Source of the DNA: Candidatus Gottesmanbacteria bacterium UBA6580
Lineage (GTDB): Bacteria; Patescibacteriota; Microgenomatia; UBA10105; UBA927
Reading direction: 5' to 3'
Assembly: GCA_002433895.1 (NCBI GenBank)
Contig: DJJA01000001.1
Coordinates: 15,438 to 79,437, forward strand
Length of the DNA: 64,000 nt
Part shown: one piece after another, positions 1-64,000 of the stretch
Layout of the letters: each line of letters opens with the position of its first letter
How positions within the stretch are numbered: the first letter of the stretch is position 1
Position numbers and translations under genes: made by a program
Notes under the pieces: model-generated
The model's input: only the letters and a program-made list of their open reading frames with translations
Database searches by the model: none
Told to the model about the DNA's origin: nothing

Positions 1-3000
1 GATTTCTGGATTGCAAATAACAATGATGCGGATGGTGTCGATGACGATATATTCCAAATCGGCAAAGGCCTGGTAGTCGGCACCACCCCCCTCCTCACCC
101 TGACGACGACGGGATATGCCGGACTTGGCACAGCCACACCCAATGAAATGTTGAGTCTGATTACGAGCAGGGTTGTTGACCTTGCGGCCTTCTATGACGG
201 CGTGAACAACAAAATCTTCCAGATTGCCGACGGTGGAGAAATCGCTTTCAAACCCGCGGCGTTTGATACGGTAAAAACCTGTAGCGGCGCGTCATGTGTG
301 TCGGCAGATACGGGATCGTTTGCCAACAATACCACGGAGGCAAAATCCAACGCCGGAACACCTTTTGAAATACTCCCTGCTTCAGCTGCAGGATCAGGAT
401 CGTTCTATATCGGATTGGATCATCCATTCACCTCCATCAACATGGATATTGTTACCGCAAATGTCGGCATGTCTGCGATGGCAGTCGAGTATTGGAACGG
501 CGCGGCTTGGGCTACCGTCACACCGACCGATAACACGTCACTCCTTACGGTGGACGGTAGAATCACCTTTACGGCACCGACAGATTGGGCAACGACAACC
601 ATCGATAGCGTCACAAAGTACTACGTCCGTATCCGCAACTCGACCGGCACGATTACCACCGCGCCAACGGCATATTTCGTAAGCCCAACCACTAACACCC
701 GATTTGCTGTATACGCCCAAAGTGGTGATACGGATGCAGCGATTTATGTGAATGACAAAGGAAACGTGGGTATCGGCACAAATACTCCGACGAGTAAGCT
801 TACGATCGGCGGGGCGTCATCAACTATCACGAATTCAACCGGTGATATCACTATTAATGCTGCTTCTGATATTGTCGACTTTTCTGCGGACAGTCTCACC
901 GATATCACCAATATCGACATTGCCGGAAATTTTGGTGTCGATGATGCGACTCCGGATTATGGCATCGAAATATCTTCCGCTGCTTCCAGCGATCCGTCAT
1001 TCGCTCTCTCGGACGGAGATATCACCCACGGATTAACATCACTTGCCCAAACAGACGTTATACTTCACATTGTTCCCCTCTCTTCCACAGCAGGAGGCGC
1101 ACAAGTGACGGCAATCACAGAGAGTGACGCGCAAGCGTTAAGTATCCGGGGAGTCATCGGCTCCACCACTCCGGCAAATACCACACCTGCCATTAAAATC
1201 ATCGGTGGAAAAGCAAACGGAACCAGCATTGGCGATCTGGATGTAGACTCCACCCAGGGCGGCACCAATGCAGAAACGGTGTTCCAAATTGCCAACAATG
1301 ATGACACGGCAAGCTTTACCATGCTCGGCAATGGCAACATTGGTATTGGTAACCAGGTAACGCCGCTTGCTAAACTCCACGTCGTATCCAATCCCCTCTC
1401 CTCACTCTACACAACAGGTCGTGCTGCAGCCATTTTTGATCAATTTGAAAACCAGGATATTATCGCCGCCTCAGCATCAGGCGTCACCAAATTCAGAGTT
1501 GAAAATGATGGCGATGTCACGGGAGAACGGTTTGTGGATCTGGGTAACACGGCTGGCACCTATTATATCGATCCGGCAAACGGCACCACTTCTATCATGG
1601 TGGACGGCAACATCATCAGCGATGGTGCGTTTAGCATCACTTCAAACGCTACCAACGGTAACATCACCATCAATGCGGGAACTGGCGATATCATCCTGGG
1701 AACCGCCGACGGCACCGGTGCTGAAGTCTGTGTCAGCGTGGACGGTGCTACCTGTACCGGAAAAATCGACGCCGCCACTTTTGACCCTCCCTACACGATC
1801 GACGGGAAAAACTATGCTACGTATGCGCCCAGCATGACCGGTATCAAAGAAGAAACAGTCGGCAATATTCAGACTTCCACCTATGTCCCTGGCATCGGGT
1901 ACAAAGCAGAAATTAACTTCGGCAGTGTCCCGGTCGCATCCGATCTTTGGCTTTTCTCAAGAACTACCGATCTTAAAGTAAATGCCAACCAACTCGTGGT
2001 ACTGTTATCACCCTCTTCCGCTACCCGGGCTTGGTATGATTTTGATCCCGATGCGATGAGGCTGACGTTCTATACTTCGCGCCCAACAAATGTATCATAC
2101 CGCCTCACGGCGCCGAGGTTTGATTGGCAGAAATGGGCAAATACCCGCGCAGACGACGATCGCGCAGGTATGATGCTCAACTATGACAGCTCGTGGTTTA
2201 TGGGCGACGGATCGAACGGTACCCCTGAGGATCCACTTGCCAACCTCTCTATAGAAGAGGTGGATCCAACAACGATGACTTACCGTATCAAACACACCAA
2301 CGGTGACGTCATCGAGGATGCGGCCGCGTATGCCAGACTCCTGGTTGCCTCCATGCAAACAGGCATAATCAGTAGTATCAACGGCATATTTGGCAGAGTA
2401 GTTATTTCGGAAAGCGTCACGTCCCCGGTCGCTGAACTATCGAAAATCCGCACGGACACTATATCACCAATCGCAACCGAATCCGGCACTATAGATATCG
2501 CACTCAACAACACGCAGCGCCTAGAAATACAAAACACGGAAAGGGACGAAACCGTTACGTCATTTGATGCCCTCGGCAATGCCACATTCTCTGGCACCAT
2601 ATCCGCCGCAAGCGTTGATATTTCGGAAGATGCAACAATAGCCGGAGATATCACGAGCGACACCCTCACTACCCAAGAGGCAACCATCGCGGGTCAATTA
2701 TTTGCTGACCGCATTGTCACCAGTTTTGGCGATCTCGATACACGGTTCCAGTCTCTCGAAAATTCACTCAATACCTTAGGCACATCATCAGGACAACAAC
2801 CCACTCCACCACCATTAGGGTCATCCCTCGGAGACGCGGTAACGGTCAACGATGGGCATGTGACAGTAAATACCGACTTATTCGTCCTCGGAGACACGCT
2901 CCTTTCTAGCACGGCGATTACCGGCTCGCTCTTGATCGACGGCGTCATACGATTTACGCAAAATGTAATTGAAACAATCGGTGAAACGCTCTACATTCAA

Positions 3001-3624
3001 AAAAACAAACTTGCGAATGTTGATATTTTGGATGGCACCATCCTTATCGATATTTACAATAGAATATTTATGCGGGGCAACCTCGCCATCTCTGGTGATA
3101 CCACCGTCGGCGGCGTACTGGGAATAGGGACCATTTCCCCGGTTACCGGTGGCGATCTGACCATTAACCTAAGTAACGAAATTCCCAATCCATTCCTGGA
3201 AGAACAGGCGACGCCTTCATCCAGCTTTGCCGACCTCGTTATTAAAGGCGCAAACAATCAAACCGTTGCCGTTATTGACGCCTCTGGCAGCGCCACGTTT
3301 GCCGGCACCGTGGCGGCTGACTCGCTGGTTGCCTCAGGAAGTGCCACCGTACAGAAACTCAACATCAGTGCCGCCCCCACGTCCACTGAAAGCGCGGTAC
3401 CGTCAAATACCGTTGGCACCGGCACCCTTCCAGGGTACTTTACCGAAGTAACCATACTCTCAAGCCAAGTTGCAGCCGACTCTCTTGTGTATCTCACTCC
3501 ACTTTCCAGCACCGGCAATCAGGTATTATATGTGAAAGAAAAACTACCAGGTGTCGGATTTATCGTCGCTATCGACACATCGCTGACGACACCGATAAAC
3601 TTTAACTGGTGGATTATTAATTAA
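1..3624 (+). CDS. Large fibre-like repeat surface protein, 5' partial. The reading frame is open from base 1; the ORF track's M at 148 is internal.
   Basis: Frame 1 has no stop from position 1 to the TAA at 3622-3624. Composition is Gly/Thr/Ser/Asn-rich with recurring motifs such as GNVGIGTNTPTSKLTIGG and GNGNIGIGNQVTPLAKLHV, typical of phage tail-fibre-like or beta-helical surface fibres. The stop lies 2 nt before the next ATG at 3627. Confidence 0.7.
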   Translation, partial: DFWIANNNDADGVDDDIFQIGKGLVVGTTPLLTLTTTGYAGLGTATPNEMLSLITSRVVDLAAFYDGVNNKIFQIADGGEIAFKPAAFDTVKTCSGASCVSADTGSFANNTTEAKSNAGTPFEILPASAAGSGSFYIGLDHPFTSINMDIVTANVGMSAMAVEYWNGAAWATVTPTDNTSLLTVDGRITFTAPTDWATTTIDSVTKYYVRIRNSTGTITTAPTAYFVSPTTNTRFAVYAQSGDTDAAIYVNDKGNVGIGTNTPTSKLTIGGASSTITNSTGDITINAASDIVDFSADSLTDITNIDIAGNFGVDDATPDYGIEISSAASSDPSFALSDGDITHGLTSLAQTDVILHIVPLSSTAGGAQVTAITESDAQALSIRGVIGSTTPANTTPAIKIIGGKANGTSIGDLDVDSTQGGTNAETVFQIANNDDTASFTMLGNGNIGIGNQVTPLAKLHVVSNPLSSLYTTGRAAAIFDQFENQDIIAASASGVTKFRVENDGDVTGERFVDLGNTAGTYYIDPANGTTSIMVDGNIISDGAFSITSNATNGNITINAGTGDIILGTADGTGAEVCVSVDGATCTGKIDAATFDPPYTIDGKNYATYAPSMTGIKEETVGNIQTSTYVPGIGYKAEINFGSVPVASDLWLFSRTTDLKVNANQLVVLLSPSSATRAWYDFDPDAMRLTFYTSRPTNVSYRLTAPRFDWQKWANTRADDDRAGMMLNYDSSWFMGDGSNGTPEDPLANLSIEEVDPTTMTYRIKHTNGDVIEDAAAYARLLVASMQTGIISSINGIFGRVVISESVTSPVAELSKIRTDTISPIATESGTIDIALNNTQRLEIQNTERDETVTSFDALGNATFSGTISAASVDISEDATIAGDITSDTLTTQEATIAGQLFADRIVTSFGDLDTRFQSLENSLNTLGTSSGQQPTPPPLGSSLGDAVTVNDGHVTVNTDLFVLGDTLLSSTAITGSLLIDGVIRFTQNVIETIGETLYIQKNKLANVDILDGTILIDIYNRIFMRGNLAISGDTTVGGVLGIGTISPVTGGDLTINLSNEIPNPFLEEQATPSSSFADLVIKGANNQTVAVIDASGSATFAGTVAADSLVASGSATVQKLNISAAPTSTESAVPSNTVGTGTLPGYFTEVTILSSQVAADSLVYLTPLSSTGNQVLYVKEKLPGVGFIVAIDTSLTTPINFNWWIIN

Positions 3625-3626
3625 CT

Positions 3627-6600
3627 ATGAAACATCGGCATAAGGCACATACAATGGTGATAAAAATTGCACGGCACGCCGTCCGCTGGCTGCTCCATCG
3701 CAACATAATCCTTGTACTCATACTCGCCATTCCCCTTGCTGTCGCGGCTCCTTCGCTTGTCCGAATGATCACGGCAAAAAACACATCGGTAGTGAAAAAA
3801 TCGCCCTTTTCCGACCGGTTCACCATCCGTCATGCCTCAGGCGATCTCACGAGTAACCTGGAAGCCAAAAAACAGGACGTTTCCCTCACGGTGTCCCGGG
3901 GTCAAGCCAAGGCGACCTTTGCCATGGCAGTTTCCCCAGCTAACACTACGCACACGAAAGATGAAATTGTGTACACCGCCAAAGACGGTCTCCGTATGCG
4001 CTACCAACCGATCCAAAACGGCATCAAAGAAGAAATCATCCTCGATAAACCCATGGGAAGAAGCACCTTCCTCTCCACCCTTTCGGTCGCAAATGTGCGC
4101 CCCATCGTCACCCCGGAAGGACAGATTGTCTTCGTCGATCAAAACGGTACGTACCAATTCCACATAATGCAGCCCTTTGCCATCGACGCCAACGGCACGG
4201 TCACCCGGAATATCCGTTACCGGCTCACCGACGCCGCTGATGTTTATAAAAAACTATCGAAAGATATAAATCAGCATACCTATATATCACAACAGCTCCT
4301 CGGGCCGGTGCCGCAACCGTCAGGGCCAGGTATCGCCGAACGCTCCTATATGCTCGTACTCGACATGGATCCGTCATGGCTATCGGATCCTTCACGCGCG
4401 TATCCCGTCACGATCGACCCGACGGTCGTCCATGATACGACCAGCGAGTTTGCGACCGGCACCATGAACCGTGTTAAAGACACCGGCAGCGGCAGTGCAC
4501 CTTATCTAGAGTCATACTACCAACCGCTTATCGCAGACAGACACACTGTGGGTCTTTGGCACCTGGATGAAGCGAGCGGCGATGCGACCGACGCAAGCGG
4601 CAACAGCCTCACGGGCACAAACACAGGTAGCACCGCAACCACGGGCGTTTTTAGTAACGGCAGAAGTTTTGATGGATCCGGAAACAAAATTATCGTTGCT
4701 CACTCTGCAAAATTTCCTACGGTAGAGCGCACCGTAGAAGCATGGGTAAAAATCACAAGCACTACTTCTGCAGATAGACTACTAATGGGCGAGGGATCTG
4801 AGCATTGGTTTACCTATGACGGAGCCACCTGGGGTTGCGCCGCAGGTCAAATCGGGTATATGGTCTGGATCAACTCGGCATGGTCATGTGTAAGCGGTTT
4901 TACCCCAAGCCTTAACCGCTGGTATCACATTGCCGGTACCTATAACGGCAACACGATCCAACTCTATGTTGACGGTGTGTTGATAAACAAAGTATCCAAC
5001 ACAGGCTCTTTTACGCCAGCGTCAAACTCATTTGACATAGGTAACTACTCAGGCGGCGGATATGGGCTCCCCATTGTGCTTGATGACGTAAGACTCAGCA
5101 ATGTCGCCCGATCAGCAGAAGACATCAAGTCAAGCGCTTCTCGGAGATCCCACGCAATCTACATGTCTGATATTCTCGATCTCACCGGCGGCACCTCCAG
5201 CCTTATGCAATGGAACTCTTTTTCATGGAACGAGCTTGGAGTGGCAACCGGCGACGGTGAAAGCCTCAAAGACACCACAAGCCTATACGCACAGTGGAAT
5301 CTGAACGAAACTAGTGGCACAACCGCAGTCAATGCCGCCGGCTCATGCGGAGTGTCATGTAATGGCACACTTACCAATTTTGCCTCCACCAGCTCCCAAG
5401 ACCAGGCTGCGGGCACCGGATGGACAACGGCTAATAAGCGTTGGGGGGCGGGTTCGCTTATGTTTGACGGCGCCGACGATTGGATCAGTGTCGCAAGTAA
5501 CCCGCTTACTAACTCGTATGTCACCATCAATACCTGGATAAAGACATCTAAAATTTCAGCTTCTCGAACGATTATCGATATAAACACGGCAGCAAATGCC
5601 GGAGGCATGCTGCTTAATTTTCGTTCAGACTGTCCAATGTCATTAGGTATTGCCATGAGCTGGAGAGATGCCGCTTGGGTTTCGGGTGCCTATCCATTTA
5701 TTTGTGGCTCAAGAATTGACGATGGCCGATGGCACATGGTTACCGGCGTCTATGACAGTCAAGGAGCTAAATTATATGTTGATGGTATCCTCGCAAACTC
5801 CAGCACTCGAAACTCAACACTGAGTAATCAAAGTCAAACAATCAATATCGGCAAACTCGTGAATCAAGCAGCAGGTGCAGGATATAACTTTAATGGAGTC
5901 ATTGATGCCACTACGATATACTCCCGCGCCCTCACAGCAGCTGAAATTTTAAGTAATTACAACGCCAGTAACATTGAGTTTCAAACCCGTGTGGGAAACT
6001 CTTCCAGTCCCGATGACGGCAGCTGGGAGGCCTGGCGTCCGACAACAAGTGAAACACTTATTGAGGGTTTTGAAAACAATGAGGATAACACGCGGGTCTA
6101 CGAAATGGGCTTTAGTGCGCCTGGTATCAATCCTACTTGGGCAAAGAAAAACAACGCGGTTCCCGCCAATTCTGATACCACCACCAGCGATGGCCGTATT
6201 CCCCTGGGCACAAATGGCACTGGTGATGACACACACGCTTATGGTCCCGCACTACTCAAAGACGGAGCAACCTATAAAATGTGGTATTCGGGTTCTGATG
6301 GCGCAACACTACGCATTTATTACGCAACCAGTAGCGACGGCCTTACCTGGACCAAATACAACAATGCCATCCCGAGCACATCAGATACCACCACCAGCGA
6401 TGGCCGTATTCCCCTGGGCACAAATGGCACTGGTGATGACGCCCATACAGGGTATCCTACAGTGATAAAAGATGGATCCACTTATAAAATGTGGTATTCG
6501 GGACACGATGGAAGCGCGTGGCGTATCTTCTATGCGACCAGCAGCGACGGCCTCACCTGGACCAAATACAACAATGCGATTGAATCACCAAGTAATACAA

Positions 6601-9600
6601 CAGGCACGCAAGGACGCATACCACTCGGCTCAAGCGGGGGCGACACCAGCCAAACAGTAGCTCCCACTGTCATAAAGGACGGATCCACCTATAAAATGTG
6701 GTATTCAGGAAGTGATGGTACTAATTGGAGAATATATCATGCTACCAGCAGCGACGGCCTTACCTGGACGAAATATGATAATTCCATCCCTGCCGCAAGT
6801 GATAGCACAAGCACAAACGGTAGGATCCCTCTTGGCAGCACCGGAGTCGATACAGTCCACTCATATATATTTTCTGTCATAAAAGACGGTCCAGTTTACA
6901 AGGGATGGTATTCCATGCAGGACGCATCAAATACGTACGTCGGATATGTCAGCTCCCTCGATGGACTCAGTTGGAGAAAATATCACAACGCTGCGCCGAC
7001 GGCAAGCAACACCACCTCCACAAATGGACGCATTGCTCGGGGTGCCTCCGGCGGAGATGTTACTCATGCGTTTTCACCTGCCGTTATCAAAGACGGAGCT
7101 GTGTATAAGGTTTGGTATGCAGGATATGACTCCACAAACTGGAGAATCTATCATGCGAGTATGAAGTCGATTACACTAAGTCAAAACACTGAATCCGTAA
7201 TCAAGCAAGAATCGAGTTATTCAGAAAAATTCACGACCGCTCCCCAAGCGGACGGAAGCGTTGTGGGACTCTGGCACCTCGATGAAACCGGTGGCACTGG
7301 TGCATATATCAAAGACAGCAGTGGCAACGCCAATCATGGCACTCCGACAGGAACCACCTTAAGCATGGGTAAATTCAACAAGGCGCGCACGTTTGACGGA
7401 AACAATGACTATATAGACCTTGGTACCGGTGCGACATTTGATTTTGGAAACAACGGCCCTTTCACCCATAGCGGATGGGTAAACATTACCACCATGCTCA
7501 ACTATGCTGGCTTTGTCAGCAAGGTTGTGACAGGTCGTGGCGGAACCTACTCATATATGACCGTCGTCATGGCGGACGGCAGCATGGCTGCCTATACAGG
7601 AGCTGCGTGGGTCACCCCCTGTCCTGCAGGTTCCGTAAGTGCCGGTCGTTGGCAACATATCGCGTTTTCATATGACGGCACCAACATTACTGGGTATGTT
7701 AATGGGGTATCGTGCGGTTCAATTGCCTTTACCTACACAGACAACACGGCACACAATCTATACATCGGCAGTTGGTATTCACCCTCAACTATCTATGATT
7801 TTAACGGCCAAATCGATGAGGTAGTCACCTCCAAAGCGGCTCGATCGGGGGAAGAAATCGCTGAAGAATATCGCCTCGGTCGCGATCATTATATGACAAA
7901 AACAATCAGCAGCACAGACCTTTCGGGAAAAAAATCACTACCTTTTAATATCGCCGCTGATCGGCCCGGCACCTATCTCCAAACAGTTGTCGGTGAAAGC
8001 GACTATGTTAACTATCAGCCGGACAGCAGCACGGGTGGATTCTGGCATTTTGATGAAACGATAAGTCCGGTCAAAGACGCTGCCGGAAAAGTAAATGGCT
8101 CAATAACAGGCACTACGTCGGTTCAAGGTAAAATCGGAAGAGGTCGCTATTTTAATGGCACAAGCGACTATGTCGCTATCGCTGATGTACCAACCCTCAA
8201 TCCTTCGTCACAAATCACCGCAGAGGCATGGATCCGCACCACGGGCACCGGCAGCAACCTTGCAATCCTTGGAAAAACCACCGGATGTGCCTCATCCGGC
8301 TATCTCCTGTGGCTTAATGAAAACGGTGTGGGTGCCGGTCTCCCTGGATTTTTTATTGGCGCAGGGGCGTGGCTTGACGGGACCATAGCGGTGAACGACG
8401 GCAAATGGCATCATATCGTGGGCACATTCGACGGGAGCACGGCAAGACTCTATATAGATGGTGCACTCAACGCGAGTGGCGCACGAAGCGGCACACTCAC
8501 TTCTACCACGCAACTACAGATAGGGGGGCAAACCACTGGGGCGGGATGTACTGGAGGACTTTGGTTTCCTGGTGACATAGATGAAGTTCGCATCAGTTCT
8601 ACCGCACGCTCCGCGGCAGAAATACGACAGGCATTCGAAATTGGACTCCGTAGCCACGCTGTAACCATCGACTTTGCCGCGGCGCTTGACAGCGGTAATC
8701 TCATCACGGGAAGCGGTGATACCGGTTTTACTATTGATGCGACGACTCATGGGTTGGGCAGCAAGGGCAGCGGATTATATCTCAGTGACAAGCTGATCGT
8801 ACGCGAAAACTATGACGGTACCGAATACATTGCCCAGGGCACAGTAACTGCGGTGACCACAAGCACCGGAGCCGTGACAGTTGCGTCGTGGGACACAGGA
8901 AGCACCTTCCCCTCCGGGGGCTATACGGCAAACGCTTCGATATTTAAATGGCAACGTGAATTTTGGAATATTGACAGTGGTGCTCCGGATGATGCGGTTG
9001 ACGCGGTCACGAATCTGACCCTACGGCTTACCGACGGCATTGAAGGCCGCACCATTTGGCTTGACGATTTCCGCAGTGCGGGAGATTACTTGACTACACC
9101 GGCGGGATCAACAATCACGAGTTCCACGGGTAACCGATACATACAGTATCGCGCAATTCTCCACTCATCTGACGAAGCCGTGTCGCCACAACTGACCTCG
9201 GTGACCCTTGATTACCGGACGAATGTCGCACCGTCGGCACCTACCAACATCCTTACTGAAGGAGCGGCAAACCCGACGGGTGTGATCGATACCACCCCGG
9301 AATTTTCCGCTATCTATGTTGACGGCGATAGCGGGGATATCGCGAATAAATACCGCATACAGGTTGATGATAACAGTAATTTTTTGTCCGTCCTTTGGGA
9401 TTCGGGTGCTTCGGGCACAAGCATGGCCAACTGCACTGCAGGCAACCGGTGTGCAGACGTTTCGTATGCGGGAAGCTCCCTCACACAGGGAACCACCTAT
9501 TACGTACGGTTTGCTTTCTGGGACGATGATAACACCGAAGGGGCATGGTCATCGGAATCCGCATTATTTACCATGAATGCCGCGCAATCTGCGCCGACGC

Positions 9601-10007
9601 TCGACTCCCCTTCCAATGGAGCGACAAACCGCATCCTAACCGTGAGCCTGAAAACTACGGGAACTGATACCGACGGTGATTACCTCCGCTACAAAATCGA
9701 ACTCTGTACAAATGTAGGGATGACCGCAAACTGCCAAACCTTCGACCAAACAAGTAGCCAAACCGGCTGGAGCGGTCAAAACACCCAAACAAGCACGGCA
9801 TACACCTCTGGCACGCAGGCGACGTACACAATCCAAACCCCCCTCACCGTAAGCACCACCTATTATTGGCGAAGCTACAGCATCGATCCCGGCGGCACCA
9901 ACACCTGGTCGCCGACCCAAGGTGCCCCCTACTCCTTCACCACGACCGATGGGACGACCAATTTCACCGTAGAAGGACTGCAACTTGATGGCATCAATCT
10001 AGACTGA
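3627..10007 (+). CDS. Giant membrane-anchored surface protein with four LamG (concanavalin-A-like) domains, a 5-bladed beta-propeller and C-terminal FN3-like modules
   Basis: N-terminal signal-anchor (ILVLILAIPLAVAAPSLV). Four LamG_3-like cores: LWHLDEASGDATDASGNS, QWNLNETSGTT, LWHLDETGGTGAYIKDSSGNANHG, FWHFDETISPVKDAAGKVNGS. Five ~70-aa blades of the form DGSTYKMWYSGxDGxxWRIYYATSSDGLTW (Asp-box-like SxDGxTW). Fibronectin-III-like C-terminus (APSAPTNILTE...YYVRFAFWDD). Confidence 0.85.
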   Translation: MKHRHKAHTMVIKIARHAVRWLLHRNIILVLILAIPLAVAAPSLVRMITAKNTSVVKKSPFSDRFTIRHASGDLTSNLEAKKQDVSLTVSRGQAKATFAMAVSPANTTHTKDEIVYTAKDGLRMRYQPIQNGIKEEIILDKPMGRSTFLSTLSVANVRPIVTPEGQIVFVDQNGTYQFHIMQPFAIDANGTVTRNIRYRLTDAADVYKKLSKDINQHTYISQQLLGPVPQPSGPGIAERSYMLVLDMDPSWLSDPSRAYPVTIDPTVVHDTTSEFATGTMNRVKDTGSGSAPYLESYYQPLIADRHTVGLWHLDEASGDATDASGNSLTGTNTGSTATTGVFSNGRSFDGSGNKIIVAHSAKFPTVERTVEAWVKITSTTSADRLLMGEGSEHWFTYDGATWGCAAGQIGYMVWINSAWSCVSGFTPSLNRWYHIAGTYNGNTIQLYVDGVLINKVSNTGSFTPASNSFDIGNYSGGGYGLPIVLDDVRLSNVARSAEDIKSSASRRSHAIYMSDILDLTGGTSSLMQWNSFSWNELGVATGDGESLKDTTSLYAQWNLNETSGTTAVNAAGSCGVSCNGTLTNFASTSSQDQAAGTGWTTANKRWGAGSLMFDGADDWISVASNPLTNSYVTINTWIKTSKISASRTIIDINTAANAGGMLLNFRSDCPMSLGIAMSWRDAAWVSGAYPFICGSRIDDGRWHMVTGVYDSQGAKLYVDGILANSSTRNSTLSNQSQTINIGKLVNQAAGAGYNFNGVIDATTIYSRALTAAEILSNYNASNIEFQTRVGNSSSPDDGSWEAWRPTTSETLIEGFENNEDNTRVYEMGFSAPGINPTWAKKNNAVPANSDTTTSDGRIPLGTNGTGDDTHAYGPALLKDGATYKMWYSGSDGATLRIYYATSSDGLTWTKYNNAIPSTSDTTTSDGRIPLGTNGTGDDAHTGYPTVIKDGSTYKMWYSGHDGSAWRIFYATSSDGLTWTKYNNAIESPSNTTGTQGRIPLGSSGGDTSQTVAPTVIKDGSTYKMWYSGSDGTNWRIYHATSSDGLTWTKYDNSIPAASDSTSTNGRIPLGSTGVDTVHSYIFSVIKDGPVYKGWYSMQDASNTYVGYVSSLDGLSWRKYHNAAPTASNTTSTNGRIARGASGGDVTHAFSPAVIKDGAVYKVWYAGYDSTNWRIYHASMKSITLSQNTESVIKQESSYSEKFTTAPQADGSVVGLWHLDETGGTGAYIKDSSGNANHGTPTGTTLSMGKFNKARTFDGNNDYIDLGTGATFDFGNNGPFTHSGWVNITTMLNYAGFVSKVVTGRGGTYSYMTVVMADGSMAAYTGAAWVTPCPAGSVSAGRWQHIAFSYDGTNITGYVNGVSCGSIAFTYTDNTAHNLYIGSWYSPSTIYDFNGQIDEVVTSKAARSGEEIAEEYRLGRDHYMTKTISSTDLSGKKSLPFNIAADRPGTYLQTVVGESDYVNYQPDSSTGGFWHFDETISPVKDAAGKVNGSITGTTSVQGKIGRGRYFNGTSDYVAIADVPTLNPSSQITAEAWIRTTGTGSNLAILGKTTGCASSGYLLWLNENGVGAGLPGFFIGAGAWLDGTIAVNDGKWHHIVGTFDGSTARLYIDGALNASGARSGTLTSTTQLQIGGQTTGAGCTGGLWFPGDIDEVRISSTARSAAEIRQAFEIGLRSHAVTIDFAAALDSGNLITGSGDTGFTIDATTHGLGSKGSGLYLSDKLIVRENYDGTEYIAQGTVTAVTTSTGAVTVASWDTGSTFPSGGYTANASIFKWQREFWNIDSGAPDDAVDAVTNLTLRLTDGIEGRTIWLDDFRSAGDYLTTPAGSTITSSTGNRYIQYRAILHSSDEAVSPQLTSVTLDYRTNVAPSAPTNILTEGAANPTGVIDTTPEFSAIYVDGDSGDIANKYRIQVDDNSNFLSVLWDSGASGTSMANCTAGNRCADVSYAGSSLTQGTTYYVRFAFWDDDNTEGAWSSESALFTMNAAQSAPTLDSPSNGATNRILTVSLKTTGTDTDGDYLRYKIELCTNVGMTANCQTFDQTSSQTGWSGQNTQTSTAYTSGTQATYTIQTPLTVSTTYYWRSYSIDPGGTNTWSPTQGAPYSFTTTDGTTNFTVEGLQLDGINLD
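6121..7170 (+). repeat. Intragenic tandem DNA repeats, period 210 bp (70 aa), encoding the five beta-propeller blades of the LamG giant protein
   Basis: A 57-nt string gataccaccaccagcgatggccgtattcccctgggcacaaatggcactggtgatgac occurs identically at 6174-6230 and 6384-6440. agcgacggcctyacctggaccaaatacaacaatgc recurs at ~6333, ~6543 and, degenerate, ~6751. Confidence 0.8.
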
Positions 10008-10110
10008 TGTCACCTTCGATGCATTTAGATATATTACAAGCAATAATGATAGAGTTGACAACGCCCGGATTAAATAATGTATTCTTTACAAGAATGATCA
10101 TGAAGGTTGT

Positions 10111-10671
10111 GTGTATTCTGCCATGAAATCATCTGCCAAACAGGCATCACAAAGTCAAGTTGTTTCCGCTCTCATTGCGATTGCAGTTATAGTCGGTGCA
10201 ACGGCGTTTGCCTGGCTATGGATTCAGAAACAACAACCCACCGTTGATGAAACTGAAACCCAGGAGCTTGCGGCCGGAGAAGCAACTCCTCCACCTACTC
10301 CAACACCAACGCCTACCAAATTGTTCCACGGCAAAGATACGTATATTGTCAGCCGGGGCTCCCAAGCCACGGGTCCGAATGTCTCGGAAATCACCTTTGA
10401 TCCACTTGATCCGGCAGTGGGAGGACAACAAATCATTTCAGTAAAAGCCTCTTACAGTACGGCTATTTCTGATGTGTCTGTCAAACTCAGAACGGACACC
10501 AAAACAACAACACTCAAACTTGAACTTGCCGAGGGAACAAACCTTGGTGGCACATGGAAGACCACCTGGACTATCCCGGAAACCTATCTTTATAACTATG
10601 CGGCAACCATAGAGGCAACAAGCGGCAACGAAGTGACCACCATCCCAGTGATTATTCGCGAAAGAAAATGA
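10111..10671 (+). CDS. Small membrane-anchored protein with PT-rich linker (alternative start 10123)
   Basis: TM helix VVSALIAIAVIVGATAFAWLWI, then a PPPTPTPTPT linker and a ~110-aa beta-rich domain. The stop overlaps the next start as ATGA at 10668-10671. Confidence 0.6.
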   Translation: MYSAMKSSAKQASQSQVVSALIAIAVIVGATAFAWLWIQKQQPTVDETETQELAAGEATPPPTPTPTPTKLFHGKDTYIVSRGSQATGPNVSEITFDPLDPAVGGQQIISVKASYSTAISDVSVKLRTDTKTTTLKLELAEGTNLGGTWKTTWTIPETYLYNYAATIEATSGNEVTTIPVIIRERK

Positions 10672-11468
10672 AAAAATATTTTTCAGTCGTCATTTTGCTC
10701 GTTTTATTCCTCGTAAGCCTCCGCTTTGATACGACCAAGGTACAAGCCGCCTGTAATTGGACGCCATCCAACGGCACGGTAACTGCCACCACCTGTGGCA
10801 TTGACGGTCAATCCAGCGAGGCGTACGACTATTCAGCAGGAACTGATGACGCGTCAAATGGTGTGACCCTGGTCATTCCTAATGGTGTCACCGTAACCCT
10901 CAATACCGGTTCCGTCGGAACCCCTACGACGTTGTTTGTTGGCTCTATCAGCATTACCGGCACCGGATCGCTGGTTGCCTCCTCCAATTATGTTCAAATC
11001 AGGAGTGGATACAAATGTTATGTAACCGATGCAGATGCAGACGGCTATAGCCCAGCACCCAATACCTGCTACGATTCTCCAGCTGCAGGCAGAATACGTA
11101 AATTTTCTTCAGGGTTTCACCTAGGAACAGACTGTGGTGATAGTGCAAATGCAGCCTACCCTGGATCCACGACACCGCGGGGCGTAACGTTTACCAATGG
11201 TGTTAACCCATCATTGACCGGTGACTGGAACTGTGATGGTGTAGAAACAAAAACATACCCCACTGCAACCTATACCTGCAGCGCATGTACCAATGGCTCC
11301 GGCTATGCCAGTTATCGTAATACGACAAACGGGTTTCTCACCACGGTACCTAACTGCGGCGCTTCCGGCACTTACTACACCGTAACCAACTCTACGTGCC
11401 GGGATCCGGCAGTGGCAAACTGCAGCACCAGTGTTTCCACCTCTACGGTAACCCAGACCTGCCTGTAA
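10668..11468 (+). CDS. Secreted Cys-rich protein with DADADGY-type putative metal-binding motif
   Basis: Signal peptide MKKYFSVVILLVLFLVSL...VQA. About 20 Cys residues. The segment CYVTDADADGYSPAPNTCYD...DWNCDGVE resembles the MopE-like putative metal-binding motif. The ATGA overlap with the upstream gene indicates translational coupling. Confidence 0.65.
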   Translation: MKKYFSVVILLVLFLVSLRFDTTKVQAACNWTPSNGTVTATTCGIDGQSSEAYDYSAGTDDASNGVTLVIPNGVTVTLNTGSVGTPTTLFVGSISITGTGSLVASSNYVQIRSGYKCYVTDADADGYSPAPNTCYDSPAAGRIRKFSSGFHLGTDCGDSANAAYPGSTTPRGVTFTNGVNPSLTGDWNCDGVETKTYPTATYTCSACTNGSGYASYRNTTNGFLTTVPNCGASGTYYTVTNSTCRDPAVANCSTSVSTSTVTQTCL

Positions 11469-11744
11469 AAGGACGACAACAATCCCATTGCTATTGATCT
11501 CACCAATATATAATTTGGCACGCATGGTGTGACGGATATACCTCCATTGCGAGCATATGGATCATAGAGGCATACCGGAGTACAACACCAATAGTACACG
11601 AGCGAAACTCAAATCCGTCAAAACCACCCGTTTACCTTAAAACTAGCGGTACTATACTTAGTGGAATACGTAAGAGAAGGTACATGTACGGCCTACCAAT
11701 GATGCCTACAAACGAGTTTGAGAAGATCACGGTACAACAATTAC

Positions 11745-12281
11745 TCACTCAGAACACACCGCGTAGTCAGAGCCTGATAACCCGCTGCATATAGCGCCAC
11801 AGCGCGACCATGAGGCAGCGATCTCCGCGTCGGACACGTTCTCCAGCGATCCCTTTAGACAAAAGTCGGCACCGCTGTTTGCATCATTATAAAACATGCT
11901 GGTTCCTAACTCTCCCGGAAATTTTGTCATATACACCGTCTCACAGCCCGTACCTCCTGCCGCAAAATCCACCGAACATCCAGCAGGGCACAATGTATCA
12001 CCGTCAGCACCACACCCTGCAATATAATTTAACTTGCCCACGCCGCCATTTTGAGAAGCGGGATAGATTTTATAATCGTTATAATACAACTGCAATGCTG
12101 TTTTGAGCTGGTTTAATTCACCTTTCCTCCGCGCGTCACGCGCCCTGGTTCTTGCTCCCAAAAAATTTGGCAAAGCCAATCCGATAATCGTTGCGATTAC
12201 CGCGATGGCCACGAGCAGTTCTATGAGACTAAAACCATCTATTTTGTTTCGTTTATTAGTATTAGATATCGTTTTTTTCAT
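11745..12281 (-). CDS. Type IV pilin / pseudopilin-like protein
   Basis: Class III (prepilin) signal: KIDG|FSLIELLVAIAVIATIIGLAL, with Phe at +1 and Glu at +5. Hydrophobic N-terminal helix followed by a Cys-containing C-terminal domain. Confidence 0.8.
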   Translation of the reverse strand: MKKTISNTNKRNKIDGFSLIELLVAIAVIATIIGLALPNFLGARTRARDARRKGELNQLKTALQLYYNDYKIYPASQNGGVGKLNYIAGCGADGDTLCPAGCSVDFAAGGTGCETVYMTKFPGELGTSMFYNDANSGADFCLKGSLENVSDAEIAASWSRCGAICSGLSGSDYAVCSE

Positions 12282-12292
12282 GTTTGATATGT

Positions 12293-12838
12293 TTAAGGGG
12301 TAGTGTTACTACTGCTTATGCCATACGTACACGCGACCGCGCTATCCAATGAGCAATCGGTGCCAGTGTATCCAGATTGATTAACATTGTCGCCTTCATC
12401 CAGCGTATTTTCCAGTTTAGCATAAATTCTGTAGGAATCCGTTCCCGCCTCATAGAAATATGTTTGGCTACTCAAGGGATCTTCCGGAGTAAGCACCATA
12501 TACAAGGTTCCGTTGGTGTCTTTAAATTGCCCGCCCCACTCACATACTTGAACATCACCACACCCGGGACTCGCGCAACAACCGACCATCTCACCCGCAC
12601 TATTACTTGTTGGATACCGGCCTTTATCACTGTAGTATGTCTCAAGCGCGGTCGTCAGATTGCGCAAATCATTTTTCCGCCGGTTATCGCGGCCGCGGCG
12701 CGAACTCGATGCATACGTACCGGTTGCGATAGCCACAAGTACTGCAAGTATCACCATAACAATCAACAATTCCATTAATGTGAAGCCGTCTCGATAACGT
12801 AATTTTTTCATCATATCTTTCATAGTATAGCTCATCAT
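12293..12838 (-). CDS. Type IV pilin-like protein. Start moved to the internal ATG; the track ORF extends to 12937.
   Basis: Prepilin motif RYRDG|FTLMELLIVMVILAVLVAIATG. The ATG at 12838-12836 sits 1 nt after the TAA of the upstream pilin gene. The 5' extension in the ORF track would overlap that gene by ~100 nt. Confidence 0.75.
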   Translation of the reverse strand: MMSYTMKDMMKKLRYRDGFTLMELLIVMVILAVLVAIATGTYASSSRRGRDNRRKNDLRNLTTALETYYSDKGRYPTSNSAGEMVGCCASPGCGDVQVCEWGGQFKDTNGTLYMVLTPEDPLSSQTYFYEAGTDSYRIYAKLENTLDEGDNVNQSGYTGTDCSLDSAVACTYGISSSNTTP

Positions 12839-12839
12839 A

Positions 12840-13562
12840 TTATTGCGCACACCAATAACTTGCGCTACCGCATAATCCCTGACAGTCTGATTCAGCAAAG
12901 GACCGGGGACACCCGTAACTTGCAGGATCACCGACATTATTACATGTTCCAGGGCTCACCACCTGACCACCTGAAAGCGTTCCCGGGCGGCAGGCGTATG
13001 GCCCGTCATACGCGGGTGTAGGCGTTAATGAAGGCGTCGGTGTGGTGCCTGGTACAAACCCGGGAGCCGTTACAGTCGTGCCGGTCGCCAAACAGTAATT
13101 CCAATACGCGCCCCATCCGCACCCTTGTTCTGCATGACAGCCAAGCGTCGTAATATCGGGATCCGCCCAATCCTGCAACTTGGTGCAGACCCGGTTTCCA
13201 AGACATACATTCGTCTCGCTATCCGGCTGGTATAAATACGGCTCCTGGGTCGTAGGATCGCAGGGAATTTTATCTAAATACGGACTCAATGCGTTACCTT
13301 CGCAACTGTTAAGAATTTCCATAGAAGGATAACAATTATTGTCGTTATAGTACTCTTCAAATGCCCGCCTGATATTGGCGATATCAGTTTTCCGTTGGGC
13401 GTCCTGCGCGCGGAAAACGCTCCGTTTCCAATTAACCAACAAAAATAATACTGCGAGGATGGCGATAATAACGATGACAATAAGCAACTCCGCAAGCGTC
13501 CAGCCGGCCTGAGGTGATCGGCGGGCGTGCTTTACGAGGTGGGCAGACAGGATCCGTTTCAT
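12840..13562 (-). CDS. Type IV pilin-like protein, Cys-rich C-terminal domain
   Basis: Prepilin-like leader ending QAG|WTLAELLIVIVIIAILAVLFLL with Glu at +5. It is the first gene of a three-gene pilin tandem. Confidence 0.7.
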   Translation of the reverse strand: MKRILSAHLVKHARRSPQAGWTLAELLIVIVIIAILAVLFLLVNWKRSVFRAQDAQRKTDIANIRRAFEEYYNDNNCYPSMEILNSCEGNALSPYLDKIPCDPTTQEPYLYQPDSETNVCLGNRVCTKLQDWADPDITTLGCHAEQGCGWGAYWNYCLATGTTVTAPGFVPGTTPTPSLTPTPAYDGPYACRPGTLSGGQVVSPGTCNNVGDPASYGCPRSFAESDCQGLCGSASYWCAQ

Positions 13563-13631
13563 CGCAAATACCTTTCGTCCTCTAGTATGGCAAAACTATA
13601 GAACAAACACAATGAGACGCACTACTGCCAT

Positions 13632-15665
13632 ATGGTACACTACGTTCATAATTATCATAATCTGTTTGCTATGATCTTCTTTTTTGCTTTCCTCTTTCTT
13701 TCATTCTTGATGCCACACGATCAGGAGTTATATCTTGAGTTTTACTGGGCAGCCGTGCTTCTCATCCTCCTGGGATATCGTATATTTATCCAACAAAAAG
13801 CGCTCGTTTTGCCCCGCACGTTATTATTGCTGTGGGGAACAACCCTTCTTGGATTAATAATCACGGCGGCGGCGTCACGGAGTATCGCCAGCTCACTTGC
13901 TGTTTTCGTCCGGTATTTCGAAGGGGCAATTATATTTTTTCTCGCACTAGATAATCGTGCACATCACCATACGACACCCACCGTCACGAAGGCACTCCTG
14001 GCGACAGGGAAAGCCACGATACTTACTTTTTTTCTCCTTATCTGCTTCCCGTTTGTTTCGCAAGTTATCCCCCCGTATAACGGCATCCTGGCCGCAAACG
14101 GGCATCATCCAATCGCGCATTTCCTCGTCGCCCTCGTTCCCGTTATAACGCTACTCTCGCTCCCCCGGGGTGCGAAACGATATATACATTACTTTCTGGT
14201 ATTCCTAGCTCTCATTCTCAGTGCAGCAAGAGGCGCATGGATTGTCGTAGCAGCATTTCTCACATTCCGATCCACACAAATCAAAACAATATCCCATCAG
14301 TTTTTTACTTTCACGGTAATCGGCCTATTTATCACCGCTTTTTCCGGCATGTTTTGGCTATCACTACTGCCTTACGAACAAAAGCTGAATGTAGTAGAGA
14401 CCTATCCCCGGCTTAGCATGTTTGTGAAAGAGAGTAACCACACCTTGCGGTTTGGCTACATACAAGAAGCGGTACACGCGCTACGGGATAAACCATTATT
14501 GGGGCACGGACCGGGCACATTCCACCTCCTTTCACGTCTCTATGCCGCATCACCGGCTTCGTACGCGCGCTTTACCCACTCACTCCCCTTTGAAATTCTC
14601 GCTGAAAACGGATTTGCCGGCACCATTCCTATCGCAGTGCTTTTTGGCACGGTCTTTTTATCGTTGTTGTCAATTATACGGATCTCAACAGACACACCGC
14701 GCGCCGCGCTTGCATGGAGCGCACTTCTCCTTCTTTATTATAGTGTCATTGAAACAACACTCAACAACCTCTCTATCTGGCTCCTATTCTGGGCAATCAG
14801 CGGTCATGTGGTCCCGTATGTGGCACGCGTAAATCAACGATTATCAGAGACCGTGTCTTTTATCATGTTGTTCGTATTATTAGCGTTCATTGCAAGCTAC
14901 GGGGTAACGCGCGTGTTTTCCAGCAGGCTTACCCTCACTCAATCAGTTGCCATCGCTCCGTATTTCAAAAGCAATATCCTGCAGGAAATCACGACCGCCG
15001 GTACACAGGAAGTGAAAAGGAACGCACCAAATATTCTCGCGTGGCACAGTAAGGATCCGGATATGTATCATGCCCTTGCCCGGACGGCTAATCCGTTTGT
15101 TGCCGAAAAATACTATATGAAAGCGTTAGACTATGACCCACATAATAATGGCTACCTCAAAGAATACCTCGCGCTCCTTATAGATAATGATAAAAGCAAC
15201 CAAGTCGGGGCCACCATGTGCCGTTTTTCTCAATCAGACCCACGGATGAAATCCAACACACTTTGCGGGTATCTTCGTGGAGAGTCATTTACCCGCTACA
15301 GCAATACCGAATCATTTTATTCTGCGCTCAACTATCTCCAAGGTACAGATGGCAAGGCAAAATTTTATTATTTTCTAGGCCTTTCGGTTTTTCATACACA
15401 ACAGGATATTGATGGTGCCACACTCTTATGGCACACCGCCCGCGATATCGCTCCGGAATGGGGATTTTACCACCTCGAGCTTGCGAGTGCGTATTACTAT
15501 TGGCATAAAAACGAAGAAATGGCAGACGCAGCACTGCTGGCGTGCATACAAAACGCATACGCGAAATCAGGATGCAGAAAAGCAGTGTCTGATCTCACTG
15601 ACCTACTCGAGCCCGGACTGCGGGCTCCGGATATCATAGCAATACCTGCAATACTCCCCCAATGA
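13632..15665 (+). CDS. O-antigen ligase/polymerase-like (Wzy_C) polytopic membrane protein with C-terminal TPR domain
   Basis: At least 10 predicted TM helices. Conserved SAARGAWI and HGPGTFHLL...LAENGFAG motifs typical of O-antigen ligase-like proteins. C-terminal ~230 aa are TPR-like (YYMKALDYDPHNNGYLKEYLALL). Start may instead be the ATG at 13671. Confidence 0.7.
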   Translation: MVHYVHNYHNLFAMIFFFAFLFLSFLMPHDQELYLEFYWAAVLLILLGYRIFIQQKALVLPRTLLLLWGTTLLGLIITAAASRSIASSLAVFVRYFEGAIIFFLALDNRAHHHTTPTVTKALLATGKATILTFFLLICFPFVSQVIPPYNGILAANGHHPIAHFLVALVPVITLLSLPRGAKRYIHYFLVFLALILSAARGAWIVVAAFLTFRSTQIKTISHQFFTFTVIGLFITAFSGMFWLSLLPYEQKLNVVETYPRLSMFVKESNHTLRFGYIQEAVHALRDKPLLGHGPGTFHLLSRLYAASPASYARFTHSLPFEILAENGFAGTIPIAVLFGTVFLSLLSIIRISTDTPRAALAWSALLLLYYSVIETTLNNLSIWLLFWAISGHVVPYVARVNQRLSETVSFIMLFVLLAFIASYGVTRVFSSRLTLTQSVAIAPYFKSNILQEITTAGTQEVKRNAPNILAWHSKDPDMYHALARTANPFVAEKYYMKALDYDPHNNGYLKEYLALLIDNDKSNQVGATMCRFSQSDPRMKSNTLCGYLRGESFTRYSNTESFYSALNYLQGTDGKAKFYYFLGLSVFHTQQDIDGATLLWHTARDIAPEWGFYHLELASAYYYWHKNEEMADAALLACIQNAYAKSGCRKAVSDLTDLLEPGLRAPDIIAIPAILPQ

Positions 15666-16534
15666 AATACCCAACCCTCTCTATCATCACCGTGACAAAA
15701 AACAGATCCAAACTGTTATATATTGCGCTTACTTCACTCATGGGGCAATGCTTACCGGGAGACGAAATTATCGTTGTGGATGCCTCTACTGATGACACGC
15801 CTGCGGTAGTCGCGCACCTCGCCAAAAAACTCCCTATCGTGTACGTACGCTATCTCAAAAAAGGTTATCCTGCTTTTTACAACAAAGCTGCCCGGCGCGC
15901 CAAGGGTGATATCCTCGTTTTTTTTGACGACGACTGCAAAGCCTCCCCAGCATTCCTTTCCCGTATCAGACAAGCCCATAGAAAACATCCAAACGCCGTC
16001 ATCCAGGGGCTCACGCACAGCGTCCCCCGCGGCAATCTATATGTCGATATTATGGGCGACCACTATAATAACTGGCTTGCCACAATGTCACTATCCAAAA
16101 ATACGCTTAAAACATTTGACAGCAAAAACGCGTCCATACCCCGTGCGTTATTTTGGAAATATGGAGGGCTATCGCCGCGCATGCACCGGGGAAGTGAAGA
16201 TATTGAGCTCGGATTACGCCTCAGACGGGCGGGTGTCACTATTTATCTCGACCGGTCTATCGTCGCCTCCCATCACGAGCGGACTACGCTTCATGGATTT
16301 CTTTTTCAACATCGGCGGTTTGCGGCAAGTGAAGGGTATCTTGATAAGATATTACCTCCATCCGAACGCCTTGGCGTTATCCCCCCAAAAAAACTCCTGC
16401 TCCATATTCGAAGTTTTTTTCGCCGGGAGGTCAATTTCATACAGCATGGTAAATGGAAAGAGGCTATCGGTCATGTACTTCTCTATATAGCTCTTGCATG
16501 TATAAGAATTTGGGGGTACGCTAGGCATCGATGA
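15662..16534 (+). CDS. GT2-family glycosyltransferase
   Basis: LSIITVTKNRSKLL...EIIVVDASTDDT...GDILVFFDDDC (DxD). ATGA overlap with the upstream gene. Confidence 0.8.
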   Translation: MKYPTLSIITVTKNRSKLLYIALTSLMGQCLPGDEIIVVDASTDDTPAVVAHLAKKLPIVYVRYLKKGYPAFYNKAARRAKGDILVFFDDDCKASPAFLSRIRQAHRKHPNAVIQGLTHSVPRGNLYVDIMGDHYNNWLATMSLSKNTLKTFDSKNASIPRALFWKYGGLSPRMHRGSEDIELGLRLRRAGVTIYLDRSIVASHHERTTLHGFLFQHRRFAASEGYLDKILPPSERLGVIPPKKLLLHIRSFFRREVNFIQHGKWKEAIGHVLLYIALACIRIWGYARHR

Positions 16535-16986
16535 AACCCCGGATCGGCATCATCACATCAAAGGGAGGGCACGTCTATCAAATGCACCGCCTAAAACCCT
16601 GGTGGAGCAAGTACGATCACTTTTGGGTAACATTTTCCGGTGAAGATGTCGCTTCGCTGCTCAAAAAGGAACGTGTTTATTACGGCTATTATCCAGAAAC
16701 CAGGAATATGTATAACGCCATCCGGCACCTGGGTCTCGCATGGCACATCCTCCGTACAGAACGCCCCACGCTCCTCATTAGCTGCGGCGCAGGAATCGCG
16801 CCGCCATTTTTTATTATCGGCAAATTACTCGGCATAAAAACGGTATTTATCGAAGTATTCGACCTTCTCAAACACCCCAGTCTTACCGGTCGCATCCTTT
16901 CACCTTTTGTCGATCATATACTCGTGCAACATCCTACTCAAAAAAAATTTTATCCACGCGCGCACTATAAAGGAGCGATATTATGA
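16531..16986 (+). CDS. Alg14-like membrane-anchor subunit of a bipartite glycosyltransferase (Cps14F/EpsE-like)
   Basis: IGIITSKGGHVYQM (SGGH motif), then PTLLISCGAGIAPPFFIIGKLLGIKTVFIEVFDLLKHPSLTGRIL, matching the Alg14-like ES..R....SLTGK signature. ATGA overlap with upstream GT2. Confidence 0.75.
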   Translation: MKPRIGIITSKGGHVYQMHRLKPWWSKYDHFWVTFSGEDVASLLKKERVYYGYYPETRNMYNAIRHLGLAWHILRTERPTLLISCGAGIAPPFFIIGKLLGIKTVFIEVFDLLKHPSLTGRILSPFVDHILVQHPTQKKFYPRAHYKGAIL

Positions 16987-17100
16987 CCGTGTGGTAGAAT
17001 TTCGGCACGCTTTAGTTCATTGCGTATTATATGGATAATCTAAACAATATGGGATATATACAAAGAAAGGAGACTGAAATTTTGCCAGCGTCATAACGCA

Positions 17101-17610
17101 ATGGCCGAAATTTCACTACCCGGTATGATACTGGTAACGGTCGGTTCTACGCTGTTTCCCTTTCAACGGATGACAACCCTTGTCGAACATCTTATACATA
17201 TCCGCCCGGCAAATGAAAAAATTATCTTTCAATATGGTCACACACCACCCCACTTTCTGGATCCTGAAATAGAACCACACGCGTTCATTCCACACCGAAA
17301 ACTTATAGAGTATATGAGGCAGTCGCGAGTCATTATTTGTCATGGCGGACCAGCGACCATCTATCAAGCGCTTTCATTTGGCAAAATCCCATGGGTGCTC
17401 CCCCGGCAAAAACACTACGGTGAACACCTTAATGATCATCAGGTAGATTTTGCCAAGTTTATGGCAAACCACGGCCTTATCCGCGTGGTAACCCCAAAAA
17501 CATCACTTATAAATATCGTTACCGCTGCCGATAGCATTGACCCGATACAAAAGAAAAATCCAGCGCTTATCCGCTATTTAGATACATTGGTTCATCAAGT
17601 GGCAAAATAA
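17101..17610 (+). CDS. Alg13-like catalytic subunit (Glyco_tran_28 C-terminal domain, Cps14G/EpsF-like). Start may be the ATG at 17125.
   Basis: MILVTVGSTLFPF followed by VIICHGGPATIYQALSFGKIPWVLPRQKHYGEHLNDHQVDFAKFMANHG, the hallmark of Alg13/MurG C-terminal-type domains. It sits immediately after the Alg14-like gene, as in streptococcal cps14F-cps14G. Confidence 0.8.
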   Translation: MAEISLPGMILVTVGSTLFPFQRMTTLVEHLIHIRPANEKIIFQYGHTPPHFLDPEIEPHAFIPHRKLIEYMRQSRVIICHGGPATIYQALSFGKIPWVLPRQKHYGEHLNDHQVDFAKFMANHGLIRVVTPKTSLINIVTAADSIDPIQKKNPALIRYLDTLVHQVAK

Positions 17611-17632
17611 GCCTCATATACCCTTCTCTATC

Positions 17633-17654
17633 GCGCCCGCTTTCACTGCGGCGC
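17633..17654 (+). other. GC-rich hairpin (7 bp with one bulge, 7-nt loop) in the Alg13–radical SAM intergenic spacer, without a U-tract
   Basis: GCGCCCGC-tttcact-GCGGCGC. No following T-run, so it is not a classical intrinsic terminator. It could be an RNA processing or attenuation element, or coincidental. Confidence 0.25.
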
Positions 17655-17723
17655 ACAGATGATATACTCAGTTATCAGACAGGGATAGCGCCCACTATTC
17701 CTCCCTCTCTGTAATACATCACT

Positions 17724-18737
17724 ATGGTAGACACGCAGCACCAACTACCCAAAAGCGCATTTATTTCCGTGACGCTGTTATGCAACTCCCGTTGTATCCA
17801 CTGCGACATCTGGAAAAACCGCGGGCTCGATTTTTTACCGGTATCGATCTATAAAAAACTACCCCCGTCGCTTGAAATGGTCGATATTACGGGTGGTGAA
17901 CCGTTCCTACGGAATGATATCCCCGAAATTGTCAGGATAATCCGGAAGCGTTGTCCCAAAGCGCGGATATTGATCACAACAAACGGATTTCTGCCGGAAA
18001 AAATCAAAAAATACGCGCCGACCATCGTTACCTACGATCCTGCCATAGCATTCCGCCTTTCCCTTGACGGATGGGGGGAAACCCACGAAAAAGTCAGGGG
18101 CATACCACAAGCGTTTGAAAAAGTTATGCAATCGGTAGCCATCCTCAAAGAAGCGGGCGTAACAGACATTGGCCTTACATTCACCCTCATGGCAATTAAT
18201 CAGCACGAACTGAAATCCGTCTTCACTTATTGCAAAAAAGAAAAACTCGCATTCTCTTTAAATGTGGTCCATGACTCCCCGATCTACTTTGGCAAAGGGA
18301 AAATGCGGCTGCAGCCACAACCAAAAAGTGTAAAAAAAGACTTTGATTATTTGTTTTCTGCACAAATGAAAAGCATCAACCCCAAAGATTGGGGGAAGGC
18401 ATGGTTTAACCGGTATTCGTATGAATATATGCTGCACCACCGCCGCCCATTACCCTGTGGAGCGGGAGAAAACTTTTTTTATATGGATCCGTTCGCCAAT
18501 ATATTTATGTGTCAAATCAAAAATTGGCCTATTGGAAACTTGCAAAAACAATCATTTGAACAAATATGGTATTCAAAGCCAAAACAAAAGTTTCTTCCTG
18601 CAGCCCACGCGTGCAATGACTGTTGGATAGTGTGTACGGCAAAAGACGCTATTAAAAAAAACAAACTCAAAGTAGGCGCTGACATCATATCGCTTATTGC
18701 CACAGGCAAACCCATGTTGTCACCCCATGAACCATGA
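17724..18737 (+). CDS. Radical SAM enzyme with C-terminal SPASM/twitch-like Cys-rich domain
   Basis: CNSRCIHC is CxxxCxxC at residues 21-28. GGEPFL glycine-rich SAM motif and TNG motif present. C-terminal cysteines PCGAG...FMCQ...HACNDCWIVC are consistent with an auxiliary Fe-S cluster domain. Confidence 0.85.
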   Translation: MVDTQHQLPKSAFISVTLLCNSRCIHCDIWKNRGLDFLPVSIYKKLPPSLEMVDITGGEPFLRNDIPEIVRIIRKRCPKARILITTNGFLPEKIKKYAPTIVTYDPAIAFRLSLDGWGETHEKVRGIPQAFEKVMQSVAILKEAGVTDIGLTFTLMAINQHELKSVFTYCKKEKLAFSLNVVHDSPIYFGKGKMRLQPQPKSVKKDFDYLFSAQMKSINPKDWGKAWFNRYSYEYMLHHRRPLPCGAGENFFYMDPFANIFMCQIKNWPIGNLQKQSFEQIWYSKPKQKFLPAAHACNDCWIVCTAKDAIKKNKLKVGADIISLIATGKPMLSPHEP

Positions 18738-19636
18738 AAAGCACGCCGACTATCAGCGTTGTCATCCTTACCAGCGACCGCCCGCACCTTTTGGAAAAGG
18801 CGCTTACCTCTATCCACCGCCAACAAACGCAGCCAATTGAAGTGGTTATTGTCGATGGCTCAACCCGCTTCCACAAAGAAACAGTCGCGGTCATCAAAGC
18901 GCATACCAACACCCTACACATCATCAAACGGAATACGAAGCACTCAATCCCCTATGGTCGCACCCTGGGCGCCAAAACCGCACACGGTGACATCGTTGTG
19001 TATCTGGATGATGACTGCGTGGCACATGAACAGTATCTGCAAAAATTTCAACAGCATTTTAAACGCGACCCTGACCTCACTGCCGTTATCGGCCGCATAA
19101 AAAACGCTCACGAAAACAATGTCTATGCGGCAACACAATTTGCATACTACCACCGGGGACTGAACCATTTTTTCCCCGGGCTAAAACAGGCAGCTCCCCT
19201 TCTCTGGGGGAGAATACTCGATTGCGAAGTAATGGGGATCAGACGGTCTACACTGCTTTCCTTTGGATTTCCTGAGCGGCACCGCAGATATAGAAATGAC
19301 GATGTGGAACTCGGTCTTCGGCTCATAAAAGCAGGAAAATCCGTGTTCTTTGATCCCACAATCATCGCGTATGCGACCCCAAGGGTTGCGTTGGCACCGC
19401 TTTGGACAGCCGCGTTTTGGAACGGATATTCTGACGCCTGTACCGCGCACCTTTATCACGTCAATCTGAAAGAGGCGCCATACCCTACTTTTTTTCCGGT
19501 ATGGTTTATTCATGAGCTATACTCAAAAACATCATTCGGGATGACGAAAAAAATGTGGTACGCGCTGCTCCTCCTGCTATTCCCAATAGTCTCTCGCCTG
19601 GGTAAAGTGTGGTATCACCTACATCGATTTATATGA
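18734..19636 (+). CDS. GT2-family glycosyltransferase
   Basis: ISVVILTSDRPHLLEKAL...VVIVDGST...GDIVVYLDDDC. ATGA overlap with the radical SAM gene. Confidence 0.8.
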   Translation: MKSTPTISVVILTSDRPHLLEKALTSIHRQQTQPIEVVIVDGSTRFHKETVAVIKAHTNTLHIIKRNTKHSIPYGRTLGAKTAHGDIVVYLDDDCVAHEQYLQKFQQHFKRDPDLTAVIGRIKNAHENNVYAATQFAYYHRGLNHFFPGLKQAAPLLWGRILDCEVMGIRRSTLLSFGFPERHRRYRNDDVELGLRLIKAGKSVFFDPTIIAYATPRVALAPLWTAAFWNGYSDACTAHLYHVNLKEAPYPTFFPVWFIHELYSKTSFGMTKKMWYALLLLLFPIVSRLGKVWYHLHRFI

Positions 19637-20730
19637 AAGTTGCCATCATTTACGATGCGATAACTGAATTCGGGGGCGCTGAACGCGTGCTCCGCTCGTT
19701 ACTTCATATATATCCTGACGCGGATATTTTTACCACTGTCGCTGACCAAACGATCATCAATAGATTTTTTCCCCGCTTACACCCCAAAAAACTCCATACC
19801 CTCCCCCCTTGGGTACAAGGACTCGCCACCCACACCTCGCTTGCCCAACTACTTTCACCGGTTATTTGGAAGTCATTTAATCTGAACGGTTTTGACGTGG
19901 TTATTTCGAAACCCGCGCATCTTATGTCAAACTTGGTAATAACAAGATGCACGCATATCCAGTATATCCATACCCCTCCCCGGAATATTTTTGGCATCGT
20001 CCCCCCTACCCCTTTGCAACGCGCGACGCGCTATGACCAGCTTATTATCCCCCGTTACCGACGCGCCATCGCGTCAACACCTTTTCTTCTTACCAATTCG
20101 TACCATATGCAACGGAGGATATCGACGCTTCTCGGCGTCACCCCACAAGTTATTTATCCTCCAGTCCGTATTCCGACCCGGGTACAACAACGCGGACAAG
20201 GCCGCTATTACCTCACGGTCGGAAGACTGGAAAAAGAAAAACATATCGAACTTGCCATTATGGCATGCAACATGCTCAAGCTCCCTCTTATGGTGGTAGG
20301 CAAAACAAACGAACCGAGATACGAGCAGTATCTGCATAGCGTTGCAGGACCAACTATCACGTTTTTAGGATTCCGTTCAGATCAGGAAATACACGCGCTC
20401 TATAAACATGCTATCGCATTCCTTTTTACCGCCCGTGACGAGGACTTTGGTATTGCGCCGGTAGAGGCAATAGCCCACAGCGTTCCGGTTATCGCCTACT
20501 ATGGTGGCGGCACCAAAGAAACAGTGAAGGAGGGTGTTACAGGGCATTTCTTCTTCGTCCATACCGCGGCCGCACTGGCAGCTACCCTCAAAAAATTCAA
20601 CCCATCACTATTCCGTCCGGCTGCCCTTCATGCACACGCGAAAAAATTCAGTGAGACAATTTTCAGAAAGCAATTCACGGCGTATATTCATACATCACGG
20701 AGCGAATCAGAAGCTATTGGGAAGAAGTAA
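19633..20730 (+). CDS. GT4-family (GT-B) glycosyltransferase. Start at MKVAIIYD; the track start 19609 is in-frame upstream.
   Basis: EDFGIAPVEAIAHSVPVIAYYGGGTKETV is the GT4 E-x7-E region. The ATG at 19633 overlaps the TGA of the upstream GT2 as ATGA. Confidence 0.8.
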   Translation: MKVAIIYDAITEFGGAERVLRSLLHIYPDADIFTTVADQTIINRFFPRLHPKKLHTLPPWVQGLATHTSLAQLLSPVIWKSFNLNGFDVVISKPAHLMSNLVITRCTHIQYIHTPPRNIFGIVPPTPLQRATRYDQLIIPRYRRAIASTPFLLTNSYHMQRRISTLLGVTPQVIYPPVRIPTRVQQRGQGRYYLTVGRLEKEKHIELAIMACNMLKLPLMVVGKTNEPRYEQYLHSVAGPTITFLGFRSDQEIHALYKHAIAFLFTARDEDFGIAPVEAIAHSVPVIAYYGGGTKETVKEGVTGHFFFVHTAAALAATLKKFNPSLFRPAALHAHAKKFSETIFRKQFTAYIHTSRSESEAIGKK

Positions 20731-21583
20731 TAATCTCGGTAATTCTCGGCTCTATATCAATGCGCGAAAGAAATAACGGTACCGGCGCGTTTATCTTTAT
20801 CGGCGACGAATCGAGATAATACAATCCGTCACCGACTTTTCGTGTTGCCAAACGGATAGTAAGGAACACGTCGTATTTCCGTGGATGTGGTTTATTAAAC
20901 ACATTACCATACATATCCCAACTTGTCCGCAGCGCAGGTGTTACCGTTTTTTCCAGCACTTCAGCGAGTACCTCACCATTCGAATCTTTGACCGTATCCC
21001 CCACAACAATCGCGTCTGCGATTGCTTTATCGACCCCGGTTGTTTCTGTAAACGGCTCATGAAGCAACGGGCCATCGGACTTTACCTGAGCCTTCACGGT
21101 AACCCATACCGGCTTTTCTTTCTCTCCCGCGGGTACACGCACAATTATGCCATTAATGATCACAGACTGAATACTAAGACGGACCCATTCACCCACCTGC
21201 AGTGTGGTCCCCTGGTACCGGTATTGGTCACTTTTGTCATTATAGGAAGCCCGGAGCCGCAATGTGACATACACCGTCTTCTTGGTAGTAAACGGCGTGC
21301 CCGACCTGGGCTGTTCAAAAGAAGTCACATCAGTGACTTCGGCAATCACCCTACCCAATCCGTCCTTTCCCTGCACTCCAACCCGTATCGCTTCCGCAGA
21401 AGTTCCTTTCGGAGATCCGTTGTCCTGCCAAATGAGATCTTTTTCAGCAATACGCACAGTTACCAATACATCTGCTGATTTGGGAGATATAAATATATAT
21501 ATTAACGCTGCGATGATAAGCAGCGTCGTGATACCTGCATATTCTAAAAATCCGGCCCGGTTGATGAGTTTTTTGATATTCAT
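20714..21583 (-). CDS. Membrane-anchored hypothetical protein (single N-terminal TM, extracytoplasmic domain)
   Basis: TM ITTLLIIAALIYIFI. Balanced composition. Its ATG overlaps the TGA of the upstream Wzy-like gene as ATGA. Confidence 0.6.
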   Translation of the reverse strand: MNIKKLINRAGFLEYAGITTLLIIAALIYIFISPKSADVLVTVRIAEKDLIWQDNGSPKGTSAEAIRVGVQGKDGLGRVIAEVTDVTSFEQPRSGTPFTTKKTVYVTLRLRASYNDKSDQYRYQGTTLQVGEWVRLSIQSVIINGIIVRVPAGEKEKPVWVTVKAQVKSDGPLLHEPFTETTGVDKAIADAIVVGDTVKDSNGEVLAEVLEKTVTPALRTSWDMYGNVFNKPHPRKYDVFLTIRLATRKVGDGLYYLDSSPIKINAPVPLFLSRIDIEPRITEIITSSQ

Positions 21584-23040
21584 ATTTTGTGCGGTAAGTA
21601 TAACATAGTCAACGCAGTAAAAAGGGGCAGGTCAGGAAGTATCGGTTGCAAAAAACCATTTACCCCGACCGCCACAAACATACCAATAAACGAGACGGTG
21701 AGCAAACGGTTCGGTTCGGTGTTTGCTTGCTTCATACTTTTCCACGCCAAACCAAACAATAGTCCGTAGACCGCAAAATAAGGAACTGCTCCCACCACCC
21801 CTGATTGCATCATGAGCCGCAAAAAACCATTATGTACCGGTTCCGGAAAATACAGCACCACTGCGCGGTTTGGCGCGTCTATATCCCAATCTCCATAAAT
21901 AAGTGATTGCTGATACTGATGATACACATCCATCTCAAGCCCGACACCGAAATATGGATACATACGAAATGAGCGCCAATACTCCTCGATGAGCATAGCA
22001 CGGGTTTCCCAACTCCCGTATAACCCTCCTGTTGATAGTGTGCTTACAAGCCGGGGCATCATCAGCATGAAAAGCGCTACCAATGCCATTGAGACAATTA
22101 CCCGCTCCAACACTGAAAGCTTTACCCGCAATACAAACACATACCCCCACATACGCTTTGCGAGGTAATAACAAAAAATGAGGGCGACACCCAAAGACAA
22201 CCAGGACGACCTGCTCATCGTCAATACAAGAGTTAACAGCCCCAAAAAGAGACACGCAGCAAACCACTTTCCTTTTTTCTCAAACGGATAAAACAGAACC
22301 GGCAATACCATACACACCGGCACAAGCAGTGCATGTGCCAACGCGTTTGCATGCATATAGGTTCCGCCATACCGGAGCAGTCTTCCTGCCTCCAGGGATA
22401 AATCGACCGATACATAGTTAGCGATAGGTTCTATTACCAGTCCGAGCGAGCCGCCGCGCAACATCTGAGCCGCAACAATAAATGTTTCAAAAAAAAGCCA
22501 ACCCGCTACCACCGATATTGCCGTTGCCAAAGAAATTGACCCTGGTGAAGCAAAAAAATAATAAATAATCATTGGCCGGAGTGCAATCAGTGCGTGGAAA
22601 AACGAAATTTCCGGCCGCACCGATCCGAATATTGTCGCGATAATTGATCCTGCTGCGTACAAAAATAACGCTGCTTCAAGCGCTGGAAGCTTCCGGTACA
22701 CCAGTGTCCCCCGGACACGCTCGGCAATAAGCACAATTCCCATGCACCCCACAATAATATCGGAAACGGTAATCATGATGTCTGCTGCTATGCCAAAATC
22801 ACGGCCGGCGATAGCTAATTCCTGTGCCGACACTAAGTCAATGGCAAACAATTTACCGACGATAATCGGCGTCATCGTAAGATAGATAACCATCATTGCC
22901 TGCTTAAAATCACGCACTATCTTCCATAGCACAAAAAAATATACGAGGCACAAAAAAAACATCACGATTTTATGAGGGGCAAACAGCAAAGAACCATAAA
23001 AAAGGAGTGTCGTCATCAAAAAGCGGAGCGATAATTTCAT
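21580..23040 (-). CDS. O-antigen ligase/polymerase-like (Wzy_C) polytopic membrane protein
   Basis: About 12 TM helices. Conserved LTMSRSSWLSLGVALIF (SRSxW) block typical of the Wzy_C/O-antigen ligase family. Confidence 0.75.
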   Translation of the reverse strand: MKLSLRFLMTTLLFYGSLLFAPHKIVMFFLCLVYFFVLWKIVRDFKQAMMVIYLTMTPIIVGKLFAIDLVSAQELAIAGRDFGIAADIMITVSDIIVGCMGIVLIAERVRGTLVYRKLPALEAALFLYAAGSIIATIFGSVRPEISFFHALIALRPMIIYYFFASPGSISLATAISVVAGWLFFETFIVAAQMLRGGSLGLVIEPIANYVSVDLSLEAGRLLRYGGTYMHANALAHALLVPVCMVLPVLFYPFEKKGKWFAACLFLGLLTLVLTMSRSSWLSLGVALIFCYYLAKRMWGYVFVLRVKLSVLERVIVSMALVALFMLMMPRLVSTLSTGGLYGSWETRAMLIEEYWRSFRMYPYFGVGLEMDVYHQYQQSLIYGDWDIDAPNRAVVLYFPEPVHNGFLRLMMQSGVVGAVPYFAVYGLLFGLAWKSMKQANTEPNRLLTVSFIGMFVAVGVNGFLQPILPDLPLFTALTMLYLPHKI

Positions 23041-23095
23041 TGGGTTGATTCTACCACATCAATATTTTCCCAAAGAAATTTGGGGAAATCCCGTA

Positions 23096-23665
23096 TCAAG
23101 GGATCAATGTATCCGCCAATACAGACAAAGGACTACTTATAAACGTACGATACCACTGGTGAAATAATCGGTCAGGATATAAAAACCAAAAACGCTTTTG
23201 GTAGATAGCGCCACTCGGTGTTTTCACCGGCGTATCAATTATTTCATCAAATACCAAATTCCCGTCATCAACAAACACCCGTATTACAAACTCCCTCACG
23301 CCGTCGGGATATACTGTCTCTCTTGTGAGAGGAATAACAATATCGCGGTAGTAACCTGCCCATAAACGAGTGGAAAGTCCAACAACCTGTGAACCTGTTG
23401 TGGTATTGGCGTAAAGCACAATAAACCCATCTTTTTCTAATCGCGCTGAGTGTATCTTTATGGCAGTACTCATGGGTTGATTTTTAACCACAACGCGGGT
23501 ATATGGGGCAATCCATAATACGGCAGCAAGCACCCCGCCGCCTATTATCCCCACCAGCGCTGCAATACCTATGTCGATTATCACTGCTGAAAAATGCCTT
23601 TGAGAATTCCTCGACTGCTCAACAGGTGCTAACAGCACATTTGCATGTTGCGGGGCAGAGTCCAT
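23096..23665 (-). CDS. Membrane-anchored hypothetical protein
   Basis: TM AVIIDIGIAALVGIIGGGVLAAVLWI followed by a soluble domain. It is the first gene of a three-gene minus-strand operon. Confidence 0.55.
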   Translation of the reverse strand: MDSAPQHANVLLAPVEQSRNSQRHFSAVIIDIGIAALVGIIGGGVLAAVLWIAPYTRVVVKNQPMSTAIKIHSARLEKDGFIVLYANTTTGSQVVGLSTRLWAGYYRDIVIPLTRETVYPDGVREFVIRVFVDDGNLVFDEIIDTPVKTPSGAIYQKRFWFLYPDRLFHQWYRTFISSPLSVLADTLIP

Positions 23666-23705
23666 ACAATACTATTGTACCGTAGAGTTACAAAGCATAA
23701 CAATC

Positions 23706-24506
23706 ATGCAAGCGCCACTCAACCCACCACCACCACCGGCTACACTCACGTCTCCCGTCTCTACAGCCACCCCTGCAAATATCCCAAAAATATCCCATCC
23801 AAACAACCTGAGCCGCTTAGCGGGAGTATATATATTCGGCAGTATTATTGCGTGGCTGAGCGCGCATATATGGCTAATGGTGTTCACGGAACTCCCATAT
23901 CTTATGCGCATACAACCGGAACGGATAATCCACCAGCAAGCGGCATACTCTCCACAAACTTTTTTTCTCCGGATACTGGATAATCATCCCGATCTCACAA
24001 AAAAAAGCACAGAAGTACTCTGGTTTGACGGTGCTGACACCTTGCGCTCGCTACCCCTACAAAAGCCCATGCCATGGATAAGCACGTTAGTCATCGAAGA
24101 TTCACCGCTTGAATCACTCCCGTCGAACCTAAACCTGTTTACCGACGTACAACATATCACTATCAGAAACACAAGGATTAGGAATTTGCCGACACAGATT
24201 GGCGATATATCATCGATCGAAACGCTTTATCTTGAAGGCAACCGCATTTCCCACCTGCCGGAATCAATCGGCAACCTCATTAACCTCACCGCGCTCAATT
24301 TGGCATATAACAATCTCGAAGATATACCTGCCGGCATACAATACTTAATCAACCTCACCGAACTTAACCTTACCGGTAACCGCCTACGGGAGTTTCCCCG
24401 CGTGCTACCTCCGAATCTAAAGGTTTTATATATCGGAGGAAATCGTATACCGGTGAGCGAACTTCATAAAGCAAGACTCCCTGACGGCGAAGATATTTTT
24501 TATTAA
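23706..24506 (+). CDS. Membrane-anchored leucine-rich-repeat (LRR) protein
   Basis: Pro-rich N-terminus (NPPPPPATLTSPVS), TM (LAGVYIFGSIIAWLSAHIWLMVF), then five or more LRRs: LPTQIGDISSIETLYLEGNRISHLPESIGNLINLTALNLAYNNLEDIPAGIQYLINLTELNLTGNRLREFP. Confidence 0.75.
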   Translation: MQAPLNPPPPPATLTSPVSTATPANIPKISHPNNLSRLAGVYIFGSIIAWLSAHIWLMVFTELPYLMRIQPERIIHQQAAYSPQTFFLRILDNHPDLTKKSTEVLWFDGADTLRSLPLQKPMPWISTLVIEDSPLESLPSNLNLFTDVQHITIRNTRIRNLPTQIGDISSIETLYLEGNRISHLPESIGNLINLTALNLAYNNLEDIPAGIQYLINLTELNLTGNRLREFPRVLPPNLKVLYIGGNRIPVSELHKARLPDGEDIFY

Positions 24507-24522
24507 ACCCAATCTCCGGCGC

Positions 24523-24551
24523 TTTACGCAGGCACGTTTCTCGCTTAGAAT
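24523..24551 (+). promoter_or_regulatory. Candidate promoter TTTACG-17 nt-TAGAAT upstream of the GT4 gene
   Basis: Correct 17-nt spacing. The -10 element overlaps a possible AAGGTG ribosome-binding site, so the two readings conflict. Confidence 0.3.
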
Positions 24552-24564
24552 AAGGTGCGACACT

Positions 24565-25737
24565 ATGGGAGCACCTCTCACTTCATCCTGCATATTTATC
24601 CCATTTCATAATCCGTGGTGCTGGCACACGGACTACGCCAATCAAACCGCGCGGATACTATCCAAAAATCACACGGTGCTATGTTTTCTTTGGGGCGACG
24701 CGGTTTCAATTAAAGAAGTAGTAACCCGCGCGAAAGCGTATTATCCACTCACGAAACACGGTAACCTGTGGAAAATGCAGCCACTGTACCTCATCCCGGG
24801 TAAACGAATACTTTGGGTACAATATATAAGTTTTTTTCTGAATGCTATTGCCGCATATATTATTTGTTCAATAATTTCTATTTATCAAAAAAGAACAATC
24901 ATTTTTTGGTTTTTTGGGTACTTTGATCCGGTATTTCTCCTGCTCCCCCCAATGTTTCGATTTCATACAACCGTCTATGATTGTGTAGACATCGCTACCC
25001 ACCCGCACCCATCCCTTGCCCGCCGGCTGAAAGAGGCTGAACAATCATTGATATCCCACGCTTCACTGGTGGTCGCAAATTCGCATACACTCGTCCGACG
25101 GCTCAAACACATACGCCCTGATGTACATCTGGTGCCGTTGGGGTTCAGAATTGGCATGTTTACCCACCCCACCCTGCACCCCCTCCCACTTACCAAAAAA
25201 CGCCCGGTTATCGGATTTATCGGATCTATCGATTACCGCGTAAACTTCCGATTGCTACTGGATCTTTCGACACGTCACCCTTCATGGCAATTCGCGCTCG
25301 TGGGTCCGATATTTTATGATCATCTTACCCACGACGCGCAAACACTTATGAAACGTCTCCTTGAGCGCCCCAACGTCTTGCATACAGAAGTTCTTCCGCA
25401 GCATATCCCCGCGGTACTCTGCCAATTTTCAGTGGCGATTATTCCATATGACACCAGAGTTCCACTCAGTCGCTACGCGTATCCCATGAAAATTATGGAG
25501 TATTTTTACGCACAAAAACCGGTCATCGCCACCCCCATCTATGAACTCATGAAATTTATCCCTCTCATCCGTACGGCGAAAAGTACAAATGATTGGACAC
25601 GCGCCATACAGCAAACATTGCGCCACCCGGTTACGTCATCTGCCTCCAGGCAAATGAAAAACATCGCCCGGAAAAACACCTGGGAAAAGAAGCTAGCCGC
25701 GATACAGACAGAACTCGCCCGCCTTGGTATTCTATAA
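24565..25737 (+). CDS. GT4-like (GT-B) glycosyltransferase
   Basis: C-terminal GT-B domain with IGFIGSIDYRVNF...YPMKIMEYFYAQKPVIATPIYEL. A candidate promoter TTTACG-17-TAGAAT lies upstream. Confidence 0.7.
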   Translation: MGAPLTSSCIFIPFHNPWCWHTDYANQTARILSKNHTVLCFLWGDAVSIKEVVTRAKAYYPLTKHGNLWKMQPLYLIPGKRILWVQYISFFLNAIAAYIICSIISIYQKRTIIFWFFGYFDPVFLLLPPMFRFHTTVYDCVDIATHPHPSLARRLKEAEQSLISHASLVVANSHTLVRRLKHIRPDVHLVPLGFRIGMFTHPTLHPLPLTKKRPVIGFIGSIDYRVNFRLLLDLSTRHPSWQFALVGPIFYDHLTHDAQTLMKRLLERPNVLHTEVLPQHIPAVLCQFSVAIIPYDTRVPLSRYAYPMKIMEYFYAQKPVIATPIYELMKFIPLIRTAKSTNDWTRAIQQTLRHPVTSSASRQMKNIARKNTWEKKLAAIQTELARLGIL

Positions 25738-25772
25738 ACGAATCAGTAACGGGTACGTCGCCATAGCTCAAC

Positions 25773-27329
25773 ATGAAGACTCTCCAAAAAATACGCTTTC
25801 CAAGCGACTTGCTCCTTCTGGGTACTCCCATACTCATCGCTATCATCACGCGGCTCTATCGGATAACGGAAACCATCCGCTTTCGGGGTGATCAAGGAAT
25901 GGACCTTATGGTTATTTGGCACATGGAACACATGGGGCACTGGCCGCTCGTGGGGCCCTTTTTGAGTCTGAGAGACTTCTACACACCACCGACATATTAC
26001 TACGTTACGTGGCTACTCTATCACATTACCCAGTCAGTAAACGGCATTGTGATCGGGTATTTTTTTATGAATATCATCTCACTCATTCTTCTTATGAAGC
26101 TCGCTTGGCACATGGGTGGAAAACAGTTGGCATGTATTGTAGGAGGACTCTTTGCCATATCAATCAACATGATTGACCACGGCAGACAATTTTGGCAACC
26201 ATTTCCCATGCAGCTGTTCATCATCATAAGCCTCCTCTTCCTTTGGCGCGCGTATGAACGCAAGAGCCTCTCATCGTTATGGCTTTTCGCGCTCAATTAT
26301 ATGATTGCTCTTTCGGTATATCCTTCTCCCATACTACTGTTGCCTTACACGGGATATCAGATCGTACGGTGGTATAAAAATGTTGGGAAGCTTCCTATAT
26401 GGCAATCGTTGCTGTTTTCTGGCGTCATGATGACGATTACTTCTGTGATAGTCTACATACCCCAAATCATTTTTGAAATTAGCCGGGGGTGGCCGTCCCT
26501 CACGCTTACGGGGTTAGTTACCGCGCGCTTCAATCTCCACACAATTATTACACTCATAAGCGAAAATATTTTTTATCTCTTTTCTTTCCACCTAGCCACC
26601 AATATTTTCTTTCCGAAAGAAGGATTTTATATCACAGCATTTGTCATAATATTATTTACCGCTATGGCAAAGTGGGGCAAACTCCCGCGAGCCGTCCGCG
26701 CATTTCTTGCCCCAGAAATACTCGCCGCAGGACTCGTATTTTTATTGCTCTATCAGCAAGATGTGCACAATCATCGCATGTGGGCATACCTCCCTTTTAT
26801 CTTTCTTATAACAGGCACAAGCATTCATCAGGCGCTTAACGCAAAAGGGATACACAAAGCACTTGCCATCACCATCCTTCTCATCTATAGCATATTAAAT
26901 CTTAGTGGGTTTTCCCTATACGCTTCCAGACACTTCGTTGATGAGACACGCGAAGCTATCTCAATTGCCCAATATATCAAACAGTCCATGAGTTCACGCG
27001 GACTTACCCAGTCCAATACCGGTTTTATTTATAAAATACCGCTAGATCCCGACAACACCTCCTACTCAATATACCGGATACTCTATTGGTTAATTGAGGA
27101 TCGCACACTCTCTATATCACTTAAGCCCGAAGGAAACGAACCTGCCTTTGAGTACAAGTTTCCAATTTATAAAAACTATATGTACATTATCTGTCAGCGC
27201 TTTGCGAGTGTCCAGGACGCTGAAGCTCACTGTATTGCACCCATAATTGGCTCCGAGCCCTACACGACGCGGGAAACGAAAAAAATCGGGAGAGCATATG
27301 TTTTCACTCTACACAATCAAACCTTTTAA
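25773..27329 (+). CDS. GT-C membrane glycosyltransferase, ArnT/PMT-like (GT39/83-type)
   Basis: About 12 TM helices. The first loop has GDQGMDLMVIWHMEHMGHWPLVGPFLSLRDFYTPPTYYY, resembling the ArnT/PMT DE...PPL.YW region. Confidence 0.7.
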   Translation: MKTLQKIRFPSDLLLLGTPILIAIITRLYRITETIRFRGDQGMDLMVIWHMEHMGHWPLVGPFLSLRDFYTPPTYYYVTWLLYHITQSVNGIVIGYFFMNIISLILLMKLAWHMGGKQLACIVGGLFAISINMIDHGRQFWQPFPMQLFIIISLLFLWRAYERKSLSSLWLFALNYMIALSVYPSPILLLPYTGYQIVRWYKNVGKLPIWQSLLFSGVMMTITSVIVYIPQIIFEISRGWPSLTLTGLVTARFNLHTIITLISENIFYLFSFHLATNIFFPKEGFYITAFVIILFTAMAKWGKLPRAVRAFLAPEILAAGLVFLLLYQQDVHNHRMWAYLPFIFLITGTSIHQALNAKGIHKALAITILLIYSILNLSGFSLYASRHFVDETREAISIAQYIKQSMSSRGLTQSNTGFIYKIPLDPDNTSYSIYRILYWLIEDRTLSISLKPEGNEPAFEYKFPIYKNYMYIICQRFASVQDAEAHCIAPIIGSEPYTTRETKKIGRAYVFTLHNQTF

Positions 27330-27340
27330 TGATCTCTCCC

Positions 27341-28039
27341 TTAAACACAAATCGTTTTACTTCGCATACCGGAACATAGGTTGATGGCAGTATGAAGGTA
27401 ACTTACTGCCATCCTCAATAATTGCGATTTGCTTTGTCCATATTGCCGGTTTTTATAACGCACCGGCACTTCCCGGATACGTAATCCGGATATTTTAGCA
27501 GCATATACCAGACGTAAATGATAATCTCCATAGCCTACATATATACGGCCGGGCTTCATACGGCGCAATACCTGTGCACGGATTGCGTAATACCCGCTGG
27601 TATTGTCCCATATCGGAAATGACAGCGCGTACCGTAAAACGGCGTTAAATATCCAACTTAGGATATAACGCGTGCGATCATGCATGCCGCCACCATGAAT
27701 AAACCGTGACCCTACAACAAGATCTGCCGTAGATAACGCACGGAGCAGTGAAGGAATATGTTCGGGATCGTGGTTTCCGTCGGCATCCATGCCGATAATA
27801 ATATCGCCTCGCGCACGCGCCACCCCTGCCCCTATGGCCGTGGCCAGACCCCGCACTTTTTTCCGCACAACAACCCGTATACTCGTGCCAAAGCGTTTTC
27901 GGACCGCATCTGCGGTGTGATCCGGACTATCATCGTCAACAACAATTATTTCGGCAGTGTAAGCTGATATACGCCTGATTGCGGCACGGATCTTCGGGAT
28001 AAGCACCATAAGATTTTCGCGTTCGTTATACGAAGGCAA
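27341..28039 (-). CDS. Polyprenol-phosphate hexosyltransferase-like GT2 (DPM1/GtrB/ArnC-like). The 5' end is uncertain.
   Basis: LPSYNERENL...EIIVVDDDSPDHT...GDIIIGMDADGNHDPEH. The track start is a TTG codon. The conserved N-terminal block (VSVILPSYNE) continues in-frame upstream, with no ATG/GTG/TTG before the upstream stop. Confidence 0.7.
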   Translation of the reverse strand: MPSYNERENLMVLIPKIRAAIRRISAYTAEIIVVDDDSPDHTADAVRKRFGTSIRVVVRKKVRGLATAIGAGVARARGDIIIGMDADGNHDPEHIPSLLRALSTADLVVGSRFIHGGGMHDRTRYILSWIFNAVLRYALSFPIWDNTSGYYAIRAQVLRRMKPGRIYVGYGDYHLRLVYAAKISGLRIREVPVRYKNRQYGQSKSQLLRMAVSYLHTAINLCSGMRSKTICV

Positions 28040-28059
28040 AATGACGGAAACACACGCTG

Positions 28060-28800
28060 TTATACTCCCCCTTTCTTCCGGGCAAGAATAAAGAGTGATG
28101 TGCCCCAGGGGTATGAAACAAACGGCAAACCCAACGCTTCCAATCGGTTAATAAACACGCCCGCGCGGTTTACTGCAGCAGACGCAGGCACCACATCAGA
28201 GCCCCGCTCTCTGCCTGGCAATACTCTATCAATGAGCCGTTTAACGGCAACCCACGGAAACAAAAGAAAAAACATATAGGTTTTGGTATGAATAGAAAAC
28301 CCCGCCGCCCGCACCTTGCGGAGAAGCGCGGGTAACATATACCGTTCTCTGCCAAAAACAGCGCGGTCATGGGGTCCCGCAAGCCACGGAAATGCGCAAT
28401 CCGTAATCACCAGCCACCCCCCGGGACGGAGCACCCGGTATGCCTCACATAACGCGCTCCTGTCGTGGATACCCTGGTGATAAAGCACATCAAAAAAACA
28501 CACTGCGTCAACACTTCGGGCAGTAAGGCCGGTACGTTCCGCTGTCCCATTCCGAAGGATTACCCCCCGTTTTTCTGCAAGTTTACGCGCCGTCTTATGG
28601 GGCTCGATACCTATGACTTTTCCATACTGGGAAAGAACATGCGCCATCCCGCCGGTACCCGCTCCAATATCGGCGATAACGCGTGGAGGCTGCCGACGCC
28701 ATACAGCACTGAGGAACACGTTTACAAATAGCCGCCGTGATACAAACCACCAATGAGACGATTCCACGTCGTACATCGCCTGGTACTCATGTTCTTCCAT
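28060..28800 (-). CDS. Class I SAM-dependent methyltransferase. Start at the internal ATG 28800; the track start is 28830.
   Basis: VIADIGAGTGGMA (motif I), LRPGGWLVITD (post-I). A start at 28800 avoids a 44-nt overlap with the upstream GT2. Confidence 0.75.
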   Translation of the reverse strand: MEEHEYQAMYDVESSHWWFVSRRLFVNVFLSAVWRRQPPRVIADIGAGTGGMAHVLSQYGKVIGIEPHKTARKLAEKRGVILRNGTAERTGLTARSVDAVCFFDVLYHQGIHDRSALCEAYRVLRPGGWLVITDCAFPWLAGPHDRAVFGRERYMLPALLRKVRAAGFSIHTKTYMFFLLFPWVAVKRLIDRVLPGRERGSDVVPASAAVNRAGVFINRLEALGLPFVSYPWGTSLFILARKKGGV

Positions 28801-29815
28801 GGATAATCCGCCCCAAAAAGGCACCAGCAAAAATAAAGCAATATAAAACGAGCCCGGTTACAAAACTCCGCATCATAAATACCCACCCTTTTTCATGGTA
28901 CACAAACAATAAAAATTTCGACGTCAGCAATACATGCATAAGTAGCGTACCGATAAATATACCCCCCATTATTTGCACCGGAAGCGTCAATTGTCCGAGC
29001 GTGCTTAATAAGGCGATAGCAGTGATACTTCCCAAAACAAGCACACCCACGCCGGAAAGCGTGGTGAGCGCCTCCTGAAGTGTCGTGGCAACCGGATCAA
29101 ACCGTTTCCGCCTCGCGTATAATTTTGTCCAATAATACGCACGGAGAAAATATTTTTTAGCAATCGGAAAAAATCCCTCAAATTCATGCCGCACCCGCAC
29201 TTGTGGTGCAAAAATAATCGCGTAACGGCGGGCAATCCGGTAAGTCAACTCAATATCTTCAACCAATGGCGCCGGATACGTTTGATCAAAACCTCCCAAA
29301 CGGTCAAATACCACCTTCTTTATTGCGGCAATTCGCGTAGAAAATAGAAAATAGTAACCACTTTTGTCACGCTCATTTATCCAATAACTCCAATCCCTGA
29401 GTGCTTTAAAATTCGGGAAAAAATCTTTTGACTTTTGCTCCTTCACCCATACACCGGTAAGTGCGACGACATCAGGGTCATCACCAAATACCTTTGCTAT
29501 TTCGTACAAGGTGTCCGGAAATACCTCCACGTCACCGTCCAAAAATACAACAAACTCACCCCGGGCTGCGGCCACCCCCCTATTTCGTGCGACCGCCGGA
29601 CCCTTATTTGTTTTTAACGAAACAATCCGTGTGCGCTTTTTTAGTTCTCTTGTTACCGGCACATTGCTTCCTGTTAACGGCTGTCTCGACCCATCATCCA
29701 CCACGACAATCTCATATGGCGGTGCCTTTTTACTTTTGCCAATGGTTGCCAATAACCTCGACAACTTTTCCGGCGCGTTGCAGTACGGAATAATGACTGA
29801 TAAATAGGGTTTCAT
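28787..29815 (-). CDS. GT2 glycosyltransferase with C-terminal transmembrane region
   Basis: LSVIIPYCNAPEKL...EIVVVDDGS...GEFVVFLDGDVE, plus three or four C-terminal TM helices. Confidence 0.75.
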   Translation of the reverse strand: MKPYLSVIIPYCNAPEKLSRLLATIGKSKKAPPYEIVVVDDGSRQPLTGSNVPVTRELKKRTRIVSLKTNKGPAVARNRGVAAARGEFVVFLDGDVEVFPDTLYEIAKVFGDDPDVVALTGVWVKEQKSKDFFPNFKALRDWSYWINERDKSGYYFLFSTRIAAIKKVVFDRLGGFDQTYPAPLVEDIELTYRIARRYAIIFAPQVRVRHEFEGFFPIAKKYFLRAYYWTKLYARRKRFDPVATTLQEALTTLSGVGVLVLGSITAIALLSTLGQLTLPVQIMGGIFIGTLLMHVLLTSKFLLFVYHEKGWVFMMRSFVTGLVLYCFIFAGAFLGRIIHGRT

Positions 29816-29831
29816 GACAAATCCCTCGGAC

Positions 29832-30974
29832 TTAAAGCGCTTTCAGTGCTTTTTGGGCAGTGGCGACAACAAAGGCAATTTCACTTTCTTTCATACCTGC
29901 GTATATAGGCATACGTACAAGCGTGGCGGCCACATCATCCGTCACTGGTAAACGGCGCTTCCCTCCTCCGAGCGTAATTCCCATCGGAGATGAATGAAGC
30001 GGGACATAATGGGTGCTCACCTCAATATCTTTTTCCCTCATTGCGGTAACAAACTTTTTCCGCATGTCCACGGATGGGAATTTTAACGCGTATATGTGCC
30101 AGTTTGGTTGCGTCATCCCTTGCGGTATAACCGGTAACTGCACCTTATCCGCAAATGATGCAAAAGATTTGGTATACTGCGATGCTATTTGATTTCTATC
30201 TTTATTTATTTTATCAATTTGATCTAGTTGTATATTAATAAGGTTTGCAAATATATCAGACAGGAAATAACTACTACCTTCTCCTACCCATTGATAGATA
30301 GATACTTTCCCCTGCAAAAATGCCTGGCGGTCAGTACCGATGGCACGGAATATTTCCAACCGTTCGGCTAACCAAGCGTCGTTGGTGACAATTGCGCCAC
30401 CCTCACCACACGCAATATTTTTGGTGCCATGAAAACTAAATGCGCCGGCTATCCCGAATGTCCCCAAGTGTTTACGTTTGTAAAACGACCCAACACAATG
30501 CGCGGCATCTTCTGCCACCCATAGTTTATGCTTCCTTGCCACATCCATGAGCGCGTCAAAATGGGAGCCTGCCATACCGGCATAATGAACTGTCATAATA
30601 CCCACGGTTTTTGAGGTAATCTTTTTTTCGACATCAGCAGGATCAAGCGAAAACGTTATGGGGTCAATATCAGCAAATACGGGTCGCGCACCCCGGATCA
30701 TGACCGCAGTCGCGGTGGATGCAAGCGTAAATGAAGGAACAATAACTTCATCGCCTTTTTTTGCTCCCACACTTGCCACTATAGCTTCCATCGCGTGCGT
30801 ACAGCTTGTGACGGGAAGCGCGGTTGCCGCTCCGGTCAGCACGGCAAACTTCTTACGCATGATTGCGCTATACGGACCGTCAGCGGTGCCTGCGCCAGTA
30901 CGCATCGCGGCGATGACGGCGTTTTCTGCTTTTTTACCCCAAAACGGTTTATGGAGCGGTATTTTCATTACCAC
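29832..30974 (-). CDS. DegT/DnrJ/EryC1/StrS-family PLP-dependent sugar aminotransferase
   Basis: FSFHGTKNIACGEGGAIVTND contains the PLP-binding Lys. AEDAAHCVGSFYKRKHLGTFG and the overall WecE/ArnB/PglE-like layout are present. Confidence 0.9.
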   Translation of the reverse strand: MVMKIPLHKPFWGKKAENAVIAAMRTGAGTADGPYSAIMRKKFAVLTGAATALPVTSCTHAMEAIVASVGAKKGDEVIVPSFTLASTATAVMIRGARPVFADIDPITFSLDPADVEKKITSKTVGIMTVHYAGMAGSHFDALMDVARKHKLWVAEDAAHCVGSFYKRKHLGTFGIAGAFSFHGTKNIACGEGGAIVTNDAWLAERLEIFRAIGTDRQAFLQGKVSIYQWVGEGSSYFLSDIFANLINIQLDQIDKINKDRNQIASQYTKSFASFADKVQLPVIPQGMTQPNWHIYALKFPSVDMRKKFVTAMREKDIEVSTHYVPLHSSPMGITLGGGKRRLPVTDDVAATLVRMPIYAGMKESEIAFVVATAQKALKAL

Positions 30975-31037
30975 AAATCATACTCAAGTGCCCACTATTT
31001 GACAAGTGACGCATGATCAGCTCAACATAAACAATAT

Positions 31038-31439
31038 ATGCCGATAAGCGCCGACCTGGAGGTCACATACAAATCCGTCAATATACCCATAACAGTATGG
31101 ATGGAAGTGCCAAGCGAAGAAATAAGAAAGCTGATGAAATGGCCTAAAGAAAAAAAGGTGCTCGCAGTGCGGGTGCCTAACACGTTTAAGGAAGGATACA
31201 TTCACTACCTTACAAAAAATAAACACGCCATGAGCCTTGGACACGAAGATTATAAAGCCACCATTACCGCGCTCACCACAAAATATCAACAATCTGCCCG
31301 GACTATCTTGGGTCAACTCGCCAAAGGCGTGCCGCTCACCCTCGATTACGCAACACCGCTCCCATATCTTGATAATACCCGGGGGCCACTCCAGGAACCT
31401 CTCATCGTGTCCAAGGGAAAGGTAAAACGGAAGAAATAA
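31038..31439 (+). CDS. Small basic hypothetical protein, antisense to the flanking minus-strand operon
   Basis: Fills a 469-bp gap between the DegT and LbH genes. Composition is protein-like and Lys-rich, with a SKGKVKRKK tail. The competing minus-strand ORF 31017..31316 is Phe/Cys/His-rich and looks like junk. Confidence 0.45.
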   Translation: MPISADLEVTYKSVNIPITVWMEVPSEEIRKLMKWPKEKKVLAVRVPNTFKEGYIHYLTKNKHAMSLGHEDYKATITALTTKYQQSARTILGQLAKGVPLTLDYATPLPYLDNTRGPLQEPLIVSKGKVKRKK

Positions 31440-31443
31440 CCTG

Positions 31444-31980
31444 CTATCGCAGCTTTTTCAGGATTTTTGCTGGTACACCAACGACAACGGTTCCTTTGGC
31501 AACATCTCTGGTAACGACCGCGCCGGCTCCCACGATGCTTCGTTCACCAACGGTTACCCCAGGCAAAATGATAGCTCCAGTACCCACATATGCCCCTCGT
31601 TTAAAAAGAACCGGTGATTCGCGGGTCGGATACACTTCCTGCAGCGGATGATCCGCAAATCCGACATTTATATGAGAAACAATATTCGTTCTGTTTGAAA
31701 TCGTCACGTCATCTTCAAGCGTCACGCCGCCCCGCACATCAACCATAACGCCATCACCCAAAAAGCACCGGTTCCCGATGGATAACCGGGAAAATCCGTA
31801 GTGATACACATTCACAAACTGCACATCAAATAACACACTATCACGGCCAATAGAAGCGCCTGCTAACCGAAGCAACCACACACGCACCGGTGGCAACGCT
31901 ATGTGTAAAAACCAGGCATACACGCCAAACAAAACAAACCGTACCGCTTTCATGAGTCCGATAGATTGGAATGCTTTCAT
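31444..31980 (-). CDS. Hexapeptide-repeat (LbH) sugar acetyltransferase (WbbJ/PglD-like)
   Basis: Left-handed beta-helix hexapeptide repeats (GAYVGTGAIILPGVTVGERSIVGAGAVVTRDV). Its start lies 1 nt after the stop of the upstream GT2. Confidence 0.8.
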   Translation of the reverse strand: MKAFQSIGLMKAVRFVLFGVYAWFLHIALPPVRVWLLRLAGASIGRDSVLFDVQFVNVYHYGFSRLSIGNRCFLGDGVMVDVRGGVTLEDDVTISNRTNIVSHINVGFADHPLQEVYPTRESPVLFKRGAYVGTGAIILPGVTVGERSIVGAGAVVTRDVAKGTVVVGVPAKILKKLR

Positions 31981-31981
31981 A

Positions 31982-32719
31982 TTATGAACTCTTGAGCCTG
32001 CCTCTCAGTGCCCATAACTGTATCATGTAATCGACAGTATCTTTGATGATATTCACTGATGAAATCTTGTCAAAACGCCGCAAAAACAATACCGGCTCCT
32101 CAGCAATGCGAAGTCCGTGGCGCATGGCGTACACCATAACTTCCGTATCCCAAAACCAACCTTTGTGCTGAACATCTTGGAGCACCGGAAGGATTTTTTT
32201 CCGGTGAAAAAATTTATATCCTGTCTCCGTATCCATCCCACCGGTACCAATGAGCTTGTTGGACAACCACTGGTATCCGCGGCTCAACACCTCCCGCACT
32301 ACCGCCCGCGGACTCGTACGGTAAAAGCGACGCCCGATGACCACGTCTGCCTGATTTTTTAGGATGCGCGACACCATTGAGGGGATATACACCGGCGACA
32401 CTTCACAATCGATATCAATATACCCGGTCACTGTACCACGGGATGCTTTCAGCCCGTCAGCCACGGTCTGGCCTCGGCCGGAATTTACTGTGTGATAGAT
32501 TGCCCGGATGTTTTTATGCGCCTTGCAGTAGTCCCGTATGAGACGTGCAGTGCCATCTTTGCTATGGTCGTCAACAAATATCATTTCGTACGAATACCGG
32601 CTGTTTTCCAACACATCCCGTATACGGGCCACACTCTCACGAAACAGCCCTTCTTCGTTATAACAAGGCAATACGATAGTTAATTGAGGGGATAAATGCT
32701 TCACTCTGTCGCTCATCAT
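31982..32719 (-). CDS. Polyprenol-phosphate hexosyltransferase-like GT2 (DPM1/GtrB-like)
   Basis: LTIVLPCYNEEGLF...EMIFVDDHSKDGT...GYIDIDCEV. Confidence 0.85.
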   Translation of the reverse strand: MMSDRVKHLSPQLTIVLPCYNEEGLFRESVARIRDVLENSRYSYEMIFVDDHSKDGTARLIRDYCKAHKNIRAIYHTVNSGRGQTVADGLKASRGTVTGYIDIDCEVSPVYIPSMVSRILKNQADVVIGRRFYRTSPRAVVREVLSRGYQWLSNKLIGTGGMDTETGYKFFHRKKILPVLQDVQHKGWFWDTEVMVYAMRHGLRIAEEPVLFLRRFDKISSVNIIKDTVDYMIQLWALRGRLKSS

Positions 32720-32753
32720 ATCAGTCGTTTATAAACGCCGCAACAACACCGTT

Positions 32754-34280
32754 TCACTTTTTTCGAACGAGCAGCCCGGTAATCCCTTTATATGGCACAA
32801 AATGTACGGATATGTACTGGCGGTCAGCCTCTGACAAAGTCCCAAGCCGTCCAAGACGCCCTTCATAAATATACTGGGTATCTGTTTGTTCAAGCGAAGC
32901 TGCAAGGCTGGGTAACGGCCGGGACAAATACGGTGCCCACTGACCAAATGGCACACAACAAACGGGATATGGATCCTTAAAATATATCGTTGACCCGACC
33001 ATATCCAAGACATACGCGTTGTATGGGATGACCGCAAGCGCCTCGGCTAATAGAGCAGCGTCTGCCTCATTGGTCAGTACCAATTTTTGATTGTGTATGT
33101 CACGTGATATCGTTATCATCCCTGATAACAAAAGAATGCTTCCGGTGATAAAAACGGCGGCACCCATACGGAACCGCCCGCACATATTCCGAACCACATC
33201 CAGTGCGTCTGCCGCATAAAACGCAACGAATACCGCGATAGGAATAAGATACTGTGCGTGACGTAACGGATAGCCATACAAAAACGTAATAATATGAGAC
33301 ATCATAGAGCAGGCAAGCAACAATTCTATCCATACTCCTTTCCTGCCATGCGCCAAAAACGGTGTAAAAAGCCGGATACTTCCCGCCATAAGCCCGATGA
33401 ACCAAACAGCATGATTTGCAATTACTGGGGGTGCCCAACCGGGCCGGCCGTAGTAGGTTGCATTGGGATAAAAAAACAAATCCGGCTGCATACCAAACAA
33501 TGTGCCTATACGGTTTACTTCAAACGGCAGGGTTCCCAATGAATACACGATTGTTCCCATAAAATTCCCGCCACCTGATACCCATATGATCCAGAGAAAG
33601 AATAACAGGAGCGGAACGGATCCCCCCACGATACACAGGGCCATAGCGCGCAACCGGGACTCTCTATGCTTCTTTTCCCAAAATGCCCATAACAGCGTAA
33701 TAATTCCGGCAACCGCCACCTGCGGCACAGACTTCGGAAGTATCAGCACAGACGCAATGTACCAAAATCCAGCCCATACCCATGGCGCTCGGCCTGTGCC
33801 ACGCATCCCATCAATCTGAAATAATAATCCCAAAAAAGTAAACACTACTGCCAAATTATCTGGCCGTATTTCCAATAGTTTATCCGCAGGCAACGGGAGA
33901 AACACAAGAAAAATCCCTACCCAAACCGCCATCCATGACCGCCGTACACGCCAAAACAGCAGCATAACAACACCCACCATTGTCACAAAAATACCAAATG
34001 CAACAACACGCCCAACGAATAACGGCATTGTTCCCTGAAAAAATAGATATATTGGCGCGAGAATATACAAAAATCCGGGCGGCACGTATAGCAAAAAATC
34101 ACGGTATGGCATGACACCGGAAAATACATTATGCGCCCAATGAAGATACGCTAATTCATCTGCGTCAAAATACCGGATGAGCGAGAGCGAAAACCTGTCG
34201 GAAAGCAATAGCACCAGTACGCCAAACGAAATGAGGCTAAAGAGCTGAGAAAGCGACACTCGAAATTGTTTTAGTTGCAT
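32754..34280 (-). CDS. GT-C membrane glycosyltransferase, ArnT/PMT-like. Start at MQLKQ; the track ORF extends to 34430.
   Basis: YFDADELAYLHWAHNVFSGVMPYRDFLLYVPPGFLY matches the GT39/83 DE-motif loop. The 34430 start would overlap the divergent gene at 34306 by 125 nt. An ATG at 34280 leaves a 25-bp divergent spacer. Confidence 0.7.
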   Translation of the reverse strand: MQLKQFRVSLSQLFSLISFGVLVLLLSDRFSLSLIRYFDADELAYLHWAHNVFSGVMPYRDFLLYVPPGFLYILAPIYLFFQGTMPLFVGRVVAFGIFVTMVGVVMLLFWRVRRSWMAVWVGIFLVFLPLPADKLLEIRPDNLAVVFTFLGLLFQIDGMRGTGRAPWVWAGFWYIASVLILPKSVPQVAVAGIITLLWAFWEKKHRESRLRAMALCIVGGSVPLLLFFLWIIWVSGGGNFMGTIVYSLGTLPFEVNRIGTLFGMQPDLFFYPNATYYGRPGWAPPVIANHAVWFIGLMAGSIRLFTPFLAHGRKGVWIELLLACSMMSHIITFLYGYPLRHAQYLIPIAVFVAFYAADALDVVRNMCGRFRMGAAVFITGSILLLSGMITISRDIHNQKLVLTNEADAALLAEALAVIPYNAYVLDMVGSTIYFKDPYPVCCVPFGQWAPYLSRPLPSLAASLEQTDTQYIYEGRLGRLGTLSEADRQYISVHFVPYKGITGLLVRKK

Positions 34281-34305
34281 GGGATAATGACACCATTGTG
34301 ACACA

Positions 34306-35919
34306 ATGAAAAAAATATCTCGAGAGTCCCTCACCGCCGCCAGCATAGGATTTGCCATACTGATCGCGAACTCATGGCATGTCATCACGGAGGGCATCAA
34401 AAACAAGCCAGAAGAATTATTTGCCGGCATAGCGCATTATTTTGCAGATTATTTCCTCTACGTTTCCCACATACTTCAGGGAGCAAATGGCGCGTGGCTA
34501 TTTACCAAGCATATGTACACCAATGAACCCATGCCGCCGACATGGATTTATTGGCTGTATACAATTCTTGGAAAAGTCGGCAATCTCGGTATTGATCCGT
34601 TTATGGTATATAACGGAAGCCTATTTTTCTTTGCGGCTATCCTCCTCTCCCTTTGGTGGCGGCTCATACCAGTAATTTTGCCAAAACAAACGCCATTTAT
34701 CCGTCTCATCACATTCATCTTTATCATCACGGCGTCTAATTTTCCGGGGTTGGGGGAATTTTGGTTTTCCCCTACCCCAGCGCTCAATCGCTTGGGGGGA
34801 GTACCCCACCAATTATTTCAAACGCTATTGCTTTTACTCGTTTTGTGGATTTTTTCCACACATATCACGTCATTTCATAAAAATCCGGTAGTACCGCGGA
34901 TCCTCCGGCTGCTCCTGCTTGCAATCTGTTCATTCCTTGCCGCTACCGCAACACCCATACAAATGCTGCTGGTAAATAGCGCTGCATTTGTATTTCTCGT
35001 GGCTACTATACGGAAAGAAAAAATAGGACAATACGCACTACTCGGCCTTGCCTTGGCTATACCGTCGCTCATCGGAGCACTCCTTACCAATGCAGAATTT
35101 GCACGGCAACCAATTCTTTCGAGTGCAAAATTATGGGAAGATAGCCAACCCGTCTCTGTAAGCATCTGGCAATTTATTCTGGCGGTCGGACCCATCAGCT
35201 TACTTATCCCCTTTGGCATACGGGCATTTTTCCCAAAATATACACCTCTGGGCGCACTGTTGGGTATCTTTGGCACGCTTTCGATGATCGTATTTTTCAG
35301 TCCAATTCCGAAACTTCTTGGCACAACACCTGTCCGGTGGCTCTCTCCCACGTCATTTACAATCCTTCCGGTTATTGCCGCGATGGGATTTGCCCAGATT
35401 ACCCAGGTAATCCAAAAAGCTATCCCGCGCGCGTTCCAACGGCTACCCGTGGGTATGCTTTTACTTGTCATCTACCTTGTTTTCACTATCCCAGCGATCC
35501 TTACCCAGATACAAGCAAGGACACTCCCTCTCACGACTGACACCACCATGCAGCAACTCAATCACATTCCTTATCCTATGATGAAAGCGTTTATGTTCCT
35601 TCAAAACACGGCTCACGATGACAATCTCGTTCTGACTGACCCAGCACTCCCCTATGACGCGCTCGTGCCCATTCTGACGGGACTTCGTTCGTTCACTGGG
35701 CACCCTGTCCACACCCTCTATCCGCAAACAAAACAGCACTTACGGAATACGTTTTTTTCAGGATCAATGAGCGAAACCCAGGCGCGCCAGTTTATCAAAG
35801 ATCACGCGATCTCCCACGTGTTTATTTCTCGGAATACGTCGACAGCCATCCCGCGCTATTCATTTCTGTCGCGCGTATTTCACAATGAAATTGCGGACAT
35901 TTATGCTATCAGCAACTAA
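34306..35919 (+). CDS. Polytopic membrane protein, paralogue A of a three-member family (GT-C-like)
   Basis: About 14 TM helices. N-terminal loop motif HYFADYFLYVSHILQGANGAWLFTKHMYTNEP is shared with the genes at 39580..41253 and 43327..44874. Confidence 0.7.
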   Translation: MKKISRESLTAASIGFAILIANSWHVITEGIKNKPEELFAGIAHYFADYFLYVSHILQGANGAWLFTKHMYTNEPMPPTWIYWLYTILGKVGNLGIDPFMVYNGSLFFFAAILLSLWWRLIPVILPKQTPFIRLITFIFIITASNFPGLGEFWFSPTPALNRLGGVPHQLFQTLLLLLVLWIFSTHITSFHKNPVVPRILRLLLLAICSFLAATATPIQMLLVNSAAFVFLVATIRKEKIGQYALLGLALAIPSLIGALLTNAEFARQPILSSAKLWEDSQPVSVSIWQFILAVGPISLLIPFGIRAFFPKYTPLGALLGIFGTLSMIVFFSPIPKLLGTTPVRWLSPTSFTILPVIAAMGFAQITQVIQKAIPRAFQRLPVGMLLLVIYLVFTIPAILTQIQARTLPLTTDTTMQQLNHIPYPMMKAFMFLQNTAHDDNLVLTDPALPYDALVPILTGLRSFTGHPVHTLYPQTKQHLRNTFFSGSMSETQARQFIKDHAISHVFISRNTSTAIPRYSFLSRVFHNEIADIYAISN

Positions 35920-37564
35920 CAACCCCACGCGCATACTTGCCAGACTTGCCCCACGCGCGGGCATCGTCATAGCACTGGTTTTCCTCCTGGTGCACCTTAT
36001 CGTTATCAACGATTACGGCTTTACGTGGGATTTTCATTTCCATTTTTTTGGGGGCGGAAAACTCCTGGGTTACGAGCCGCAACAGCTTGAGCCGCGTAAT
36101 CTCCCGTTTGTTGAACCTGACCCCCGGCGCGCCTGGACACTTCCCTACGGCGCGCTTATGAGTATTCCTCCGGTAGCGTCCTATTTGTTGCTCCACAACT
36201 CACTCGCTATTCTTCCTGCTGACAGCGCCTACCACCTTCCGGTTATCGTATGGGGCGTTATTGGGATATTTGTACTTTTTACGTTTATAAAAGAGGCAAT
36301 ACACTTCCGCGCCGCAGGCATGAGCGCGTTATTTTTGGCGGTCACTCCCCGCTTTTTTGGCGACCTGCACAACAATATGAAAGATGTTCCTTCCGCGGTC
36401 ATTTTTGCCATCAATATATGGCTCCTATGGCGGCTTGTCACGCGTCAACGGATCATCGATGTGTGGTGGGCTGTCATCGCGTTTGCGGTGGCGTTTAATA
36501 TAAAAATAAACAGCGTCTTTATCCCTATCGTTTTTGCAGCATGGCTCGGTATCTTATGGTTATTCCGCAGCCACAAGACAGCTATCGCCTCTCCACGGCT
36601 ATTCCTGTATTTTCTTGCGGCACCAATCGCAGCGTTTCTTTTATGGTGGACGTTTTGGCCAAACCCAATAGGCCAGCTTCAACACGCTTTTCTTACTTTT
36701 GGGATTGGAACAAATAATATCGAAGTGTTATTGGATGGCAAATGGTACTGCTCCGGATCAACAGTGCCATGGTATTACCCATTTTGGTACCTCACCATCA
36801 CCACCCCGCTCGTCATCACTTTTTCAGGCATCATCGGCTCATTTTTCCTTATCACGCAAAAAAAATACCGCCCTATCGGCATACTCCTGGTGTTATGGCT
36901 ATGTGTGCCCCTCACCAGGTATCTTGTACCGAATATCGGAGTAATAGACGGTATCCGTCATTTCGAAGAGGTGCTTTTCCCGATTGCGGCTCTTGCCGGC
37001 ATCGGCTTCAGTGAAGCATATGGTTTTATCAAAAAACGCAGCAGCCGGCTCGTTGCGCTTACCCTCCTTATCCTCACCGTGAGTCATCTGCTGTTTACGA
37101 TATACCGGTATCATCCTTATCAAATAAGTTACTTTAACGAACTTGTCGGCGGCGCGAAAGGCGCTATGGGCAAATATGATCTGGATTACTGGGGCACGAG
37201 CCAAAAAGCAGCCGTCCTATGGGTAAACGATCACGCGCCACAAAACGCGAAGGTGCATATCGTTATGTCTGCGGCAGTCGCGGCACAATATCTCCGCCCG
37301 GATTTACTCAAAAATCTCAATGTATACGGGTATGACGAGTCGGACTTCGTTATCCTTCTCAACCGCCAATCGTTCTTTTACCGGTTCTTTTATGCGTACG
37401 AGTATCTGCTCCACCACAAACCAGCACACACCATTGCCGTACACGGCGCACCGCTTACCTGGATATTTGATAACCGCACCAATAATCAAACTCCCCGTCA
37501 AACCCCCTGGTGGCAAGGTGAGGACCCCTGCATCATCCAATATTGGAAAGGTCAGCGCCCGTAG
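35885..37564 (+). CDS. GT-C-like polytopic membrane glycosyltransferase
   Basis: About 12 TM helices. First loop DYGFTWDFHFHFFGGGKLLG. An alternative start at 35900 is possible. Confidence 0.65.
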   Translation: MKLRTFMLSATNNPTRILARLAPRAGIVIALVFLLVHLIVINDYGFTWDFHFHFFGGGKLLGYEPQQLEPRNLPFVEPDPRRAWTLPYGALMSIPPVASYLLLHNSLAILPADSAYHLPVIVWGVIGIFVLFTFIKEAIHFRAAGMSALFLAVTPRFFGDLHNNMKDVPSAVIFAINIWLLWRLVTRQRIIDVWWAVIAFAVAFNIKINSVFIPIVFAAWLGILWLFRSHKTAIASPRLFLYFLAAPIAAFLLWWTFWPNPIGQLQHAFLTFGIGTNNIEVLLDGKWYCSGSTVPWYYPFWYLTITTPLVITFSGIIGSFFLITQKKYRPIGILLVLWLCVPLTRYLVPNIGVIDGIRHFEEVLFPIAALAGIGFSEAYGFIKKRSSRLVALTLLILTVSHLLFTIYRYHPYQISYFNELVGGAKGAMGKYDLDYWGTSQKAAVLWVNDHAPQNAKVHIVMSAAVAAQYLRPDLLKNLNVYGYDESDFVILLNRQSFFYRFFYAYEYLLHHKPAHTIAVHGAPLTWIFDNRTNNQTPRQTPWWQGEDPCIIQYWKGQRP

Positions 37565-39596
37565 CGGGTTTTCTCAACCATAGCAACAAAAGTATCCCCG
37601 TCAACACGCTTATTATCCCACCAAAAAGGAATATTGTCGGCCGAAACTCATAAACGATTTCGTGTTTTCCTTGGTGTATAAAAAGTGTTCGGAATACATT
37701 ATTTTCTTTATCAATACGGGCCGTTTTTCCATCAATTGTGGCGGTCCATCCGGGATACCACACCTCTGAACTGCGGAGCGTGGTTGCACACGTACTCGAA
37801 ACAGCAAGAACAACTTTGTTGGGGGTGTACGAGGTGACATCCGCAGTTCCACATGACGGATCGCTCAAGAAATACCGGGGAAACACCGTGGTATTTTCGT
37901 ACAATCTATATTTATTCCGGTCGTCGTCCCACACAAGTTTGTACCGCATATTTCCGGCAAACGGGTCGTTTTCTGGAGGAACGATAATGTATTTGATATT
38001 CAAAAAATCGATAACTCCCGCGTTTGCTGCAGACAGATACGGCACCTGCACATCATGCGATAACATCGCCTGCTCCCCGCTTCGGCCAATAGAACGGGCT
38101 ATGTATTCAAAGTACGGCCGGAGTATGGATGGGCTATAGCCAGTCGCAGAATAAATACCATATGACATACTACTGTCAAAATCCAGCGCATCGCGAGCCG
38201 GTAACCAGACGCCAAAATTCTGTAGTGTCCGGTATGGTGCAATATCCTGTGTGAGCATATGTACGAGCTCATGGTCATGGCGGCGCTCAGGCACTTGCCG
38301 GAGCTCGATAAAGTGGCGCGCAAACATTACCATTTCGATAACGACAAGTCCGCTTATGAGGACGCCCGCCCACTGGCGCCATTTTTTTGTCGCCGCCAGC
38401 AGATACGTAAACCCTACGCCACAAAGAAAAGATAAACCCAATACCACTAAAATGAGATGGCGCGCTGGTATCCGCACATACCGGTACATCGGTAATACCT
38501 CCCACAAAATACGCTGGATATCTATTGGGGCATGAGATGCAAGTGATATCCATACACCAAATACCGCTATCGCGACACAGGCTACTCCCATAACCATGCG
38601 TTTATTTTTTATACTCACGACCGCACCAACAATGGCGAGTAGTAAGCCGATAACGCCCACAAATGCGCTGTGTTCTCCAAAATTTGGGGCAGGACCCTGA
38701 TAGGTATATTGATCGCCAAAGAAAAACGGATTGAGCATTTGTATAAGGCTTTGAAAACTCCATGCGCCATATGATGCCCATGAATACGGCAATTGAAACG
38801 TCCTGATACTCGCACGGAAAAACTCTGAAACGGGAAGCAAGTGAAAGGCGGCAAGTCCTATACCAATAACCCCCACCCGCAATGCCAACCCCACCGGCTT
38901 CCATTGCTTTATTGCATAACTTCGGGCAATGGCGACAAATCCAACGGCAATAACTGTCATGAATGCCATGGTCTGGTATCCGGAAAGCAACTGGAGGGCA
39001 AAAACTCCCGCAGCTATAGCAATCCGTTTTTTATTGCCTTCTGTCATCGCCATGTCGATCGCCCACACAACCCACGGCATCCAACTTGCCGCTGCGATAA
39101 CATCCACGTGCCCGGACCATGTCCGCGCGGCAAAAAAACCCGACAATCCAAACACCACCCCGCTCACCCAGGCACCTATACGAAGTAACCGCTGCTCATG
39201 TTTCTGTTTGTTACCGATGAATAGTGAATAGTTCATTGTTCGCGCCAGCGTGTACATTCCCGTCATCGCCCACACAACGTGGAGCGCGGTATGCCACGCG
39301 TACGCAATATTGAGAGGTACAAATATGAATAGCCAGTTTACGGGGTACCAGATGTTCACAATGGGATCAGCGATAAACGGTTGACCGCCAAAAATATACG
39401 GGTTCCACCACGGGAATATACCCTGGCGTATCCACAGATTAAAAAACTCACGGAAAAAGTAATATGACCTATGGATATCATCGCCATAGATCATCATGTC
39501 AGCCGCGGGCACAAGCGCCTCACCATATACAACGACAGTCACGAGGATAAAACCAATAATTGAAGCCATCATCATACGCTCATGGAATATACACAA
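37533..39596 (-). CDS. YfhO-family membrane protein (possible start at 39575)
   Basis: N-terminal region YGDDIHRSYYFFREFFNLWIRQGIFPWWNPYIFGGQPFIADPIVNIWYPVNWLFIF resembles the conserved YfhO N-terminal block (D..QY.DFF.YF...GG...Y.LSP.NWLFF). Multiple TM helices. Confidence 0.65.
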   Translation of the reverse strand: MCIFHERMMMASIIGFILVTVVVYGEALVPAADMMIYGDDIHRSYYFFREFFNLWIRQGIFPWWNPYIFGGQPFIADPIVNIWYPVNWLFIFVPLNIAYAWHTALHVVWAMTGMYTLARTMNYSLFIGNKQKHEQRLLRIGAWVSGVVFGLSGFFAARTWSGHVDVIAAASWMPWVVWAIDMAMTEGNKKRIAIAAGVFALQLLSGYQTMAFMTVIAVGFVAIARSYAIKQWKPVGLALRVGVIGIGLAAFHLLPVSEFFRASIRTFQLPYSWASYGAWSFQSLIQMLNPFFFGDQYTYQGPAPNFGEHSAFVGVIGLLLAIVGAVVSIKNKRMVMGVACVAIAVFGVWISLASHAPIDIQRILWEVLPMYRYVRIPARHLILVVLGLSFLCGVGFTYLLAATKKWRQWAGVLISGLVVIEMVMFARHFIELRQVPERRHDHELVHMLTQDIAPYRTLQNFGVWLPARDALDFDSSMSYGIYSATGYSPSILRPYFEYIARSIGRSGEQAMLSHDVQVPYLSAANAGVIDFLNIKYIIVPPENDPFAGNMRYKLVWDDDRNKYRLYENTTVFPRYFLSDPSCGTADVTSYTPNKVVLAVSSTCATTLRSSEVWYPGWTATIDGKTARIDKENNVFRTLFIHQGKHEIVYEFRPTIFLFGGIISVLTGILLLLWLRKPATGADLSNIG

Positions 39597-41253
39597 TGAC
39601 CTGATTGTTCCGGTATACTTCCTTCAAAAACGGATACTTCAGTTTCAAATCACTTACTCCCCCATCTTCCCGCTCCTGGGGGCCAAAAAATATGTACGCC
39701 GCTCCGATTGTGGCCACAAAATCACGCGCCTGTGTCTCGTGCATATTTCCGGCAAAAAACTCGCGCACTTTTTCTTTTTTTCCTTCAAATGCCACCGTGT
39801 TGTCGTGCCCCGCATATACCACATGACCGATATAGGCAGGAATATAATTGCCGGCAGTTGTCTCACTCAGCACGACACCGTTTCCTTTGCCGTGATCATA
39901 AATAAACTGCATACCGGATACAAAGTCTTTTAATGGATACATCACATAACTTCCTGTGGGAACCAACGGCAGTGTTGCCCTGATTTTATGATCAACAAAA
40001 TCCCGCTGCCAGAGATACGAAGAATACATATGGAATAACCCAACAATCACTAATACAACAGGAAAAAATGCTGCAATAGGTGCTGTAAGATACTTCCGGG
40101 AAGCATAAAAAAGATATGCGGTAAGTACCCCGAGCGGTACGTGCGGTATCATTTCAGAAAACCTCAGCGGACTCTGTTGTGGAATAAACGCAAATACCCC
40201 CAAAAGCAATCCCCATCCCAACACCCAAGATACGGCAGGAAAAAGCATAGTCTCCCAACGGTATAGCGCCACAATAAGCCCCAATACACCCAATGGCAAC
40301 AGAGGACCCATGGCCTTGCCATATTCAATATAATCAAACGGAAGTGGCCTAATTATGTCTACCTCTGCAAGACGTTTCCAGGGATATACCCCCGTCATCA
40401 ACGCGAGATATGCTAAAGAAGCCACGCTTGTCATAACGATTGCCGCATACGGCACTATCCATTCCCGTTTCCATCCCAAAAGCATGACCCATATACCCAT
40501 AACCACATAGATAAACAGCAGTCCGGGTGGAAATATCATACCGAGGATAAATGAAAGTAGCCCGATAAACACGACGTTTTTACTTTGCCGGACGACTTCT
40601 TTCCGGGTAACCAACAAAATAATGGCAATAATAAGCCCCTGACCTGCCAACAAATGCGGAATAAACGTAATCCGCTGCAAACTATCCATCACCGACCACC
40701 AGGACATATACCCCCCGAATCTCCAGCTCTGCATATTGGTAAATGTTGCGGGAATGATCGTTGTATCGACTACCGCCAACAATTTCGGCCAAGATGAAGC
40801 TGTCACGGCAAGCAAAAATGCGATGAACACCCAAAATGGCTTGTCTTGCCGCAATCCGGCAAGCGATTTTTGTACAAACACCGCAACTGCTGCGAGCATT
40901 GCTACAGCCAGCACAAATCTCGCGACATGATAAATATCACCCGGCCGGTGCAGCGGCACGCGGGAAAATCTGCCTGACTGCCCCAAAAGGATATAAAACT
41001 CATGGATGAACGACCCATCATGTGGCTCGGATGTGTACCGCTCAACCGCAGTCCACCGGCCCTCAAGCCCCTGACGGATCCGGGAGAGATAAAAATTGTA
41101 ATCAGTGGGGAAATTATGAACAAGCTCGAAATGTCTATCCGCGTGAAGCTTATCCGCGCGCGACAACTCATAAAATGTTGGCACGAACGAAAACAACACA
41201 AAACATACGGTCGTGAAATAAAGGATCATTTTCCTTAACTGCATATTTCCCAT
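39580..41253 (-). CDS. Polytopic membrane protein, paralogue B
   Basis: Shared motif PTDYNFYLSRIRQGLEGRWTAVERYTSEP. At least 12 TM helices. Confidence 0.7.
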   Translation of the reverse strand: MGNMQLRKMILYFTTVCFVLFSFVPTFYELSRADKLHADRHFELVHNFPTDYNFYLSRIRQGLEGRWTAVERYTSEPHDGSFIHEFYILLGQSGRFSRVPLHRPGDIYHVARFVLAVAMLAAVAVFVQKSLAGLRQDKPFWVFIAFLLAVTASSWPKLLAVVDTTIIPATFTNMQSWRFGGYMSWWSVMDSLQRITFIPHLLAGQGLIIAIILLVTRKEVVRQSKNVVFIGLLSFILGMIFPPGLLFIYVVMGIWVMLLGWKREWIVPYAAIVMTSVASLAYLALMTGVYPWKRLAEVDIIRPLPFDYIEYGKAMGPLLPLGVLGLIVALYRWETMLFPAVSWVLGWGLLLGVFAFIPQQSPLRFSEMIPHVPLGVLTAYLFYASRKYLTAPIAAFFPVVLVIVGLFHMYSSYLWQRDFVDHKIRATLPLVPTGSYVMYPLKDFVSGMQFIYDHGKGNGVVLSETTAGNYIPAYIGHVVYAGHDNTVAFEGKKEKVREFFAGNMHETQARDFVATIGAAYIFFGPQEREDGGVSDLKLKYPFLKEVYRNNQVIVYIP

Positions 41254-41270
41254 TCTAACCTAAACCATGT

Positions 41271-41858
41271 TTGACTTTATACCCTGATGCTTGGGATAAT
41301 CCCATTATGAACACCCTGACAGACGAAGCAATCGATCAGAAACTCCGCGATAAAGTATACGAACAGGACTACTCCCCCAAACCCACTATCGAAGGTGTCG
41401 TTGTCGTGAAGATGCGTAATTTTGTGGGAGAAAACGGCGATTTCTCTGAACTCATGCGGCTTAATGAACACGGTGAGTCAGAACTCATCCCGGGCTTCCG
41501 GCTGCGACAAGTGAACCGAAGCAAACAATATCACAAAGCCATTAAGGCATGGCACCTCCACTACAAGCAGGATGAAATGTGGTATGTGCCGCCTGATGAA
41601 CACTTACTCCTCGGGCTGTGGGATGTGCGTGAAGGGTCACCAACCAAAGGAACACTCCAAAAAATCCCATTGGGAGGAGGCAATTCCATTGGCGTATACA
41701 TCCCGCGCGGTGTGGCGCATGGTGCCGCAAATTTTTCAGGAAAAAAGGCAAATGTTTATTATTTTGTAAACAATCAATTTAACCCCGCGGAACCCGACGA
41801 ACATCGCCTCCCCTGGGATGCTGCGGGCGCTGAATTTTGGGAAGCCCCCAAAGAATAA
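41271..41858 (+). CDS. dTDP-4-dehydrorhamnose 3,5-epimerase (RmlC)-like cupin sugar epimerase
   Basis: PTIEGVVVVKMRNFVGENGDFSEL...LLGLWDVREGSPTKG...VYIPRGVAHGAANFS matches the RmlC fold motifs (D.RG.F.E; DLR..SPTFG; IP.G.AHGF). Confidence 0.7.
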   Translation: MTLYPDAWDNPIMNTLTDEAIDQKLRDKVYEQDYSPKPTIEGVVVVKMRNFVGENGDFSELMRLNEHGESELIPGFRLRQVNRSKQYHKAIKAWHLHYKQDEMWYVPPDEHLLLGLWDVREGSPTKGTLQKIPLGGGNSIGVYIPRGVAHGAANFSGKKANVYYFVNNQFNPAEPDEHRLPWDAAGAEFWEAPKE

Positions 41859-41922
41859 CCGGAGTACGCCGATGGGATAAAAGCGGTGGTAACCTCCCGG
41901 GAAACGCTTTATACTACATCTT

Positions 41923-42582
41923 ATGGAACGCTCATCAGAAAAACAGGTAATCATACCTGCTGCCATCATTAGTGCAGTACTTTTTATTGGCGTATTTTTT
42001 TCCTATGTATCCGCACGTCAGAAAACGGGCACCGTGGTATTGCCCGGTGGCATTACGTATCTCGGCCCGACACCAACCGCCACACCAACCTCAGGAGATA
42101 CATCCGGAACAGAAGGGAAAATCCAGATACCAGCAGGCACCACCTGGAAGGAACGGACCGGAGCCACATTCCCCTACGCATTTATGTATCCTGAAACACT
42201 AGCGCTCGGAGTTTTCCCCGATGATCCGTATGATGCTATCACTGTTTTTCATCAGGGTACTGATGCCAACGCGAATATATTTTTCCGGGTCGAAAATCTT
42301 ATGACGCTCAAGAAGGAGCAATATATCGGTAACCCCATGGAATACGCCTCCACCTGGTGGCAGGATTACGCTTGGGAGGGCGCCGAAAACGTACGCGCAT
42401 TTACCAACAGTTCAGGGCTGAAAGGCTATCGTGCCACGTATCGGAATAGTCAGGGAAAAACCCCGTATGACCATGTGTTCTTTGAAGTACCCGGAAAGCC
42501 GCATCTCATTATTTGGATGAGCGGCAGATTATTTGAGCCTTTGGTGTTTGACCGCATGGTAGATTCGGTTTCGTGGCAATAA
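41923..42582 (+). CDS. Membrane-anchored hypothetical protein with PT/TS-rich linker
   Basis: TM IIPAAIISAVLFIGVFFSYV, linker GPTPTATPTSGDTSGTEG, then a ~150-aa domain. Confidence 0.6.
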   Translation: MERSSEKQVIIPAAIISAVLFIGVFFSYVSARQKTGTVVLPGGITYLGPTPTATPTSGDTSGTEGKIQIPAGTTWKERTGATFPYAFMYPETLALGVFPDDPYDAITVFHQGTDANANIFFRVENLMTLKKEQYIGNPMEYASTWWQDYAWEGAENVRAFTNSSGLKGYRATYRNSQGKTPYDHVFFEVPGKPHLIIWMSGRLFEPLVFDRMVDSVSWQ

Positions 42583-42606
42583 CCCCCTCGTCACCCTCCC
42601 TCATTC

Positions 42607-42635
42607 TTGACTTTTTATGTCCTATAGTATATAAT
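42607..42635 (+). promoter_or_regulatory. Consensus sigma70-type promoter TTGACT-17 nt-TATAAT
   Basis: TTGACT at 42607-42612, a 17-nt spacer, TATAAT at 42630-42635. The ATG at 42645 sits ~3 nt after the predicted transcription start, giving a leaderless mRNA. Confidence 0.45.
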
Positions 42636-42644
42636 CTCCCTCTT

Positions 42645-43322
42645 ATGTTGAAAGAGCGGTGTCTACAATCTGACGCTCTCGGACGGCAAGCAAGTGAATT
42701 TGTTGCGTGGAGTGCCGCCACCGGCAACGATCTCTCTCGCATGCGCAATGTGTCGCGTAAAAAAGCGCTTCATTTGGTGACCGAGTCCCCAAATTTCCGC
42801 CCGTTTCCTCTGGAAAAAATCCAGATACTCCACCCCCGCGACTACTATCATTATCCGGCCGTTCTTCTTGCGCGCGACCATACGGGCACAGAAACCCACA
42901 TACAATCGTTTAACATGATAACCGGAGCCAAGCAGCGCTATGCGTATATCATACAATCCGAAAAATCAGGTACTGCGGTCAGCGCGGCGATTACCCGTAT
43001 TCTTCCGCTTGAACCTTCCGGCGTTTCCATTACATTCGGAAAAAGGAGAGATCATCCCAATGCCGTACGTAATCACGGTACGAGCTGTGTCCATATTGAC
43101 CTCACTGGCAATGTGTATGCCATCGCGCCGAGATCATGGAACAAAGATACGATCGTTGATTGGGTAAGCAGCGCTCTTCATCACCTGACCCATGGCATCA
43201 GCATGCAGCGCATGCAGAATACAAGAGAGCTGTCATATTTAGGCGCAAAATTCGCTCATCCGAATAACGGCGGCAATCTGTCATTACCGTTTCCCGAACA
43301 CCCAACGCTTTTAGATAAATGA
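42645..43322 (+). CDS. Hypothetical soluble protein (start placed at internal ATG 42645)
   Basis: A consensus promoter TTGACT-17-TATAAT lies at 42607..42635, immediately upstream, implying a leaderless or near-leaderless transcript. The track start 42573 lies upstream of that promoter. Confidence 0.5.
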   Translation: MLKERCLQSDALGRQASEFVAWSAATGNDLSRMRNVSRKKALHLVTESPNFRPFPLEKIQILHPRDYYHYPAVLLARDHTGTETHIQSFNMITGAKQRYAYIIQSEKSGTAVSAAITRILPLEPSGVSITFGKRRDHPNAVRNHGTSCVHIDLTGNVYAIAPRSWNKDTIVDWVSSALHHLTHGISMQRMQNTRELSYLGAKFAHPNNGGNLSLPFPEHPTLLDK

Positions 43323-43326
43323 TACG

Positions 43327-44874
43327 ATGGTAATCGTGTACACCCTCCTTATTGCCACCATCGTTTTGCTTGCCACCATCGAAAATATCGCACCGTCGAT
43401 CATAGGATTCCTTGCAACACCACCCGATTATGTTTTCCTCGGCACGGTGCACCACCCCGGCGACTATTTTTATTACCTTTCACAATTTACCCAGGGTGAA
43501 AGCAGGTGGCTCACTACCATCGATCTTTTTACCAGCGAACAACTAACACCATCGCTCATCGGTTGGAGCAACGTACTGACCGGAAAAATGTTCTCCCTTG
43601 TGCACCTCTCGCCGGTTACGGCATATCAGATGAGTATCGTCGTACTCACTGCAGGAGTACTTACCGCGGCGTACATGCTCGCTCATACCGTCCTCCGGAG
43701 CCGTAGCGCTGCCACCATAGCACTGTATTTCTTCGCATTGTTTCACGCGTTCCCCGTCCTCCGCGACGGCAAGCCGTCATACGGTGACTATTGGAACAAT
43801 TTCGCGGTTCCCCGGGTACGTTTCGGAGGCGTACCGCACCAACTGATGCTTCATACAGCCTCCATGATACTTCTATATGGCCTTATACAATGGGTGCAGT
43901 ACAAAAAGTATTCGTGGAGAATGGGGCTGGTTATTTGCGTCGCGAGCTTTGTGCTTGCCAGCCTGCAACCGGCGCTGTGGGGTATTATCGCGGCTACAGC
44001 GGTAGCGACTGCAGCCTACCGCAAACAATCTGTCCGCACGCTTTTCATCCTGCTTTCCGCTTCGGGTGTGGCACCACTCCTTTATATAACATCGCTTTTC
44101 CGCACGTTGCCGTTTCTTCAGTTGAAGCTGTGGGAAGCTGGCGAGCAAAACGTGCTTACCCTGGAACACTTTATCCTTGCCACAGGACCCATACTGCTTC
44201 TTTCCTTATTTGCCGTGCCGTTTTTTATGACCCCAAAAACGTACAGCAGATACCTAAGTGCCGCACTCGCTTTTTTCCCTATCCTTCTATTTTTCTCGCC
44301 TATCCCTGCGTATATCGGTATATCCAACGCGCGGGTACTCTCTCCCCTCACTATCCTCCTGCTTTCGGTTATTGCCGCGGCAGGCATAGAAAGTCTCGTG
44401 GCACACAAAAAAATAATTGTACGGACAATGGGCGTTTTACTCGTCGCAATACTCTCGTTCACCTTGCTGCCCAATCATCAAAAAACAATAAAGCTCGTAA
44501 GCACATTTGACGCCAACAATGTATACCAGTATCTTCCGGCGTCGGAGTACCGCTTCTTCCGGGAAATTGGCGCAACGCACTCTTCACGTGATATATTCCT
44601 GGTCTCCCCACCGTATAACCTGGTATTTCCGGCGCTTTCCGGCAAACGAAGTTACCACGGACATCCGCTCCTCACGATCGAAGCGGAGCAAAAAGACAAA
44701 AACGCGAACATGGTGTTTACCGGGGCGTTAACCGGCCATGAGCTACGGTCTTTTCTCAGCACTACCGGGATCACCCATATAATCGCGCCACAAGAAATTG
44801 CCCACTTTGCTTCGCTCCCCTTTCTCAAACGCACAACAGCCTCAAAAACCCTGATTTTATACGTGGTCGAATAG
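43327..44874 (+). CDS. Polytopic membrane protein, paralogue C
   Basis: Shared motif PPDYVFLGTVHHPGDYFYYLSQFTQGESRWLTTIDLFTSEQ. About 13 TM helices. Confidence 0.7.
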   Translation: MVIVYTLLIATIVLLATIENIAPSIIGFLATPPDYVFLGTVHHPGDYFYYLSQFTQGESRWLTTIDLFTSEQLTPSLIGWSNVLTGKMFSLVHLSPVTAYQMSIVVLTAGVLTAAYMLAHTVLRSRSAATIALYFFALFHAFPVLRDGKPSYGDYWNNFAVPRVRFGGVPHQLMLHTASMILLYGLIQWVQYKKYSWRMGLVICVASFVLASLQPALWGIIAATAVATAAYRKQSVRTLFILLSASGVAPLLYITSLFRTLPFLQLKLWEAGEQNVLTLEHFILATGPILLLSLFAVPFFMTPKTYSRYLSAALAFFPILLFFSPIPAYIGISNARVLSPLTILLLSVIAAAGIESLVAHKKIIVRTMGVLLVAILSFTLLPNHQKTIKLVSTFDANNVYQYLPASEYRFFREIGATHSSRDIFLVSPPYNLVFPALSGKRSYHGHPLLTIEAEQKDKNANMVFTGALTGHELRSFLSTTGITHIIAPQEIAHFASLPFLKRTTASKTLILYVVE

Positions 44875-44909
44875 GCCTTTGTTGCCTACTTGATTTATAA
44901 TCCTATAGT

Positions 44910-45737
44910 ATGGTACACTTTCGTATTGAAATGACTACTGCCGAGTTTCGACCGGGACCGGACATCATAAATCCGCACGCTCCTAACTTCAGTGAGCTTC
45001 ACTATCACGTTCGCATAGACGCGATGACACCCGACGATAAACGCTACTGGCTCTCCGATCAAATCCTCAAAGAGGAACACCGGCTCCTCCGTGAACCATA
45101 CAATATGCCGCAGGTACGCGCTGAGGCAAAAATCATGTTTTTGACCGGTGGCCCCAAATCAGACGTTACCGAAGCCCGTGACTTTGACGGCAACCTTATT
45201 CATACCCGGCATTTGGATCACCCGCGACCGATGTTTGCGGAAATCCCGGAGGCATTAAGCTCCATTTCCCACTGGTTTGACATGACCATCCAAAGTAAAG
45301 AAAACAACACGCTTCCACCATCTCCGGTCGCTCCGCTTTCTGAAATAGCCGACGTGGTATACAACATTTCCCATCTTCTTACGCTCGATGAATATTTCTG
45401 GGAAGAATACAACGAATACTTAAAGCGTATCGCGGGATCGTTGGGATATGATTTGGATCAATTACTGACTATTGCGGTCTATAAATACAATTTCCGGCTG
45501 GGACAAGGAAAATCACAAAAAAATATCGGCATTGAAAACGAACTGATCAATAAAGTACTCGCAAAAACGGGACCGGATGGTAAACCATTATTCCCGGCAC
45601 CAAGCGAATCCCAATTCCAAAAAACATTTCACACTCTGGCTGAAATCCAGACGCTCTTAAACACGCGACTCGAACAACTCCGGCAGGAATACGAATGGGA
45701 AAAAAACCCGGTTCTCCCCAAAGACACCACAAAGTAA
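44910..45737 (+). CDS. Hypothetical cytoplasmic protein
   Basis: No TM segments. Acidic and helical C-terminus. An alternative start at 44931 is possible. Confidence 0.5.
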   Translation: MVHFRIEMTTAEFRPGPDIINPHAPNFSELHYHVRIDAMTPDDKRYWLSDQILKEEHRLLREPYNMPQVRAEAKIMFLTGGPKSDVTEARDFDGNLIHTRHLDHPRPMFAEIPEALSSISHWFDMTIQSKENNTLPPSPVAPLSEIADVVYNISHLLTLDEYFWEEYNEYLKRIAGSLGYDLDQLLTIAVYKYNFRLGQGKSQKNIGIENELINKVLAKTGPDGKPLFPAPSESQFQKTFHTLAEIQTLLNTRLEQLRQEYEWEKNPVLPKDTTK

Positions 45738-45772
45738 TTTCATAACGCCGCGTTTTCCCGTATGATAAGAGA

Positions 45773-47623
45773 GTGTCACACAAGACCCGATTACTGCTGT
45801 GTATTGGTCTCGCCCTGTTACTCAGGGTTATACTTATCCCTAACCCGGGATTTGAGGCGGATATCTCGTTTTGGAAATCGTGGGGGCTCGCTACCGTCGA
45901 TTATGGCGCGGTAGAAGGGATGAAACTCACCAACAATAATTACCCCACTCCGTTTACCTACACATTAGGCGCTATGGTGTGGGTATATAAGCTGTTTGCG
46001 GATCCGCATAATTTCCATGAATTCTGGAGCAATACCAATATATTGTTTTTGACCATCAGCAAAATGCTGCCTATTCTGGCGGATTTCGGCATTGCGGCCA
46101 TTATCCTGTACATCGGCAGGCACACTCACTCTACCAGCCGGCGATTTGGCTTCCCTGAAGTTAAATTATCATTCTTCCGCCTCACTTTTTACGAATTGCT
46201 TGCGGTGATGTACTTACTAAACCCCATCTCCCTCATGGACGGCGCGTGGTGGGGGCAGGTTGACTCGCTGGGCGTATGTATCTTTTTGTGTGCCGTGGTT
46301 TTGGCACTCAAAAAACAACCGATGTGGGCAGGGGTCATATTCATGCTCGCTATGATGACCAAGCTCCAAAACATCATTTACGCACCGATATTTTTCCTCT
46401 TTATATGGCAATACCTGGGCTATACCGGGCTGATAGCTGCAATTGGTGGTGCCACCCTCGGATTTTTTGGTCTGAATATAGAATTTATACTCTCCAAAAA
46501 CGCCGACCGGGTGCTTGCGTCGCTTACTGAAAATTACGATTACTTCCCATGGATGAGCCTGATGGCATACAACCTCTGGTGGATTGTGTCCGGAGCGCAA
46601 GGGCTTATAACCTCCGACAAGCTTACCGTGCTTGGCATACTCAACGCAAAAACCGTTGGACTCATGATATTTAGCGCTATGTACCTGCTTGCGGTAACCC
46701 GCCAACTGCTGGATAAAACAAAAACACAGGCGTCACCTGTCTTACAAACATTTATCGAGAGCCTCATCATCGCAAACTCGGCATTTTTTCTTTTCCAGAC
46801 GCAATCACATGACCGATACGCTTTTCCCCTCACGGTATTCCTCCTGCTGTGGACACCCTTTTTCATCACGCAAGCAGGATCGAAGTACGTCATGCTGCGG
46901 ACACGGCTACTGGGTATCGCCTATATCGTGTTTTCCGTATGTTATTTCTACAATTTGCACACTGCCCTTGTGGTGAATTACCCGCAAAACGGGCTCCCGT
47001 TGCTCTCAATGCTCACACAACCATTTTTTACCCTTTCCACCGCATACATCCAGCTCGGATTATTTTTCCTATTTTTATATGCGATCATCCATTCTTCAGC
47101 AGTGTCACGTCGTACAGCGCTCTTTGTGTTTGTCATTCTTACCTCATCACTTGTGTATCTCAATCTGCCGCTTATCCAAAAAAAGCCAATCTTCCTCACC
47201 GCCCTATCGCCTTTTATCAGTGAGCAGGCATATGGAACACGCCAGATACATAAATCCGTGCAAAGCTCATTTGGCGGCCCATACAAATGGACCCGGCTTT
47301 CTGTACAATATTTATTCTATAAGCACGGCATTGGCACGCACGCAAACTCAAAGCATGTCTTTGACATCGCGGGCAAATTTACCCGGTTTACGGTAGATTA
47401 CGGTATAGACACCGAAGCAGGCACCAAAGCATCGGCAATATTCGAAATTTACGGGGACGGGACACTACTCTTCCGGTCACAACCCATGGGGCGCTTTGAC
47501 CTTCCAAGGCATGCCGAAGTGAATATCACCGGCGTACGCCACTTATGGTTGGTAACCACAGACGCGGGAGATAACAATTATGATGATCATACCGATTGGT
47601 TAAACCCAATCCTTTGGCCATAA
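45773..47623 (+). CDS. GT-C-like membrane protein fused to a C-terminal NPCBM (novel putative carbohydrate-binding module) domain
   Basis: GTG start. About 12 TM helices. The C-terminal ~120 aa GIGTHANSKHVFDIAGKFTRFTVDYGIDTEAG...IFEIYGDGTLLF...NITGVRHLWLVTTDAGDNNYDDHTDWLNPIL match the NPCBM signature GxHAxS...F...GxDD...F.VxxDG...LxLxVTDAGDGxxxDHADWAxA. Confidence 0.75.
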   Translation: MSHKTRLLLCIGLALLLRVILIPNPGFEADISFWKSWGLATVDYGAVEGMKLTNNNYPTPFTYTLGAMVWVYKLFADPHNFHEFWSNTNILFLTISKMLPILADFGIAAIILYIGRHTHSTSRRFGFPEVKLSFFRLTFYELLAVMYLLNPISLMDGAWWGQVDSLGVCIFLCAVVLALKKQPMWAGVIFMLAMMTKLQNIIYAPIFFLFIWQYLGYTGLIAAIGGATLGFFGLNIEFILSKNADRVLASLTENYDYFPWMSLMAYNLWWIVSGAQGLITSDKLTVLGILNAKTVGLMIFSAMYLLAVTRQLLDKTKTQASPVLQTFIESLIIANSAFFLFQTQSHDRYAFPLTVFLLLWTPFFITQAGSKYVMLRTRLLGIAYIVFSVCYFYNLHTALVVNYPQNGLPLLSMLTQPFFTLSTAYIQLGLFFLFLYAIIHSSAVSRRTALFVFVILTSSLVYLNLPLIQKKPIFLTALSPFISEQAYGTRQIHKSVQSSFGGPYKWTRLSVQYLFYKHGIGTHANSKHVFDIAGKFTRFTVDYGIDTEAGTKASAIFEIYGDGTLLFRSQPMGRFDLPRHAEVNITGVRHLWLVTTDAGDNNYDDHTDWLNPILWP

Positions 47624-47676
47624 CATATGAGAATTTTTCAGCATCTGGTAAATAGCTAATAGTTAATTGTAGACAT

Positions 47677-50007
47677 ATGAAGCCTTACGAAAAAATAATC
47701 GGTCTTTGTTTGGTGTTGTTTGCCATTGGGTTTAACCTATGGATGTATCGCGCAGAGCCCACCGCGCTCACCGATCCAAACGATAACACATTCCAGTTCG
47801 CTTTGGTCGACAGAACAAACCAAATATGGTCTTATGCACAACAAAAGTGTTCTGGCATAACTGCGCCGTTTTGCATGATGTTTTACCTTACCGATCATTG
47901 GGTACCAAACTGGGCACAGGGGTACAACCTCCCGTACTACTACTCGCACCTTCCGCAAATCATCATTGTGGCGGGTTTCCGGCTCCTATCAGCAACCGGT
48001 CTGCCAATATCACTGTTTACGTATTATCACTGGGTGATTTACCTACTGCTTTCACTATTTCCCCTCTCATTATTTGTAGCGCTTCGCATCGTCGGACTAC
48101 CGATACTGACGGCAGGCATAGGAGCAATAATTGCTTCACACCTGTCTACTGACGGACTCTACGGCATCGATCCTCCATCTTTTCTTTGGCGGGGTTATGG
48201 CCTCACAAGCCAGCTCTTTGCCATGATATGGCTTCCGCTCGCACTCGCTTACGCTTTCCGGCTGTCTACCAGCAAGACAAAACAACATGATCTTTTCTTT
48301 ACCGCGATATTCCTTGGATTAACCACCGCGGGGCACTTAGGCTTGGGTATCATTGCATTTTTAAGTATCGGTATTTTAGCAATTAGCCCATCTATACAAT
48401 CCATACTCACCAATCAATGGAACAACGAAACGGCACATAACCTATTTATCGCCATCAAAAAGATGTTCATCGTTTTTGGCATTGTTGGACTCTTGCTTGG
48501 TTACTGGATCCTTCCGGTCCTGAAAGATAGCAATTATCACAACATCTCCGTCTGGGACGGCATATGGAAATTCGATTCCTTCGGATATCGCGAAGTGCTC
48601 AAAAATTTATTTAATGGCGACCTCTTTGACTTTGGGCGCTTCCCCATCCTCACCGCATTTGTATTTCTTGGTATTTTTTCTGCACTTACCTCTCCTCACT
48701 ATGCATCGTTTGCGTTTCTTTTTATGTTCTGGCTCCTCATGTATTTTGGCCGCACTACCTGGGGAGGGTTGCTCAACATTATTCCTGGTATGGATGACTT
48801 CCACATCTCGCGGTTTATTGTCGGGGTGCACATTGCCGGGCTTTTTCTTATCCCAATGGGTGCCGATTGGCTAACAAAAATAAGCACTTTATACGTTCCG
48901 CCTCGCCGTCAATTTGTTACTTTGTTATGTTGTCATTTTATTATTCTCATCGCTCTCGTTATACTCGTCTTCCCCCAAACGCTCCGGTATGCATCACACA
49001 ACGATATATTGATTTCCCGCGCCAACGAACACTACACCAACAAGGCATCAGACATCACCCTGCTACTCACCACGATCAACCACAGACTATCAGAAAAACC
49101 CGGGAGAGTGTTTGCGGGGCGCGGTGGTGGATGGGGTAAAGAATTCCGCGTCGCGGAAACCCCAATGTATATGTACCTTTCGACGTACGGCATCCCGGTT
49201 ATTCTTTGGCTCCCGGAAACATGGTCGCCGAACTCAGATACCGAACAATACTTTTCTGAAAACAAACTAGCTCACTACGCGCTCTATAACGTCCGGTATG
49301 TGGTAACCCCGACCAATCTCCCATCTGAAAATATCCAGCCGTTCTGGAAGCTCTTAGAGGCTGGAGAGACATGGAAACTCTACGAGGTAGCCACGCCCAC
49401 ATCGGGAGTGGGCGAAGCTGTATTTGGCTATATAACCACTGGCGTAAAACCAGCGATTGTCTCCAGCGATAAATCCGACTTCCGGAGCCTCATCAGACTG
49501 TGGATGCACTCTGATGCGCCAGGCAACTTTCTGTACCCTGAACTCACCTTTGACCGCGACTATCCCCGCTCCACGGGTCTACCCAACTTCCGTATGACCG
49601 ATGAAGCGACGTATAAAGTGCCGGATGGTTCGTTACACAATCTGTTTACCGAAGTGCCCAGCTATATGAGCCCACAGAGTTCACCCGGCACTACGCCGCG
49701 CATAATCAGCCAGAACAGCACGGATGATATAGAATTTAACGCGACCGTGGCAAACACCACGCGTTGTGTGTCCTGTATGATTATCCTCCGGCAAACTTTT
49801 CACCCCTCATGGCAGGCAACAATAGACGGAAAACGGGTAAAACCATTTGCGGTATTTCCGTTTTATACCGCAGTTATGATGGAAGAGCCGGGCGAACATA
49901 CGGTCACGTTTTCATACACACCAACACTCACCAAAAAATTGCTTTCCGGAGTTGGCGTCATGACGCTACTATTACTCTTTGTCATCGCGCGGAGAAAACG
50001 ACAATAA
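47677..50007 (+). CDS. Large polytopic membrane protein (GT-C/YfhO-like architecture) with C-terminal extracytoplasmic domain and terminal TM
   Basis: About 14 TM helices in the N-terminal 430 aa, then a ~300-aa soluble region and a final TM (GVGVMTLLLLFVIARRKRQ). Confidence 0.65.
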   Translation: MKPYEKIIGLCLVLFAIGFNLWMYRAEPTALTDPNDNTFQFALVDRTNQIWSYAQQKCSGITAPFCMMFYLTDHWVPNWAQGYNLPYYYSHLPQIIIVAGFRLLSATGLPISLFTYYHWVIYLLLSLFPLSLFVALRIVGLPILTAGIGAIIASHLSTDGLYGIDPPSFLWRGYGLTSQLFAMIWLPLALAYAFRLSTSKTKQHDLFFTAIFLGLTTAGHLGLGIIAFLSIGILAISPSIQSILTNQWNNETAHNLFIAIKKMFIVFGIVGLLLGYWILPVLKDSNYHNISVWDGIWKFDSFGYREVLKNLFNGDLFDFGRFPILTAFVFLGIFSALTSPHYASFAFLFMFWLLMYFGRTTWGGLLNIIPGMDDFHISRFIVGVHIAGLFLIPMGADWLTKISTLYVPPRRQFVTLLCCHFIILIALVILVFPQTLRYASHNDILISRANEHYTNKASDITLLLTTINHRLSEKPGRVFAGRGGGWGKEFRVAETPMYMYLSTYGIPVILWLPETWSPNSDTEQYFSENKLAHYALYNVRYVVTPTNLPSENIQPFWKLLEAGETWKLYEVATPTSGVGEAVFGYITTGVKPAIVSSDKSDFRSLIRLWMHSDAPGNFLYPELTFDRDYPRSTGLPNFRMTDEATYKVPDGSLHNLFTEVPSYMSPQSSPGTTPRIISQNSTDDIEFNATVANTTRCVSCMIILRQTFHPSWQATIDGKRVKPFAVFPFYTAVMMEEPGEHTVTFSYTPTLTKKLLSGVGVMTLLLLFVIARRKRQ

Positions 50008-50014
50008 CACGTTT

Positions 50015-50845
50015 ATGCCATACAACACGCGGTACTTCCTGCTGTGCGTAGCGCTTTTTGCGGGCAGCGTCTCCCCTGCCGTCCGGCCATCACATCCTCC
50101 TCAATCTGCCGATATACTTATTGTTGCTCCCCACCCCGATGATGCGACACTTTGCTGTGCCGGATTCATACAACAGGCTATTTCCAAAGGACAATCAGTC
50201 CATATTCTCGAGCTGACAAACGGTGAAGCATACGCGAGTGCCGCAGCCTATCTATCCAAAAAACCGGTCACCTTGGTCACCACTACTGATCATCTGCGGC
50301 TGGGTAACGCACGCAAAAAAGAAGAATACCGTGCCATGGGTATCCTCGGACTTCCTTCGCGGAACATCACCTTTTTAGGTTATCCGGACGGACTTCTTGA
50401 AGAGGTCTACAACACCCGTGGTAACGCGCCCCTTCCCAGCCGGTACACCGGTCTTTCTGCTTCCCCAGAAACCGGAAGTTCGTATACCAACACTACAGCA
50501 ACCAATGACATTGCGGCAGCCATACTCCGCACCAAACCAGCATATATTATCGTTCCTGATATACAGGATACCGCGCTTGACCATAGAATTACCCGCCAAT
50601 TTGTTGATGATGCAATAAAAAAGACCGCGTACCGCGGACAACTCCTCACCTACATCGTCCACAGCGATACTGCTCTTCCCTTTCCAAGTAGCGCTTCGCT
50701 ACTACGCATTCATCTCACGGCGTATGAACAACATCTGAAACAAAATGCGATAACTGCTTACCGGACACAACATGCTATTGACCGGGAATATCTCTTCTCA
50801 TTTATCCAGGATGAAGAAGTGTTTGTTCAGTTAACACACCCTTGA
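50015..50845 (+). CDS. PIG-L/LmbE-family N-acetylglucosaminyl deacetylase, secreted or lipid-anchored (start at ATG 50015)
   Basis: ILIVAPHPDDATLCCAGFI...NGEAY...NITFLGYPDG are PIG-L family motifs. Signal peptide MPYNTRYFLLCVALFAGSVSPA. The track start 49979 overlaps the upstream gene. Confidence 0.8.
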   Translation: MPYNTRYFLLCVALFAGSVSPAVRPSHPPQSADILIVAPHPDDATLCCAGFIQQAISKGQSVHILELTNGEAYASAAAYLSKKPVTLVTTTDHLRLGNARKKEEYRAMGILGLPSRNITFLGYPDGLLEEVYNTRGNAPLPSRYTGLSASPETGSSYTNTTATNDIAAAILRTKPAYIIVPDIQDTALDHRITRQFVDDAIKKTAYRGQLLTYIVHSDTALPFPSSASLLRIHLTAYEQHLKQNAITAYRTQHAIDREYLFSFIQDEEVFVQLTHP

Positions 50846-53800
50846 GGCGGAAGATATTCGCGCCCTTCAAAGACTTCATTTTTGAAGTAATTATACCGGT
50901 CTTCGTTATATGCCTTGAGTTCGCATGCCTTAAACACGTAACCCGCCCCCTCTTCCGCAAACTCTTCCGCGCAGTCGGGATTTTCGTAATCGCTAAACGG
51001 TGCCCCATCGTAGGTCCCGTCCGGCTTACACCCTATCATGGAATGGAACCCGACCGGCGTGTTAGTGTGCTGGCCTACGGAAAACATATTGTAAAATCCT
51101 GCAAGCGGTACAAACACCGGAATAGTTAATTGGTCCACGGCGTACGCATGCATCACTTCATGTACCACCGCATACGTCATGAGCTCCGGCGCCTGCTCCG
51201 TAAGTAAAATACGCCGGTGGTACGGGAATGTATTATTATCAACGCCTCCGATATTATCCCGTCCGCTCCCCCGTAACAGCTGCCAAAAAGACTGCCAACT
51301 GGGGTCATCGCCGTACAAAATACCGGAAGGATACACGACTATCTCAAAATCTTTTTTGAGAAATCCGGGAGGAAGCAACGCCAATGCGTCATACACCTGA
51401 TTTTTAATATTATTGACCCCGGTAATAACATCCGCGCGTTTATTTAACCCATCGGTAATAGTTACATTCCCTTCAGCGTTACAGCTTATGGGCATACCGT
51501 CGACACTGACGTGCGCATTTATATCCAATGCTCCTGGTACCGCGTAGCGGTCACAACGCTCTCCTTCATAGGCTATACACGCACCCTGCTGACATCCGTG
51601 CACCGGACAGGAGGCAACCTGCTGGATAGCAGCCTGTTTGTCTGAATCAAATAAATATACGTCATTCCCTTGGCATACCATATCGATAACCGCGCTTTGC
51701 GGACGCACATACCCTACCGGACCCAAACAATCAGCAATATCCCCTGATTGTTTACATGTTTGGTTTCCTAAACACGTCCGTACCACGTTTCCGGTGGACC
51801 GCTCCACTACCGATGATCCATCAGCGCTACAAGTAAATTCACGGTAATACGACATTGTCGCCTGTTCGTCGATAACAAGACATGAATTCATCACCCCCGC
51901 GTTACTATCAAATCCATAAAGCATCGGGGTCCGCCGCATTTCTTCGGTACACACTTCAGGAAACACCATCTGCGCTTTTTGCACGCAATCATTATTCACA
52001 CACCCGTCCAGACACCGGAACGACTGGTTCACATCAATCGAAAAACCTCCGGGGGCCATCATTGTACGCTTGAGCAGGTATTGTCCGTCCACCGAACAAA
52101 CAAAATCTTCGTACGACGGCAACTGCGTGCAACAGCCAGTGGCACTACACTGCTGACCCGCAGGACACAGTCCATTTTCGGCACACGAACCCAACGTACA
52201 CTGTGATACTACCGGTGGTGGTGGTGGAGGAGGAGCGGTTATGTACCATATTCCCGCTTTTAGTGCCCCATCGACGAGAAAGCCAAGTGGCGGCACCGAC
52301 AATACGAGCATGCGTACATAACGGCGGGCGTCTGCCTCCATCTGCTCCCGTTCATTTCTATTTCTGATACCGCGCACTACCCTTCTTGGTGACCTTCCCC
52401 ATGTGGGACATATACCATCGCGGGTCGTCTCAGCAGCAAAAACCGCATACTCACTCCTCATGGCATAACAGTCGGGATTGGTAAACGTGTCTATTATTGC
52501 TTTCGACAACACTTCCCCTTTCGACTTCGTATCTCTCGCTTGCGGCTGCTCGAGTGCTTCCCGGGTCTTACCGGCTGTGACAACATCCTGATCCTGTGTT
52601 TCCGCAGTCAACTGGTCAATGCGAACTCTTGGTAGTTGATTAAGCGGTGTTGTAGGCAGCGAAGTTGGTCTATTTTCCTGTACCTGCTCTTGCTGGTCAT
52701 TTTCCGTTTGTTGCTCATCAATCGCTACACGGGTAGCCTGCCGGGTAATTTCAGCATCCACTCCTACAGTTTCGGCCATAATGGCAGTCAATCTGCTTGC
52801 CCGCTCATTTCGTACTGCGCGTGAAAGATACCGCTGTAATGGGTTGCTATTCCACACCCGCATTAACTCACCGGTCGAAATAGAGATATTTACCGATCGA
52901 GGATCTTTGTATAACTCGGGATGTTTATATATGTAAATAAGCGCATCGATGTCATATAGCACCCCTTGCGGCGTTTCGACCTCTAGTAAATCATCCAACC
53001 GAAAGCCAAGAGTCTGTATAGCAAACATGGCCATCTGTAAATTTGTTGTGCCGATCAAACGGGTTGGTCGCTTGAACCAAGGCATCAGTCGTAGCGCATC
53101 AACCAAACGACCCATGTCAATGATCCCCATGGTTAAGGTTTGCTGGTTATAATCAACATTATGCAGTGTGCCAAACGGTAAAAAGTGTAGCCGCCATGCG
53201 ACAAGAAGTTTATCCGAGCGCTCAATACCAATTGAGCCAATAAAGTCTTTTCCGCGCACACGTTCATCCACTGTCCGCAATTCTTCCACCGTCAGTGAAG
53301 CCAATACTTCTCGATATGCCTTATCAGAAAAGTTCTGTGCCATTAACTGTTTCTCATCGTCGTTCAATCGTGGTAAGTAGGAAACGATCTCTTCTTCCGA
53401 AAAACGAACATTTAACATTTGGTTCAGTGTTTCCCGCTTCACTTCAGAAAATCGGGAGGTCTTGATCATTTCCCGCAACATATCCCGCACGTCTTTCGTA
53501 TTGCGCACCTGGAGAATACTTTGAATCAACACGATTCCCATATCTACACGCCTACCGATAGTTTGTGGCGTAATACCGTCGAAAGTCGACTGCAGCAACG
53601 CGAGCATTTCCTGAACCACGGCTGTTTTATCAGTAATATTAAGCTCATATCGCGCAATCTCACTTATACGTCTTGCAAGACGCTCTATAGCTGGGTTGTA
53701 TGCATCGGTATAGACTGTTGCAGGATTCCTAAAAAACTGCCGTTGTGACACTATCCTAAGCAGAGTCGCTTGCACCACAATAGGATGTGTTCGCTCTAAA

Positions 53801-56800
53801 TCAAGAGCAATTTGTTGAGCTATCGTACGAAGTTTTTGCTCATCTATTCCAACAATATTAGATAGTGTTGTAATTGCCTGCGCGGATGTATATAGCGCCC
53901 CTGCGCGTTGTTCAATGAACTTGGTTGGCAATAATCGATGAATAAATTGTATATACAATCTACTCAGTGCAAAGCGTATACGCGAAAGTATTCCAAATTG
54001 TGCTGACTCAAAAGATCTAGGTTTCTCTGTCTCGTTTTCTCGCTGTACGACACTAGCGTTCAATTGCACAGGCTCATCTTGTACAACTGGTGACCCTACT
54101 CCTTGCTGCACTCTCTCCTTCACCGTACCCATACGTACTGCTGTTGGGAAATAAAACCCTCTTTCTTCAACAAAGGCCACGTTCGGATGTAATTTTTCCT
54201 CAATAGGCAGTACCAATGAGTGTTCTATATCTGAATTCCCTTGTGTTACCCGTGTAAGTATTTCTGCATCCAGCTCAGTAAGTGCAATAATTCTATCTCC
54301 TGGACGCAGAACTTGAGATACTATCCTTCGTAATAATTCGTCCGGGTCAACCAGACTTCCATTCGCGAATGTAAATCCCTTCAATATAAACGTTACCGGT
54401 TTGTTACCAATTGATTCTCGTATAGCTCGATAATTTTCTATATCCGTTGCAGATAACGCCTGATCTCTATTTTGTAGCTGCTGCCTGGCTGAACTATTCA
54501 AGCGCTCGGCAGTACTAGCATCAAATGACGCACGAACAAACCTATCACCGCGCACGTAGTCCTGCACATCATCATTGAGCCAATACGTCGGAGCATGTGC
54601 AGCTATCAGTGTGTCTGTACCCATAAACGGATATATCACAGTATCATCAGGACCTAAAAGATGTGACAAAAGACGTTCATACAACGCCATCAACCGCTTC
54701 GTATCCGTGCGATCAGTCAGTGAATACTCACGATAATATGCTTGAATTTCCTCTTCTAATTTCGCCGTGGACACGTTAGTTGGTGCCACTTCCCTATTTG
54801 CATCCTGGATATTAATCCCCCGGGTACCATTTTGATTCACCCGCTCAAGGATCCAGTCCTGCACTCTATGGAGCAGTGTTTCAATCTGATCCCATGAAAT
54901 TGGTAACCAAACCCAGCCTAGCGGCTCTGCTGGAAAGAGCCCTGTATCACCGGTATCTTTAAACCGTTCAGGGACATCAAATGGCGTGGTTGTTTTATAT
55001 TGTTTCTGCAGATCGGTCACCATTTGATCCAAATTAACGCCTTTCCCTTGTGCGGAAAGCTTTAATAAGATGGAAAGCGAATCGAGGTGCTGATTGTAAA
55101 ACTCCGGAGTATGCGTCCATGCCTGTTCAGACTCTTTTCGATATATATGAATTTGCTCGTGAGTGGTGACATCTATCAAATTGTTCCACATCCATAAAAT
55201 GACAGACTCAGCTATCTCATTTCCTTGTGCATCTTTCCATTGTCCGGCTTCATTTTTTGTCGCACCCAGCAACCGATGCATAGTTTCCAACATCGGATAA
55301 ATCTGTGTCAGGTTCCATGAGATATTCGTTAATCGATCATATGCGTGTGCAATTGATTTGTCCGATTTAACAAAAAACTCCTGTACATACTCATTCTGAA
55401 TCTGCAGGGCCTGATCCACGGTTCGTAGATAGAGTGCTGCCGCTGTCTGCCACGCTCGCATTGCTTCAGCATTCGTCTCTCCATCATTCAATAGGCTTGG
55501 ATCCGATTCGAGCAGGCCATACGCAATCACCTCTTCTTCACCCTCTTCAGTTTGCATAGTTTCCCGCAGCGCGTTCACACCTATTTCATCACGAAGTGAT
55601 TGTGGTAATACGGCCAAAAATTCAGCATCTTGTTTTCCACGAATCACAGCATCAAACCATGAATACCGTATTCCATCGACCTCTATCGACGGAATGGAAA
55701 GAAGGAGAAGCATCGTATTTTCATTTGCAGATGCTCCATCACTATACCGGCTCCAATCGGAAATAGATGCACCTTTTGCAAGGGATGCTGCATCGTTGGC
55801 AATTGCTTTATGTATCTTCTTTTTATACTGTTCAGCCTCTTTTATGACATCATTCGGAAGCCATTCGGCTTGGATAGTGCCTTCAACAAACAGTTTTGCT
55901 GCAGCTTGAATACCTACCTGAATTATGCTGCGCTTAAGCTGTTGTATTTTTGTTTCCCTCCCTACAAAATCACCTCCACCTTCCAACCTTTGGGCATCCG
56001 CAGAATCGATATTTAACGTAAAGCCATGCCCGGTAAGGATAGATGTCACGATGTTTGGCCATGAATGTGTGAAGCTTTCATCTGCATCCCGTAGATATAA
56101 TTGATTAAGGTTAAACGACTGCTCACCTGCGGAACGCAGAATAGATACCTCATCTCCACTCTCATGCCGTGCCGTTGCTAATACTTCCACACCCTGATTC
56201 ACCTGCATTCCATTCCATGACAGCTTCATCTTATTCGGATCAAAAAATCCGACATACTGCCCGACACGTGACCACAGTTTGGATGCAAACAGTCCGGGAT
56301 TTTCCGTCGATGTCACCCATTCGATCGTCGTACCGCGCTCACCTTCCTTAGCATCGCGTTCCGCTACGACAATACGGACATCTACCAATCTGTCTCCATC
56401 TTTCACTGGTGTCAAAATAAGTGTGCGTGTTTTGCCGTCTTTTGTTGTGCGAAGCCTCACTTCTTCTCCCAGCCGAAATAACGTAAAGAATCCGTGTCCA
56501 AAATGTAAATTTTCAGAAATCCAACCGGATACATTTGGTTGCAGCAATGACCCCATAATCGTTTCTGTATCCATTCCCACACCCTCATCGTGCATAGATA
56601 GGACAAAACGTGAATCTGCCTCCAACCAGCTCGTGACCGAATAGGTTGGCGTGGTGGCATTGTTTCTGCTTGCCTCATACGCATTTGTGACCACTTCCTG
56701 GAGGAACTTAAAGTCATCAACAGTTTGTTCGTATGCTCGTTTTATAGACGCTTTCGCGCGAGTAATAAGCTCCGCTTTTTTCTCGGCTGGATATTTCGAC

Positions 56801-59800
56801 TGCATACTTGAAATCACATCCTGCACCGTGTCAACCGTCTTCGCCGCGTCAAACGCAGCTTCGGTCTCTGCATCGCTATTTTTTGCAAGCACGATGGAAG
56901 AAAGATACATCGCATTGCGATATTTTTCTTTTTGCGTACGTATCGCATTCTCAGGTTGTGCACCAAATGCCGGTATATCTGAAAACAGCAAATGAATATA
57001 CGGAAGAATATCCATAGATAGCGTTCCTCGCTTAGAGAGCGCATCTTGAATCTGTCCCAATCTCCCATTCGCCAGAACCGTTCTATTCATGGCAGTAAGC
57101 GTTTCTTCAACGTACTCTTTTGATTTACCGCCCAACAATTCTTCAAACATGCCGTCTACATCTTCAAACACCTTCCGGATCGAATCACGGTCATCCGGAT
57201 CCACTGCACGCTTTTCAATAAGCGCATAGATAAGGTTCGCACGAACAAATTTGTAATATGAAGCATAATTGCTGCCAAGATTCAAAACATCCACAAAATG
57301 ATTTAGAGAAACGTATGGTGACTTCAAATACTGAATGTCATCTGATCCCTCCATGAGGGAAATCAACATCAGAATCGGATCTGGATCGAACTCACCACGC
57401 GTCGCATTGATTTTTGTATAACGGCTATCAAATCGTGGAAATCGTTGCTGTGCAGATCGAATAATGTTTTCCCAAACCGGTCCCGGCGCAAAATCTATAC
57501 GTGACAACCCAACCGAATCGGTTGATTGGATTCTCTGAAGATGAAATCGTATGGAACGATATATATAGTACCGATAAAGCTCCATCTGAACCGAGGCATC
57601 GGATTGCGTATGGATGGCATCTATCCATATTTGACCATAACTTGTATCCACACCTGAGGTAAGCTCTGAAACAATCTGATCCGCTTGTAAAGAAAGCGGC
57701 GGAGGCATAGGCTCGCCTTTTTGATCATACGGAATAGCTTCTACGATAGAAATAATATCTTCTGGCTTCAGAGCAAACGTTATTTCGCCGAGATGATGAT
57801 CTTGCTTAAAAAGCGTCGGGATAATGTTTGTGCCATACGATGCAATCACTAAAAGCGCATGATGCCAGCGCATATATTCTATACGTGTAGTGGCGGTATT
57901 TCGTTTCTCGATCAGTGCAGTACTTAACACTCGGAGCCGGTCAGCATAATCAGGTTGTTCTACTTCAGTTCGATCATCAAATGCACGCTCCGCTTGAGAC
58001 ATCTCCGGAAGGATAAATCTATCTTGCAGATTCCGACCATCGACATGTGCATGAGTATCCACGATAGCCTGCAATACCGGAAGAATATTTTTTCGCTGTT
58101 CTGGATCACTCATGACACTTTTTAATGAACGATCCAATAACAGGTACCCATCGTTGGTTACATGGGCAAATCGTTTCGCATCACCGTCAAATGAAACATA
58201 TACCACATGAGGATATTGCCCATCCTGCATTTCAGCTGGTATATACGAGGAGTTCTCGAGAAACTCAGGTCGTAAGTACGTGTAGCCTGCTCCCTTTGTC
58301 ATGCCACGCAATTCAGGATCATCCATAAAAATAGGGATATCGGAATTCAGCGAAACAACATAGTCTTGAACGATACGTACAAGTTCAATAACTGGATTCG
58401 TACCCTCCTCAAGAGCACTAGCGGGAGCGCGCTTCACCATTATTTCAAAGGCCTCGTAGAGAACATTCGCGTGTGCGAGGAGCTCGTTCGGACGAGAACG
58501 CAGCATGTTTTTCACGAGTGTGTTCATCACGTTCATCGTCAATGCGTTCGGGTACGGCACGCCACGATCCCGCGAATACGACAAAAAGTCTTTTTGAAAA
58601 TCCAAAATAAACAGTTTTGGTTCTCCGACTGAATCCACATATATCGAATCGAAGTACACACCATTAACGGTGAGCTTTATCTCAGTCCGTTCGCCTTTTT
58701 GCGTTAATCCCGTCGTCGTATCTACCTTTAGCTGTATAGCCGGCTGAACAATATATTTATCAGGCACTACTTCATTCACACTCACGGATCCCAAAACATC
58801 TACCCCGTTCTGTGCATTTATGCGTTGTGGAGCTGCTCCATTCATCTGTACATATATATCCGCCGATTCGACATGCTGGAGTGTTTTTTGTATATCTGCG
58901 GAAACCGCCTCTGAATGTATATCTCTTGAATATATTTCCAACTCAGACCCTCGGCCGATACGCTCGATATCAGATGGGATGAGTGCTGATCGCACGTACC
59001 AAATCTCACCATTCTCATCTACCCCAAATTCCCATCGCTCACCCTGTCCATCAGGTGTCACCGTACGAAACACAACCCGATCCTCAGGACGTTTCAGATA
59101 TACAAAAATCGACTTAAATCCCGCCCCAAATTTGCCTATCGTACCGCTTTCTTCCAGGTTTCCTGTTTCACCGGCGTTTAACAGGTTATATAACCACTCC
59201 AACCCTATACCCTCTCCGAAATCCCTGACCCGTGCATATCCGTCCTCAAGTTCTACATCTACCCGTTTCTGTAGTTGTTCGCCCGTACGGAATATGTACC
59301 GATCTTCAGTATCTATACCGTTAAGAATAAGCTCGATGATCGGACGTGTATCCCAATTCGCAAACTGATGAAATGCGAGTGTACGTATGACTGACCTGGC
59401 AGTAGTAATCGCAGCTTTCGACGACGCGGTAATAAGTGATTGAATGCTACGTTTTCCTTCACGCAATGCTGCTGCAATTTCTTCCCCAGTATGACCCTGC
59501 ATCGCGCCAACAAGATCAAACAATGATATGCGATTCGGCTTGGCTACTTCACCTTGCACAATATCGTATACCTGTCGCTGTATACCAACATCTGTAATCC
59601 CCAATGTGGTGATAATTTCTTCTGCACGTTTCTGTATGCCCCGCACATCATCTGGTTGTATAGGAGTTTCTAATAATGATTGTTCCGCAACAGAGCGGAC
59701 GATACTCGCCATATTCGCGCGTCCCGTATCTACCTGCCCAAATGGCAGATTTACCGCGAGCTGTTTGGCCCACCATTCCTTCATGGTGGAGCCCAAGACG

Positions 59801-62800
59801 CCATTAGAACTGCCGTATCGTACCGCTTTCCAAAAGGACATATCGGGAAGTGCACACCCTGGTTCACCATCAACTGCATAAACAGTATTCGATGGCGCTA
59901 TCGCGACACAATCGCGTCGAAGCGCATTGATAAAGCGCCTAACTAACATTCGTATACCGGACGTGCGTGAGGCCAGATCACTCACTTGTATAGCGCTATC
60001 CACCTGACCCGCGTTCGAATTTCGTAATAATGATGTATCGTTTTCTCCGCGCGCTTGTTCTTTTGCACTCTCATCAATCTGCACTTGAGGCTTATCTTCC
60101 ATTGGATCTATACGACGATTTTGAACGCCATGATCAATTTTGTATTGCTGCAGAGTTTCTGAAGTCCAATCTGGATGTAAAACCTTTAGCAGCTGGTCTA
60201 TCCGACCCATTAGTGAAGTAATGTTTTTTTCTGCGGCAGCACGGTCATATAATGATACATTTGCGGTGATTCGTTTTCTCTCGATTTCCAATTGGGATAG
60301 TAACGACTGGATATGAGATTCCGGAGTAAATGAGTTATCATGCGTCACATTAATACCAAACCGTCCGAGTAACATGGCATAATAATCCATCCTATCCATC
60401 CCATATAGTGTCGGTGGACTTTGTAAAAATGGAATATTTGGATCCAGTCCATATGAAACTGTTGAGCGATTAGGAGCTGTTTTCTGTTGCACATACTGAA
60501 GTGGCCAAATCAAGTGGGGCAACGCCTCCGTTTTAAGAAGGATAAAACTATCAATGTGAATAGTACCGATTGTCGCATCATACGACCAATTTGAATATAT
60601 GCAATAACCCTGCATATTCATCCATGCGATCATGCTTCCATACTGCGTTGAAGTAAGCCCCGAAATACTCGTCTGTGGGCTGGAGTTTTCAACAACGATA
60701 ACACCTCCCGGCTTCAATAACTCAAAAAGCTCAGACAATGTGCCGAGTGGGTCGACGGCATAATTTAACGTATTTTTGGCAAAGATAATATCTTGCGATT
60801 CGTGCGTTATCGTAGTGCGCTGAGAAAGCGTTTCCATTTGTGCATCCTCACCGGTTATATATCGGGTATTACGCGGCAAGTCAGCAGGTGCATAGTTGAA
60901 GGCAGAAAGACCTGACACAAACACTCGATCGTTCCACCTACGTGATGATTCATATAAAAATGAAGCATCGGCGGTACCTAAATCCAAAATGTGTACAACC
61001 CTTGAGGTGTCTTGAAGTTTTGATTCTATAACATCGGTACTCGTGAAATATCTGAACTGGTATTGCGATTTCCCCTCGAAAGGATATTTGTTTATACCTA
61101 TGCCTGGGGGTCTTATAGCAATGCGATATTCTTGATCAATCAGGTCTTTTACAAATTGCGGCCTGCTTGCAGTAAAGGGGGCTGGCTGAGGTTGTCCTTG
61201 GGTAGGAACAGGATTATCATCTACTTCCGGATCCTTCTGCGGCGCGCCAAATCCAGGCACCCGCTCCCCGATCCACTCCCATACTTTACCCGCCGTGGCC
61301 ACGACGGTGGTTTGAGTTCCCCGGAAAAATGCGATCATCTGTTCCCAAGAAAACGGCATCAGGACAAAGCCCATCGGCTCGGCGGGGGTGCGCAAGCTGC
61401 TATCGATGACCGGTGCGTCTTGATCGCGTTCCGGCTGATTCACCGGCTGTTCTTCCGGTTGAATTTTTGTATACAATTCCGGGTTACTTACCCTCAAATC
61501 CTTCAGCTTCCCTACGATATGCGTGCCGGATTGATCATTAAGCGTGATATCTAGTGATGTGTTATCCAAAAATCCGTGTGAGCTCATATATGATAACAGT
61601 CGTTGCACCCCGGCAAGCGACCCCCCAATCGTCCAAATCCCGTTTGCTCCGTGAATGATCTTTGTCGTTGTCATGGGTTCGACAATGCCAGCCTTCTGGA
61701 GAAGCACATTGTGTGCTTGCGTTTGTGTCGTCCATAACAGACGACCATCTACGGTCAGCACCCCGATAAACGGTTGCTTAGCAATACCCGCGTACCGAAG
61801 ATCGCTTGCAGCTATATACGACTTTTTGTCCGTCGCAAGAGTCTCATAGGAGATTTCCGGAGAAGGAAGCATAAATTGCCATTTACCTGCTTTCATTTCA
61901 TCGTTCAGTGTCGTTCGCTCCATAACAAAGTTAGTCCCATCAAGCTGAACAAAGACGATACGAGATCGTGACACAGCTCCCACTAACAGATCTTCTTCTC
62001 CTGCATCTGTTTTTCGGACAAATGTATCACCCACGAGATACACAAAGTCATCAGACGTTCCCGCCAACACTCCGAGTGTGGTATTGGTGACACGCTGGCG
62101 TACACCTAAACCTTGTTCAACAATTACCTTGGTATCAGCGCTAAATTCCATACGAAGCAGTCGTGCAGCAAGTTCTTTTATATTCGTAAATGCCTCGTCC
62201 GGGATAGTGATGGTAAGCCCTTCTCGGTTTTGAAAGAGGTAAATATTTCCCACCAGCTCTGTTGTCGGTTCAGCGGAAGTAAATGTTATCGGATACGCCA
62301 AAAACACTTGAGGAAGCTTCGCATATGGATTGATAATTTCATCTAATTTACCTGCGGCTACGTCAGCAAGCGTCAAGGTCCCTTCACGTACCTGATCACG
62401 GAAAGCAAATGTCCAATTCGGGTAGGCGCCCTCCTGCAATAACACCCGCACGGCATAGTTCGCCAATCGTCGCCGTTCCTTGGGAGATATGCGGGCATTG
62501 TCCACTCTATCGATGCCGAGCTGACCGTTTTCAACAATGACGGCGATATAATTTGAGGGATTCCCTCCGACTGATCGTGCAATGGTATCGTGGGCAGTAT
62601 TGAATGTTCTTCCCAATATGACCCCTTGCGATGGGTCATTGATATTTATTATCGCCCGAAATGTCGCACCCTGATCCTGTAAAAATTCTCTTGATGCGGT
62701 ACCTAAAATTGCACGAAGAATTTCGCTTTGCGTTGTAGTTTCTGCCTGTAACAATTGATGGAATGTCAATACATTATCGGGATTTTGTATAAACACTCTC

Positions 62801-63999
62801 GTAGAAAGAGCCGTTCCAATGTCTGGTCTGATCGCAACCAAGTCGACTATTCTAGGATGGTTCAATATCGAAAATGCGACATCAACTAATCCGGGGTTTG
62901 CTATAAGAAACAGAAGTAACGAATGTGTATTTGTATCCGTAAGCCACGTGGGCTTACGACTCTTCTCGAAGAGGGTGAGCGCATTGGCTATCGCACTGGC
63001 GTTTTCGCTTAATGTTAATGCATATAATAGATGTGGGCGTGATTGTATCGGGATATCTTCATGCATGATACGTGCGAGTGTACCTTTACCGGCATATGGA
63101 GCAAGAATCTCATCGATCAGTCCGGCGTTTTGATCTCTTGTCCGAATAATCTGGACAGCCAAGTCATGACGATCATCCTTCGGTATGGATTCATCTGATA
63201 GGATGGTACGCACTGCCAGAATCGGCATTGATGAAAAACCTATTGATTTGAAATCACTTTGCGAGAGGTTGTGCCACAACACCTTAACCACTTCAATCCG
63301 GTTACTTCCCACAATCGACGAATCAGAAATATACTGCGAAAGGATTACGAAAATAATTGAATAATATTTCGTGATATTTTTCCTACCCAAAATTTCGAGC
63401 AGTAGTCCGCGCACATCGCTCGATTCTTTGGTAAGGAATACATCTTTCATAAGCGCCCGCATCCCTTGCTGGTCGATAACGTGCAGTCCGACCGATTCAA
63501 AATACTTCATTGTTTCAAAGGGATACCGATGCATATGCTGTGTCATAAGCTTGAGTATCCTCGGATCGGGATTTTTTATCTGCAGCCAAAGCGATTTCAT
63601 TATTTCCTTGTTTGCGTCGGTGGTGTCATCAAGCGCGAAAACCTGTTGAATAAGTTCAACCGATTCATCATCGTCTAACAATGATGAGAGTGCTTCTAAA
63701 CGGAGCTCCGTTTCCATCTGATTATCAAAGAGTAGTTCTTTAAAGAATGGAATTACTTGTTCATCCGGGCTGTCCGCCCAGGATTGCACGATTCGCAATG
63801 GGATTGTATTGGGAATTTTTTTATTTTTTACTATCTGTCGTGCAAGCCGAATCGATAGCGGATCACGCTGATCCATCGACCATAACTGCTCCACAAAAAG
63901 CGTTGTTCCCGTAAGGCTTTCCAAAAAACTATCAGGAATTGATTGATTTCCTTCTGTCGGTTGGGCAACAGATCGGTTTGCAAGAAGAAGCGGCCACAC
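50827..63999 (-). CDS. Giant (>4,390 aa) multidomain protein, N-terminus beyond the window. It carries a duplicated module ending in a SAM-methyltransferase fold, two GHKL-ATPase-like domains, a TM segment, a poly-Pro linker and a Cys-rich C-terminal HExxH domain.
   Basis: Uninterrupted 13.17 kb ORF reaching the window edge. MTase motif I VHILDLGTADAS plus LKPGGVIVVE. GHKL sets ELILNGID / RDFGEGIG / GKFGAGFKSIF and EVVTNAYEA / HDEGVGMDTE / HFGHGFFTLF. Hydrophobic MLVLSVPPLGFLVDGALKAGIWYI followed by PPPPPPP (nt ~52212-52236). About 34 Cys in the last 460 aa, with HEVMH at nt ~51150-51165. Confidence 0.85.
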   Translation of the reverse strand: MWPLLLANRSVAQPTEGNQSIPDSFLESLTGTTLFVEQLWSMDQRDPLSIRLARQIVKNKKIPNTIPLRIVQSWADSPDEQVIPFFKELLFDNQMETELRLEALSSLLDDDESVELIQQVFALDDTTDANKEIMKSLWLQIKNPDPRILKLMTQHMHRYPFETMKYFESVGLHVIDQQGMRALMKDVFLTKESSDVRGLLLEILGRKNITKYYSIIFVILSQYISDSSIVGSNRIEVVKVLWHNLSQSDFKSIGFSSMPILAVRTILSDESIPKDDRHDLAVQIIRTRDQNAGLIDEILAPYAGKGTLARIMHEDIPIQSRPHLLYALTLSENASAIANALTLFEKSRKPTWLTDTNTHSLLLFLIANPGLVDVAFSILNHPRIVDLVAIRPDIGTALSTRVFIQNPDNVLTFHQLLQAETTTQSEILRAILGTASREFLQDQGATFRAIININDPSQGVILGRTFNTAHDTIARSVGGNPSNYIAVIVENGQLGIDRVDNARISPKERRRLANYAVRVLLQEGAYPNWTFAFRDQVREGTLTLADVAAGKLDEIINPYAKLPQVFLAYPITFTSAEPTTELVGNIYLFQNREGLTITIPDEAFTNIKELAARLLRMEFSADTKVIVEQGLGVRQRVTNTTLGVLAGTSDDFVYLVGDTFVRKTDAGEEDLLVGAVSRSRIVFVQLDGTNFVMERTTLNDEMKAGKWQFMLPSPEISYETLATDKKSYIAASDLRYAGIAKQPFIGVLTVDGRLLWTTQTQAHNVLLQKAGIVEPMTTTKIIHGANGIWTIGGSLAGVQRLLSYMSSHGFLDNTSLDITLNDQSGTHIVGKLKDLRVSNPELYTKIQPEEQPVNQPERDQDAPVIDSSLRTPAEPMGFVLMPFSWEQMIAFFRGTQTTVVATAGKVWEWIGERVPGFGAPQKDPEVDDNPVPTQGQPQPAPFTASRPQFVKDLIDQEYRIAIRPPGIGINKYPFEGKSQYQFRYFTSTDVIESKLQDTSRVVHILDLGTADASFLYESSRRWNDRVFVSGLSAFNYAPADLPRNTRYITGEDAQMETLSQRTTITHESQDIIFAKNTLNYAVDPLGTLSELFELLKPGGVIVVENSSPQTSISGLTSTQYGSMIAWMNMQGYCIYSNWSYDATIGTIHIDSFILLKTEALPHLIWPLQYVQQKTAPNRSTVSYGLDPNIPFLQSPPTLYGMDRMDYYAMLLGRFGINVTHDNSFTPESHIQSLLSQLEIERKRITANVSLYDRAAAEKNITSLMGRIDQLLKVLHPDWTSETLQQYKIDHGVQNRRIDPMEDKPQVQIDESAKEQARGENDTSLLRNSNAGQVDSAIQVSDLASRTSGIRMLVRRFINALRRDCVAIAPSNTVYAVDGEPGCALPDMSFWKAVRYGSSNGVLGSTMKEWWAKQLAVNLPFGQVDTGRANMASIVRSVAEQSLLETPIQPDDVRGIQKRAEEIITTLGITDVGIQRQVYDIVQGEVAKPNRISLFDLVGAMQGHTGEEIAAALREGKRSIQSLITASSKAAITTARSVIRTLAFHQFANWDTRPIIELILNGIDTEDRYIFRTGEQLQKRVDVELEDGYARVRDFGEGIGLEWLYNLLNAGETGNLEESGTIGKFGAGFKSIFVYLKRPEDRVVFRTVTPDGQGERWEFGVDENGEIWYVRSALIPSDIERIGRGSELEIYSRDIHSEAVSADIQKTLQHVESADIYVQMNGAAPQRINAQNGVDVLGSVSVNEVVPDKYIVQPAIQLKVDTTTGLTQKGERTEIKLTVNGVYFDSIYVDSVGEPKLFILDFQKDFLSYSRDRGVPYPNALTMNVMNTLVKNMLRSRPNELLAHANVLYEAFEIMVKRAPASALEEGTNPVIELVRIVQDYVVSLNSDIPIFMDDPELRGMTKGAGYTYLRPEFLENSSYIPAEMQDGQYPHVVYVSFDGDAKRFAHVTNDGYLLLDRSLKSVMSDPEQRKNILPVLQAIVDTHAHVDGRNLQDRFILPEMSQAERAFDDRTEVEQPDYADRLRVLSTALIEKRNTATTRIEYMRWHHALLVIASYGTNIIPTLFKQDHHLGEITFALKPEDIISIVEAIPYDQKGEPMPPPLSLQADQIVSELTSGVDTSYGQIWIDAIHTQSDASVQMELYRYYIYRSIRFHLQRIQSTDSVGLSRIDFAPGPVWENIIRSAQQRFPRFDSRYTKINATRGEFDPDPILMLISLMEGSDDIQYLKSPYVSLNHFVDVLNLGSNYASYYKFVRANLIYALIEKRAVDPDDRDSIRKVFEDVDGMFEELLGGKSKEYVEETLTAMNRTVLANGRLGQIQDALSKRGTLSMDILPYIHLLFSDIPAFGAQPENAIRTQKEKYRNAMYLSSIVLAKNSDAETEAAFDAAKTVDTVQDVISSMQSKYPAEKKAELITRAKASIKRAYEQTVDDFKFLQEVVTNAYEASRNNATTPTYSVTSWLEADSRFVLSMHDEGVGMDTETIMGSLLQPNVSGWISENLHFGHGFFTLFRLGEEVRLRTTKDGKTRTLILTPVKDGDRLVDVRIVVAERDAKEGERGTTIEWVTSTENPGLFASKLWSRVGQYVGFFDPNKMKLSWNGMQVNQGVEVLATARHESGDEVSILRSAGEQSFNLNQLYLRDADESFTHSWPNIVTSILTGHGFTLNIDSADAQRLEGGGDFVGRETKIQQLKRSIIQVGIQAAAKLFVEGTIQAEWLPNDVIKEAEQYKKKIHKAIANDAASLAKGASISDWSRYSDGASANENTMLLLLSIPSIEVDGIRYSWFDAVIRGKQDAEFLAVLPQSLRDEIGVNALRETMQTEEGEEEVIAYGLLESDPSLLNDGETNAEAMRAWQTAAALYLRTVDQALQIQNEYVQEFFVKSDKSIAHAYDRLTNISWNLTQIYPMLETMHRLLGATKNEAGQWKDAQGNEIAESVILWMWNNLIDVTTHEQIHIYRKESEQAWTHTPEFYNQHLDSLSILLKLSAQGKGVNLDQMVTDLQKQYKTTTPFDVPERFKDTGDTGLFPAEPLGWVWLPISWDQIETLLHRVQDWILERVNQNGTRGINIQDANREVAPTNVSTAKLEEEIQAYYREYSLTDRTDTKRLMALYERLLSHLLGPDDTVIYPFMGTDTLIAAHAPTYWLNDDVQDYVRGDRFVRASFDASTAERLNSSARQQLQNRDQALSATDIENYRAIRESIGNKPVTFILKGFTFANGSLVDPDELLRRIVSQVLRPGDRIIALTELDAEILTRVTQGNSDIEHSLVLPIEEKLHPNVAFVEERGFYFPTAVRMGTVKERVQQGVGSPVVQDEPVQLNASVVQRENETEKPRSFESAQFGILSRIRFALSRLYIQFIHRLLPTKFIEQRAGALYTSAQAITTLSNIVGIDEQKLRTIAQQIALDLERTHPIVVQATLLRIVSQRQFFRNPATVYTDAYNPAIERLARRISEIARYELNITDKTAVVQEMLALLQSTFDGITPQTIGRRVDMGIVLIQSILQVRNTKDVRDMLREMIKTSRFSEVKRETLNQMLNVRFSEEEIVSYLPRLNDDEKQLMAQNFSDKAYREVLASLTVEELRTVDERVRGKDFIGSIGIERSDKLLVAWRLHFLPFGTLHNVDYNQQTLTMGIIDMGRLVDALRLMPWFKRPTRLIGTTNLQMAMFAIQTLGFRLDDLLEVETPQGVLYDIDALIYIYKHPELYKDPRSVNISISTGELMRVWNSNPLQRYLSRAVRNERASRLTAIMAETVGVDAEITRQATRVAIDEQQTENDQQEQVQENRPTSLPTTPLNQLPRVRIDQLTAETQDQDVVTAGKTREALEQPQARDTKSKGEVLSKAIIDTFTNPDCYAMRSEYAVFAAETTRDGICPTWGRSPRRVVRGIRNRNEREQMEADARRYVRMLVLSVPPLGFLVDGALKAGIWYITAPPPPPPPVVSQCTLGSCAENGLCPAGQQCSATGCCTQLPSYEDFVCSVDGQYLLKRTMMAPGGFSIDVNQSFRCLDGCVNNDCVQKAQMVFPEVCTEEMRRTPMLYGFDSNAGVMNSCLVIDEQATMSYYREFTCSADGSSVVERSTGNVVRTCLGNQTCKQSGDIADCLGPVGYVRPQSAVIDMVCQGNDVYLFDSDKQAAIQQVASCPVHGCQQGACIAYEGERCDRYAVPGALDINAHVSVDGMPISCNAEGNVTITDGLNKRADVITGVNNIKNQVYDALALLPPGFLKKDFEIVVYPSGILYGDDPSWQSFWQLLRGSGRDNIGGVDNNTFPYHRRILLTEQAPELMTYAVVHEVMHAYAVDQLTIPVFVPLAGFYNMFSVGQHTNTPVGFHSMIGCKPDGTYDGAPFSDYENPDCAEEFAEEGAGYVFKACELKAYNEDRYNYFKNEVFEGREYLPPQGCVN

Positions 64000-64000
64000 C

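What the first reader, a model, noticed from the sequence alone, without database searches (positions are those of the whole stretch)
1..13562. Surface-appendage block: fibre-like giant protein plus LamG/propeller/FN3 giant protein, then two coupled small secreted proteins and a three-pilin tandem
The two giant genes are separated by 2 nt and are likely co-transcribed. The second has a signal-anchor, four lectin-like LamG domains, a 5-bladed propeller with Asp-box-like SSDGLTW motifs and FN3 modules, which is an adhesin or carbohydrate-binding layout. The first gene encodes a >1,200-aa fibre-like protein with phage-tail-fibre-like G-N-V/I-G-I-G-T repeats.

Immediately downstream are a PT-linker membrane protein and a Cys-rich DADADGY-motif secreted protein joined by an ATGA overlap. 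Three divergent type IV pilin genes follow. No pilus assembly ATPase, platform protein or prepilin peptidase lies in the window, so the pilins depend on machinery encoded elsewhere.

Together these plausibly form a host- or surface-attachment apparatus.
Basis: partly seen in the sequence, partly recalled or inferred. Interest (0 to 1): 0.55.

Follow-up and report, generated by a model that had tools for sequence, protein, structure and literature searches.

The report
Giant collagen fibre, lectin giant, pilins
This is a chromosomal, non-phage cluster of cell-surface genes from an ultra-small Microgenomates (CPR) bacterium, and it matters because its giant membrane-anchored collagen-like fibre belongs to a large family I found described nowhere, with a DNA-binding-type domain inside the cell and pilin genes beside it in most relatives.

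Summary

Domain calls for gene 2 are confirmed:
- Four LamG domains (E 2.5e-86).
- A five-bladed propeller (AF2 pLDDT 95.8; GH130/GH43-type fold).
- One FN3-like Ig module.

The prophage alternative is refuted. Leucyl-tRNA synthetase lies upstream, and phage collections hold no relatives.

Gene 1 is cut by the window edge. Full length it is 2,574 aa, in this order:
- A cytoplasmic integrase-SAM-like domain.
- One transmembrane helix.
- 336 uninterrupted Gly-X-Y triplets, about 290 nm if triple-helical.
- A fibre whose GNVGIGT motifs match Bdellovibrio "mosaic adhesive trimer" prey-recognition fibres (E 3.6e-7).
- A conserved 650-aa C-terminal module.

That module defines about 1,900 protein clusters. 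Nearly all complete members start with an integrase-SAM-like or MerR-type domain followed by a membrane helix.

Of 69 related genome loci with at least 3 kb of downstream sequence, 61% have pilin genes just downstream of the fibre gene. In 32% these form the same opposite-strand triplet.

The best reading is a contact and adhesion apparatus. A signalling or nucleoid-tethering role for the cytoplasmic domain is possible but untested.

The parts
1..3624 (+). Gene 1, the C-terminal 1,207 aa of a 2,574-aa fibre protein. The missing N-terminal 1,367 aa lie upstream of the window: an integrase-SAM-like domain, a transmembrane helix and 336 Gly-X-Y triplets.
   Evidence: Open frame to the left edge. 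Full gene at L001:2274-9998. Pfam Collagen 3e-130 and Phage_int_SAM_1 1e-9. Single GXY run at aa 286-1293.
664..1335 (+). MAT / tail-fibre-like beta-prism segment of gene 1, carrying the GNVGIGTNTPTSKL-type capping-loop motifs.
   Evidence: The family profile hits Bdellovibrio MAT fibres 8ond (E 3.6e-7), 8ojn and 8oml. The same region gives a weak hit to a Synechococcus phage tail fibre. The motif is defined in PMC10769870.
1678..3621 (+). Conserved C-terminal 648-aa module of gene 1. It includes the invariant motif DPPYTI-GK-YATY--SMTG(I/V)KEE and a terminal beta-sandwich ending FNWWIIN.
   Evidence: 1,899 representative clusters at E<=1e-3, with the match nearly always at the C-terminus of 1,500-4,300-aa proteins. 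Invariant columns. AF2 is confident only for aa 60-150 and 575-648.
3627..10007 (+). Gene 2, a 2,126-aa membrane-anchored lectin-like giant.
   Evidence: Starts 2 nt after the gene-1 stop. Pfam and PHROG hits. The N-terminal 640-830 aa are 35-51% identical in distant loci.
4533..5969 (+). LamG domains 1 and 2 of gene 2 (about aa 303-502 and 566-781).
   Evidence: Laminin_G_3 and Laminin_G_2. PHROG stretches.
6099..7181 (+). Five-bladed beta-propeller of gene 2 (aa 825-1185), with S-x-D-G-x-T-W motifs and one conserved Asp per blade.
   Evidence: The domain is absent from the orthologue in the close relative L002, so it is a swapped-in module.
7248..8642 (+). LamG domains 3 and 4 of gene 2.
   Evidence: Laminin_G_3, best stretch aa 1510-1666. 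PHROG stretch aa 1438-1658.
9240..9563 (+). FN3-like Ig module of gene 2 (Ig_Rha78A_N).
   Evidence: E 6.2e-12, above the gathering cut-off.
10123..10671 (+). Gene 3, a 182-aa protein with an N-terminal transmembrane helix, a PT linker and a beta-rich domain of about 110 aa.
   Evidence: Homologues lie directly downstream of the fibre gene in 20 of 69 loci. No family hit.
10668..11468 (+). Gene 4, a 266-aa secreted protein with 12 Cys and the motif CYVTDADADGY. It overlaps gene 3 by ATGA.
   Evidence: Homologues follow gene 3 in 12 loci. No family hit.
11745..12281 (-). Type IV pilin 1 (178 aa, G|FSLIE, 8 Cys).
   Evidence: N_methyl 1.2e-6, TIGR02532.
12293..12835 (-). Type IV pilin 2 (180 aa, G|FTLME, 6 Cys).
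   Evidence: N_methyl 4e-8, TIGR02532. Called start taken.
12840..13562 (-). Type IV pilin 3 (240 aa, G|WTLAE, 14 Cys).
   Evidence: N_methyl 7e-5, TIGR02532, T2SSG-like.

Best explanation
The block is a chromosomal cell-surface contact and adhesion gene cluster of a Gottesmanbacteria-like Microgenomates (CPR) bacterium. Steps are marked as shown or inferred.

**Gene 1 (the fibre).**
- Shown: the domain order is a cytoplasmic integrase-SAM-like domain, one transmembrane helix, 336 Gly-X-Thr-rich collagen triplets, MAT-type fibre segments, then a conserved C-terminal module.
- Inferred: the protein sits N-in in the membrane and trimerises.
- Inferred: it projects a stalk about 0.3 micrometre long, roughly a cell diameter for such bacteria.
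- Inferred: the stalk is probably O-glycosylated by the adjacent glycosyltransferase cluster, as in Bacillus BclA.

**Gene 2 (the lectin-like giant).**
- Shown: four LamG domains, a five-bladed propeller and an FN3-like module sit on an N-terminal membrane anchor. The middle domains are swapped between close relatives.
- Inferred: it is translationally coupled to gene 1, supplies carbohydrate-binding specificity and diversifies quickly.

**Genes 3 and 4.**
- Shown: they are conserved small envelope partners of the fibre.
- Inferred: their role is assembly or anchoring; nothing tests this.

**The pilin triplet.**
- Shown: three pilins lie convergent to gene 4. This is the most conserved neighbour of the fibre family.
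- Inferred: the pilins are assembled by type IV pilus machinery encoded elsewhere. Pilus extension and retraction would work together with the static fibres to capture and hold a host cell or surface.

**The cytoplasmic domain.**
- Shown: across the family it is either integrase-SAM-like or MerR/HTH_17.
- Inferred: the fibre is also coupled to DNA or gene regulation inside the cell.
For: **Domain architecture.**

**Propeller fold.**

**MAT relationship.** The family profile matches solved Bdellovibrio MAT fibres at E 3.6e-7 to 4.6e-5. MAT fibres are experimentally shown surface adhesins for prey glycans (PMC10769870).

**Not a prophage.** LeuRS lies upstream. IMG/VR holds no relatives. INPHARED gives only two weak local hits.

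**Conserved neighbourhood.**
- The same gene order occurs in L002 and L003.
- A fibre plus a LamG giant 2 nt apart occur in L004 at 33% and 41% identity.
- In L009 the order is fibre, g3, g4, Wzy-like gene, pilin, LamG giant, at about 30% identity.
- L010 carries two fibre modules.

**Counts across 69 GTDB loci with at least 3 kb downstream.**

| Feature downstream of the fibre gene | Loci |
|---|---|
| At least one pilin | 42 |
| Opposite-strand pilin triplet | 22 |
| g3 homologue | 20 |
| g4 homologue | 12 |
| LamG giant | 15 |

Pilin ORFs number 0 in 162 kb upstream and 88 in 622 kb downstream.

**Family-wide N-terminus.** Of 62 long representatives, 46 are SAM-like and 4 are MerR/HTH_17.

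**Domain swapping in gene 2.**

**Glycan cluster next door.**

**Pili in related bacteria.** Type IV pili mediate host attachment in cultivated Patescibacteria (PMC11880426).
Against: - No expression, localisation or binding data exist for any of these proteins.
- Trimerisation could not be modelled. The monomer AF2 model of the C-terminal module is poor (pLDDT 52.6), and Foldseek gives nothing at E<=1e-3.
- The family's C-terminal module is conserved while the middle varies. This is the opposite of MAT fibres, whose tips vary, so the distal end may not be the specificity determinant.
- Genes 1-4 and the pilins are on opposite strands, so linkage rests on neighbourhood only.
- LamG giants accompany the fibre in only 15 of 69 loci.
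- The 3-kb collagen repeat comes from a short-read assembly, so its length may be wrong. Related contigs regularly break there.
- Whether the genome encodes PilB, PilC and PilD was not testable with these tools.
Confidence: 0.6

Rival explanations
1. The fibre gene is part of a prophage or a phage-derived tail module, and the block is viral cargo.
For: - Motif-level similarity to phage tail fibres: Synechococcus phage tail fibre, 26% identity, E 3e-4.
- Sub-threshold Pfam hints to K1-lyase_C and LtfC.
- Weak Foldseek hits to tailspikes.
- Some distant family members carry Peptidase_S74.
Against: - Upstream is leucyl-tRNA synthetase. Downstream are pilins and a glycan cluster.
- No PHROG hit for the gene-1 part, g3 or g4.
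- No relative in 2.9 million IMG/VR contigs.
- The same chromosomal neighbourhood, with LeuRS and ComEA/ComEC nearby, occurs in related genomes.
- 191 loci were found across Microgenomates species.
Confidence: 0.03
2. The fibre and the lectin-like giant are structural envelope components, not host-adhesion devices. They would form a glycosylated 'nap' or glycocalyx scaffold like the BclA collagen layer of Bacillus exosporium, and the pilins would be unrelated neighbours.
For: - The collagen is Thr-rich in the Y position (248 of 336 triplets), as in BclA (the BclA comparison is my own knowledge).
- The block abuts a 37-kb glycan and envelope cluster with Wzy_C, PMT_2, YfhO and many glycosyltransferases.
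- The conserved C-terminal module suggests a conserved self-ligand rather than a variable host ligand.
Against: - The non-random, polar association with pilins argues against unrelated neighbours: 0 pilin ORFs upstream versus 88 downstream.
- The fibre segments are homologous to fibres with shown prey-binding function.
- Rapid domain swapping in gene 2 is typical of recognition proteins.
Confidence: 0.15
3. The primary role of gene 1 is signalling. It would be a membrane-tethered DNA-binding protein, analogous to ToxR or CadC, whose giant extracellular fibre senses contact or tension. It would control transcription, or tether the nucleoid, with or without proteolytic release.
For: - Two unrelated DNA-binding folds occupy the same N-terminal cytoplasmic position across the family. 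These are integrase-SAM-like (46 of 62, 21 in tandem pairs) and MerR/HTH_17 (4 of 62). Each is followed by a transmembrane helix.
- No recombinase catalytic domain is present.
Against: - DNA binding is untested.
- SAM-like domains alone bind DNA weakly in known recombinases (my own knowledge).
- No cleavage site or partner regulator was identified.
- This reading is compatible with the adhesion model rather than exclusive of it.
Confidence: 0.15
4. The three pilins form a short pseudopilus, of the type II secretion or Com type, rather than an adhesive pilus. Its job would be to export or deploy the giant fibre through the envelope, or to take up DNA.
For: - The pilins best match GspG and ComG-type models, although below the cut-offs.
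- They are never next to pilus ATPase genes in the 80 loci.
- ComEA and ComEC lie near the locus in relatives.
- A fixed set of three pilins resembles a minor-pilin tip set (my own knowledge).
Against: - The pilin-family scores are all below the equivalog cut-offs.
- Genes 1 and 2 have their own Sec-type membrane anchors.
- There is no evidence on secretion.
Confidence: 0.07

Closest known systems
Mosaic adhesive trimer (MAT) fibre proteins of Bdellovibrio bacteriovorus (Bd2133, Bd1334, Bd3182 and others; Caulton et al. 2024, PMC10769870)
   Same: - Repeated beta-prism fibre segments carry the capping-loop motif (GN-V/I-G-I-G-T-x-x-P-x-x-K-L).
- The family profile matches the solved MAT chains 8ond, 8ojn and 8oml at E 3.6e-7 to 4.6e-5.
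- Both are about 1,000 aa or more, are fibre-like, and are remotely related to phage tail fibres.
- Some relatives of gene 1 end in Peptidase_S74, like S74-type MATs.
- Both occur in a small bacterium that lives off other cells.
   Different: - MATs have a signal peptide and an invariant N-terminal docking domain of about 130 aa, with variable C-terminal tips.
- Gene 1 instead has a cytoplasmic DNA-binding-type domain, a transmembrane anchor, a 1,008-aa collagen stalk and a conserved C-terminal module, with the variation in the middle.
- The MAT paper's list of diverse MAT proteins contains no Patescibacteria.
Bacterial collagen-like surface proteins (Bacillus BclA, Streptococcus Scl1/Scl2, Pasteuria fibres)
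   Same: - A long uninterrupted Gly-X-Y region (Pfam Collagen 3e-130).
- A Thr-rich Y position, as in the GPT repeats of BclA (the comparison is my own knowledge).
- Neighbouring sugar-biosynthesis and glycosyltransferase genes.
   Different: - Scl proteins are anchored C-terminally by LPXTG. BclA is anchored by its N-terminus to the exosporium basal layer.
- Gene 1 is a type II membrane protein with a cytoplasmic domain. In this it is more like eukaryotic transmembrane collagens (XIII, XVII) or the scavenger receptor MARCO (my own knowledge).
- Its 336 triplets are several-fold longer than those of BclA or Scl.
Type IV pilins and type II secretion pseudopilins
   Same: - The class III signal motif G|(F/W)-x-L-x-E is followed by a hydrophobic helix in all three.
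- Pfam N_methyl and TIGR02532 score above their cut-offs.
   Different: - None reaches the equivalog cut-off of any named pilin (GspG, PilA, ComGC).
- The C-terminal domains are Cys-rich (6-14 Cys).
- No assembly genes are nearby.
GH130 / GH43 / GH117 / GH32 five-bladed beta-propeller enzymes and 'DUF377' proteins
   Same: - A five-bladed fold (Foldseek probability 1.0, TM 0.55-0.65).
- A Pfam Glyco_hydro_130 hit at 41 bits, above the 26-bit cut-off.
- Homologues annotated 'GH43/DUF377'.
   Different: - Identity to the enzymes is only 13-17%.
- The conserved residues repeat five-fold, one Asp, Trp and Ser-x-D-G motif per blade.
- No unique catalytic set is visible, so a lectin-like role is as likely as catalysis.
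PilY1 / PilC-type pilus-associated adhesins with their minor-pilin operon (Pseudomonas, Neisseria)
   Same: A small set of pilin genes sits next to very large non-pilin proteins that contain a beta-propeller. Both are presumed to act in contact and adhesion. This is a functional analogy from my own knowledge.
   Different: - No sequence relationship was detected; no PilY1/PilC family appears in the Pfam results.
- Genes 1 and 2 have their own membrane anchors.
- The pilins are on the other strand.
ToxR / CadC-type membrane-bound transcription regulators
   Same: The architecture is the same: an N-terminal cytoplasmic DNA-binding-type domain, a single transmembrane helix and an extracytoplasmic domain.
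   Different: - The DNA-binding fold differs: integrase-SAM-like or MerR/HTH_17 rather than OmpR-type winged helix.
- The outside part is a fibre of 2,300 aa.
- DNA binding is untested.

Membership tests
MAT fibre superfamily (Bdellovibrio) | Fibre segments with the capping-loop motif V-G-G/N-pi-x-x-P-x-x-x-L, homologous to solved MAT fibres | tested here: met
   The profile of the gene-1 family hits 8ond, 8ojn and 8oml at E 3.6e-7 to 4.6e-5, aligned on the GNVGIGT..P..KL repeats.
MAT fibre superfamily (Bdellovibrio) | Signal peptide followed by the invariant beta-rich N-terminal domain of about 130 aa | tested here: not met
   Gene 1 starts with Phage_int_SAM_1 (aa 18-107) and has a transmembrane helix at about aa 225-247. 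It has no N-terminal signal peptide.
MAT fibre superfamily (Bdellovibrio) | Intertwined homotrimer | not testable with these tools
   Only monomer AF2 was available, and the model was poor (pLDDT 52.6). The collagen region implies a trimer by analogy.
Bacterial collagen-like proteins | Long uninterrupted Gly-X-Y repeat | tested here: met
   336 consecutive triplets at aa 286-1293. Pfam Collagen 3e-130.
Bacterial collagen-like proteins | Cell-wall sorting signal (LPXTG) or exosporium-targeting N-terminus | tested here: not met
   The C-terminus ends ...PINFNWWIIN with no LPXTG. The anchor is an N-terminal transmembrane helix.
Tyrosine recombinase / phage integrase | N-terminal SAM-like core-binding domain | tested here: met
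   Phage_int_SAM_1 at E 1e-9, 39 bits against a cut-off of 22.3. PHROG 1 integrase at 2.4e-8.
Tyrosine recombinase / phage integrase | C-terminal catalytic domain (Pfam Phage_integrase, R-H-R-Y) | tested here: not met
   No PF00589 hit in the 2,574-aa protein. The SAM-like domain is followed by a linker, a transmembrane helix and collagen.
Type IV pilins | Prepilin leader ending in Gly, Glu at +5, hydrophobic N-terminal helix | tested here: met
   G|FSLIE, G|FTLME and G|WTLAE. N_methyl and TIGR02532 score above their cut-offs for all three.
Type IV pilins | Processing by a prepilin peptidase and assembly by PilB/PilC encoded in the genome | not testable with these tools
   None is in the window. 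The rest of the genome could not be read.
LamG / concanavalin-A-like lectin domains | Profile match to the Laminin_G family | tested here: met
   Laminin_G_3 in four stretches at E 2.5e-86. Laminin_G_2 at 6e-18.
GH130/GH43-type glycoside hydrolases or phosphorylases | Five-bladed beta-propeller fold | tested here: met
   AF2 pLDDT 95.8. Foldseek top hits are GH137, GH130, GH117 and GH43.
GH130/GH43-type glycoside hydrolases or phosphorylases | Family-specific catalytic acid/base residues in the central pocket | tested here: inconclusive
   Only five-fold repeated conserved residues are seen, including one Asp per blade. Model coordinates could not be inspected.
Phage tail fibre / prophage module | Membership of a phage protein family, and neighbouring virion genes | tested here: not met
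   No PHROG hit for the gene-1 part. No IMG/VR relative. Two weak INPHARED hits. LeuRS lies upstream.
TafC (haloarchaeal Tat-fimbria subunit) | NCBIfam NF052521 equivalog score of at least 410 bits | tested here: not met
   100.9 bits, covering the LamG part only. TafC is identified.

The most novel reading that the evidence does not exclude
Gene 1 represents a large family that I found described nowhere. It has about 1,900 clusters at 50% identity and is spread across Microgenomates.

In this reading the family's giant trimeric surface fibres are physically coupled, through one membrane helix, to a cytoplasmic DNA-binding domain. That domain is integrase-SAM-like or MerR/HTH_17. The fibre would therefore be more than an adhesin. 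It would be a contact or tension sensor that tethers or regulates DNA in an ultra-small episymbiont, working with a dedicated three-pilin set. This would be a new class of outside-in signalling device.
Probability: 0.25. Interest if true: 0.85.

Novelty: new variant of a known kind. Interest (0 to 1): 0.62.

Why it matters
How CPR/Patescibacteria find and hold their hosts is largely unknown outside Saccharibacteria, and Microgenomates have no cultured member. This locus offers concrete candidates.
- **The fibre.** It is MAT-like and about a cell diameter long.
- **The lectin giant.** It shuffles its domains between close relatives.
- **The pilin triplet.** It tracks the fibre gene across the class.

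Three points stand out.
- MAT-type fibres were so far shown for the predator Bdellovibrio. Finding them in CPR extends the idea that fibres related to phage tail fibres are a general tool of bacteria that live on other bacteria.
- The family-wide fusion to a cytoplasmic DNA-binding-type domain is unusual. It gives a testable hypothesis for contact sensing.
- The 336-triplet bacterial transmembrane collagen is an extreme case of a prokaryotic collagen.

Tried and rejected
- **Prophage reading.** Rejected. LeuRS lies upstream, there are no PHROG hits, IMG/VR holds no relatives, and INPHARED gives only two weak hits.
- **Single-sequence search of the gene-1 part against PDB.** Nothing found. Only the family profile found the MAT fibres.
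- **AF2 monomer of the C-terminal 648 aa.** Poor, at pLDDT 52.6. Its Foldseek search gave nothing at E<=1e-3, and the weak tailspike hits are leads only.
- **Gene-1 N-terminal 130 aa against PDB.** Nothing significant.
- **Second FN3 module in gene 2.** Not supported by pairwise BLAST (E 5.1) or by Pfam.
- **TafC membership.** Rejected; the score is a quarter of the cut-off.
- **DADADGY motif of gene 4 as a known metal-binding family.** No Pfam hit even at E<=10.
- **Genes 3 and 4.** No family in Pfam, NCBIfam or PHROGs.
- **Right-hand giant ORF as a paralogue of gene 1 or 2.** No similarity.
- **Literature.** Searches for collagen-like, integrase-SAM-like or giant LamG proteins in CPR returned nothing relevant.
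- **PilB, PilC and PilD elsewhere in the genome.** Could not be checked.
- **The S-x-x-x-x-K spacing in the invariant SMTGIK motif.** It recalls the S74 catalytic SDxxxK. The predicted fold after it is a beta-sandwich rather than an S74 chaperone, so I do not claim it.

Full report
**1. What is in the sequence**

- Gene 1 is an open frame from base 1 to 3624 on the plus strand.
- Gene 2 (3627..10007) starts two bases after the gene-1 stop (TAA-CT-ATG).
- Gene 3 (10123, or GTG 10111, to 10671) overlaps gene 4 (10668..11468) by ATGA.
- Three genes with prepilin leaders follow at 11745..12281, 12293..12835 and 12840..13562.
- All three pilins are on the minus strand, convergent with gene 4. They cannot share a transcript with genes 1-4.
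- The longer ORF to 12937 for the middle pilin overlaps its neighbour. It is not the start called on the source contig.

**2. Domain checks on gene 2**

- Pfam gives Laminin_G_3 in four stretches (E 2.5e-86). It also gives Glyco_hydro_130 (41 bits against a cut-off of 26) and Ig_Rha78A_N (E 6e-12).
- The propeller region (aa 825-1185) has 1,351 homologues. Most are stand-alone proteins of 350-450 aa annotated 'GH43/DUF377'.
- With a 46-sequence alignment, AlphaFold2 gives five four-stranded blades at pLDDT 95.8.
- Foldseek against the PDB returns GH137, GH130, GH117, GH43 and GH32 propellers, at probability 1.0, TM 0.55-0.65 and 13-17% identity.
- The conserved residues repeat once per blade: an Asp, a Trp-Tyr pair and the S-x-D-G-x-T-W motif. 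No unique catalytic set is visible. A five-site lectin is therefore as likely as an enzyme.
- Only one FN3-like module is confirmed.
- The N-terminus has one hydrophobic segment (aa 21-50) without an obvious signal-peptidase site. A membrane anchor is therefore likely.

**3. Gene 1 is much more than the window shows**

Looking up the exact gene-2 protein found the source contig, ERZ761592 NODE_21 (128.6 kb). The window is identical to it over the 20 kb they share.

Gene 1 is 2,574 aa on that contig. Its parts, in order:

| Position | Feature | Evidence |
|---|---|---|
| aa 18-107 | Phage_int_SAM_1, E 1e-9, above cut-off; no recombinase catalytic domain anywhere | |
| after aa 107 | Pro/Val-rich linker | |
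| about aa 225-247 | Transmembrane helix | |
| aa 286-1293 | One uninterrupted run of 336 Gly-X-Y triplets; Thr in the Y position in 248 of them | Pfam Collagen 3e-130, |
| aa 1368-2574 | The 1,207 residues that lie in the window | |

- As a collagen triple helix the repeat would span about 290 nm.
- The N-terminal domain is a cytoplasmic-type fold with no signal peptide before it. Everything after the helix is surface-type. An N-in, type II topology follows, but this is an inference.

Upstream of gene 1 is leucyl-tRNA synthetase on the other strand.

Supporting that conclusion:

- The PHROG library has no match for the gene-1 part, g3 or g4.
- IMG/VR has no relative.
- INPHARED yields only two weak local hits to a Synechococcus phage tail fibre, at 26% identity and E 3e-4.

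**4. What the fibre is related to**

- Single-sequence searches of the PDB find nothing.
- A profile built from 19 family members matches three solved Bdellovibrio proteins: Bd2133 (8ond, E 3.6e-7), 8ojn (4.6e-6) and 8oml (4.6e-5).
- These proteins are the 'mosaic adhesive trimer' (MAT) fibres of Caulton et al. 2024. They are intertwined trimeric beta-prism fibres on the predator surface and are related to phage S74 tail fibres.
- MAT fibres have variable tips, one of which was shown to bind prey glycans. That paper defines the capping-loop motif V-G-G/N-pi-x-x-P-x-x-x-L.
- Its table of diverse MAT proteins has no Patescibacteria.
- 'Phage-tail-fibre-like' is therefore right at the level of remote homology of a cellular fibre family.
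- Sub-threshold Pfam hints (K1-lyase_C, LtfC) and weak Foldseek hits to tailspikes point the same way. They are leads only.

**5. The gene-1 family**

- The last 648 aa of gene 1 were scored against 1.84 billion representative proteins. The search found 1,899 clusters at E<=1e-3 and 230 at E<=1e-30.
- The match lies almost always at the very C-terminus of proteins of 1,500-4,300 aa.
- The motif DPPYTI-GK-YATY--SMTG(I/V)KEE is invariant.
- I examined 62 long representatives that begin with Met:
  - 46 have an integrase-SAM-like N-terminus, 21 of them with two copies in tandem.
  - 4 have a MerR/HTH_17 domain.
  - 12 have neither. Eight of these are plainly truncated gene calls, and three resemble a divergent SAM-like member.
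- A Pfam spot-check agreed. Of eight N-termini tested as SAM-like, seven matched Phage_int_SAM_1, four of them above its cut-off. The eighth, one of the divergent look-alikes, did not match. Both MerR/HTH_17 N-termini were confirmed.
- A hydrophobic helix follows at aa 70-380 in about half of them by a strict hydropathy threshold.
- Independent assemblies carry SAM-like plus collagen in one ORF (P0179, P0180). The fusion is therefore not a chimera.
- Two unrelated DNA-binding folds occupy the same cytoplasmic position. This argues that DNA binding, rather than one particular fold, is what is selected. That is an inference.
- Unlike MATs, this family conserves both ends and varies the middle. 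The middle can hold collagen, LamG insertions as in P0005, or beta-helix as in P0025.

**6. Do the genes belong together?**

- Close relatives (L002 and L003, 81% identity) keep the same order: gene 1, gene 2, g3, g4, then the three pilins.
- L004 (33% identity) has the fibre followed 2 nt later by a LamG giant. The first 640 aa of that giant are 41% identical to gene 2.
- L010 has a fibre, g3 and g4. A second fibre follows, with a MerR N-terminus, collagen and H_lectin, and then a LamG giant 2 nt later.
- L009 (about 30% identity) has, in order: fibre, g3-like (E 9e-28), g4-like (E 7e-9), a Wzy-like membrane protein, a Cys-rich pilin and a 2,945-aa LamG giant.
- A scan of one genome per GTDB species found 191 confirmed loci. 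The records name Gottesman-, Woese-, Roizman- and Collierbacteria and other Microgenomates.
- In the 69 kept loci with at least 3 kb downstream of the fibre gene:

| Feature downstream of the fibre gene | Loci |
|---|---|
| At least one pilin | 42 (61%) |
| Three pilins on the opposite strand | 22 |
| g3 | 20 |
| g4 | 12 |
| LamG giant | 15 |
| At least one of these | 54 |

- Pilin ORFs number 0 in 162 kb upstream and 88 in 622 kb downstream.
- The pilin set is thus the most faithful neighbour of the fibre.
- No ORF in these flanks, nor any frame of the window, has the PilB/PilT Walker A signature.
- The rest of the window carries glycan and envelope genes and no pilus machinery. These include Wzy_C twice, PMT_2, YfhO, many glycosyltransferases, DegT, a dTDP-sugar isomerase and PIG-L.
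- Gene 2 diversifies by domain swapping. Against its L002 orthologue the N-terminal 800 aa are 51% identical and the C-terminal 650 aa 68% identical. The propeller is missing there, replaced by LamG repeats.

**7. How it most likely works**

- Shown: the architecture, the relationship to MAT fibres and the conserved neighbourhood.
- Inferred:
  - Gene 1 trimerises and stands about 0.3 micrometre off the cell on a collagen stalk.
  - The stalk is probably glycosylated. The Thr-rich triplets beside a glycosylation cluster are as in Bacillus BclA (my own knowledge).
  - Gene 2 presents glycan-binding domains.
  - g3 and g4 are envelope accessories.
  - The pilins, assembled by machinery encoded elsewhere, supply dynamic attachment as in cultivated Patescibacteria.
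  - The cytoplasmic domain may link contact to DNA or transcription.
- I put 0.6 on the adhesion and contact apparatus overall.
- I put about 0.25 on the stronger claim that the fibre is also a membrane-tethered DNA-binding sensor.

**8. Novelty**

- Each part is of a known kind: collagen-like protein, MAT/tail-fibre-like fibre, LamG lectin, GH-type propeller, pilins.
- Three things appear undescribed in the searched literature:
  - the family-wide architecture of DNA-binding-type domain, membrane helix, giant fibre and conserved C-terminal module;
  - the size of that family;
  - its tight, polar linkage to a pilin triplet in Microgenomates.
- I therefore rate it a new variant of a known kind, of above-average interest.

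**9. Limits**

- There are no functional data.
- Trimer modelling was not available.
- The collagen repeat length comes from a short-read assembly, and related contigs often break there.
- Organism labels in many GTDB records are as written by the depositors.
- Presence of the pilus machinery in this genome is untested.

Noticed in passing
window 50827..63999 (-), running off the right end: A giant ORF of at least 4,390 aa. In a related contig (L008, JGI Ga0074422_100438) the corresponding gene is called at 14,281 aa with no Pfam hit on record. Here there is only a weak methyltransferase-like stretch at aa 1004-1107. It shows no similarity to gene 1 or gene 2.
   Followed up: partly
window 13632..50845: A glycan and envelope cluster of about 37 kb lies right next to the block. 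It holds two Wzy_C O-antigen-ligase-like proteins, several GT2 and GT4 glycosyltransferases, and PMT_2 and YfhO-type membrane glycosyltransferases. It also holds DegT aminotransferase, a hexapeptide acetyltransferase, methyltransferases, a dTDP-sugar isomerase, NPCBM and PIG-L. It may glycosylate the Thr-rich collagen stalk.
   Followed up: partly
window 16531..16986 and 17101..17610: Adjacent Alg14-like and Glyco_tran_28_C (Alg13-like) genes form a split two-subunit glycosyltransferase arrangement. This is best known from eukaryotic N-glycosylation.
   Followed up: no
window 17724..18737: A radical SAM / SPASM protein is embedded among the glycosyltransferases.
   Followed up: no
window 23706..24506 (+): A small leucine-rich-repeat protein (LRR_8, LRR_4) sits inside the glycan cluster. 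It is another possible surface or recognition protein.
   Followed up: no
L001:3130-6150 (upstream of the window) and the contig ends of L002, L003, L009 and many of L011-L090: Public assemblies very often break inside the fibre gene at the collagen or other repeats. Many family members are therefore deposited as N-terminally truncated 'partial' proteins, or as fragments named 'site-specific integrase, partial'.
   Followed up: partly
L004:2443-4698 and L010:1-2510: ComEA (SLBB, HHH_3) and ComEC (Competence, Lactamase_B) DNA-uptake genes lie within a few kb of the fibre locus in two related genomes, next to LeuRS in one. They are probably also just upstream of this window.
   Followed up: no
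L010:17814-25583: A second fibre module lies directly after the first in one genome. It has a MerR/HTH_17 N-terminus, collagen and H_lectin (1,612 aa), and is followed 2 nt later by a LamG giant. Several other genomes have two fibre loci on one contig (for example L013/L031 and L022/L024), so the family is multi-copy.
   Followed up: partly
L081 (JAVZXS010000014.1) and L048 (CAZOBL010000059.1): Two loci with the fibre C-terminal module (27-30% identity) sit in records labelled as archaea: Candidatus Micrarchaeia and uncultured Thermoplasmatales. This could reflect mis-binning or transfer between episymbiont lineages. Many other hits are labelled 'uncultured Gammaproteobacteria', which looks like a placeholder label.
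   Followed up: no
window 1..64000: GC skew is negative in every 2-kb bin of the plus strand across the whole window. No tRNA genes and no Rfam family hits occur in 64 kb.
   Followed up: no
window 1783..1854 (gene 1 aa 595-618 in window numbering): The motif DPPYTIDGKNYATYAPSMTGIKEE is invariant across family members down to about 30% identity. Its S-x-x-x-x-K spacing recalls the catalytic SDxxxK of S74 tail-fibre chaperones, but the predicted fold after it is a beta-sandwich. Its role is unknown.
   Followed up: partly

Follow-up and report, generated by a model that had tools for sequence, protein, structure and literature searches.

Why does a stretch of about 25 kb in a Gottesmanbacteria (CPR/Patescibacteria) genome encode nine large membrane proteins, and on what do these proteins act? 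A sequence-only reading of the 64-kb window (the whole stretch of DNA analysed here) had taken this density for a local expansion. We find that the region is a real, coherent system of predicted membrane glycosyltransferases in which three paralogues make up a new family of the known GT-C class, and that the term expansion is misleading.

A conserved block of membrane protein genes

An ORF check across the window confirmed all nine large polytopic ORFs at the coordinates previously assigned to them and given below, with 8–14 hydrophobic segments per protein by a crude hydropathy count (genes are denoted by their lower coordinate). By sequence, the nine genes fall into four or more families distant from one another, and the three paralogues among them, here called A, B, and C, are three old, separately conserved orthologue groups. 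For comparison, 32 loci (L numbers below) were fetched, each with 10 kb on either side, and the gene order from 34306 to 50845 is kept in about 13 species. Given the age of these orthologue groups and the shared gene order, the block is a conserved pathway cluster and did not arise by a recent burst of duplication.

Three paralogues of an unnamed GT-C family

The paralogues were recognised beforehand by a shared motif, and the three quoted strings occur verbatim in the translations of A (34306..35919, forward strand; DYFLYVSHILQG at 34447-34482), B (39580..41253, reverse strand; DYNFYLSRIRQG at 41068-41103), and C (43327..44874, forward strand; DYFYYLSQFTQG at 43462-43497). Pairwise alignment by BLASTP, proposed earlier as a check, gave E 1.6e-36 for A against C (28% identity over 483 aa), 1e-7 for B against A, and 5e-5 for B against C, in the last case at the N-terminal motif and the C-terminal domain alike, and jackhmmer recovers all three together at E < 1e-129. 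The similarity is significant along the whole length and, as judged from these alignments, A, B, and C are true paralogues, far beyond chance or TM composition.

Pfam, NCBIfam, and PDB sequence searches returned no match for any of the trio, PMT_2 is matched directly by none of the three, and the family sequence profile finds no PDB chain, oligosaccharyltransferases (OSTs) included, at E <= 10. Profile-profile comparison with hhalign links the family to the PMT_2 family of 35885 (93%, E 2.8e-7, 269 columns), and one member of the family is listed in UniRef as "RgtA/B/C/D-like domain". The family comprises 5157 clusters at 50% identity, its named matches all coming from Patescibacteria. Orthologues of A were found in L001, L007-9, L012, L013, and L032, and the most widely conserved of the trio is B, with 470 database homologues and a Pfam domain in 0 of the 470.

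Predicted fold and invariant residues

The fold was modelled for C alone, A and B being placed in the family by sequence. The AlphaFold2 model of 43327-44874 (pLDDT 95.2, pTM 0.93) has 11 TM helices with the N-terminus inside and the C-terminus outside, and K/R in every short inner loop. The first outer loop contains two helices, and the C-terminal ~125 aa form a cap domain on the outer side of the membrane. The conserved motif is juxtamembrane (JM) helix 1 of this first loop, which is placed on the extracytoplasmic side both by counting through the 11 modelled helices and by the positive-inside rule. The top 27 Foldseek matches of the model in the PDB are all GT-C enzymes (probability 1.00), and every match beyond them has E > 0.1, such that the earlier concern that the trio might map to transporters was not borne out.

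Among full-length relatives, D46, G86, R165, and R336 are invariant (69 of 69) and H171 is kept in 67 of 69 (43327 numbering). The position of the motif Asp is that of the catalytic Asp of GT-C_A enzymes, an essential residue found at the tip of JM helix 1 in all of them (PMC12041299). The layout is the same in AftB, which has 11 TM helices, JM1/JM2 in the first outer loop, a periplasmic C-terminal cap, the catalytic Asp at the JM1 tip, and two Arg that stabilise the phosphate (PMC12041299). By this analogy, catalysis is predicted to depend on Asp46 and binding of the donor phosphate on Arg165 and Arg336, and the predicted reaction of the A, B, and C family is glycosyl transfer.

The other six large membrane proteins

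Beside the trio, there are three PMT_2-like proteins (one of them weakly supported), two YfhO-like proteins, and one GT87/ALG6-like protein with a CBM51 domain. The firmest PMT_2 assignment is that of 35885 (35885..37564, forward strand, 559 aa; Pfam PMT_2 E 1.9e-10, 41.6 bits, above the cut-off), which has syntenic orthologues. Two further proteins had been read as ArnT/PMT-like, and this held for 32754 (32754..34280, reverse strand, 508 aa): the protein has no Pfam match of its own, but 8 of its 14 homologues match PMT_2 (best 1.8e-7), its "FDADE" first-loop motif is part of an "FDxDE" loop with D39/D41/E42 invariant, and its family aligns with that of 35885 (hhalign, 87%, E 3.7e-6). The mechanical ORF extends to 34430; the start proposed earlier, at 34280 (Met51), is the better one because it removes the overlap with 34306 on the forward strand and aligns with the N-termini of 13 homologues. 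For 25773 (25773..27329, forward strand, 518 aa, polytopic), which lies outside the conserved block, PMT_2 is matched below threshold (E 7e-4, 20.3 bits against a cut-off of 26.1 bits), neither a PDB sequence match nor a homologue in the 32 fetched loci was found, and its assignment as a PMT_2-like GT-C candidate is the weakest of the six.

The YfhO-like reading of 37533 (37533..39596, reverse strand, 687 aa) was correct (Pfam YfhO E 1.1e-15, 57.6 bits, above the cut-off), and its C-terminus resembles PgfM1/PgfM2. The 776-aa protein 47677 (47677..50007, forward strand) has no Pfam match and is probably a YfhO-type GT-C as well, given that its family aligns with that of 37533 (hhalign on independent alignments, 96%, E 1.9e-9, 90 columns), that the C-termini of the two match by BLASTP (E 2e-4), and that jackhmmer started from 37533 reaches members of the 47677 family. 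The remaining protein, 45773 (45773..47623, forward strand, 616 aa), had been called GT-C-like together with 35885, as now supported by GT87 matches in 6 of 13 homologues, Alg6_Alg8 in 2 of 13, and a weak GT87 match of its own (E 0.0027). An "FEAD" motif is invariant in loop 1 of its family, and its C-terminus is a CBM51 (NPCBM) glycan-binding domain (Pfam NPCBM E 5e-30), with profile matches to the CBM51 structures 2vmg and 7js4.

Putative donor-side and sugar-tailoring genes

The membrane protein genes are interleaved, as previously read, with two GT2 genes, 27341 (27341..28039, reverse strand, 232 aa without TM helices; Glycos_transf_2 E 1e-26) and 31982 (31982..32719, reverse strand, 245 aa; Pfam GT2 E 3e-27). 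Both resemble polyprenol-phosphate sugar synthases, with all NCBIfam matches far below the equivalog cut-offs: the best are ArnC (top), Dol-P-hexose transferase, AglJ, PpgS, and PgfS for 27341, and PgfS (top), PpgS, AglJ, and ArnC for 31982. Together with the WecE-like aminotransferase and the RmlC-like cupin described below, the two enzymes would fit a supply of polyprenol-phosphate-sugar donors. A third GT2, 28787 (28787..29815, reverse strand, 342 aa; Pfam GT2 E 5e-26), has C-terminal hydrophobic segments (about aa 252-335) and best NCBIfam matches to EpsD and MftF-like proteins.

Putative sugar-tailoring genes accompany them. On the reverse strand, these encode a SAM-dependent methyltransferase (28060..28830; Pfam Methyltransf_11 E 2e-15), a WecE-like dTDP-4-amino-4,6-dideoxyhexose aminotransferase (29832..30974; Pfam DegT E 1.6e-89; NCBIfam PRK11706, 365.6 bits against a cut-off of 375), and a hexapeptide-repeat acetyltransferase with an N-terminal hydrophobic segment (31444..31980; Pfam Hexapep; NCBIfam WcaF-family E 1.7e-20). 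Encoded on the forward strand are an RmlC-like cupin, a nucleotide-sugar epimerase or isomerase (41271..41858; Pfam dTDP_sugar_isom E 4e-13; PDB RmlC homologues from E 1.3e-6), which is 80-92% identical across most species with the block, and a PIG-L family de-N-acetylase (49979..50845; Pfam PIG-L E 5e-26), the position of which is kept in L001, L003, L005, L008, L009, and L032. Related genes occupy the block itself elsewhere. In L004 and L005 (by Pfam), a methyltransferase gene sits between the YfhO-type and B-type genes, and weak BLAST matches (25-31% identity) suggest one in L006, L007, and L019 too. L004 and L006 carry a DegT aminotransferase and a 229-aa GT2 just upstream of the C-type GT-C, between the cupin gene and the gene resembling 41923; in L005, a 232-aa GT2 occupies this place. 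A search of the 64-kb window for a flippase (GtrA, SMR, MATE, or Wzx) found none.

Of the other block genes, 44910 (44910..45737, forward strand) encodes a 275-aa soluble protein that lacks a Pfam, NCBIfam, or PDB match, and its conservation across loci exceeds that of every other gene in the block: the protein is 97% identical to its L001 counterpart, 65-88% in most other block species, where the C-type GT-C is 42-47% identical, and 42% in L007. The 249-aa product of 42573 (42573..43322, forward strand; no Pfam or NCBIfam match) is poorly conserved, with homologues in only three of the compared loci (L001, L008, and L011).

Proposed pathway and the nature of the acceptor

We infer a scheme of stepwise glycosylation on the outer face of the membrane. 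The RmlC-like cupin, WecE-like aminotransferase, acetyltransferase, methyltransferase, and PIG-L deacetylase would tailor a nucleotide sugar in the cytoplasm, probably of the 4-amino-4,6-dideoxyhexose type; short ArnC/PpgS/PgfS-type GT2s would load such sugars onto polyprenol phosphate; the lipid-linked sugars would be flipped across the membrane; and each of the nine GT-C-fold transferases would attach a sugar to an acceptor outside the cytoplasm. As the three orthologue groups are old and each is conserved in its own right, A, B, and C should differ from one another in linkage or acceptor, in the manner of EmbA/B/C and AftA-D. On balance, we favour the reading that this Gottesmanbacteria/Microgenomates cluster transfers single sugars from lipid phosphates to a cell-surface glycan, which would be built or decorated stepwise by a logic like that of mycobacterial arabinan assembly. 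Nine distinct GT-Cs exceed the need of single-sugar protein modification, and together with the CBM51 domain of 45773 they suggest that sugars are added onto sugars; hence, a glycan acceptor is favoured. Two Wzy_C proteins encoded in the window near the GT-C cluster were also counted for a glycan.

The same enzymes and donors could instead serve proteins that are O-glycosylated at Ser/Thr in disordered Thr/Pro-rich stalks, a possibility that we rate as serious but less likely. The streptococcal GtrB/PgtC2 and PgfS/PgfM1 systems perform Ser/Thr O-glycosylation of disordered protein stalks. Membrane-anchored or surface candidates are 41923, 10111, pilin 12840, and the giant proteins. The first of these (41923..42582, forward strand) is a single-pass membrane protein, a candidate acceptor or accessory subunit, with a conserved "VLPGGxTYLGPTPT" motif (including "GPTPT"), a disordered Thr/Pro-rich stalk, and a folded ectodomain of ~150 aa. 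Its AlphaFold2 model has an overall pLDDT of 84, falling below 50 at residues 37-46 and 48-62, and a single weak PsbP-like structural match (E 0.017). The gene adjoins the C-type gene directly upstream, as it does in many loci, and PT-rich linkers are present in 10111-10671 and in the pilin 12840-13562; on these grounds, a protein acceptor would be favoured. Two YfhO-type GT-Cs, one with the PgfM1/PgfM2-like C-terminus, and PgfS as the best match of 31982 point the same way, YfhO-type GT-Cs having been found to glycosylate Ser/Thr-rich intrinsically disordered regions in streptococci (PMC12041528). Against a protein acceptor stand the number of distinct GT-Cs and the glycan-binding domain, the variable stalk sequence of 41923, and the absence of this gene from many more distant loci that still carry several trio-family members.

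It is improbable that the trio are oligosaccharyltransferases moving a preassembled glycan en bloc from polyprenol diphosphate to protein, like STT3/PglB/AglB. These enzymes are the best structural matches of the 43327 TM core (E 5.5e-9 to 1e-5, TMq 0.52-0.62), STT3 heading the list at E 5.5e-9 and TMq up to 0.62, ahead of AglB, DPY19, PglB, AftD, and ArnT, and the Leloir glycosyltransferases of the window (GT2, GT4, Alg13/14-like) could, with the two Wzy_C proteins, build Und-PP-linked oligosaccharides. However, a WWDYG-type motif is present in 0 of 69 family members, identity to these enzymes is 9-12%, the outer C-terminal domain is small, the profile search retrieves no OST, by sequence the trio is nearest to PMT_2-type enzymes, whose donors are monophosphate-linked, and the gene context in relatives is an ArnB/ArnC-like single-sugar donor module. 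That the trio are non-enzymes, transporters or structural membrane proteins with a purely structural motif, would accord with their lack of database sequence matches but is hardly credible, given that the first transporter match of the model has a TM-score of 0.12 (E 0.14) against 0.47-0.62 for the 27 GT-C enzymes, that the invariant Asp and two Arg lie on the outer face, the site of GT-C active centres, and that the genes are embedded among sugar-activating genes.

Relation to known glycosylation systems

The block has its closest parallels in several partly similar systems. Mycobacterial EmbA/EmbB/EmbC, AftA-D, and PimE form a GT-C set that includes a paralogue trio (EmbCAB) and uses polyprenol-phosphate single-sugar donors. 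The present set is likewise proposed to add single sugars outside the membrane, and some mycobacterial GT-Cs carry fused CBMs, as 45773 does. Unlike the mycobacterial enzymes, to which it has no detectable sequence similarity by the PDB profile search, the trio has a C-terminal domain much smaller than that of Emb/AftD; the donor genes are those of GT2, aminotransferase, and cupin proteins rather than of a DPPR synthase or DprE-type enzyme; and the genome is that of a CPR bacterium.

The ArnB/ArnC/ArnT and Rhizobium RgtA-D systems share with the block a DegT-family aminotransferase, a GT2 as in amino-sugar loading, and a PMT_2-clan GT-C, the aminotransferase and GT2 being contiguous with the C-type paralogue in L004 and L006; ArnC is the best NCBIfam match of 27341, and ArnT is among the structural matches of 43327. 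The aminotransferase is, however, WecE-like (366 bits versus 223 bits for ArnB), the C-terminal TM helices of ArnC are missing from the GT2s, and a search of the window found no ArnE/F. Unlike in the Arn system, lipid A is presumably absent here, since CPR bacteria are commonly regarded as lacking an outer membrane.

GtrA/GtrB/Gtr* and GT136 three-component systems combine a lipid-phosphate sugar synthase with a post-export GT-C, and the GT136 prototype has a CBM fused to its GT-C (PMC11127046). They differ in using one GT-C rather than nine, in the flippase, which was not found in the window, and in their GtrB-type synthases, the GT2s here being short and of soluble type. With the streptococcal Pgf and GtrB/PgtC2 systems, the block has in common GT-Cs of the YfhO family (37533, probably also 47677), a GT2 resembling PgfS (31982), and, encoded nearby, membrane proteins whose extracytoplasmic stalks are disordered and rich in Ser/Thr/Pro. 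Scores against PgfM1/PgfM2/PgfS are nevertheless far below the equivalog cut-offs (~28 bits versus 1400-1500, and 67 versus 500), and at an hhalign value of 59%, A, B, and C do not count as YfhO-type. Conservation of the whole block across related species suggests an uncharacterised route by which cell-surface sugars are assembled outside the membrane.

An unnamed family of predicted GT-C glycosyltransferases

All the genes named in the sequence-only reading were recovered in the ORF list of the window, among them nine large membrane proteins with 8–14 hydrophobic segments each by hydropathy. Three of these, encoded at 34306..35919 (+; A), 39580..41253 (−; B) and 43327..44874 (+; C; genes are named by start coordinate), had been singled out for a shared DYxFYLSxIxQGxxGxW motif, and the quoted motif strings are all present in this trio. 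The three proteins are true paralogues: BLASTP within the window yields significant pairwise matches (34306 vs 43327, E = 1.6e-36, 28% identity over 483 aa; 39580 vs 34306, E = 1e-7; 39580 vs 43327, E = 5e-5, with two matching segments, the N-terminal motif and the C-terminal domain), and a jackhmmer search started with any one of them recovers the other two at E < 1e-129.

The trio has no match in Pfam or NCBIfam, none of 36 family members matches PF13231 (PMT_2) or any other Pfam family at E ≤ 1, and the family profile finds no match among all PDB sequences at E ≤ 10, so that only a predicted structure and comparisons between profiles allow the trio to be assigned. For 43327-44874, an AlphaFold2 model made from a 36-sequence alignment has a pLDDT of 95.2 and a pTM of 0.93. 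Foldseek searches with this model gave 27 PDB matches at E ≤ 6e-4, all GT-C enzymes (probability 1.00, TMq 0.47–0.62, 9–12% identity), including STT3 (E = 5.5e-9, TMq up to 0.62), AglB, DPY19, PglB, AftD and ArnT; after these, the E values exceed 0.1 and the matches are mostly transporters or unrelated proteins with TM-scores of about 0.1, along with a partial match to the GT-C Pmt1-Pmt2. The top matches thus favor a GT-C rather than a transporter identity. Given these matches, the similarity between the trio family and the family of the PMT_2 protein 35885 in profile-profile comparison (hhalign, 93%, E = 2.8e-7, 269 columns), and the UniRef name of one more distant family member ('Glycosyltransferase RgtA/B/C/D-like domain-containing protein'), we assign the trio to the GT-C_A fold class, as a divergent family that has no name and is remotely allied to the PMT_2/ArnT group. 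Literature searches turned up no publication about GT-C enzymes of Gottesmanbacteria or CPR bacteria, nor about the trio family.

The GT-C_A class is defined by two juxtamembrane helices, JM1 and JM2, in the first extracytoplasmic loop after TM1 (PMC12041299). In the 43327 model, DSSP delineates 11 TM helices, with two further helices (44–56 and 80–90) in the first outer loop, between TM1 (2–29) and TM2 (96–123). Helix alternation from the one-residue N-terminus places the short loops RS, QYKKYS, RKQSV, MTPKT and AHKK, all of which contain K or R, inside, and the long loops together with a C-terminal alpha/beta domain of about 125 aa outside. By this alternation and the positive-inside rule, the motif loop is extracytoplasmic in the model. 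The motif itself, DYFYYLSQFTQG, corresponds to helix 44–56, the first of the two in outer loop 1. Among 69 full-length relatives from 32 compared loci (L001–L032), D46, G86, R165 and R336 (numbering of 43327) are invariant, and Y100 (68 of the 69), H171 (67), Y50 and G57 (66 each) and S52 (65) are nearly so. D46, the third residue of helix 44–56, is invariant in alignment A2 as well. According to the AftB paper (PMC12041299), the tip of JM helix 1 bears an essential Asp in all GT-CA enzymes, and AftB, with which the 43327 model shares its layout, combines 11 TM helices, JM1/JM2, a periplasmic cap domain and two Arg residues that stabilize the donor phosphate. The motif loop is therefore predicted to be the active-site loop, facing outward, and we infer catalytic and phosphate-related roles for the conserved residues from their positions in the model.

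Despite the prominence of STT3, AglB and PglB among the structural matches, an oligosaccharyltransferase role is unlikely for the trio, because the signature of those enzymes (regex W[WY]D[YWF]G) is absent from all 69 relatives; STT3, PglB and AglB carry WWDYG in a large C-terminal extracytoplasmic domain, whereas the corresponding domain of the trio lacks the motif and comprises only about 125 aa. The gene context suggests a polyprenol-(di)phosphate sugar as the putative donor.

The other six large membrane proteins

Two of the remaining proteins score above the Pfam gathering thresholds, namely, 35885 (PMT_2; PF13231, 41.6 bits vs 26.1) and 37533-39596 (YfhO; PF09586, 57.6 bits vs 28.5), the latter with a PgfM1/PgfM2-like C-terminus. 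The product of 45773 combines a GT87/ALG6-like core with a C-terminal CBM51/NPCBM domain. For 32754 (−), which itself does not match PF13231, the assignment as PMT_2-like comes from 8 of 14 homologues that match PMT_2 and from an invariant FDxDE loop; 25773 is weakly PMT_2-like (20.3 bits, under the 26.1 cut-off). Although 47677-50007 itself has no Pfam match, a C-terminal BLASTP match (E = 2e-4) and profile-profile comparison indicate that it is probably related to the YfhO type, short of formal membership. Independent alignments of the 37533 and 47677 families match at 96% (hhalign, E = 1.9e-9, 90 columns); a higher-scoring comparison (100%, E = 7e-105) was discounted because shared members inflated the score. 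Single-sequence PDB searches with 25773, 35885 and 37533 returned nothing meaningful.

The mechanical ORF of 32754 (−) extends to 34430, but the start at 34280 (Met51), chosen in the sequence-only reading, is preferable: with it there is no antisense overlap with 34306 (+), and the N-terminus lines up with those of 13 homologues. Two divergent gene pairs have closely spaced starts (34280/34306, 25 bp apart, and 41253/41271, 17 bp apart), with identical spacing in L001, the locus of Gottesmanbacteria UBA5942; either the promoters lie inside coding sequence or some start codons are mis-set (for example, TTG at 41271). The cupin encoded at 41271 comprises 183 aa in a public gene call and 195 aa here.

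A conserved gene block

The high density of membrane proteins reported previously for this region stands, but its description as a local expansion is misleading: the trio falls into three old orthologue groups, which are found together in other species as well. The order A, PMT_2, YfhO (−), B (−), cupin, 41923, [42573], C, 44910, GT87-CBM51, YfhO2, PIG-L is kept in about 13 species, with protein identities from about 40% to 97%; this conservation pertains to the approximately 16.5-kb half (34306-50845) of the approximately 25-kb region, and the upstream part (25773-34280) is less conserved. L001 is fully collinear with the block, and more distant Gottesmanbacteria loci retain B and C along with extra divergent paralogues and 32754-type genes. 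The GC content is even along the window (0.44–0.54), and nothing marks the region as foreign. Gene order and sequence conservation identify the region as a conserved pathway cluster rather than the product of a recent expansion.

Conservation within the block is highest for 44910-45737 (+), which encodes a soluble protein of 275 aa that matches nothing in Pfam, NCBIfam or the PDB. Its identity is 97% with the L001 orthologue, 65–88% in most other block species and 42% in L007; where it is 65–88%, that of the adjacent C-type GT-C is 42–47%.

Putative sugar donor genes

The region further encodes a WecE-like dTDP-4-amino-4,6-dideoxyhexose aminotransferase (29832, −; 365.6 bits vs a cut-off of 375), a WcaF-type acetyltransferase (31444, −), an RmlC-like cupin (41271), a methyltransferase (28060, −), a PIG-L deacetylase (49979) and two short GT2s without TM helices (27341 and 31982, both −). 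A FdtA/FdtB/FdtC pathway to 3-acetamido-3,6-dideoxyhexose was rejected since the aminotransferase, being WecE-like, is a 4-aminotransferase, and since the cupin has its match in RmlC rather than in FdtA. The GT2s may supply lipid-linked sugars, as had been proposed: they match ArnC, Dol-P-hexose transferase, AglJ, PpgS and PgfS best, which are all synthases of polyprenol-phosphate sugars, but every score is far under the equivalog cut-off. L004 and L006 encode a DegT aminotransferase and a GT2 of 229 aa that separate the cupin from the 41923-like gene, which lies directly upstream of the C-type GT-C; this module resembles ArnB/ArnC/ArnT. In L005, a GT2 of 232 aa occupies the corresponding place.

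Three-component systems (synthase, flippase and GT-C) employ GT-C enzymes that use lipid-phosphate sugars (PMC11127046). The window encompasses GT2s and nine GT-C transferase candidates, which match the GT-C component of this scheme, but Pfam searches of its ORFs and a scan for small multi-TM ORFs detected no flippase (GtrA, SMR/ArnE-F, MATE or Wzx). A conserved 124-aa ORF with four hydrophobic segments occurs in three other loci (L020:6055-6429, L021:2580-2954 and L028:9494-9868), between a 32754-type GT-C and a GT-C of the DYxxYLS family; in size and topology it corresponds to lipid-sugar flippases of the SMR/ArnE-F/GtrA type, which makes it a candidate lead, and it has no counterpart in the window (tblastn) and no PDB match.

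Glycan or protein acceptors

The fold and the outward-facing active site are far more secure than the acceptor. With regard to the latter, we lean slightly towards stepwise building or decoration of a glycan, to which the number and diversity of the GT-Cs, the CBM51 domain of 45773 and the nearby Wzy_C proteins point. The first two of these features also weigh against the alternative that the acceptors are proteins, which we consider possible but doubtful. One candidate protein acceptor is 41923-42582 (+), which spans the membrane once and combines a conserved 'VLPGGxTYLGPTPT' motif with a Thr/Pro-rich stalk, variable in sequence and disordered in the model, and a folded ectodomain of about 150 aa. 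In many loci its gene immediately precedes that of the C-type GT-C. Such stalks are glycosylated by YfhO/Pgf-type enzymes in streptococci (PMC12041528). In the window, PT linkers are present also in 10111 and in the pilin 12840. The ectodomain of 41923 is weakly PsbP/DUF1795-like (Foldseek, E = 0.017, TM 0.41), a resemblance that allows no functional inference.

Other genes in the window

Two polytopic Wzy_C proteins (O-antigen ligase/polymerase-type) are encoded outside the nine-gene set, one of 677 aa at 13632-15665 (+) and the other at 21580-23040 (−). Divergent from the former are three type IV pilin-like genes with the N_methyl motif (11745-13562, −), one of which has a PGTTPTPSLTPTP linker; this arrangement recalls the PilO/PglL pilin O-oligosaccharyltransferases. 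Two small membrane proteins with proline-rich segments are encoded at 10111-10671 (+), where TPPPTPTPTPTK and a beta-rich domain come after a TM helix, and at 23706-24506 (+), with leucine-rich repeats and an N-terminal PPPPPATLTSPVSTATP stretch. Upstream of the nine genes, at 15662-20730, lie further glycan genes, which encode two GT2s (15662 and 18734), a pair of Alg14-like (16531) and Alg13-like (17101) proteins, a GT4 (19609) and a radical SAM/SPASM enzyme (17724).

The gene at 3627-10007 (+) encodes a 2126-aa protein in which four LamG (Laminin_G_3) domains occur together with a Rha78A-type Ig domain and a GH130-like segment, and is preceded by a gene for a 1158-aa protein without a Pfam match (148-3624, +). 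At the other end, a giant ORF of at least 4390 aa (50827-63999, −) extends past the end of the window and contains a weak methyltransferase-like region (aa 1004–1107) and an HExxH motif (HEVMH) near the C-terminus; PIG-L is likewise followed by a giant gene in L001 (83% identical at the C-terminus) and by weakly similar genes in L008, L009 and L012.

Spread and implications of the family

When searched exhaustively with HMMER, a set of 1.84 billion 50%-identity cluster representatives proved to contain 5157 members of the trio family at E ≤ 1e-3 and 1097 at E ≤ 1e-30; a word-indexed search with the B-type protein yielded 470 homologues. All named family matches come from Gottesmanbacteria, Woesebacteria, Microgenomates or 'Patescibacteria group', and the exact B-type protein is present in several ENA and JGI metagenomes, on contigs up to >1 Mb. 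Family relatives also appear in GTDB records titled 'uncultured Gammaproteobacteria' (L003, L006-L008, L010, L012, L013, L016, L018, L021, L024 and L028). Because the neighboring genes in those of these records that have enough flank resemble those of the Gottesmanbacteria and Woesebacteria loci, the organism names on these MAG records look wrong.

The block could be an assembly line for a so-far unknown, amino-deoxy-sugar-containing heteroglycan of the cell envelope, a CPR counterpart of mycobacterial arabinogalactan/LAM synthesis. Lipid-phosphate donors would supply its sugars one at a time, and its assembly would occur for the most part outside the membrane; the trio family would provide the core polymerizing enzymes, possibly as a hetero-oligomer, and the highly conserved 44910 and 41923 would be new pathway components. 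All these parts taken jointly, we regard this reading as rather improbable.

The mechanism class, a GT-C fold combined with lipid-linked donors, is already well established elsewhere: GT-C enzymes fed by lipid-phosphate sugars operate also in the streptococcal Pgf pathway, in the assembly of mycobacterial arabinan and in the Arn pathway. The novelty lies in a large GT-C family without a name, distinguished by its DYxxYLSxxxQG JM1 helix, and in the constant association of this family, in CPR bacteria, with four other GT-C types; the advance would be a new family and pathway, not a new principle. With >5000 clusters at 50% identity, a model of high confidence and three residues of the predicted active site that lend themselves to mutation in heterologous hosts, the family offers a concrete handle. 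The genomes of CPR/Patescibacteria are tiny, and the cell surface of these bacteria mediates host attachment; to our knowledge, most of the lineages lack pure cultures, and their cell-surface chemistry is essentially unknown. The commitment of about 25 kb of such a genome to nine predicted outward-facing glycosyltransferases and donor-making enzymes, together with a gene order kept across about 13 species, argues for an elaborate surface glycan or glycoprotein coat that is under strong selection.

What the first reader, a model, noticed from the sequence alone, without database searches (positions are those of the whole stretch)
45773..47623. Fusion of a GT-C-like polytopic membrane domain to a C-terminal NPCBM carbohydrate-binding module
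The C-terminal ~120 aa carry an unusually clear NPCBM signature: GIGTHANSK...FTVDYGIDTEAG...IFEIYGDG...VRHLWLVTTDAGDNNYDDHTDWLNPIL. NPCBM normally accompanies secreted glycoside hydrolases such as GH98. Attached to a 12-TM GT-C-like body it may act as an acceptor-glycan-recognition or processivity module. I consider this domain combination uncommon. The gene uses a GTG start.
Basis: partly seen in the sequence, partly recalled or inferred. Interest (0 to 1): 0.55.

Follow-up and report, generated by a model that had tools for sequence, protein, structure and literature searches.

The report
Membrane glycosyltransferase with outward-facing sugar-binding module
This gene encodes a membrane-embedded sugar-transferring enzyme with a sugar-binding module on the outside of the cell; the design is real and conserved but untested, and it follows a principle already shown for other bacterial cell-wall enzymes.

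Summary
ORF 45773-47623 (+, GTG start, 616 aa) ends in a clear NPCBM/CBM51 domain (Pfam E=5e-30; solved CBM51 structures E=1e-19 to 1e-30; Foldseek TM 0.81).

The N-terminal ~440 aa form a GT-C glycosyltransferase. The AlphaFold model (pLDDT 85) best matches ALG6, ALG3, PimE and Gpi14. A broad family profile hits ALG6 and GPI-mannosyltransferase-I by sequence (E~4e-10). The invariant Asp30 aligns with the Asp of ALG6's GDFEAQRHW motif, which by an assumed tag offset is its catalytic Asp69.

The body has 13 membrane helices, not 12. Relatives without the module stop just after helix 12. All 32 assessable representatives that carry the module have one extra hydrophobic helix before it. This, plus the positive-inside pattern, puts the module outside the cell.

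The fusion is not rare. All 120 listed homologues (Microgenomates/Patescibacteria) have it, as do 39 of the 150 best 50%-identity representatives, including Eremiobacterota and Planctomycetota proteins. GT-C enzymes with acceptor-binding C-terminal modules are already proven (EmbC, AftD, GT136). I file this as a new variant of a known kind with modest interest. Donor, acceptor and ligand remain unknown.

The parts
45773..47623 (+). Whole gene: GT-C glycosyltransferase fused to a C-terminal CBM51 (616 aa, GTG start, stop included)
   Evidence: ORF listed. There are 399 homologues, and the best 120 are all full-length and all carry PF08305. The exact protein is found on 11 metagenome contigs; one of the three records shown is labelled bioreactor sludge metagenome.
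45773..47092 (+). GT-C core, aa 1-440, about 12 transmembrane helices. The first seven helices plus the first outer loop form the conserved GT-C module.
   Evidence: AF2 model of aa 1-477: pLDDT 85.2, pTM 0.88. Foldseek against PDB: ALG6 6snh E=3.2e-5 with TM 0.56/0.56, then ALG3, PimE, PIGU and Gpi14. Broad profile A4 against PDB sequences: ALG6 4.4e-10 and GPI-MT-I 4.6e-10. Pfam GT87 reaches only 18 bits against a cutoff of 25.
45845..45862 (+). PGFEAD motif (aa 25-30) at the start of the first outer loop. Asp30 is the predicted catalytic base.
   Evidence: D30 is invariant in 48 close homologues and in 82 relatives of 21-54% identity. In the HMMER alignment it pairs with the Asp of ALG6 'GDFEAQRHW'. 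That Asp is native D69 if the chain's 18 extra residues are an N-terminal tag, which I assume. D69 is called the catalytic base in PMC12653191.
46238..46264 (+). DGAWWGQVD (aa 156-164), the short outer loop between helices 3 and 4
   Evidence: W160 and D164 are invariant, and G161 and Q162 at least 90% conserved, across A4. The loop has net charge -2. It parallels the functionally tested PimE residues D160, Y161 and Q163 (PMC12041525). This is a positional analogy, not a structural superposition.
46352..46372 (+). MMTKLQN (aa 194-200). Lys197 is predicted to bind the donor phosphate.
   Evidence: K197 is invariant and Q199 at least 90% conserved across A4. It is analogous to PimE K195, which coordinates the polyprenyl-phosphate. 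This is inference.
46808..46819 (+). HDRY (aa 346-349) at the outer end of helix 9/10, predicted donor-phosphate site
   Evidence: H346, E/D347, R348 and Y349 are at least 90% conserved across A4. The motif aligns with ALG6 'VHEK'. PimE H321/H322 play an analogous role.
47099..47161 (+). Extra transmembrane helix 13 (aa 443-463), which carries the C-terminus across the membrane
   Evidence: AF2 helix 443-463. All 32 assessable CBM-bearing representatives have a hydrophobic 17-mer (mean hydropathy 1.5-3.0) between helix 12 and the CBM. Most non-fusion relatives whose match reaches helix 12 end 4-18 aa after it with no further hydrophobic segment.
47162..47221 (+). Short linker (aa 464-483) between helix 13 and the CBM
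   Evidence: AF2 secondary structure. N464 and P466 are invariant. The segment carries a mean of 2.4 K+R, the one feature that mildly disagrees with an outside location.
47222..47608 (+). NPCBM / CBM51 beta-sandwich domain (aa 484-612)
   Evidence: Pfam PF08305 E=5.2e-30. PDB sequence hits: ZmpB CBM51 7js4 3.2e-30 and GH95 CBM51 2vmg 2.7e-19. Foldseek: 2vmh E=7.5e-9, TM to target 0.81, 32% identity. The GIGTH, DYGID, TTDAGD and DDHTDW motifs are conserved.
47677..50007 (+). Conserved downstream partner: a 776-aa polytopic protein, YfhO-like, with a C-terminal membrane anchor
   Evidence: An orthologue of 711-833 aa follows the fusion gene directly in all 7 loci examined. Two orthologues have weak precomputed PF09586 YfhO hits. 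Its C-terminus resembles the window's YfhO-family ORF 37533-39596 (E=1.2e-4).

Best explanation
The gene encodes a glycosyltransferase of the GT-C superfamily that works on the outer face of the cytoplasmic membrane.

Shown: the fold and the conservation pattern. Inferred: the enzyme takes a sugar from a polyprenyl-phosphate-sugar donor that is made in the cytoplasm and flipped outward. Asp30 at the start of the first outer loop acts as the general base on the acceptor hydroxyl. Lys197 and His346/Arg348 hold the donor phosphate.

The ancestral 12-helix core ends in the cytoplasm. This lineage added a 13th helix that carries the chain out again, followed by a ~15-residue linker and a CBM51 lectin domain. 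The CBM therefore sits just above the active site.

Inferred from EmbC, AftD and GT136 ORF12: the CBM binds the acceptor or product glycan of the cell envelope, probably a galacto- or HexNAc-configured epitope as in known CBM51s. This would raise the local acceptor concentration, or keep the enzyme on a growing or repetitive glycan.

The gene probably works together with the invariably adjacent YfhO-like GT-C protein. Two short GT2 enzymes elsewhere in the locus resemble polyprenyl-phosphate-sugar synthases and could supply the donors.
For: Domain identities: CBM51; GT-C fold, plus a profile-level sequence link to ALG6 and Gpi14.

Catalytic-type residues: D30, W37, W160, D164, K197 and N267 are invariant across 82 relatives of 21-54% identity. 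D30 aligns with the Asp of ALG6's GDFEAQRHW motif, taken to be catalytic D69.

Topology, from three observations. (1) Mean K+R is net positive in all six predicted inner segments (N-terminus and five loops); outer loops EL1, EL2 and EL4 are net negative and the two short C-terminal outer loops are about neutral. (2) PimE, a structural neighbour, has 12 helices with both termini cytoplasmic (PMC12041525). (3) Helix 13 is present in 32 of 32 assessable CBM-bearing representatives, and non-fusion relatives stop right after helix 12.

The full-length AF2 model keeps pTM 0.84, which suggests a defined docking of the CBM on the membrane domain.

Precedent for acceptor-binding CBMs on GT-C enzymes: PMC11127046.

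Locus context: at least 8 polytopic GT-C-like or Wzy-like proteins. Two short GT2s best match ArnC, AglJ, PpgS and PgfS-type polyprenyl-phosphate glycosyltransferases. The locus also has a WecE-like aminotransferase, an RmlC-like epimerase and an acetyltransferase.

Conserved pairing with a YfhO-like protein in 7 of 7 loci.
Against: There is no experimental datum for any member of this family. Donor, acceptor and CBM ligand are unknown.

The query misses the Pfam thresholds of GT87 (18 bits against 25) and has no ALG6 hit of its own, so no CAZy family can be assigned.

I could not measure on which side the CBM sits or how close it is to Asp30.

The linker after helix 13 is lysine-rich (+2.4 K+R), which mildly contradicts an outside location.

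A crude NJ tree suggests at least 10 gains or losses of the CBM, so the module is dispensable for the core reaction.

No GtrA-type flippase was recognised in the window.

CBM51 ligand-contact residues were not checked, because the structural papers are not in the held library.
Confidence: 0.6

Rival explanations
1. The enzyme is a protein O-glycosyltransferase, PMT- or PgfM-like in role. Together with the YfhO-like neighbour it decorates the giant secreted protein encoded convergently next door. The CBM51 reads sugars already attached, so that dense, repetitive glycosylation can proceed.
For: A convergent giant ORF of 5,270-13,555 aa lies within about 4 kb downstream in 6 of 7 loci. The window also has PMT_2-type GT-C genes. 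One short GT2 best matches PgfS of the S. mutans adhesin glycosylation system, far below cutoff.
Against: The closest structural and sequence neighbours are ALG6, ALG3, PimE and Gpi14, and all act on lipid-linked glycans, not proteins. The fusion also occurs in Planctomycetota next to a Tad pilus locus, with no giant gene in the 10 kb of upstream flank held; almost no downstream flank was available. Synteny among fairly related genomes may reflect ancestry alone. The giant proteins are only patchily similar to each other.
Confidence: 0.12
2. The CBM51 is a surface lectin for attachment to a host cell or to environmental polysaccharide, and the membrane domain serves mainly as an anchor. Patescibacteria are often epibionts.
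For: CBM51 modules elsewhere target glycans foreign to the producing organism: galactose, blood-group antigens and GlcNAc (PMC3267712 and PMC13003899). The closest homologues are from Patescibacteria.
Against: Catalytic-type residues of the membrane domain are invariant over 21-54% identity, so the domain is under selection as an enzyme, not as an anchor. The linker is only about 15-20 residues, which keeps the CBM at the membrane surface beneath any wall or S-layer. The fusion also occurs in Planctomycetota and Eremiobacterota. The gene sits inside a glycan-biosynthesis locus.
Confidence: 0.07
3. The NPCBM is cytoplasmic and acts as a sensor, as proposed for NPCBM domains in bacterial conflict systems. 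Alternatively, the membrane domain is a catalytically dead scaffold like PIGU.
For: NPCBM domains have been proposed as intracellular invader sensors (PMC8195603). PIGU is among the fold matches. The linker after helix 13 is K-rich.
Against: The strict coupling of an extra transmembrane helix with the CBM (32/32) only makes sense if the CBM must be on the side opposite the ancestral cytoplasmic C-terminus. A cytoplasmic CBM would put three K/R-rich loops outside. PIGU has replaced the EL1 acidic motif with SSW (PMC12653191), whereas D30 is invariant here. No conflict-system effector or NTPase domains are nearby.
Confidence: 0.04

Closest known systems
GT136 ORF12 of Citrobacter youngae and mycobacterial EmbA/B/C and AftD (GT-C enzymes with periplasmic C-terminal CBMs)
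   Same: The architecture logic is the same: a polytopic GT-C body, then a beta-sandwich carbohydrate-binding domain on the outer side. [quoted passage not shown] The full-length model also matched EmbB (7bvc_B, E=1e-5).
   Different: The GT-C clade is different: the N-terminal domain alone matches EmbB only at E=0.29. The CBM family is different too: CBM51/NPCBM here, against immunoglobulin-like or other lectin-like folds there. The protein is much smaller (616 aa against about 1,060 for EmbB) with a single CBM. No biochemical data exist.
ALG6 (GT57), PimE (GT87), Gpi14/PIG-M (GT50) and ALG3 (GT58): lipid-phosphate-sugar-dependent GT-C enzymes
   Same: These are the best fold matches (ALG6 TM 0.56). 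A profile-level sequence match gives E~4e-10 to ALG6 and Gpi14. The catalytic-type Asp is at the equivalent EL1 position. The Lys/His phosphate-site pattern resembles PimE. The 12-helix core resembles PimE and Gpi14.
   Different: The query fails Pfam thresholds for GT87 and has no ALG6 hit of its own. It has a 13th helix and an extracytoplasmic lectin domain. ALG6 lacks a substantial luminal domain, and Gpi14 borrows one from a separate subunit, Pbn1.
CBM51 modules of Clostridium perfringens GH95, GH98 and ZmpB
   Same: It matches the same Pfam family (PF08305) and the same fold, with 31-32% identity to GH95 CBM51 and shared GIGTH, G-[VI]-D and D-[AG]-G-D...DH motifs.
   Different: Those modules are appended to secreted hydrolases and peptidases that degrade host glycans. 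Here the module is tethered to a biosynthetic membrane enzyme. Ligand specificity is unknown.

Membership tests
NPCBM / CBM51 (Pfam PF08305) | Score above the Pfam gathering threshold | tested here: met
   104.7 bits against a cutoff of 23.9, E=5.2e-30, aa 484-612, profile positions 14-134 of 137. All 48 aligned homologues also match.
NPCBM / CBM51 (Pfam PF08305) | Sequence and fold similarity to structurally solved CBM51 modules | tested here: met
   Family profile against PDB: 7js4 3.2e-30, 2vmg 2.7e-19, 2vmh 3.6e-19. Foldseek: 2vmh E=7.5e-9, TM to target 0.81.
NPCBM / CBM51 (Pfam PF08305) | Binds carbohydrate (Gal, blood-group A/B or GlcNAc in characterised members), with ligand-contact residues conserved | not tested
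   The papers describing the contacts are not in the held library. Motifs shared with 2vmg are conserved, but contact residues were not mapped. Binding itself needs an experiment.
GT-C glycosyltransferase superfamily | Polytopic fold matching solved GT-C enzymes (conserved 7-helix module plus a first outer loop with interface helices) | tested here: met
   N-terminal AF2 model pLDDT 85.2. The top meaningful Foldseek hits are all GT-C folds: ALG6 (E=3.2e-5, TM 0.56), ALG3, PimE, PIGU and Gpi14. Helices 28-53 and 59-73 lie in the first outer loop.
GT-C glycosyltransferase superfamily | Conserved acidic catalytic residue in the first extracytoplasmic loop | tested here: met
   D30 is invariant in 82 relatives. 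It aligns with the Asp of ALG6's GDFEAQRHW motif. That Asp is native D69 if the chain's 18 extra residues are an N-terminal tag. D69 is described as the catalytic base in PMC12653191.
GT-C glycosyltransferase superfamily | Uses a polyprenyl-phosphate-linked sugar donor on the extracytoplasmic face | not testable with these tools
   Support is indirect only. K197 and H346/R348 are conserved at positions analogous to the phosphate ligands of PimE. Candidate polyprenyl-phosphate-sugar synthase GT2s are in the window.
GT87 (Pfam PF09594, PimE-like mannosyltransferases) | Score above the Pfam gathering threshold | tested here: not met
   18 bits against a cutoff of 25, E=0.0027. Only 23 of 48 homologues match at E<=1, best 1.1e-5. 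PimE ranks third among fold hits, with E=8.9e-3.
GT57 (Pfam PF03155, ALG6/ALG8) | Score above the Pfam gathering threshold | tested here: not met
   The query has no hit. 4 of 48 homologues hit weakly, best 0.0041. Only the broad family profile reaches ALG6 (E=4.4e-10). The relationship is therefore at superfamily level, not family membership.
GT-C enzymes with an extracytoplasmic C-terminal CBM (Emb, AftD, GT136 architecture class) | CBM located on the extracytoplasmic side, after the last transmembrane helix | tested here: met
   This is by inference. The positive-inside pattern fits. Helix 13 is present in 32 of 32 assessable fusion representatives, and non-fusion relatives end just after helix 12. 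The related 12-helix PimE has both termini cytoplasmic. It was not confirmed with a dedicated topology predictor or by experiment.
GT-C enzymes with an extracytoplasmic C-terminal CBM (Emb, AftD, GT136 architecture class) | CBM binds the acceptor glycan and promotes catalysis | not testable with these tools
   Shown for EmbC, AftD and ORF12 (PMC11127046). No data exist for this family.

The most novel reading that the evidence does not exclude
In Microgenomates, the GT-C-CBM51 gene and its invariably adjacent YfhO-like GT-C form a dedicated machine that glycosylates the giant (5,000-13,500 aa) surface protein encoded convergently next to them. The CBM51 reads sugars already attached so that the pair can coat this very large protein. 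This would be a protein-glycosylation system specific to candidate-phyla-radiation bacteria and tied to their giant genes.
Probability: 0.1. Interest if true: 0.6.

Novelty: new variant of a known kind. Interest (0 to 1): 0.3.

Why it matters
Patescibacteria (candidate phyla radiation) are mostly uncultured, and their cell-envelope chemistry is almost unknown. This family offers a testable handle. The soluble CBM51 (about 140 aa) can be expressed alone and used on glycan arrays, or as a probe on enrichment cultures, to find out which sugar epitope these cells display. The GT-C domain belongs to a large family that existing Pfam models recognise only weakly or below threshold: 2,877 50%-identity clusters at E<=1e-3.

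For glycobiology in general, the clean coupling of 'one extra helix plus a lectin' is a neat natural example of how a 12-helix GT-C core acquires an acceptor-binding module. It also extends CBM51 from degradative enzymes to a biosynthetic one. It does not overturn any concept, because acceptor-binding CBMs on GT-C enzymes are already established.

Tried and rejected
- Foldseek with the full-length model was dominated by the CBM, so I spent the second prediction on the N-terminal domain alone.
- PDB sequence searches with the close-family profiles found no GT-C structure. Only the broadened 82-sequence profile did.
- Gregg 2008 (CBM51 structures), Pluvinage 2021 (ZmpB) and Bloch 2020 (ALG6) are not in the held library. 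CBM51 ligand-contact residues were therefore not mapped, and the ALG6 residue numbering was cross-checked through PMC12653191 instead.
- A literature search for Patescibacteria + GT-C + glycosyltransferase returned nothing. NPCBM + glycosyltransferase + transmembrane returned only unrelated contexts.
- I looked for a GtrA-type flippase and further NPCBM or same-family GT-C copies in the window and found none.
- PDB sequence searches for the 275-aa upstream protein and the 776-aa downstream protein found nothing.
- Model coordinates are not exposed, so I could not measure the CBM-to-active-site distance or its membrane side directly.
- I rejected filing the protein as GT87 or 'Gpi18-like' because the curated threshold is not met.
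Full report
**1. Observation**

The ORF is exactly as reported: 45773..47623 on the + strand, 616 aa, GTG start. All quoted peptide strings are present. Pfam places NPCBM/NEW2 (PF08305) at aa 484-612 with E=5.2e-30 and 104.7 bits against a cutoff of 23.9.

A profile of 48 homologues matches solved CBM51 modules by sequence: ZmpB 7js4 at 3.2e-30 and GH95 CBM51 2vmg at 2.7e-19. The AlphaFold model superposes on 2vmh with TM 0.81 to the target and 32% identity. PF08305 corresponds to CAZy CBM51 (PMC3267712).

The GTG start is supported by the alignment of homologue N-termini. The 80%-identical P0002 also starts VSHKTR.

**2. The membrane body**

Pfam gives only a sub-threshold GT87 hit: 18 bits against 25 for the query. 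23 of 48 homologues hit GT87 at E<=1, and 4 of 48 hit Alg6_Alg8.

An AF2 model of aa 1-477 is confident (pLDDT 85.2, pTM 0.88). Its Foldseek hits in the PDB are led by GT-C enzymes:
- yeast ALG6 (E=3.2e-5, TM 0.56/0.56)
- ALG3
- PimE
- PIGU
- Gpi14

Close-family profiles find no solved structure by sequence. A profile of 82 relatives of 21-54% identity (A4) reaches ALG6 at E=4.4e-10 and GPI mannosyltransferase I at E=4.6e-10.

In that alignment the family's 'PGFEAD' pairs with ALG6 'GDFEAQRHW'. That Asp is residue 87 of a 562-residue chain. It equals native D69 if the chain's 18 extra residues are an N-terminal tag, which I assume from recalling the native length as 544 aa. D69 is described as the catalytic base in PMC12653191.

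Across the 82 relatives, D30, W37, W160, D164, K197 and N267 are invariant. Q162, Q199, H346, E/D347, R348 and Y349 are at least 90% conserved. This pattern parallels the functionally tested PimE residues: D58, D160, Q163, K195 and H321/H322 (PMC12041525). The body is therefore an active-looking GT-C enzyme. It is related to, but not a member of, the GT57, GT87 and GT50 families.

**3. Topology**

The AF2 helices together with the charge distribution over 48 homologues give an alternating pattern.
- Net positive segments (inside): the N-terminus, 113-138, 178-184, 312-321, 365-379 and 438-450.
- Net negative loops (outside): EL1, 156-164 and 235-291.
- About neutral (also outside): the two short C-terminal loops 340-350 and 399-418, which carry the HDRY and NYPxNG motifs.

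PimE has 12 helices with both termini cytoplasmic, and some of its helices are very short. This explains the ambiguous 183-234 region here.

The most informative test was comparative. In the 1.84-billion-protein representative library, the N-terminal domain profile finds 2,877 clusters at E<=1e-3. Among the best 150, most non-fusion relatives whose match reaches helix 12 (mostly 400-480 aa) end 4-18 residues after it, with no further hydrophobic segment. A few have longer tails, and two are double GT-C fusions. All 32 assessable CBM-bearing representatives have a strongly hydrophobic 17-mer between helix 12 and the CBM.

An extra membrane crossing that always accompanies the CBM means the CBM lies on the side opposite the ancestral cytoplasmic C-terminus, that is, outside. 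Two caveats remain. The linker after helix 13 is K-rich. I also could not inspect model coordinates.

**4. How common is the fusion?**

All 120 listed homologues (53-98% identity) are full-length, and all but one (P0098, a partial sequence) carry PF08305. Where named, they come from Candidatus Gottesmanbacteria, Woesebacteria or Patescibacteria. They are annotated 'NPCBM/NEW2 domain-containing protein' or 'Gpi18-like mannosyltransferase'.

Of the 150 best 50%-identity representatives, 39 carry the CBM. These include proteins annotated from Candidatus Eremiobacteraeota, Phycisphaerae and Planctomycetota. One of them passes the GT87 threshold in the precomputed Pfam data and sits beside a Tad pilus locus.

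A crude NJ tree with parsimony suggests at least 10 gains or losses. This should be read only as 'the association is labile'. The combination is therefore not rare, although I found no paper describing it.

**5. Context**

The window is a large envelope-glycan locus. It contains:
- at least 8 polytopic GT-C-like, YfhO-like, PMT_2 or Wzy_C proteins
- several GT2 and GT4 enzymes
- a WecE-like aminotransferase
- an RmlC-like epimerase
- a hexapeptide acetyltransferase
- methyltransferases
- a PIG-L family deacetylase

Two short GT2s (231 and 244 aa) best match polyprenyl-phosphate glycosyltransferases (ArnC, AglJ, PpgS, PgfS). The matches are far below the equivalog cutoffs. They are candidate donor synthases.

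In seven loci from different genomes, the fusion gene is always followed by a 711-833-aa YfhO-like polytopic protein. In six of the seven there is then a convergent giant ORF of 5,270-13,555 aa. The giant proteins are only patchily similar to one another.

**6. Mechanism and comparison**

The best-supported reading is an extracytoplasmically acting GT-C transferase that depends on a lipid-phosphate-sugar donor. Its tethered CBM51 would bind the acceptor or product glycan. This role has been demonstrated for EmbC, AftD and GT136 ORF12 (PMC11127046).

Characterised CBM51s bind galactose, blood-group A/B antigens or GlcNAc. That hints at a galacto- or HexNAc-type epitope, but it was not tested.

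The rival readings are less likely, for the reasons given in their entries:
- protein glycosylation of the giant neighbour
- a host-attachment lectin
- a cytoplasmic sensor or dead scaffold

**7. Verdict**

This is a new variant of a known kind: a GT-C clade that existing Pfam models recognise only weakly or below threshold, plus a CBM family not previously discussed on a biosynthetic enzyme. It follows an established design principle and is already visible in automatic annotation. Interest is modest (0.3).

Noticed in passing
window 50827-63999 (-); also L001 15354-21863, L003 13901-21710, L009 15642-21806, L010 14398-21803, L012 15368-21827: A giant ORF of more than 4,390 aa, cut by the window end, lies convergent to the GT-C cluster. 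Giant ORFs of 5,270-13,555 aa occupy the same position in 5 of 6 other genomes. They are only patchily similar to each other (for example window against L009 C-terminus: 24.5% over 208 aa). The window copy has an HEVMH (HExxH) motif near its C-terminus and a weak SAM-methyltransferase hit at aa 1004-1107.
   Followed up: partly
window 47677-50007 (+): A 776-aa polytopic protein with a large soluble region and a C-terminal membrane anchor, and no Pfam or PDB hit of its own. It directly follows the fusion gene in all 7 loci examined. Two orthologues have weak YfhO hits, and its C-terminus resembles the window's YfhO-family ORF 37533-39596.
   Followed up: partly
window 44910-45737 (+): A 275-aa soluble protein immediately upstream with no Pfam, NCBIfam or PDB match. 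Its L001 orthologue is 72% identical, more conserved than the GT-C gene itself (65%). ORFs of 263-270 aa occupy the same upstream position in L009 and L011 (not aligned). Function unknown.
   Followed up: partly
window 39580-41253 (-) and 43327-44874 (+): Two polytopic proteins of 557 and 515 aa without any Pfam hit. They are distant paralogues of each other (E~3e-5 at both ends) and are conserved in related loci. They are probably a further GT-C-like family that Pfam does not recognise.
   Followed up: partly
window 27341-28039 (-) and 31982-32719 (-): Two short GT2 proteins (231 and 244 aa) whose best NCBIfam matches are polyprenyl- or dolichyl-phosphate glycosyltransferases (ArnC, AglJ, PpgS, PgfS), all far below cutoffs. 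They are candidate makers of the lipid-linked donors for the many GT-C enzymes in the locus.
   Followed up: partly
window 29832-30974 (-), 31444-31980 (-), 41271-41858 (+): A WecE-like dTDP-4-amino-4,6-dideoxyhexose transaminase (365.6 bits against a cutoff of 375), a hexapeptide acetyltransferase and an RmlC-like epimerase. Together they suggest that an N-acetylated 4-amino-6-deoxyhexose is part of the glycan made by this locus.
   Followed up: no
window 49979-50845 (+): A PIG-L/LmbE-family deacetylase lies between the YfhO-like gene and the giant ORF. It is conserved in L001 and L009 but absent in L003, L010 and L012. With a PIG-M/Gpi14-like GT-C nearby it loosely recalls the order of steps in GPI or PIM glycolipid synthesis, but PIG-L enzymes are widespread.
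   Followed up: no
window 3627-10007 (+) and 148-3624 (+): A 2,126-aa protein has four Laminin_G_3 (concanavalin-like lectin) domains and a Rha78A-like Ig domain. It is preceded by a 1,158-aa protein with no Pfam hit. Both are probably large secreted surface proteins.
   Followed up: no
window 11745-12281 (-) and 12840-13562 (-): Two ORFs carry the prokaryotic N-terminal methylation motif and are type IV pilin or pseudopilin-like.
   Followed up: no
P0152, P0153, P0160, P0180, P0184 (representatives): Some relatives are double enzymes. Examples are two GT-C bodies in one chain (this family plus GT87-like or TMEM260/PMT_2-like), and a 1,325-aa protein with a YfhO-like region, this GT-C domain and a terminal NPCBM. 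Fusion of consecutive GT-C steps appears to recur.
   Followed up: partly
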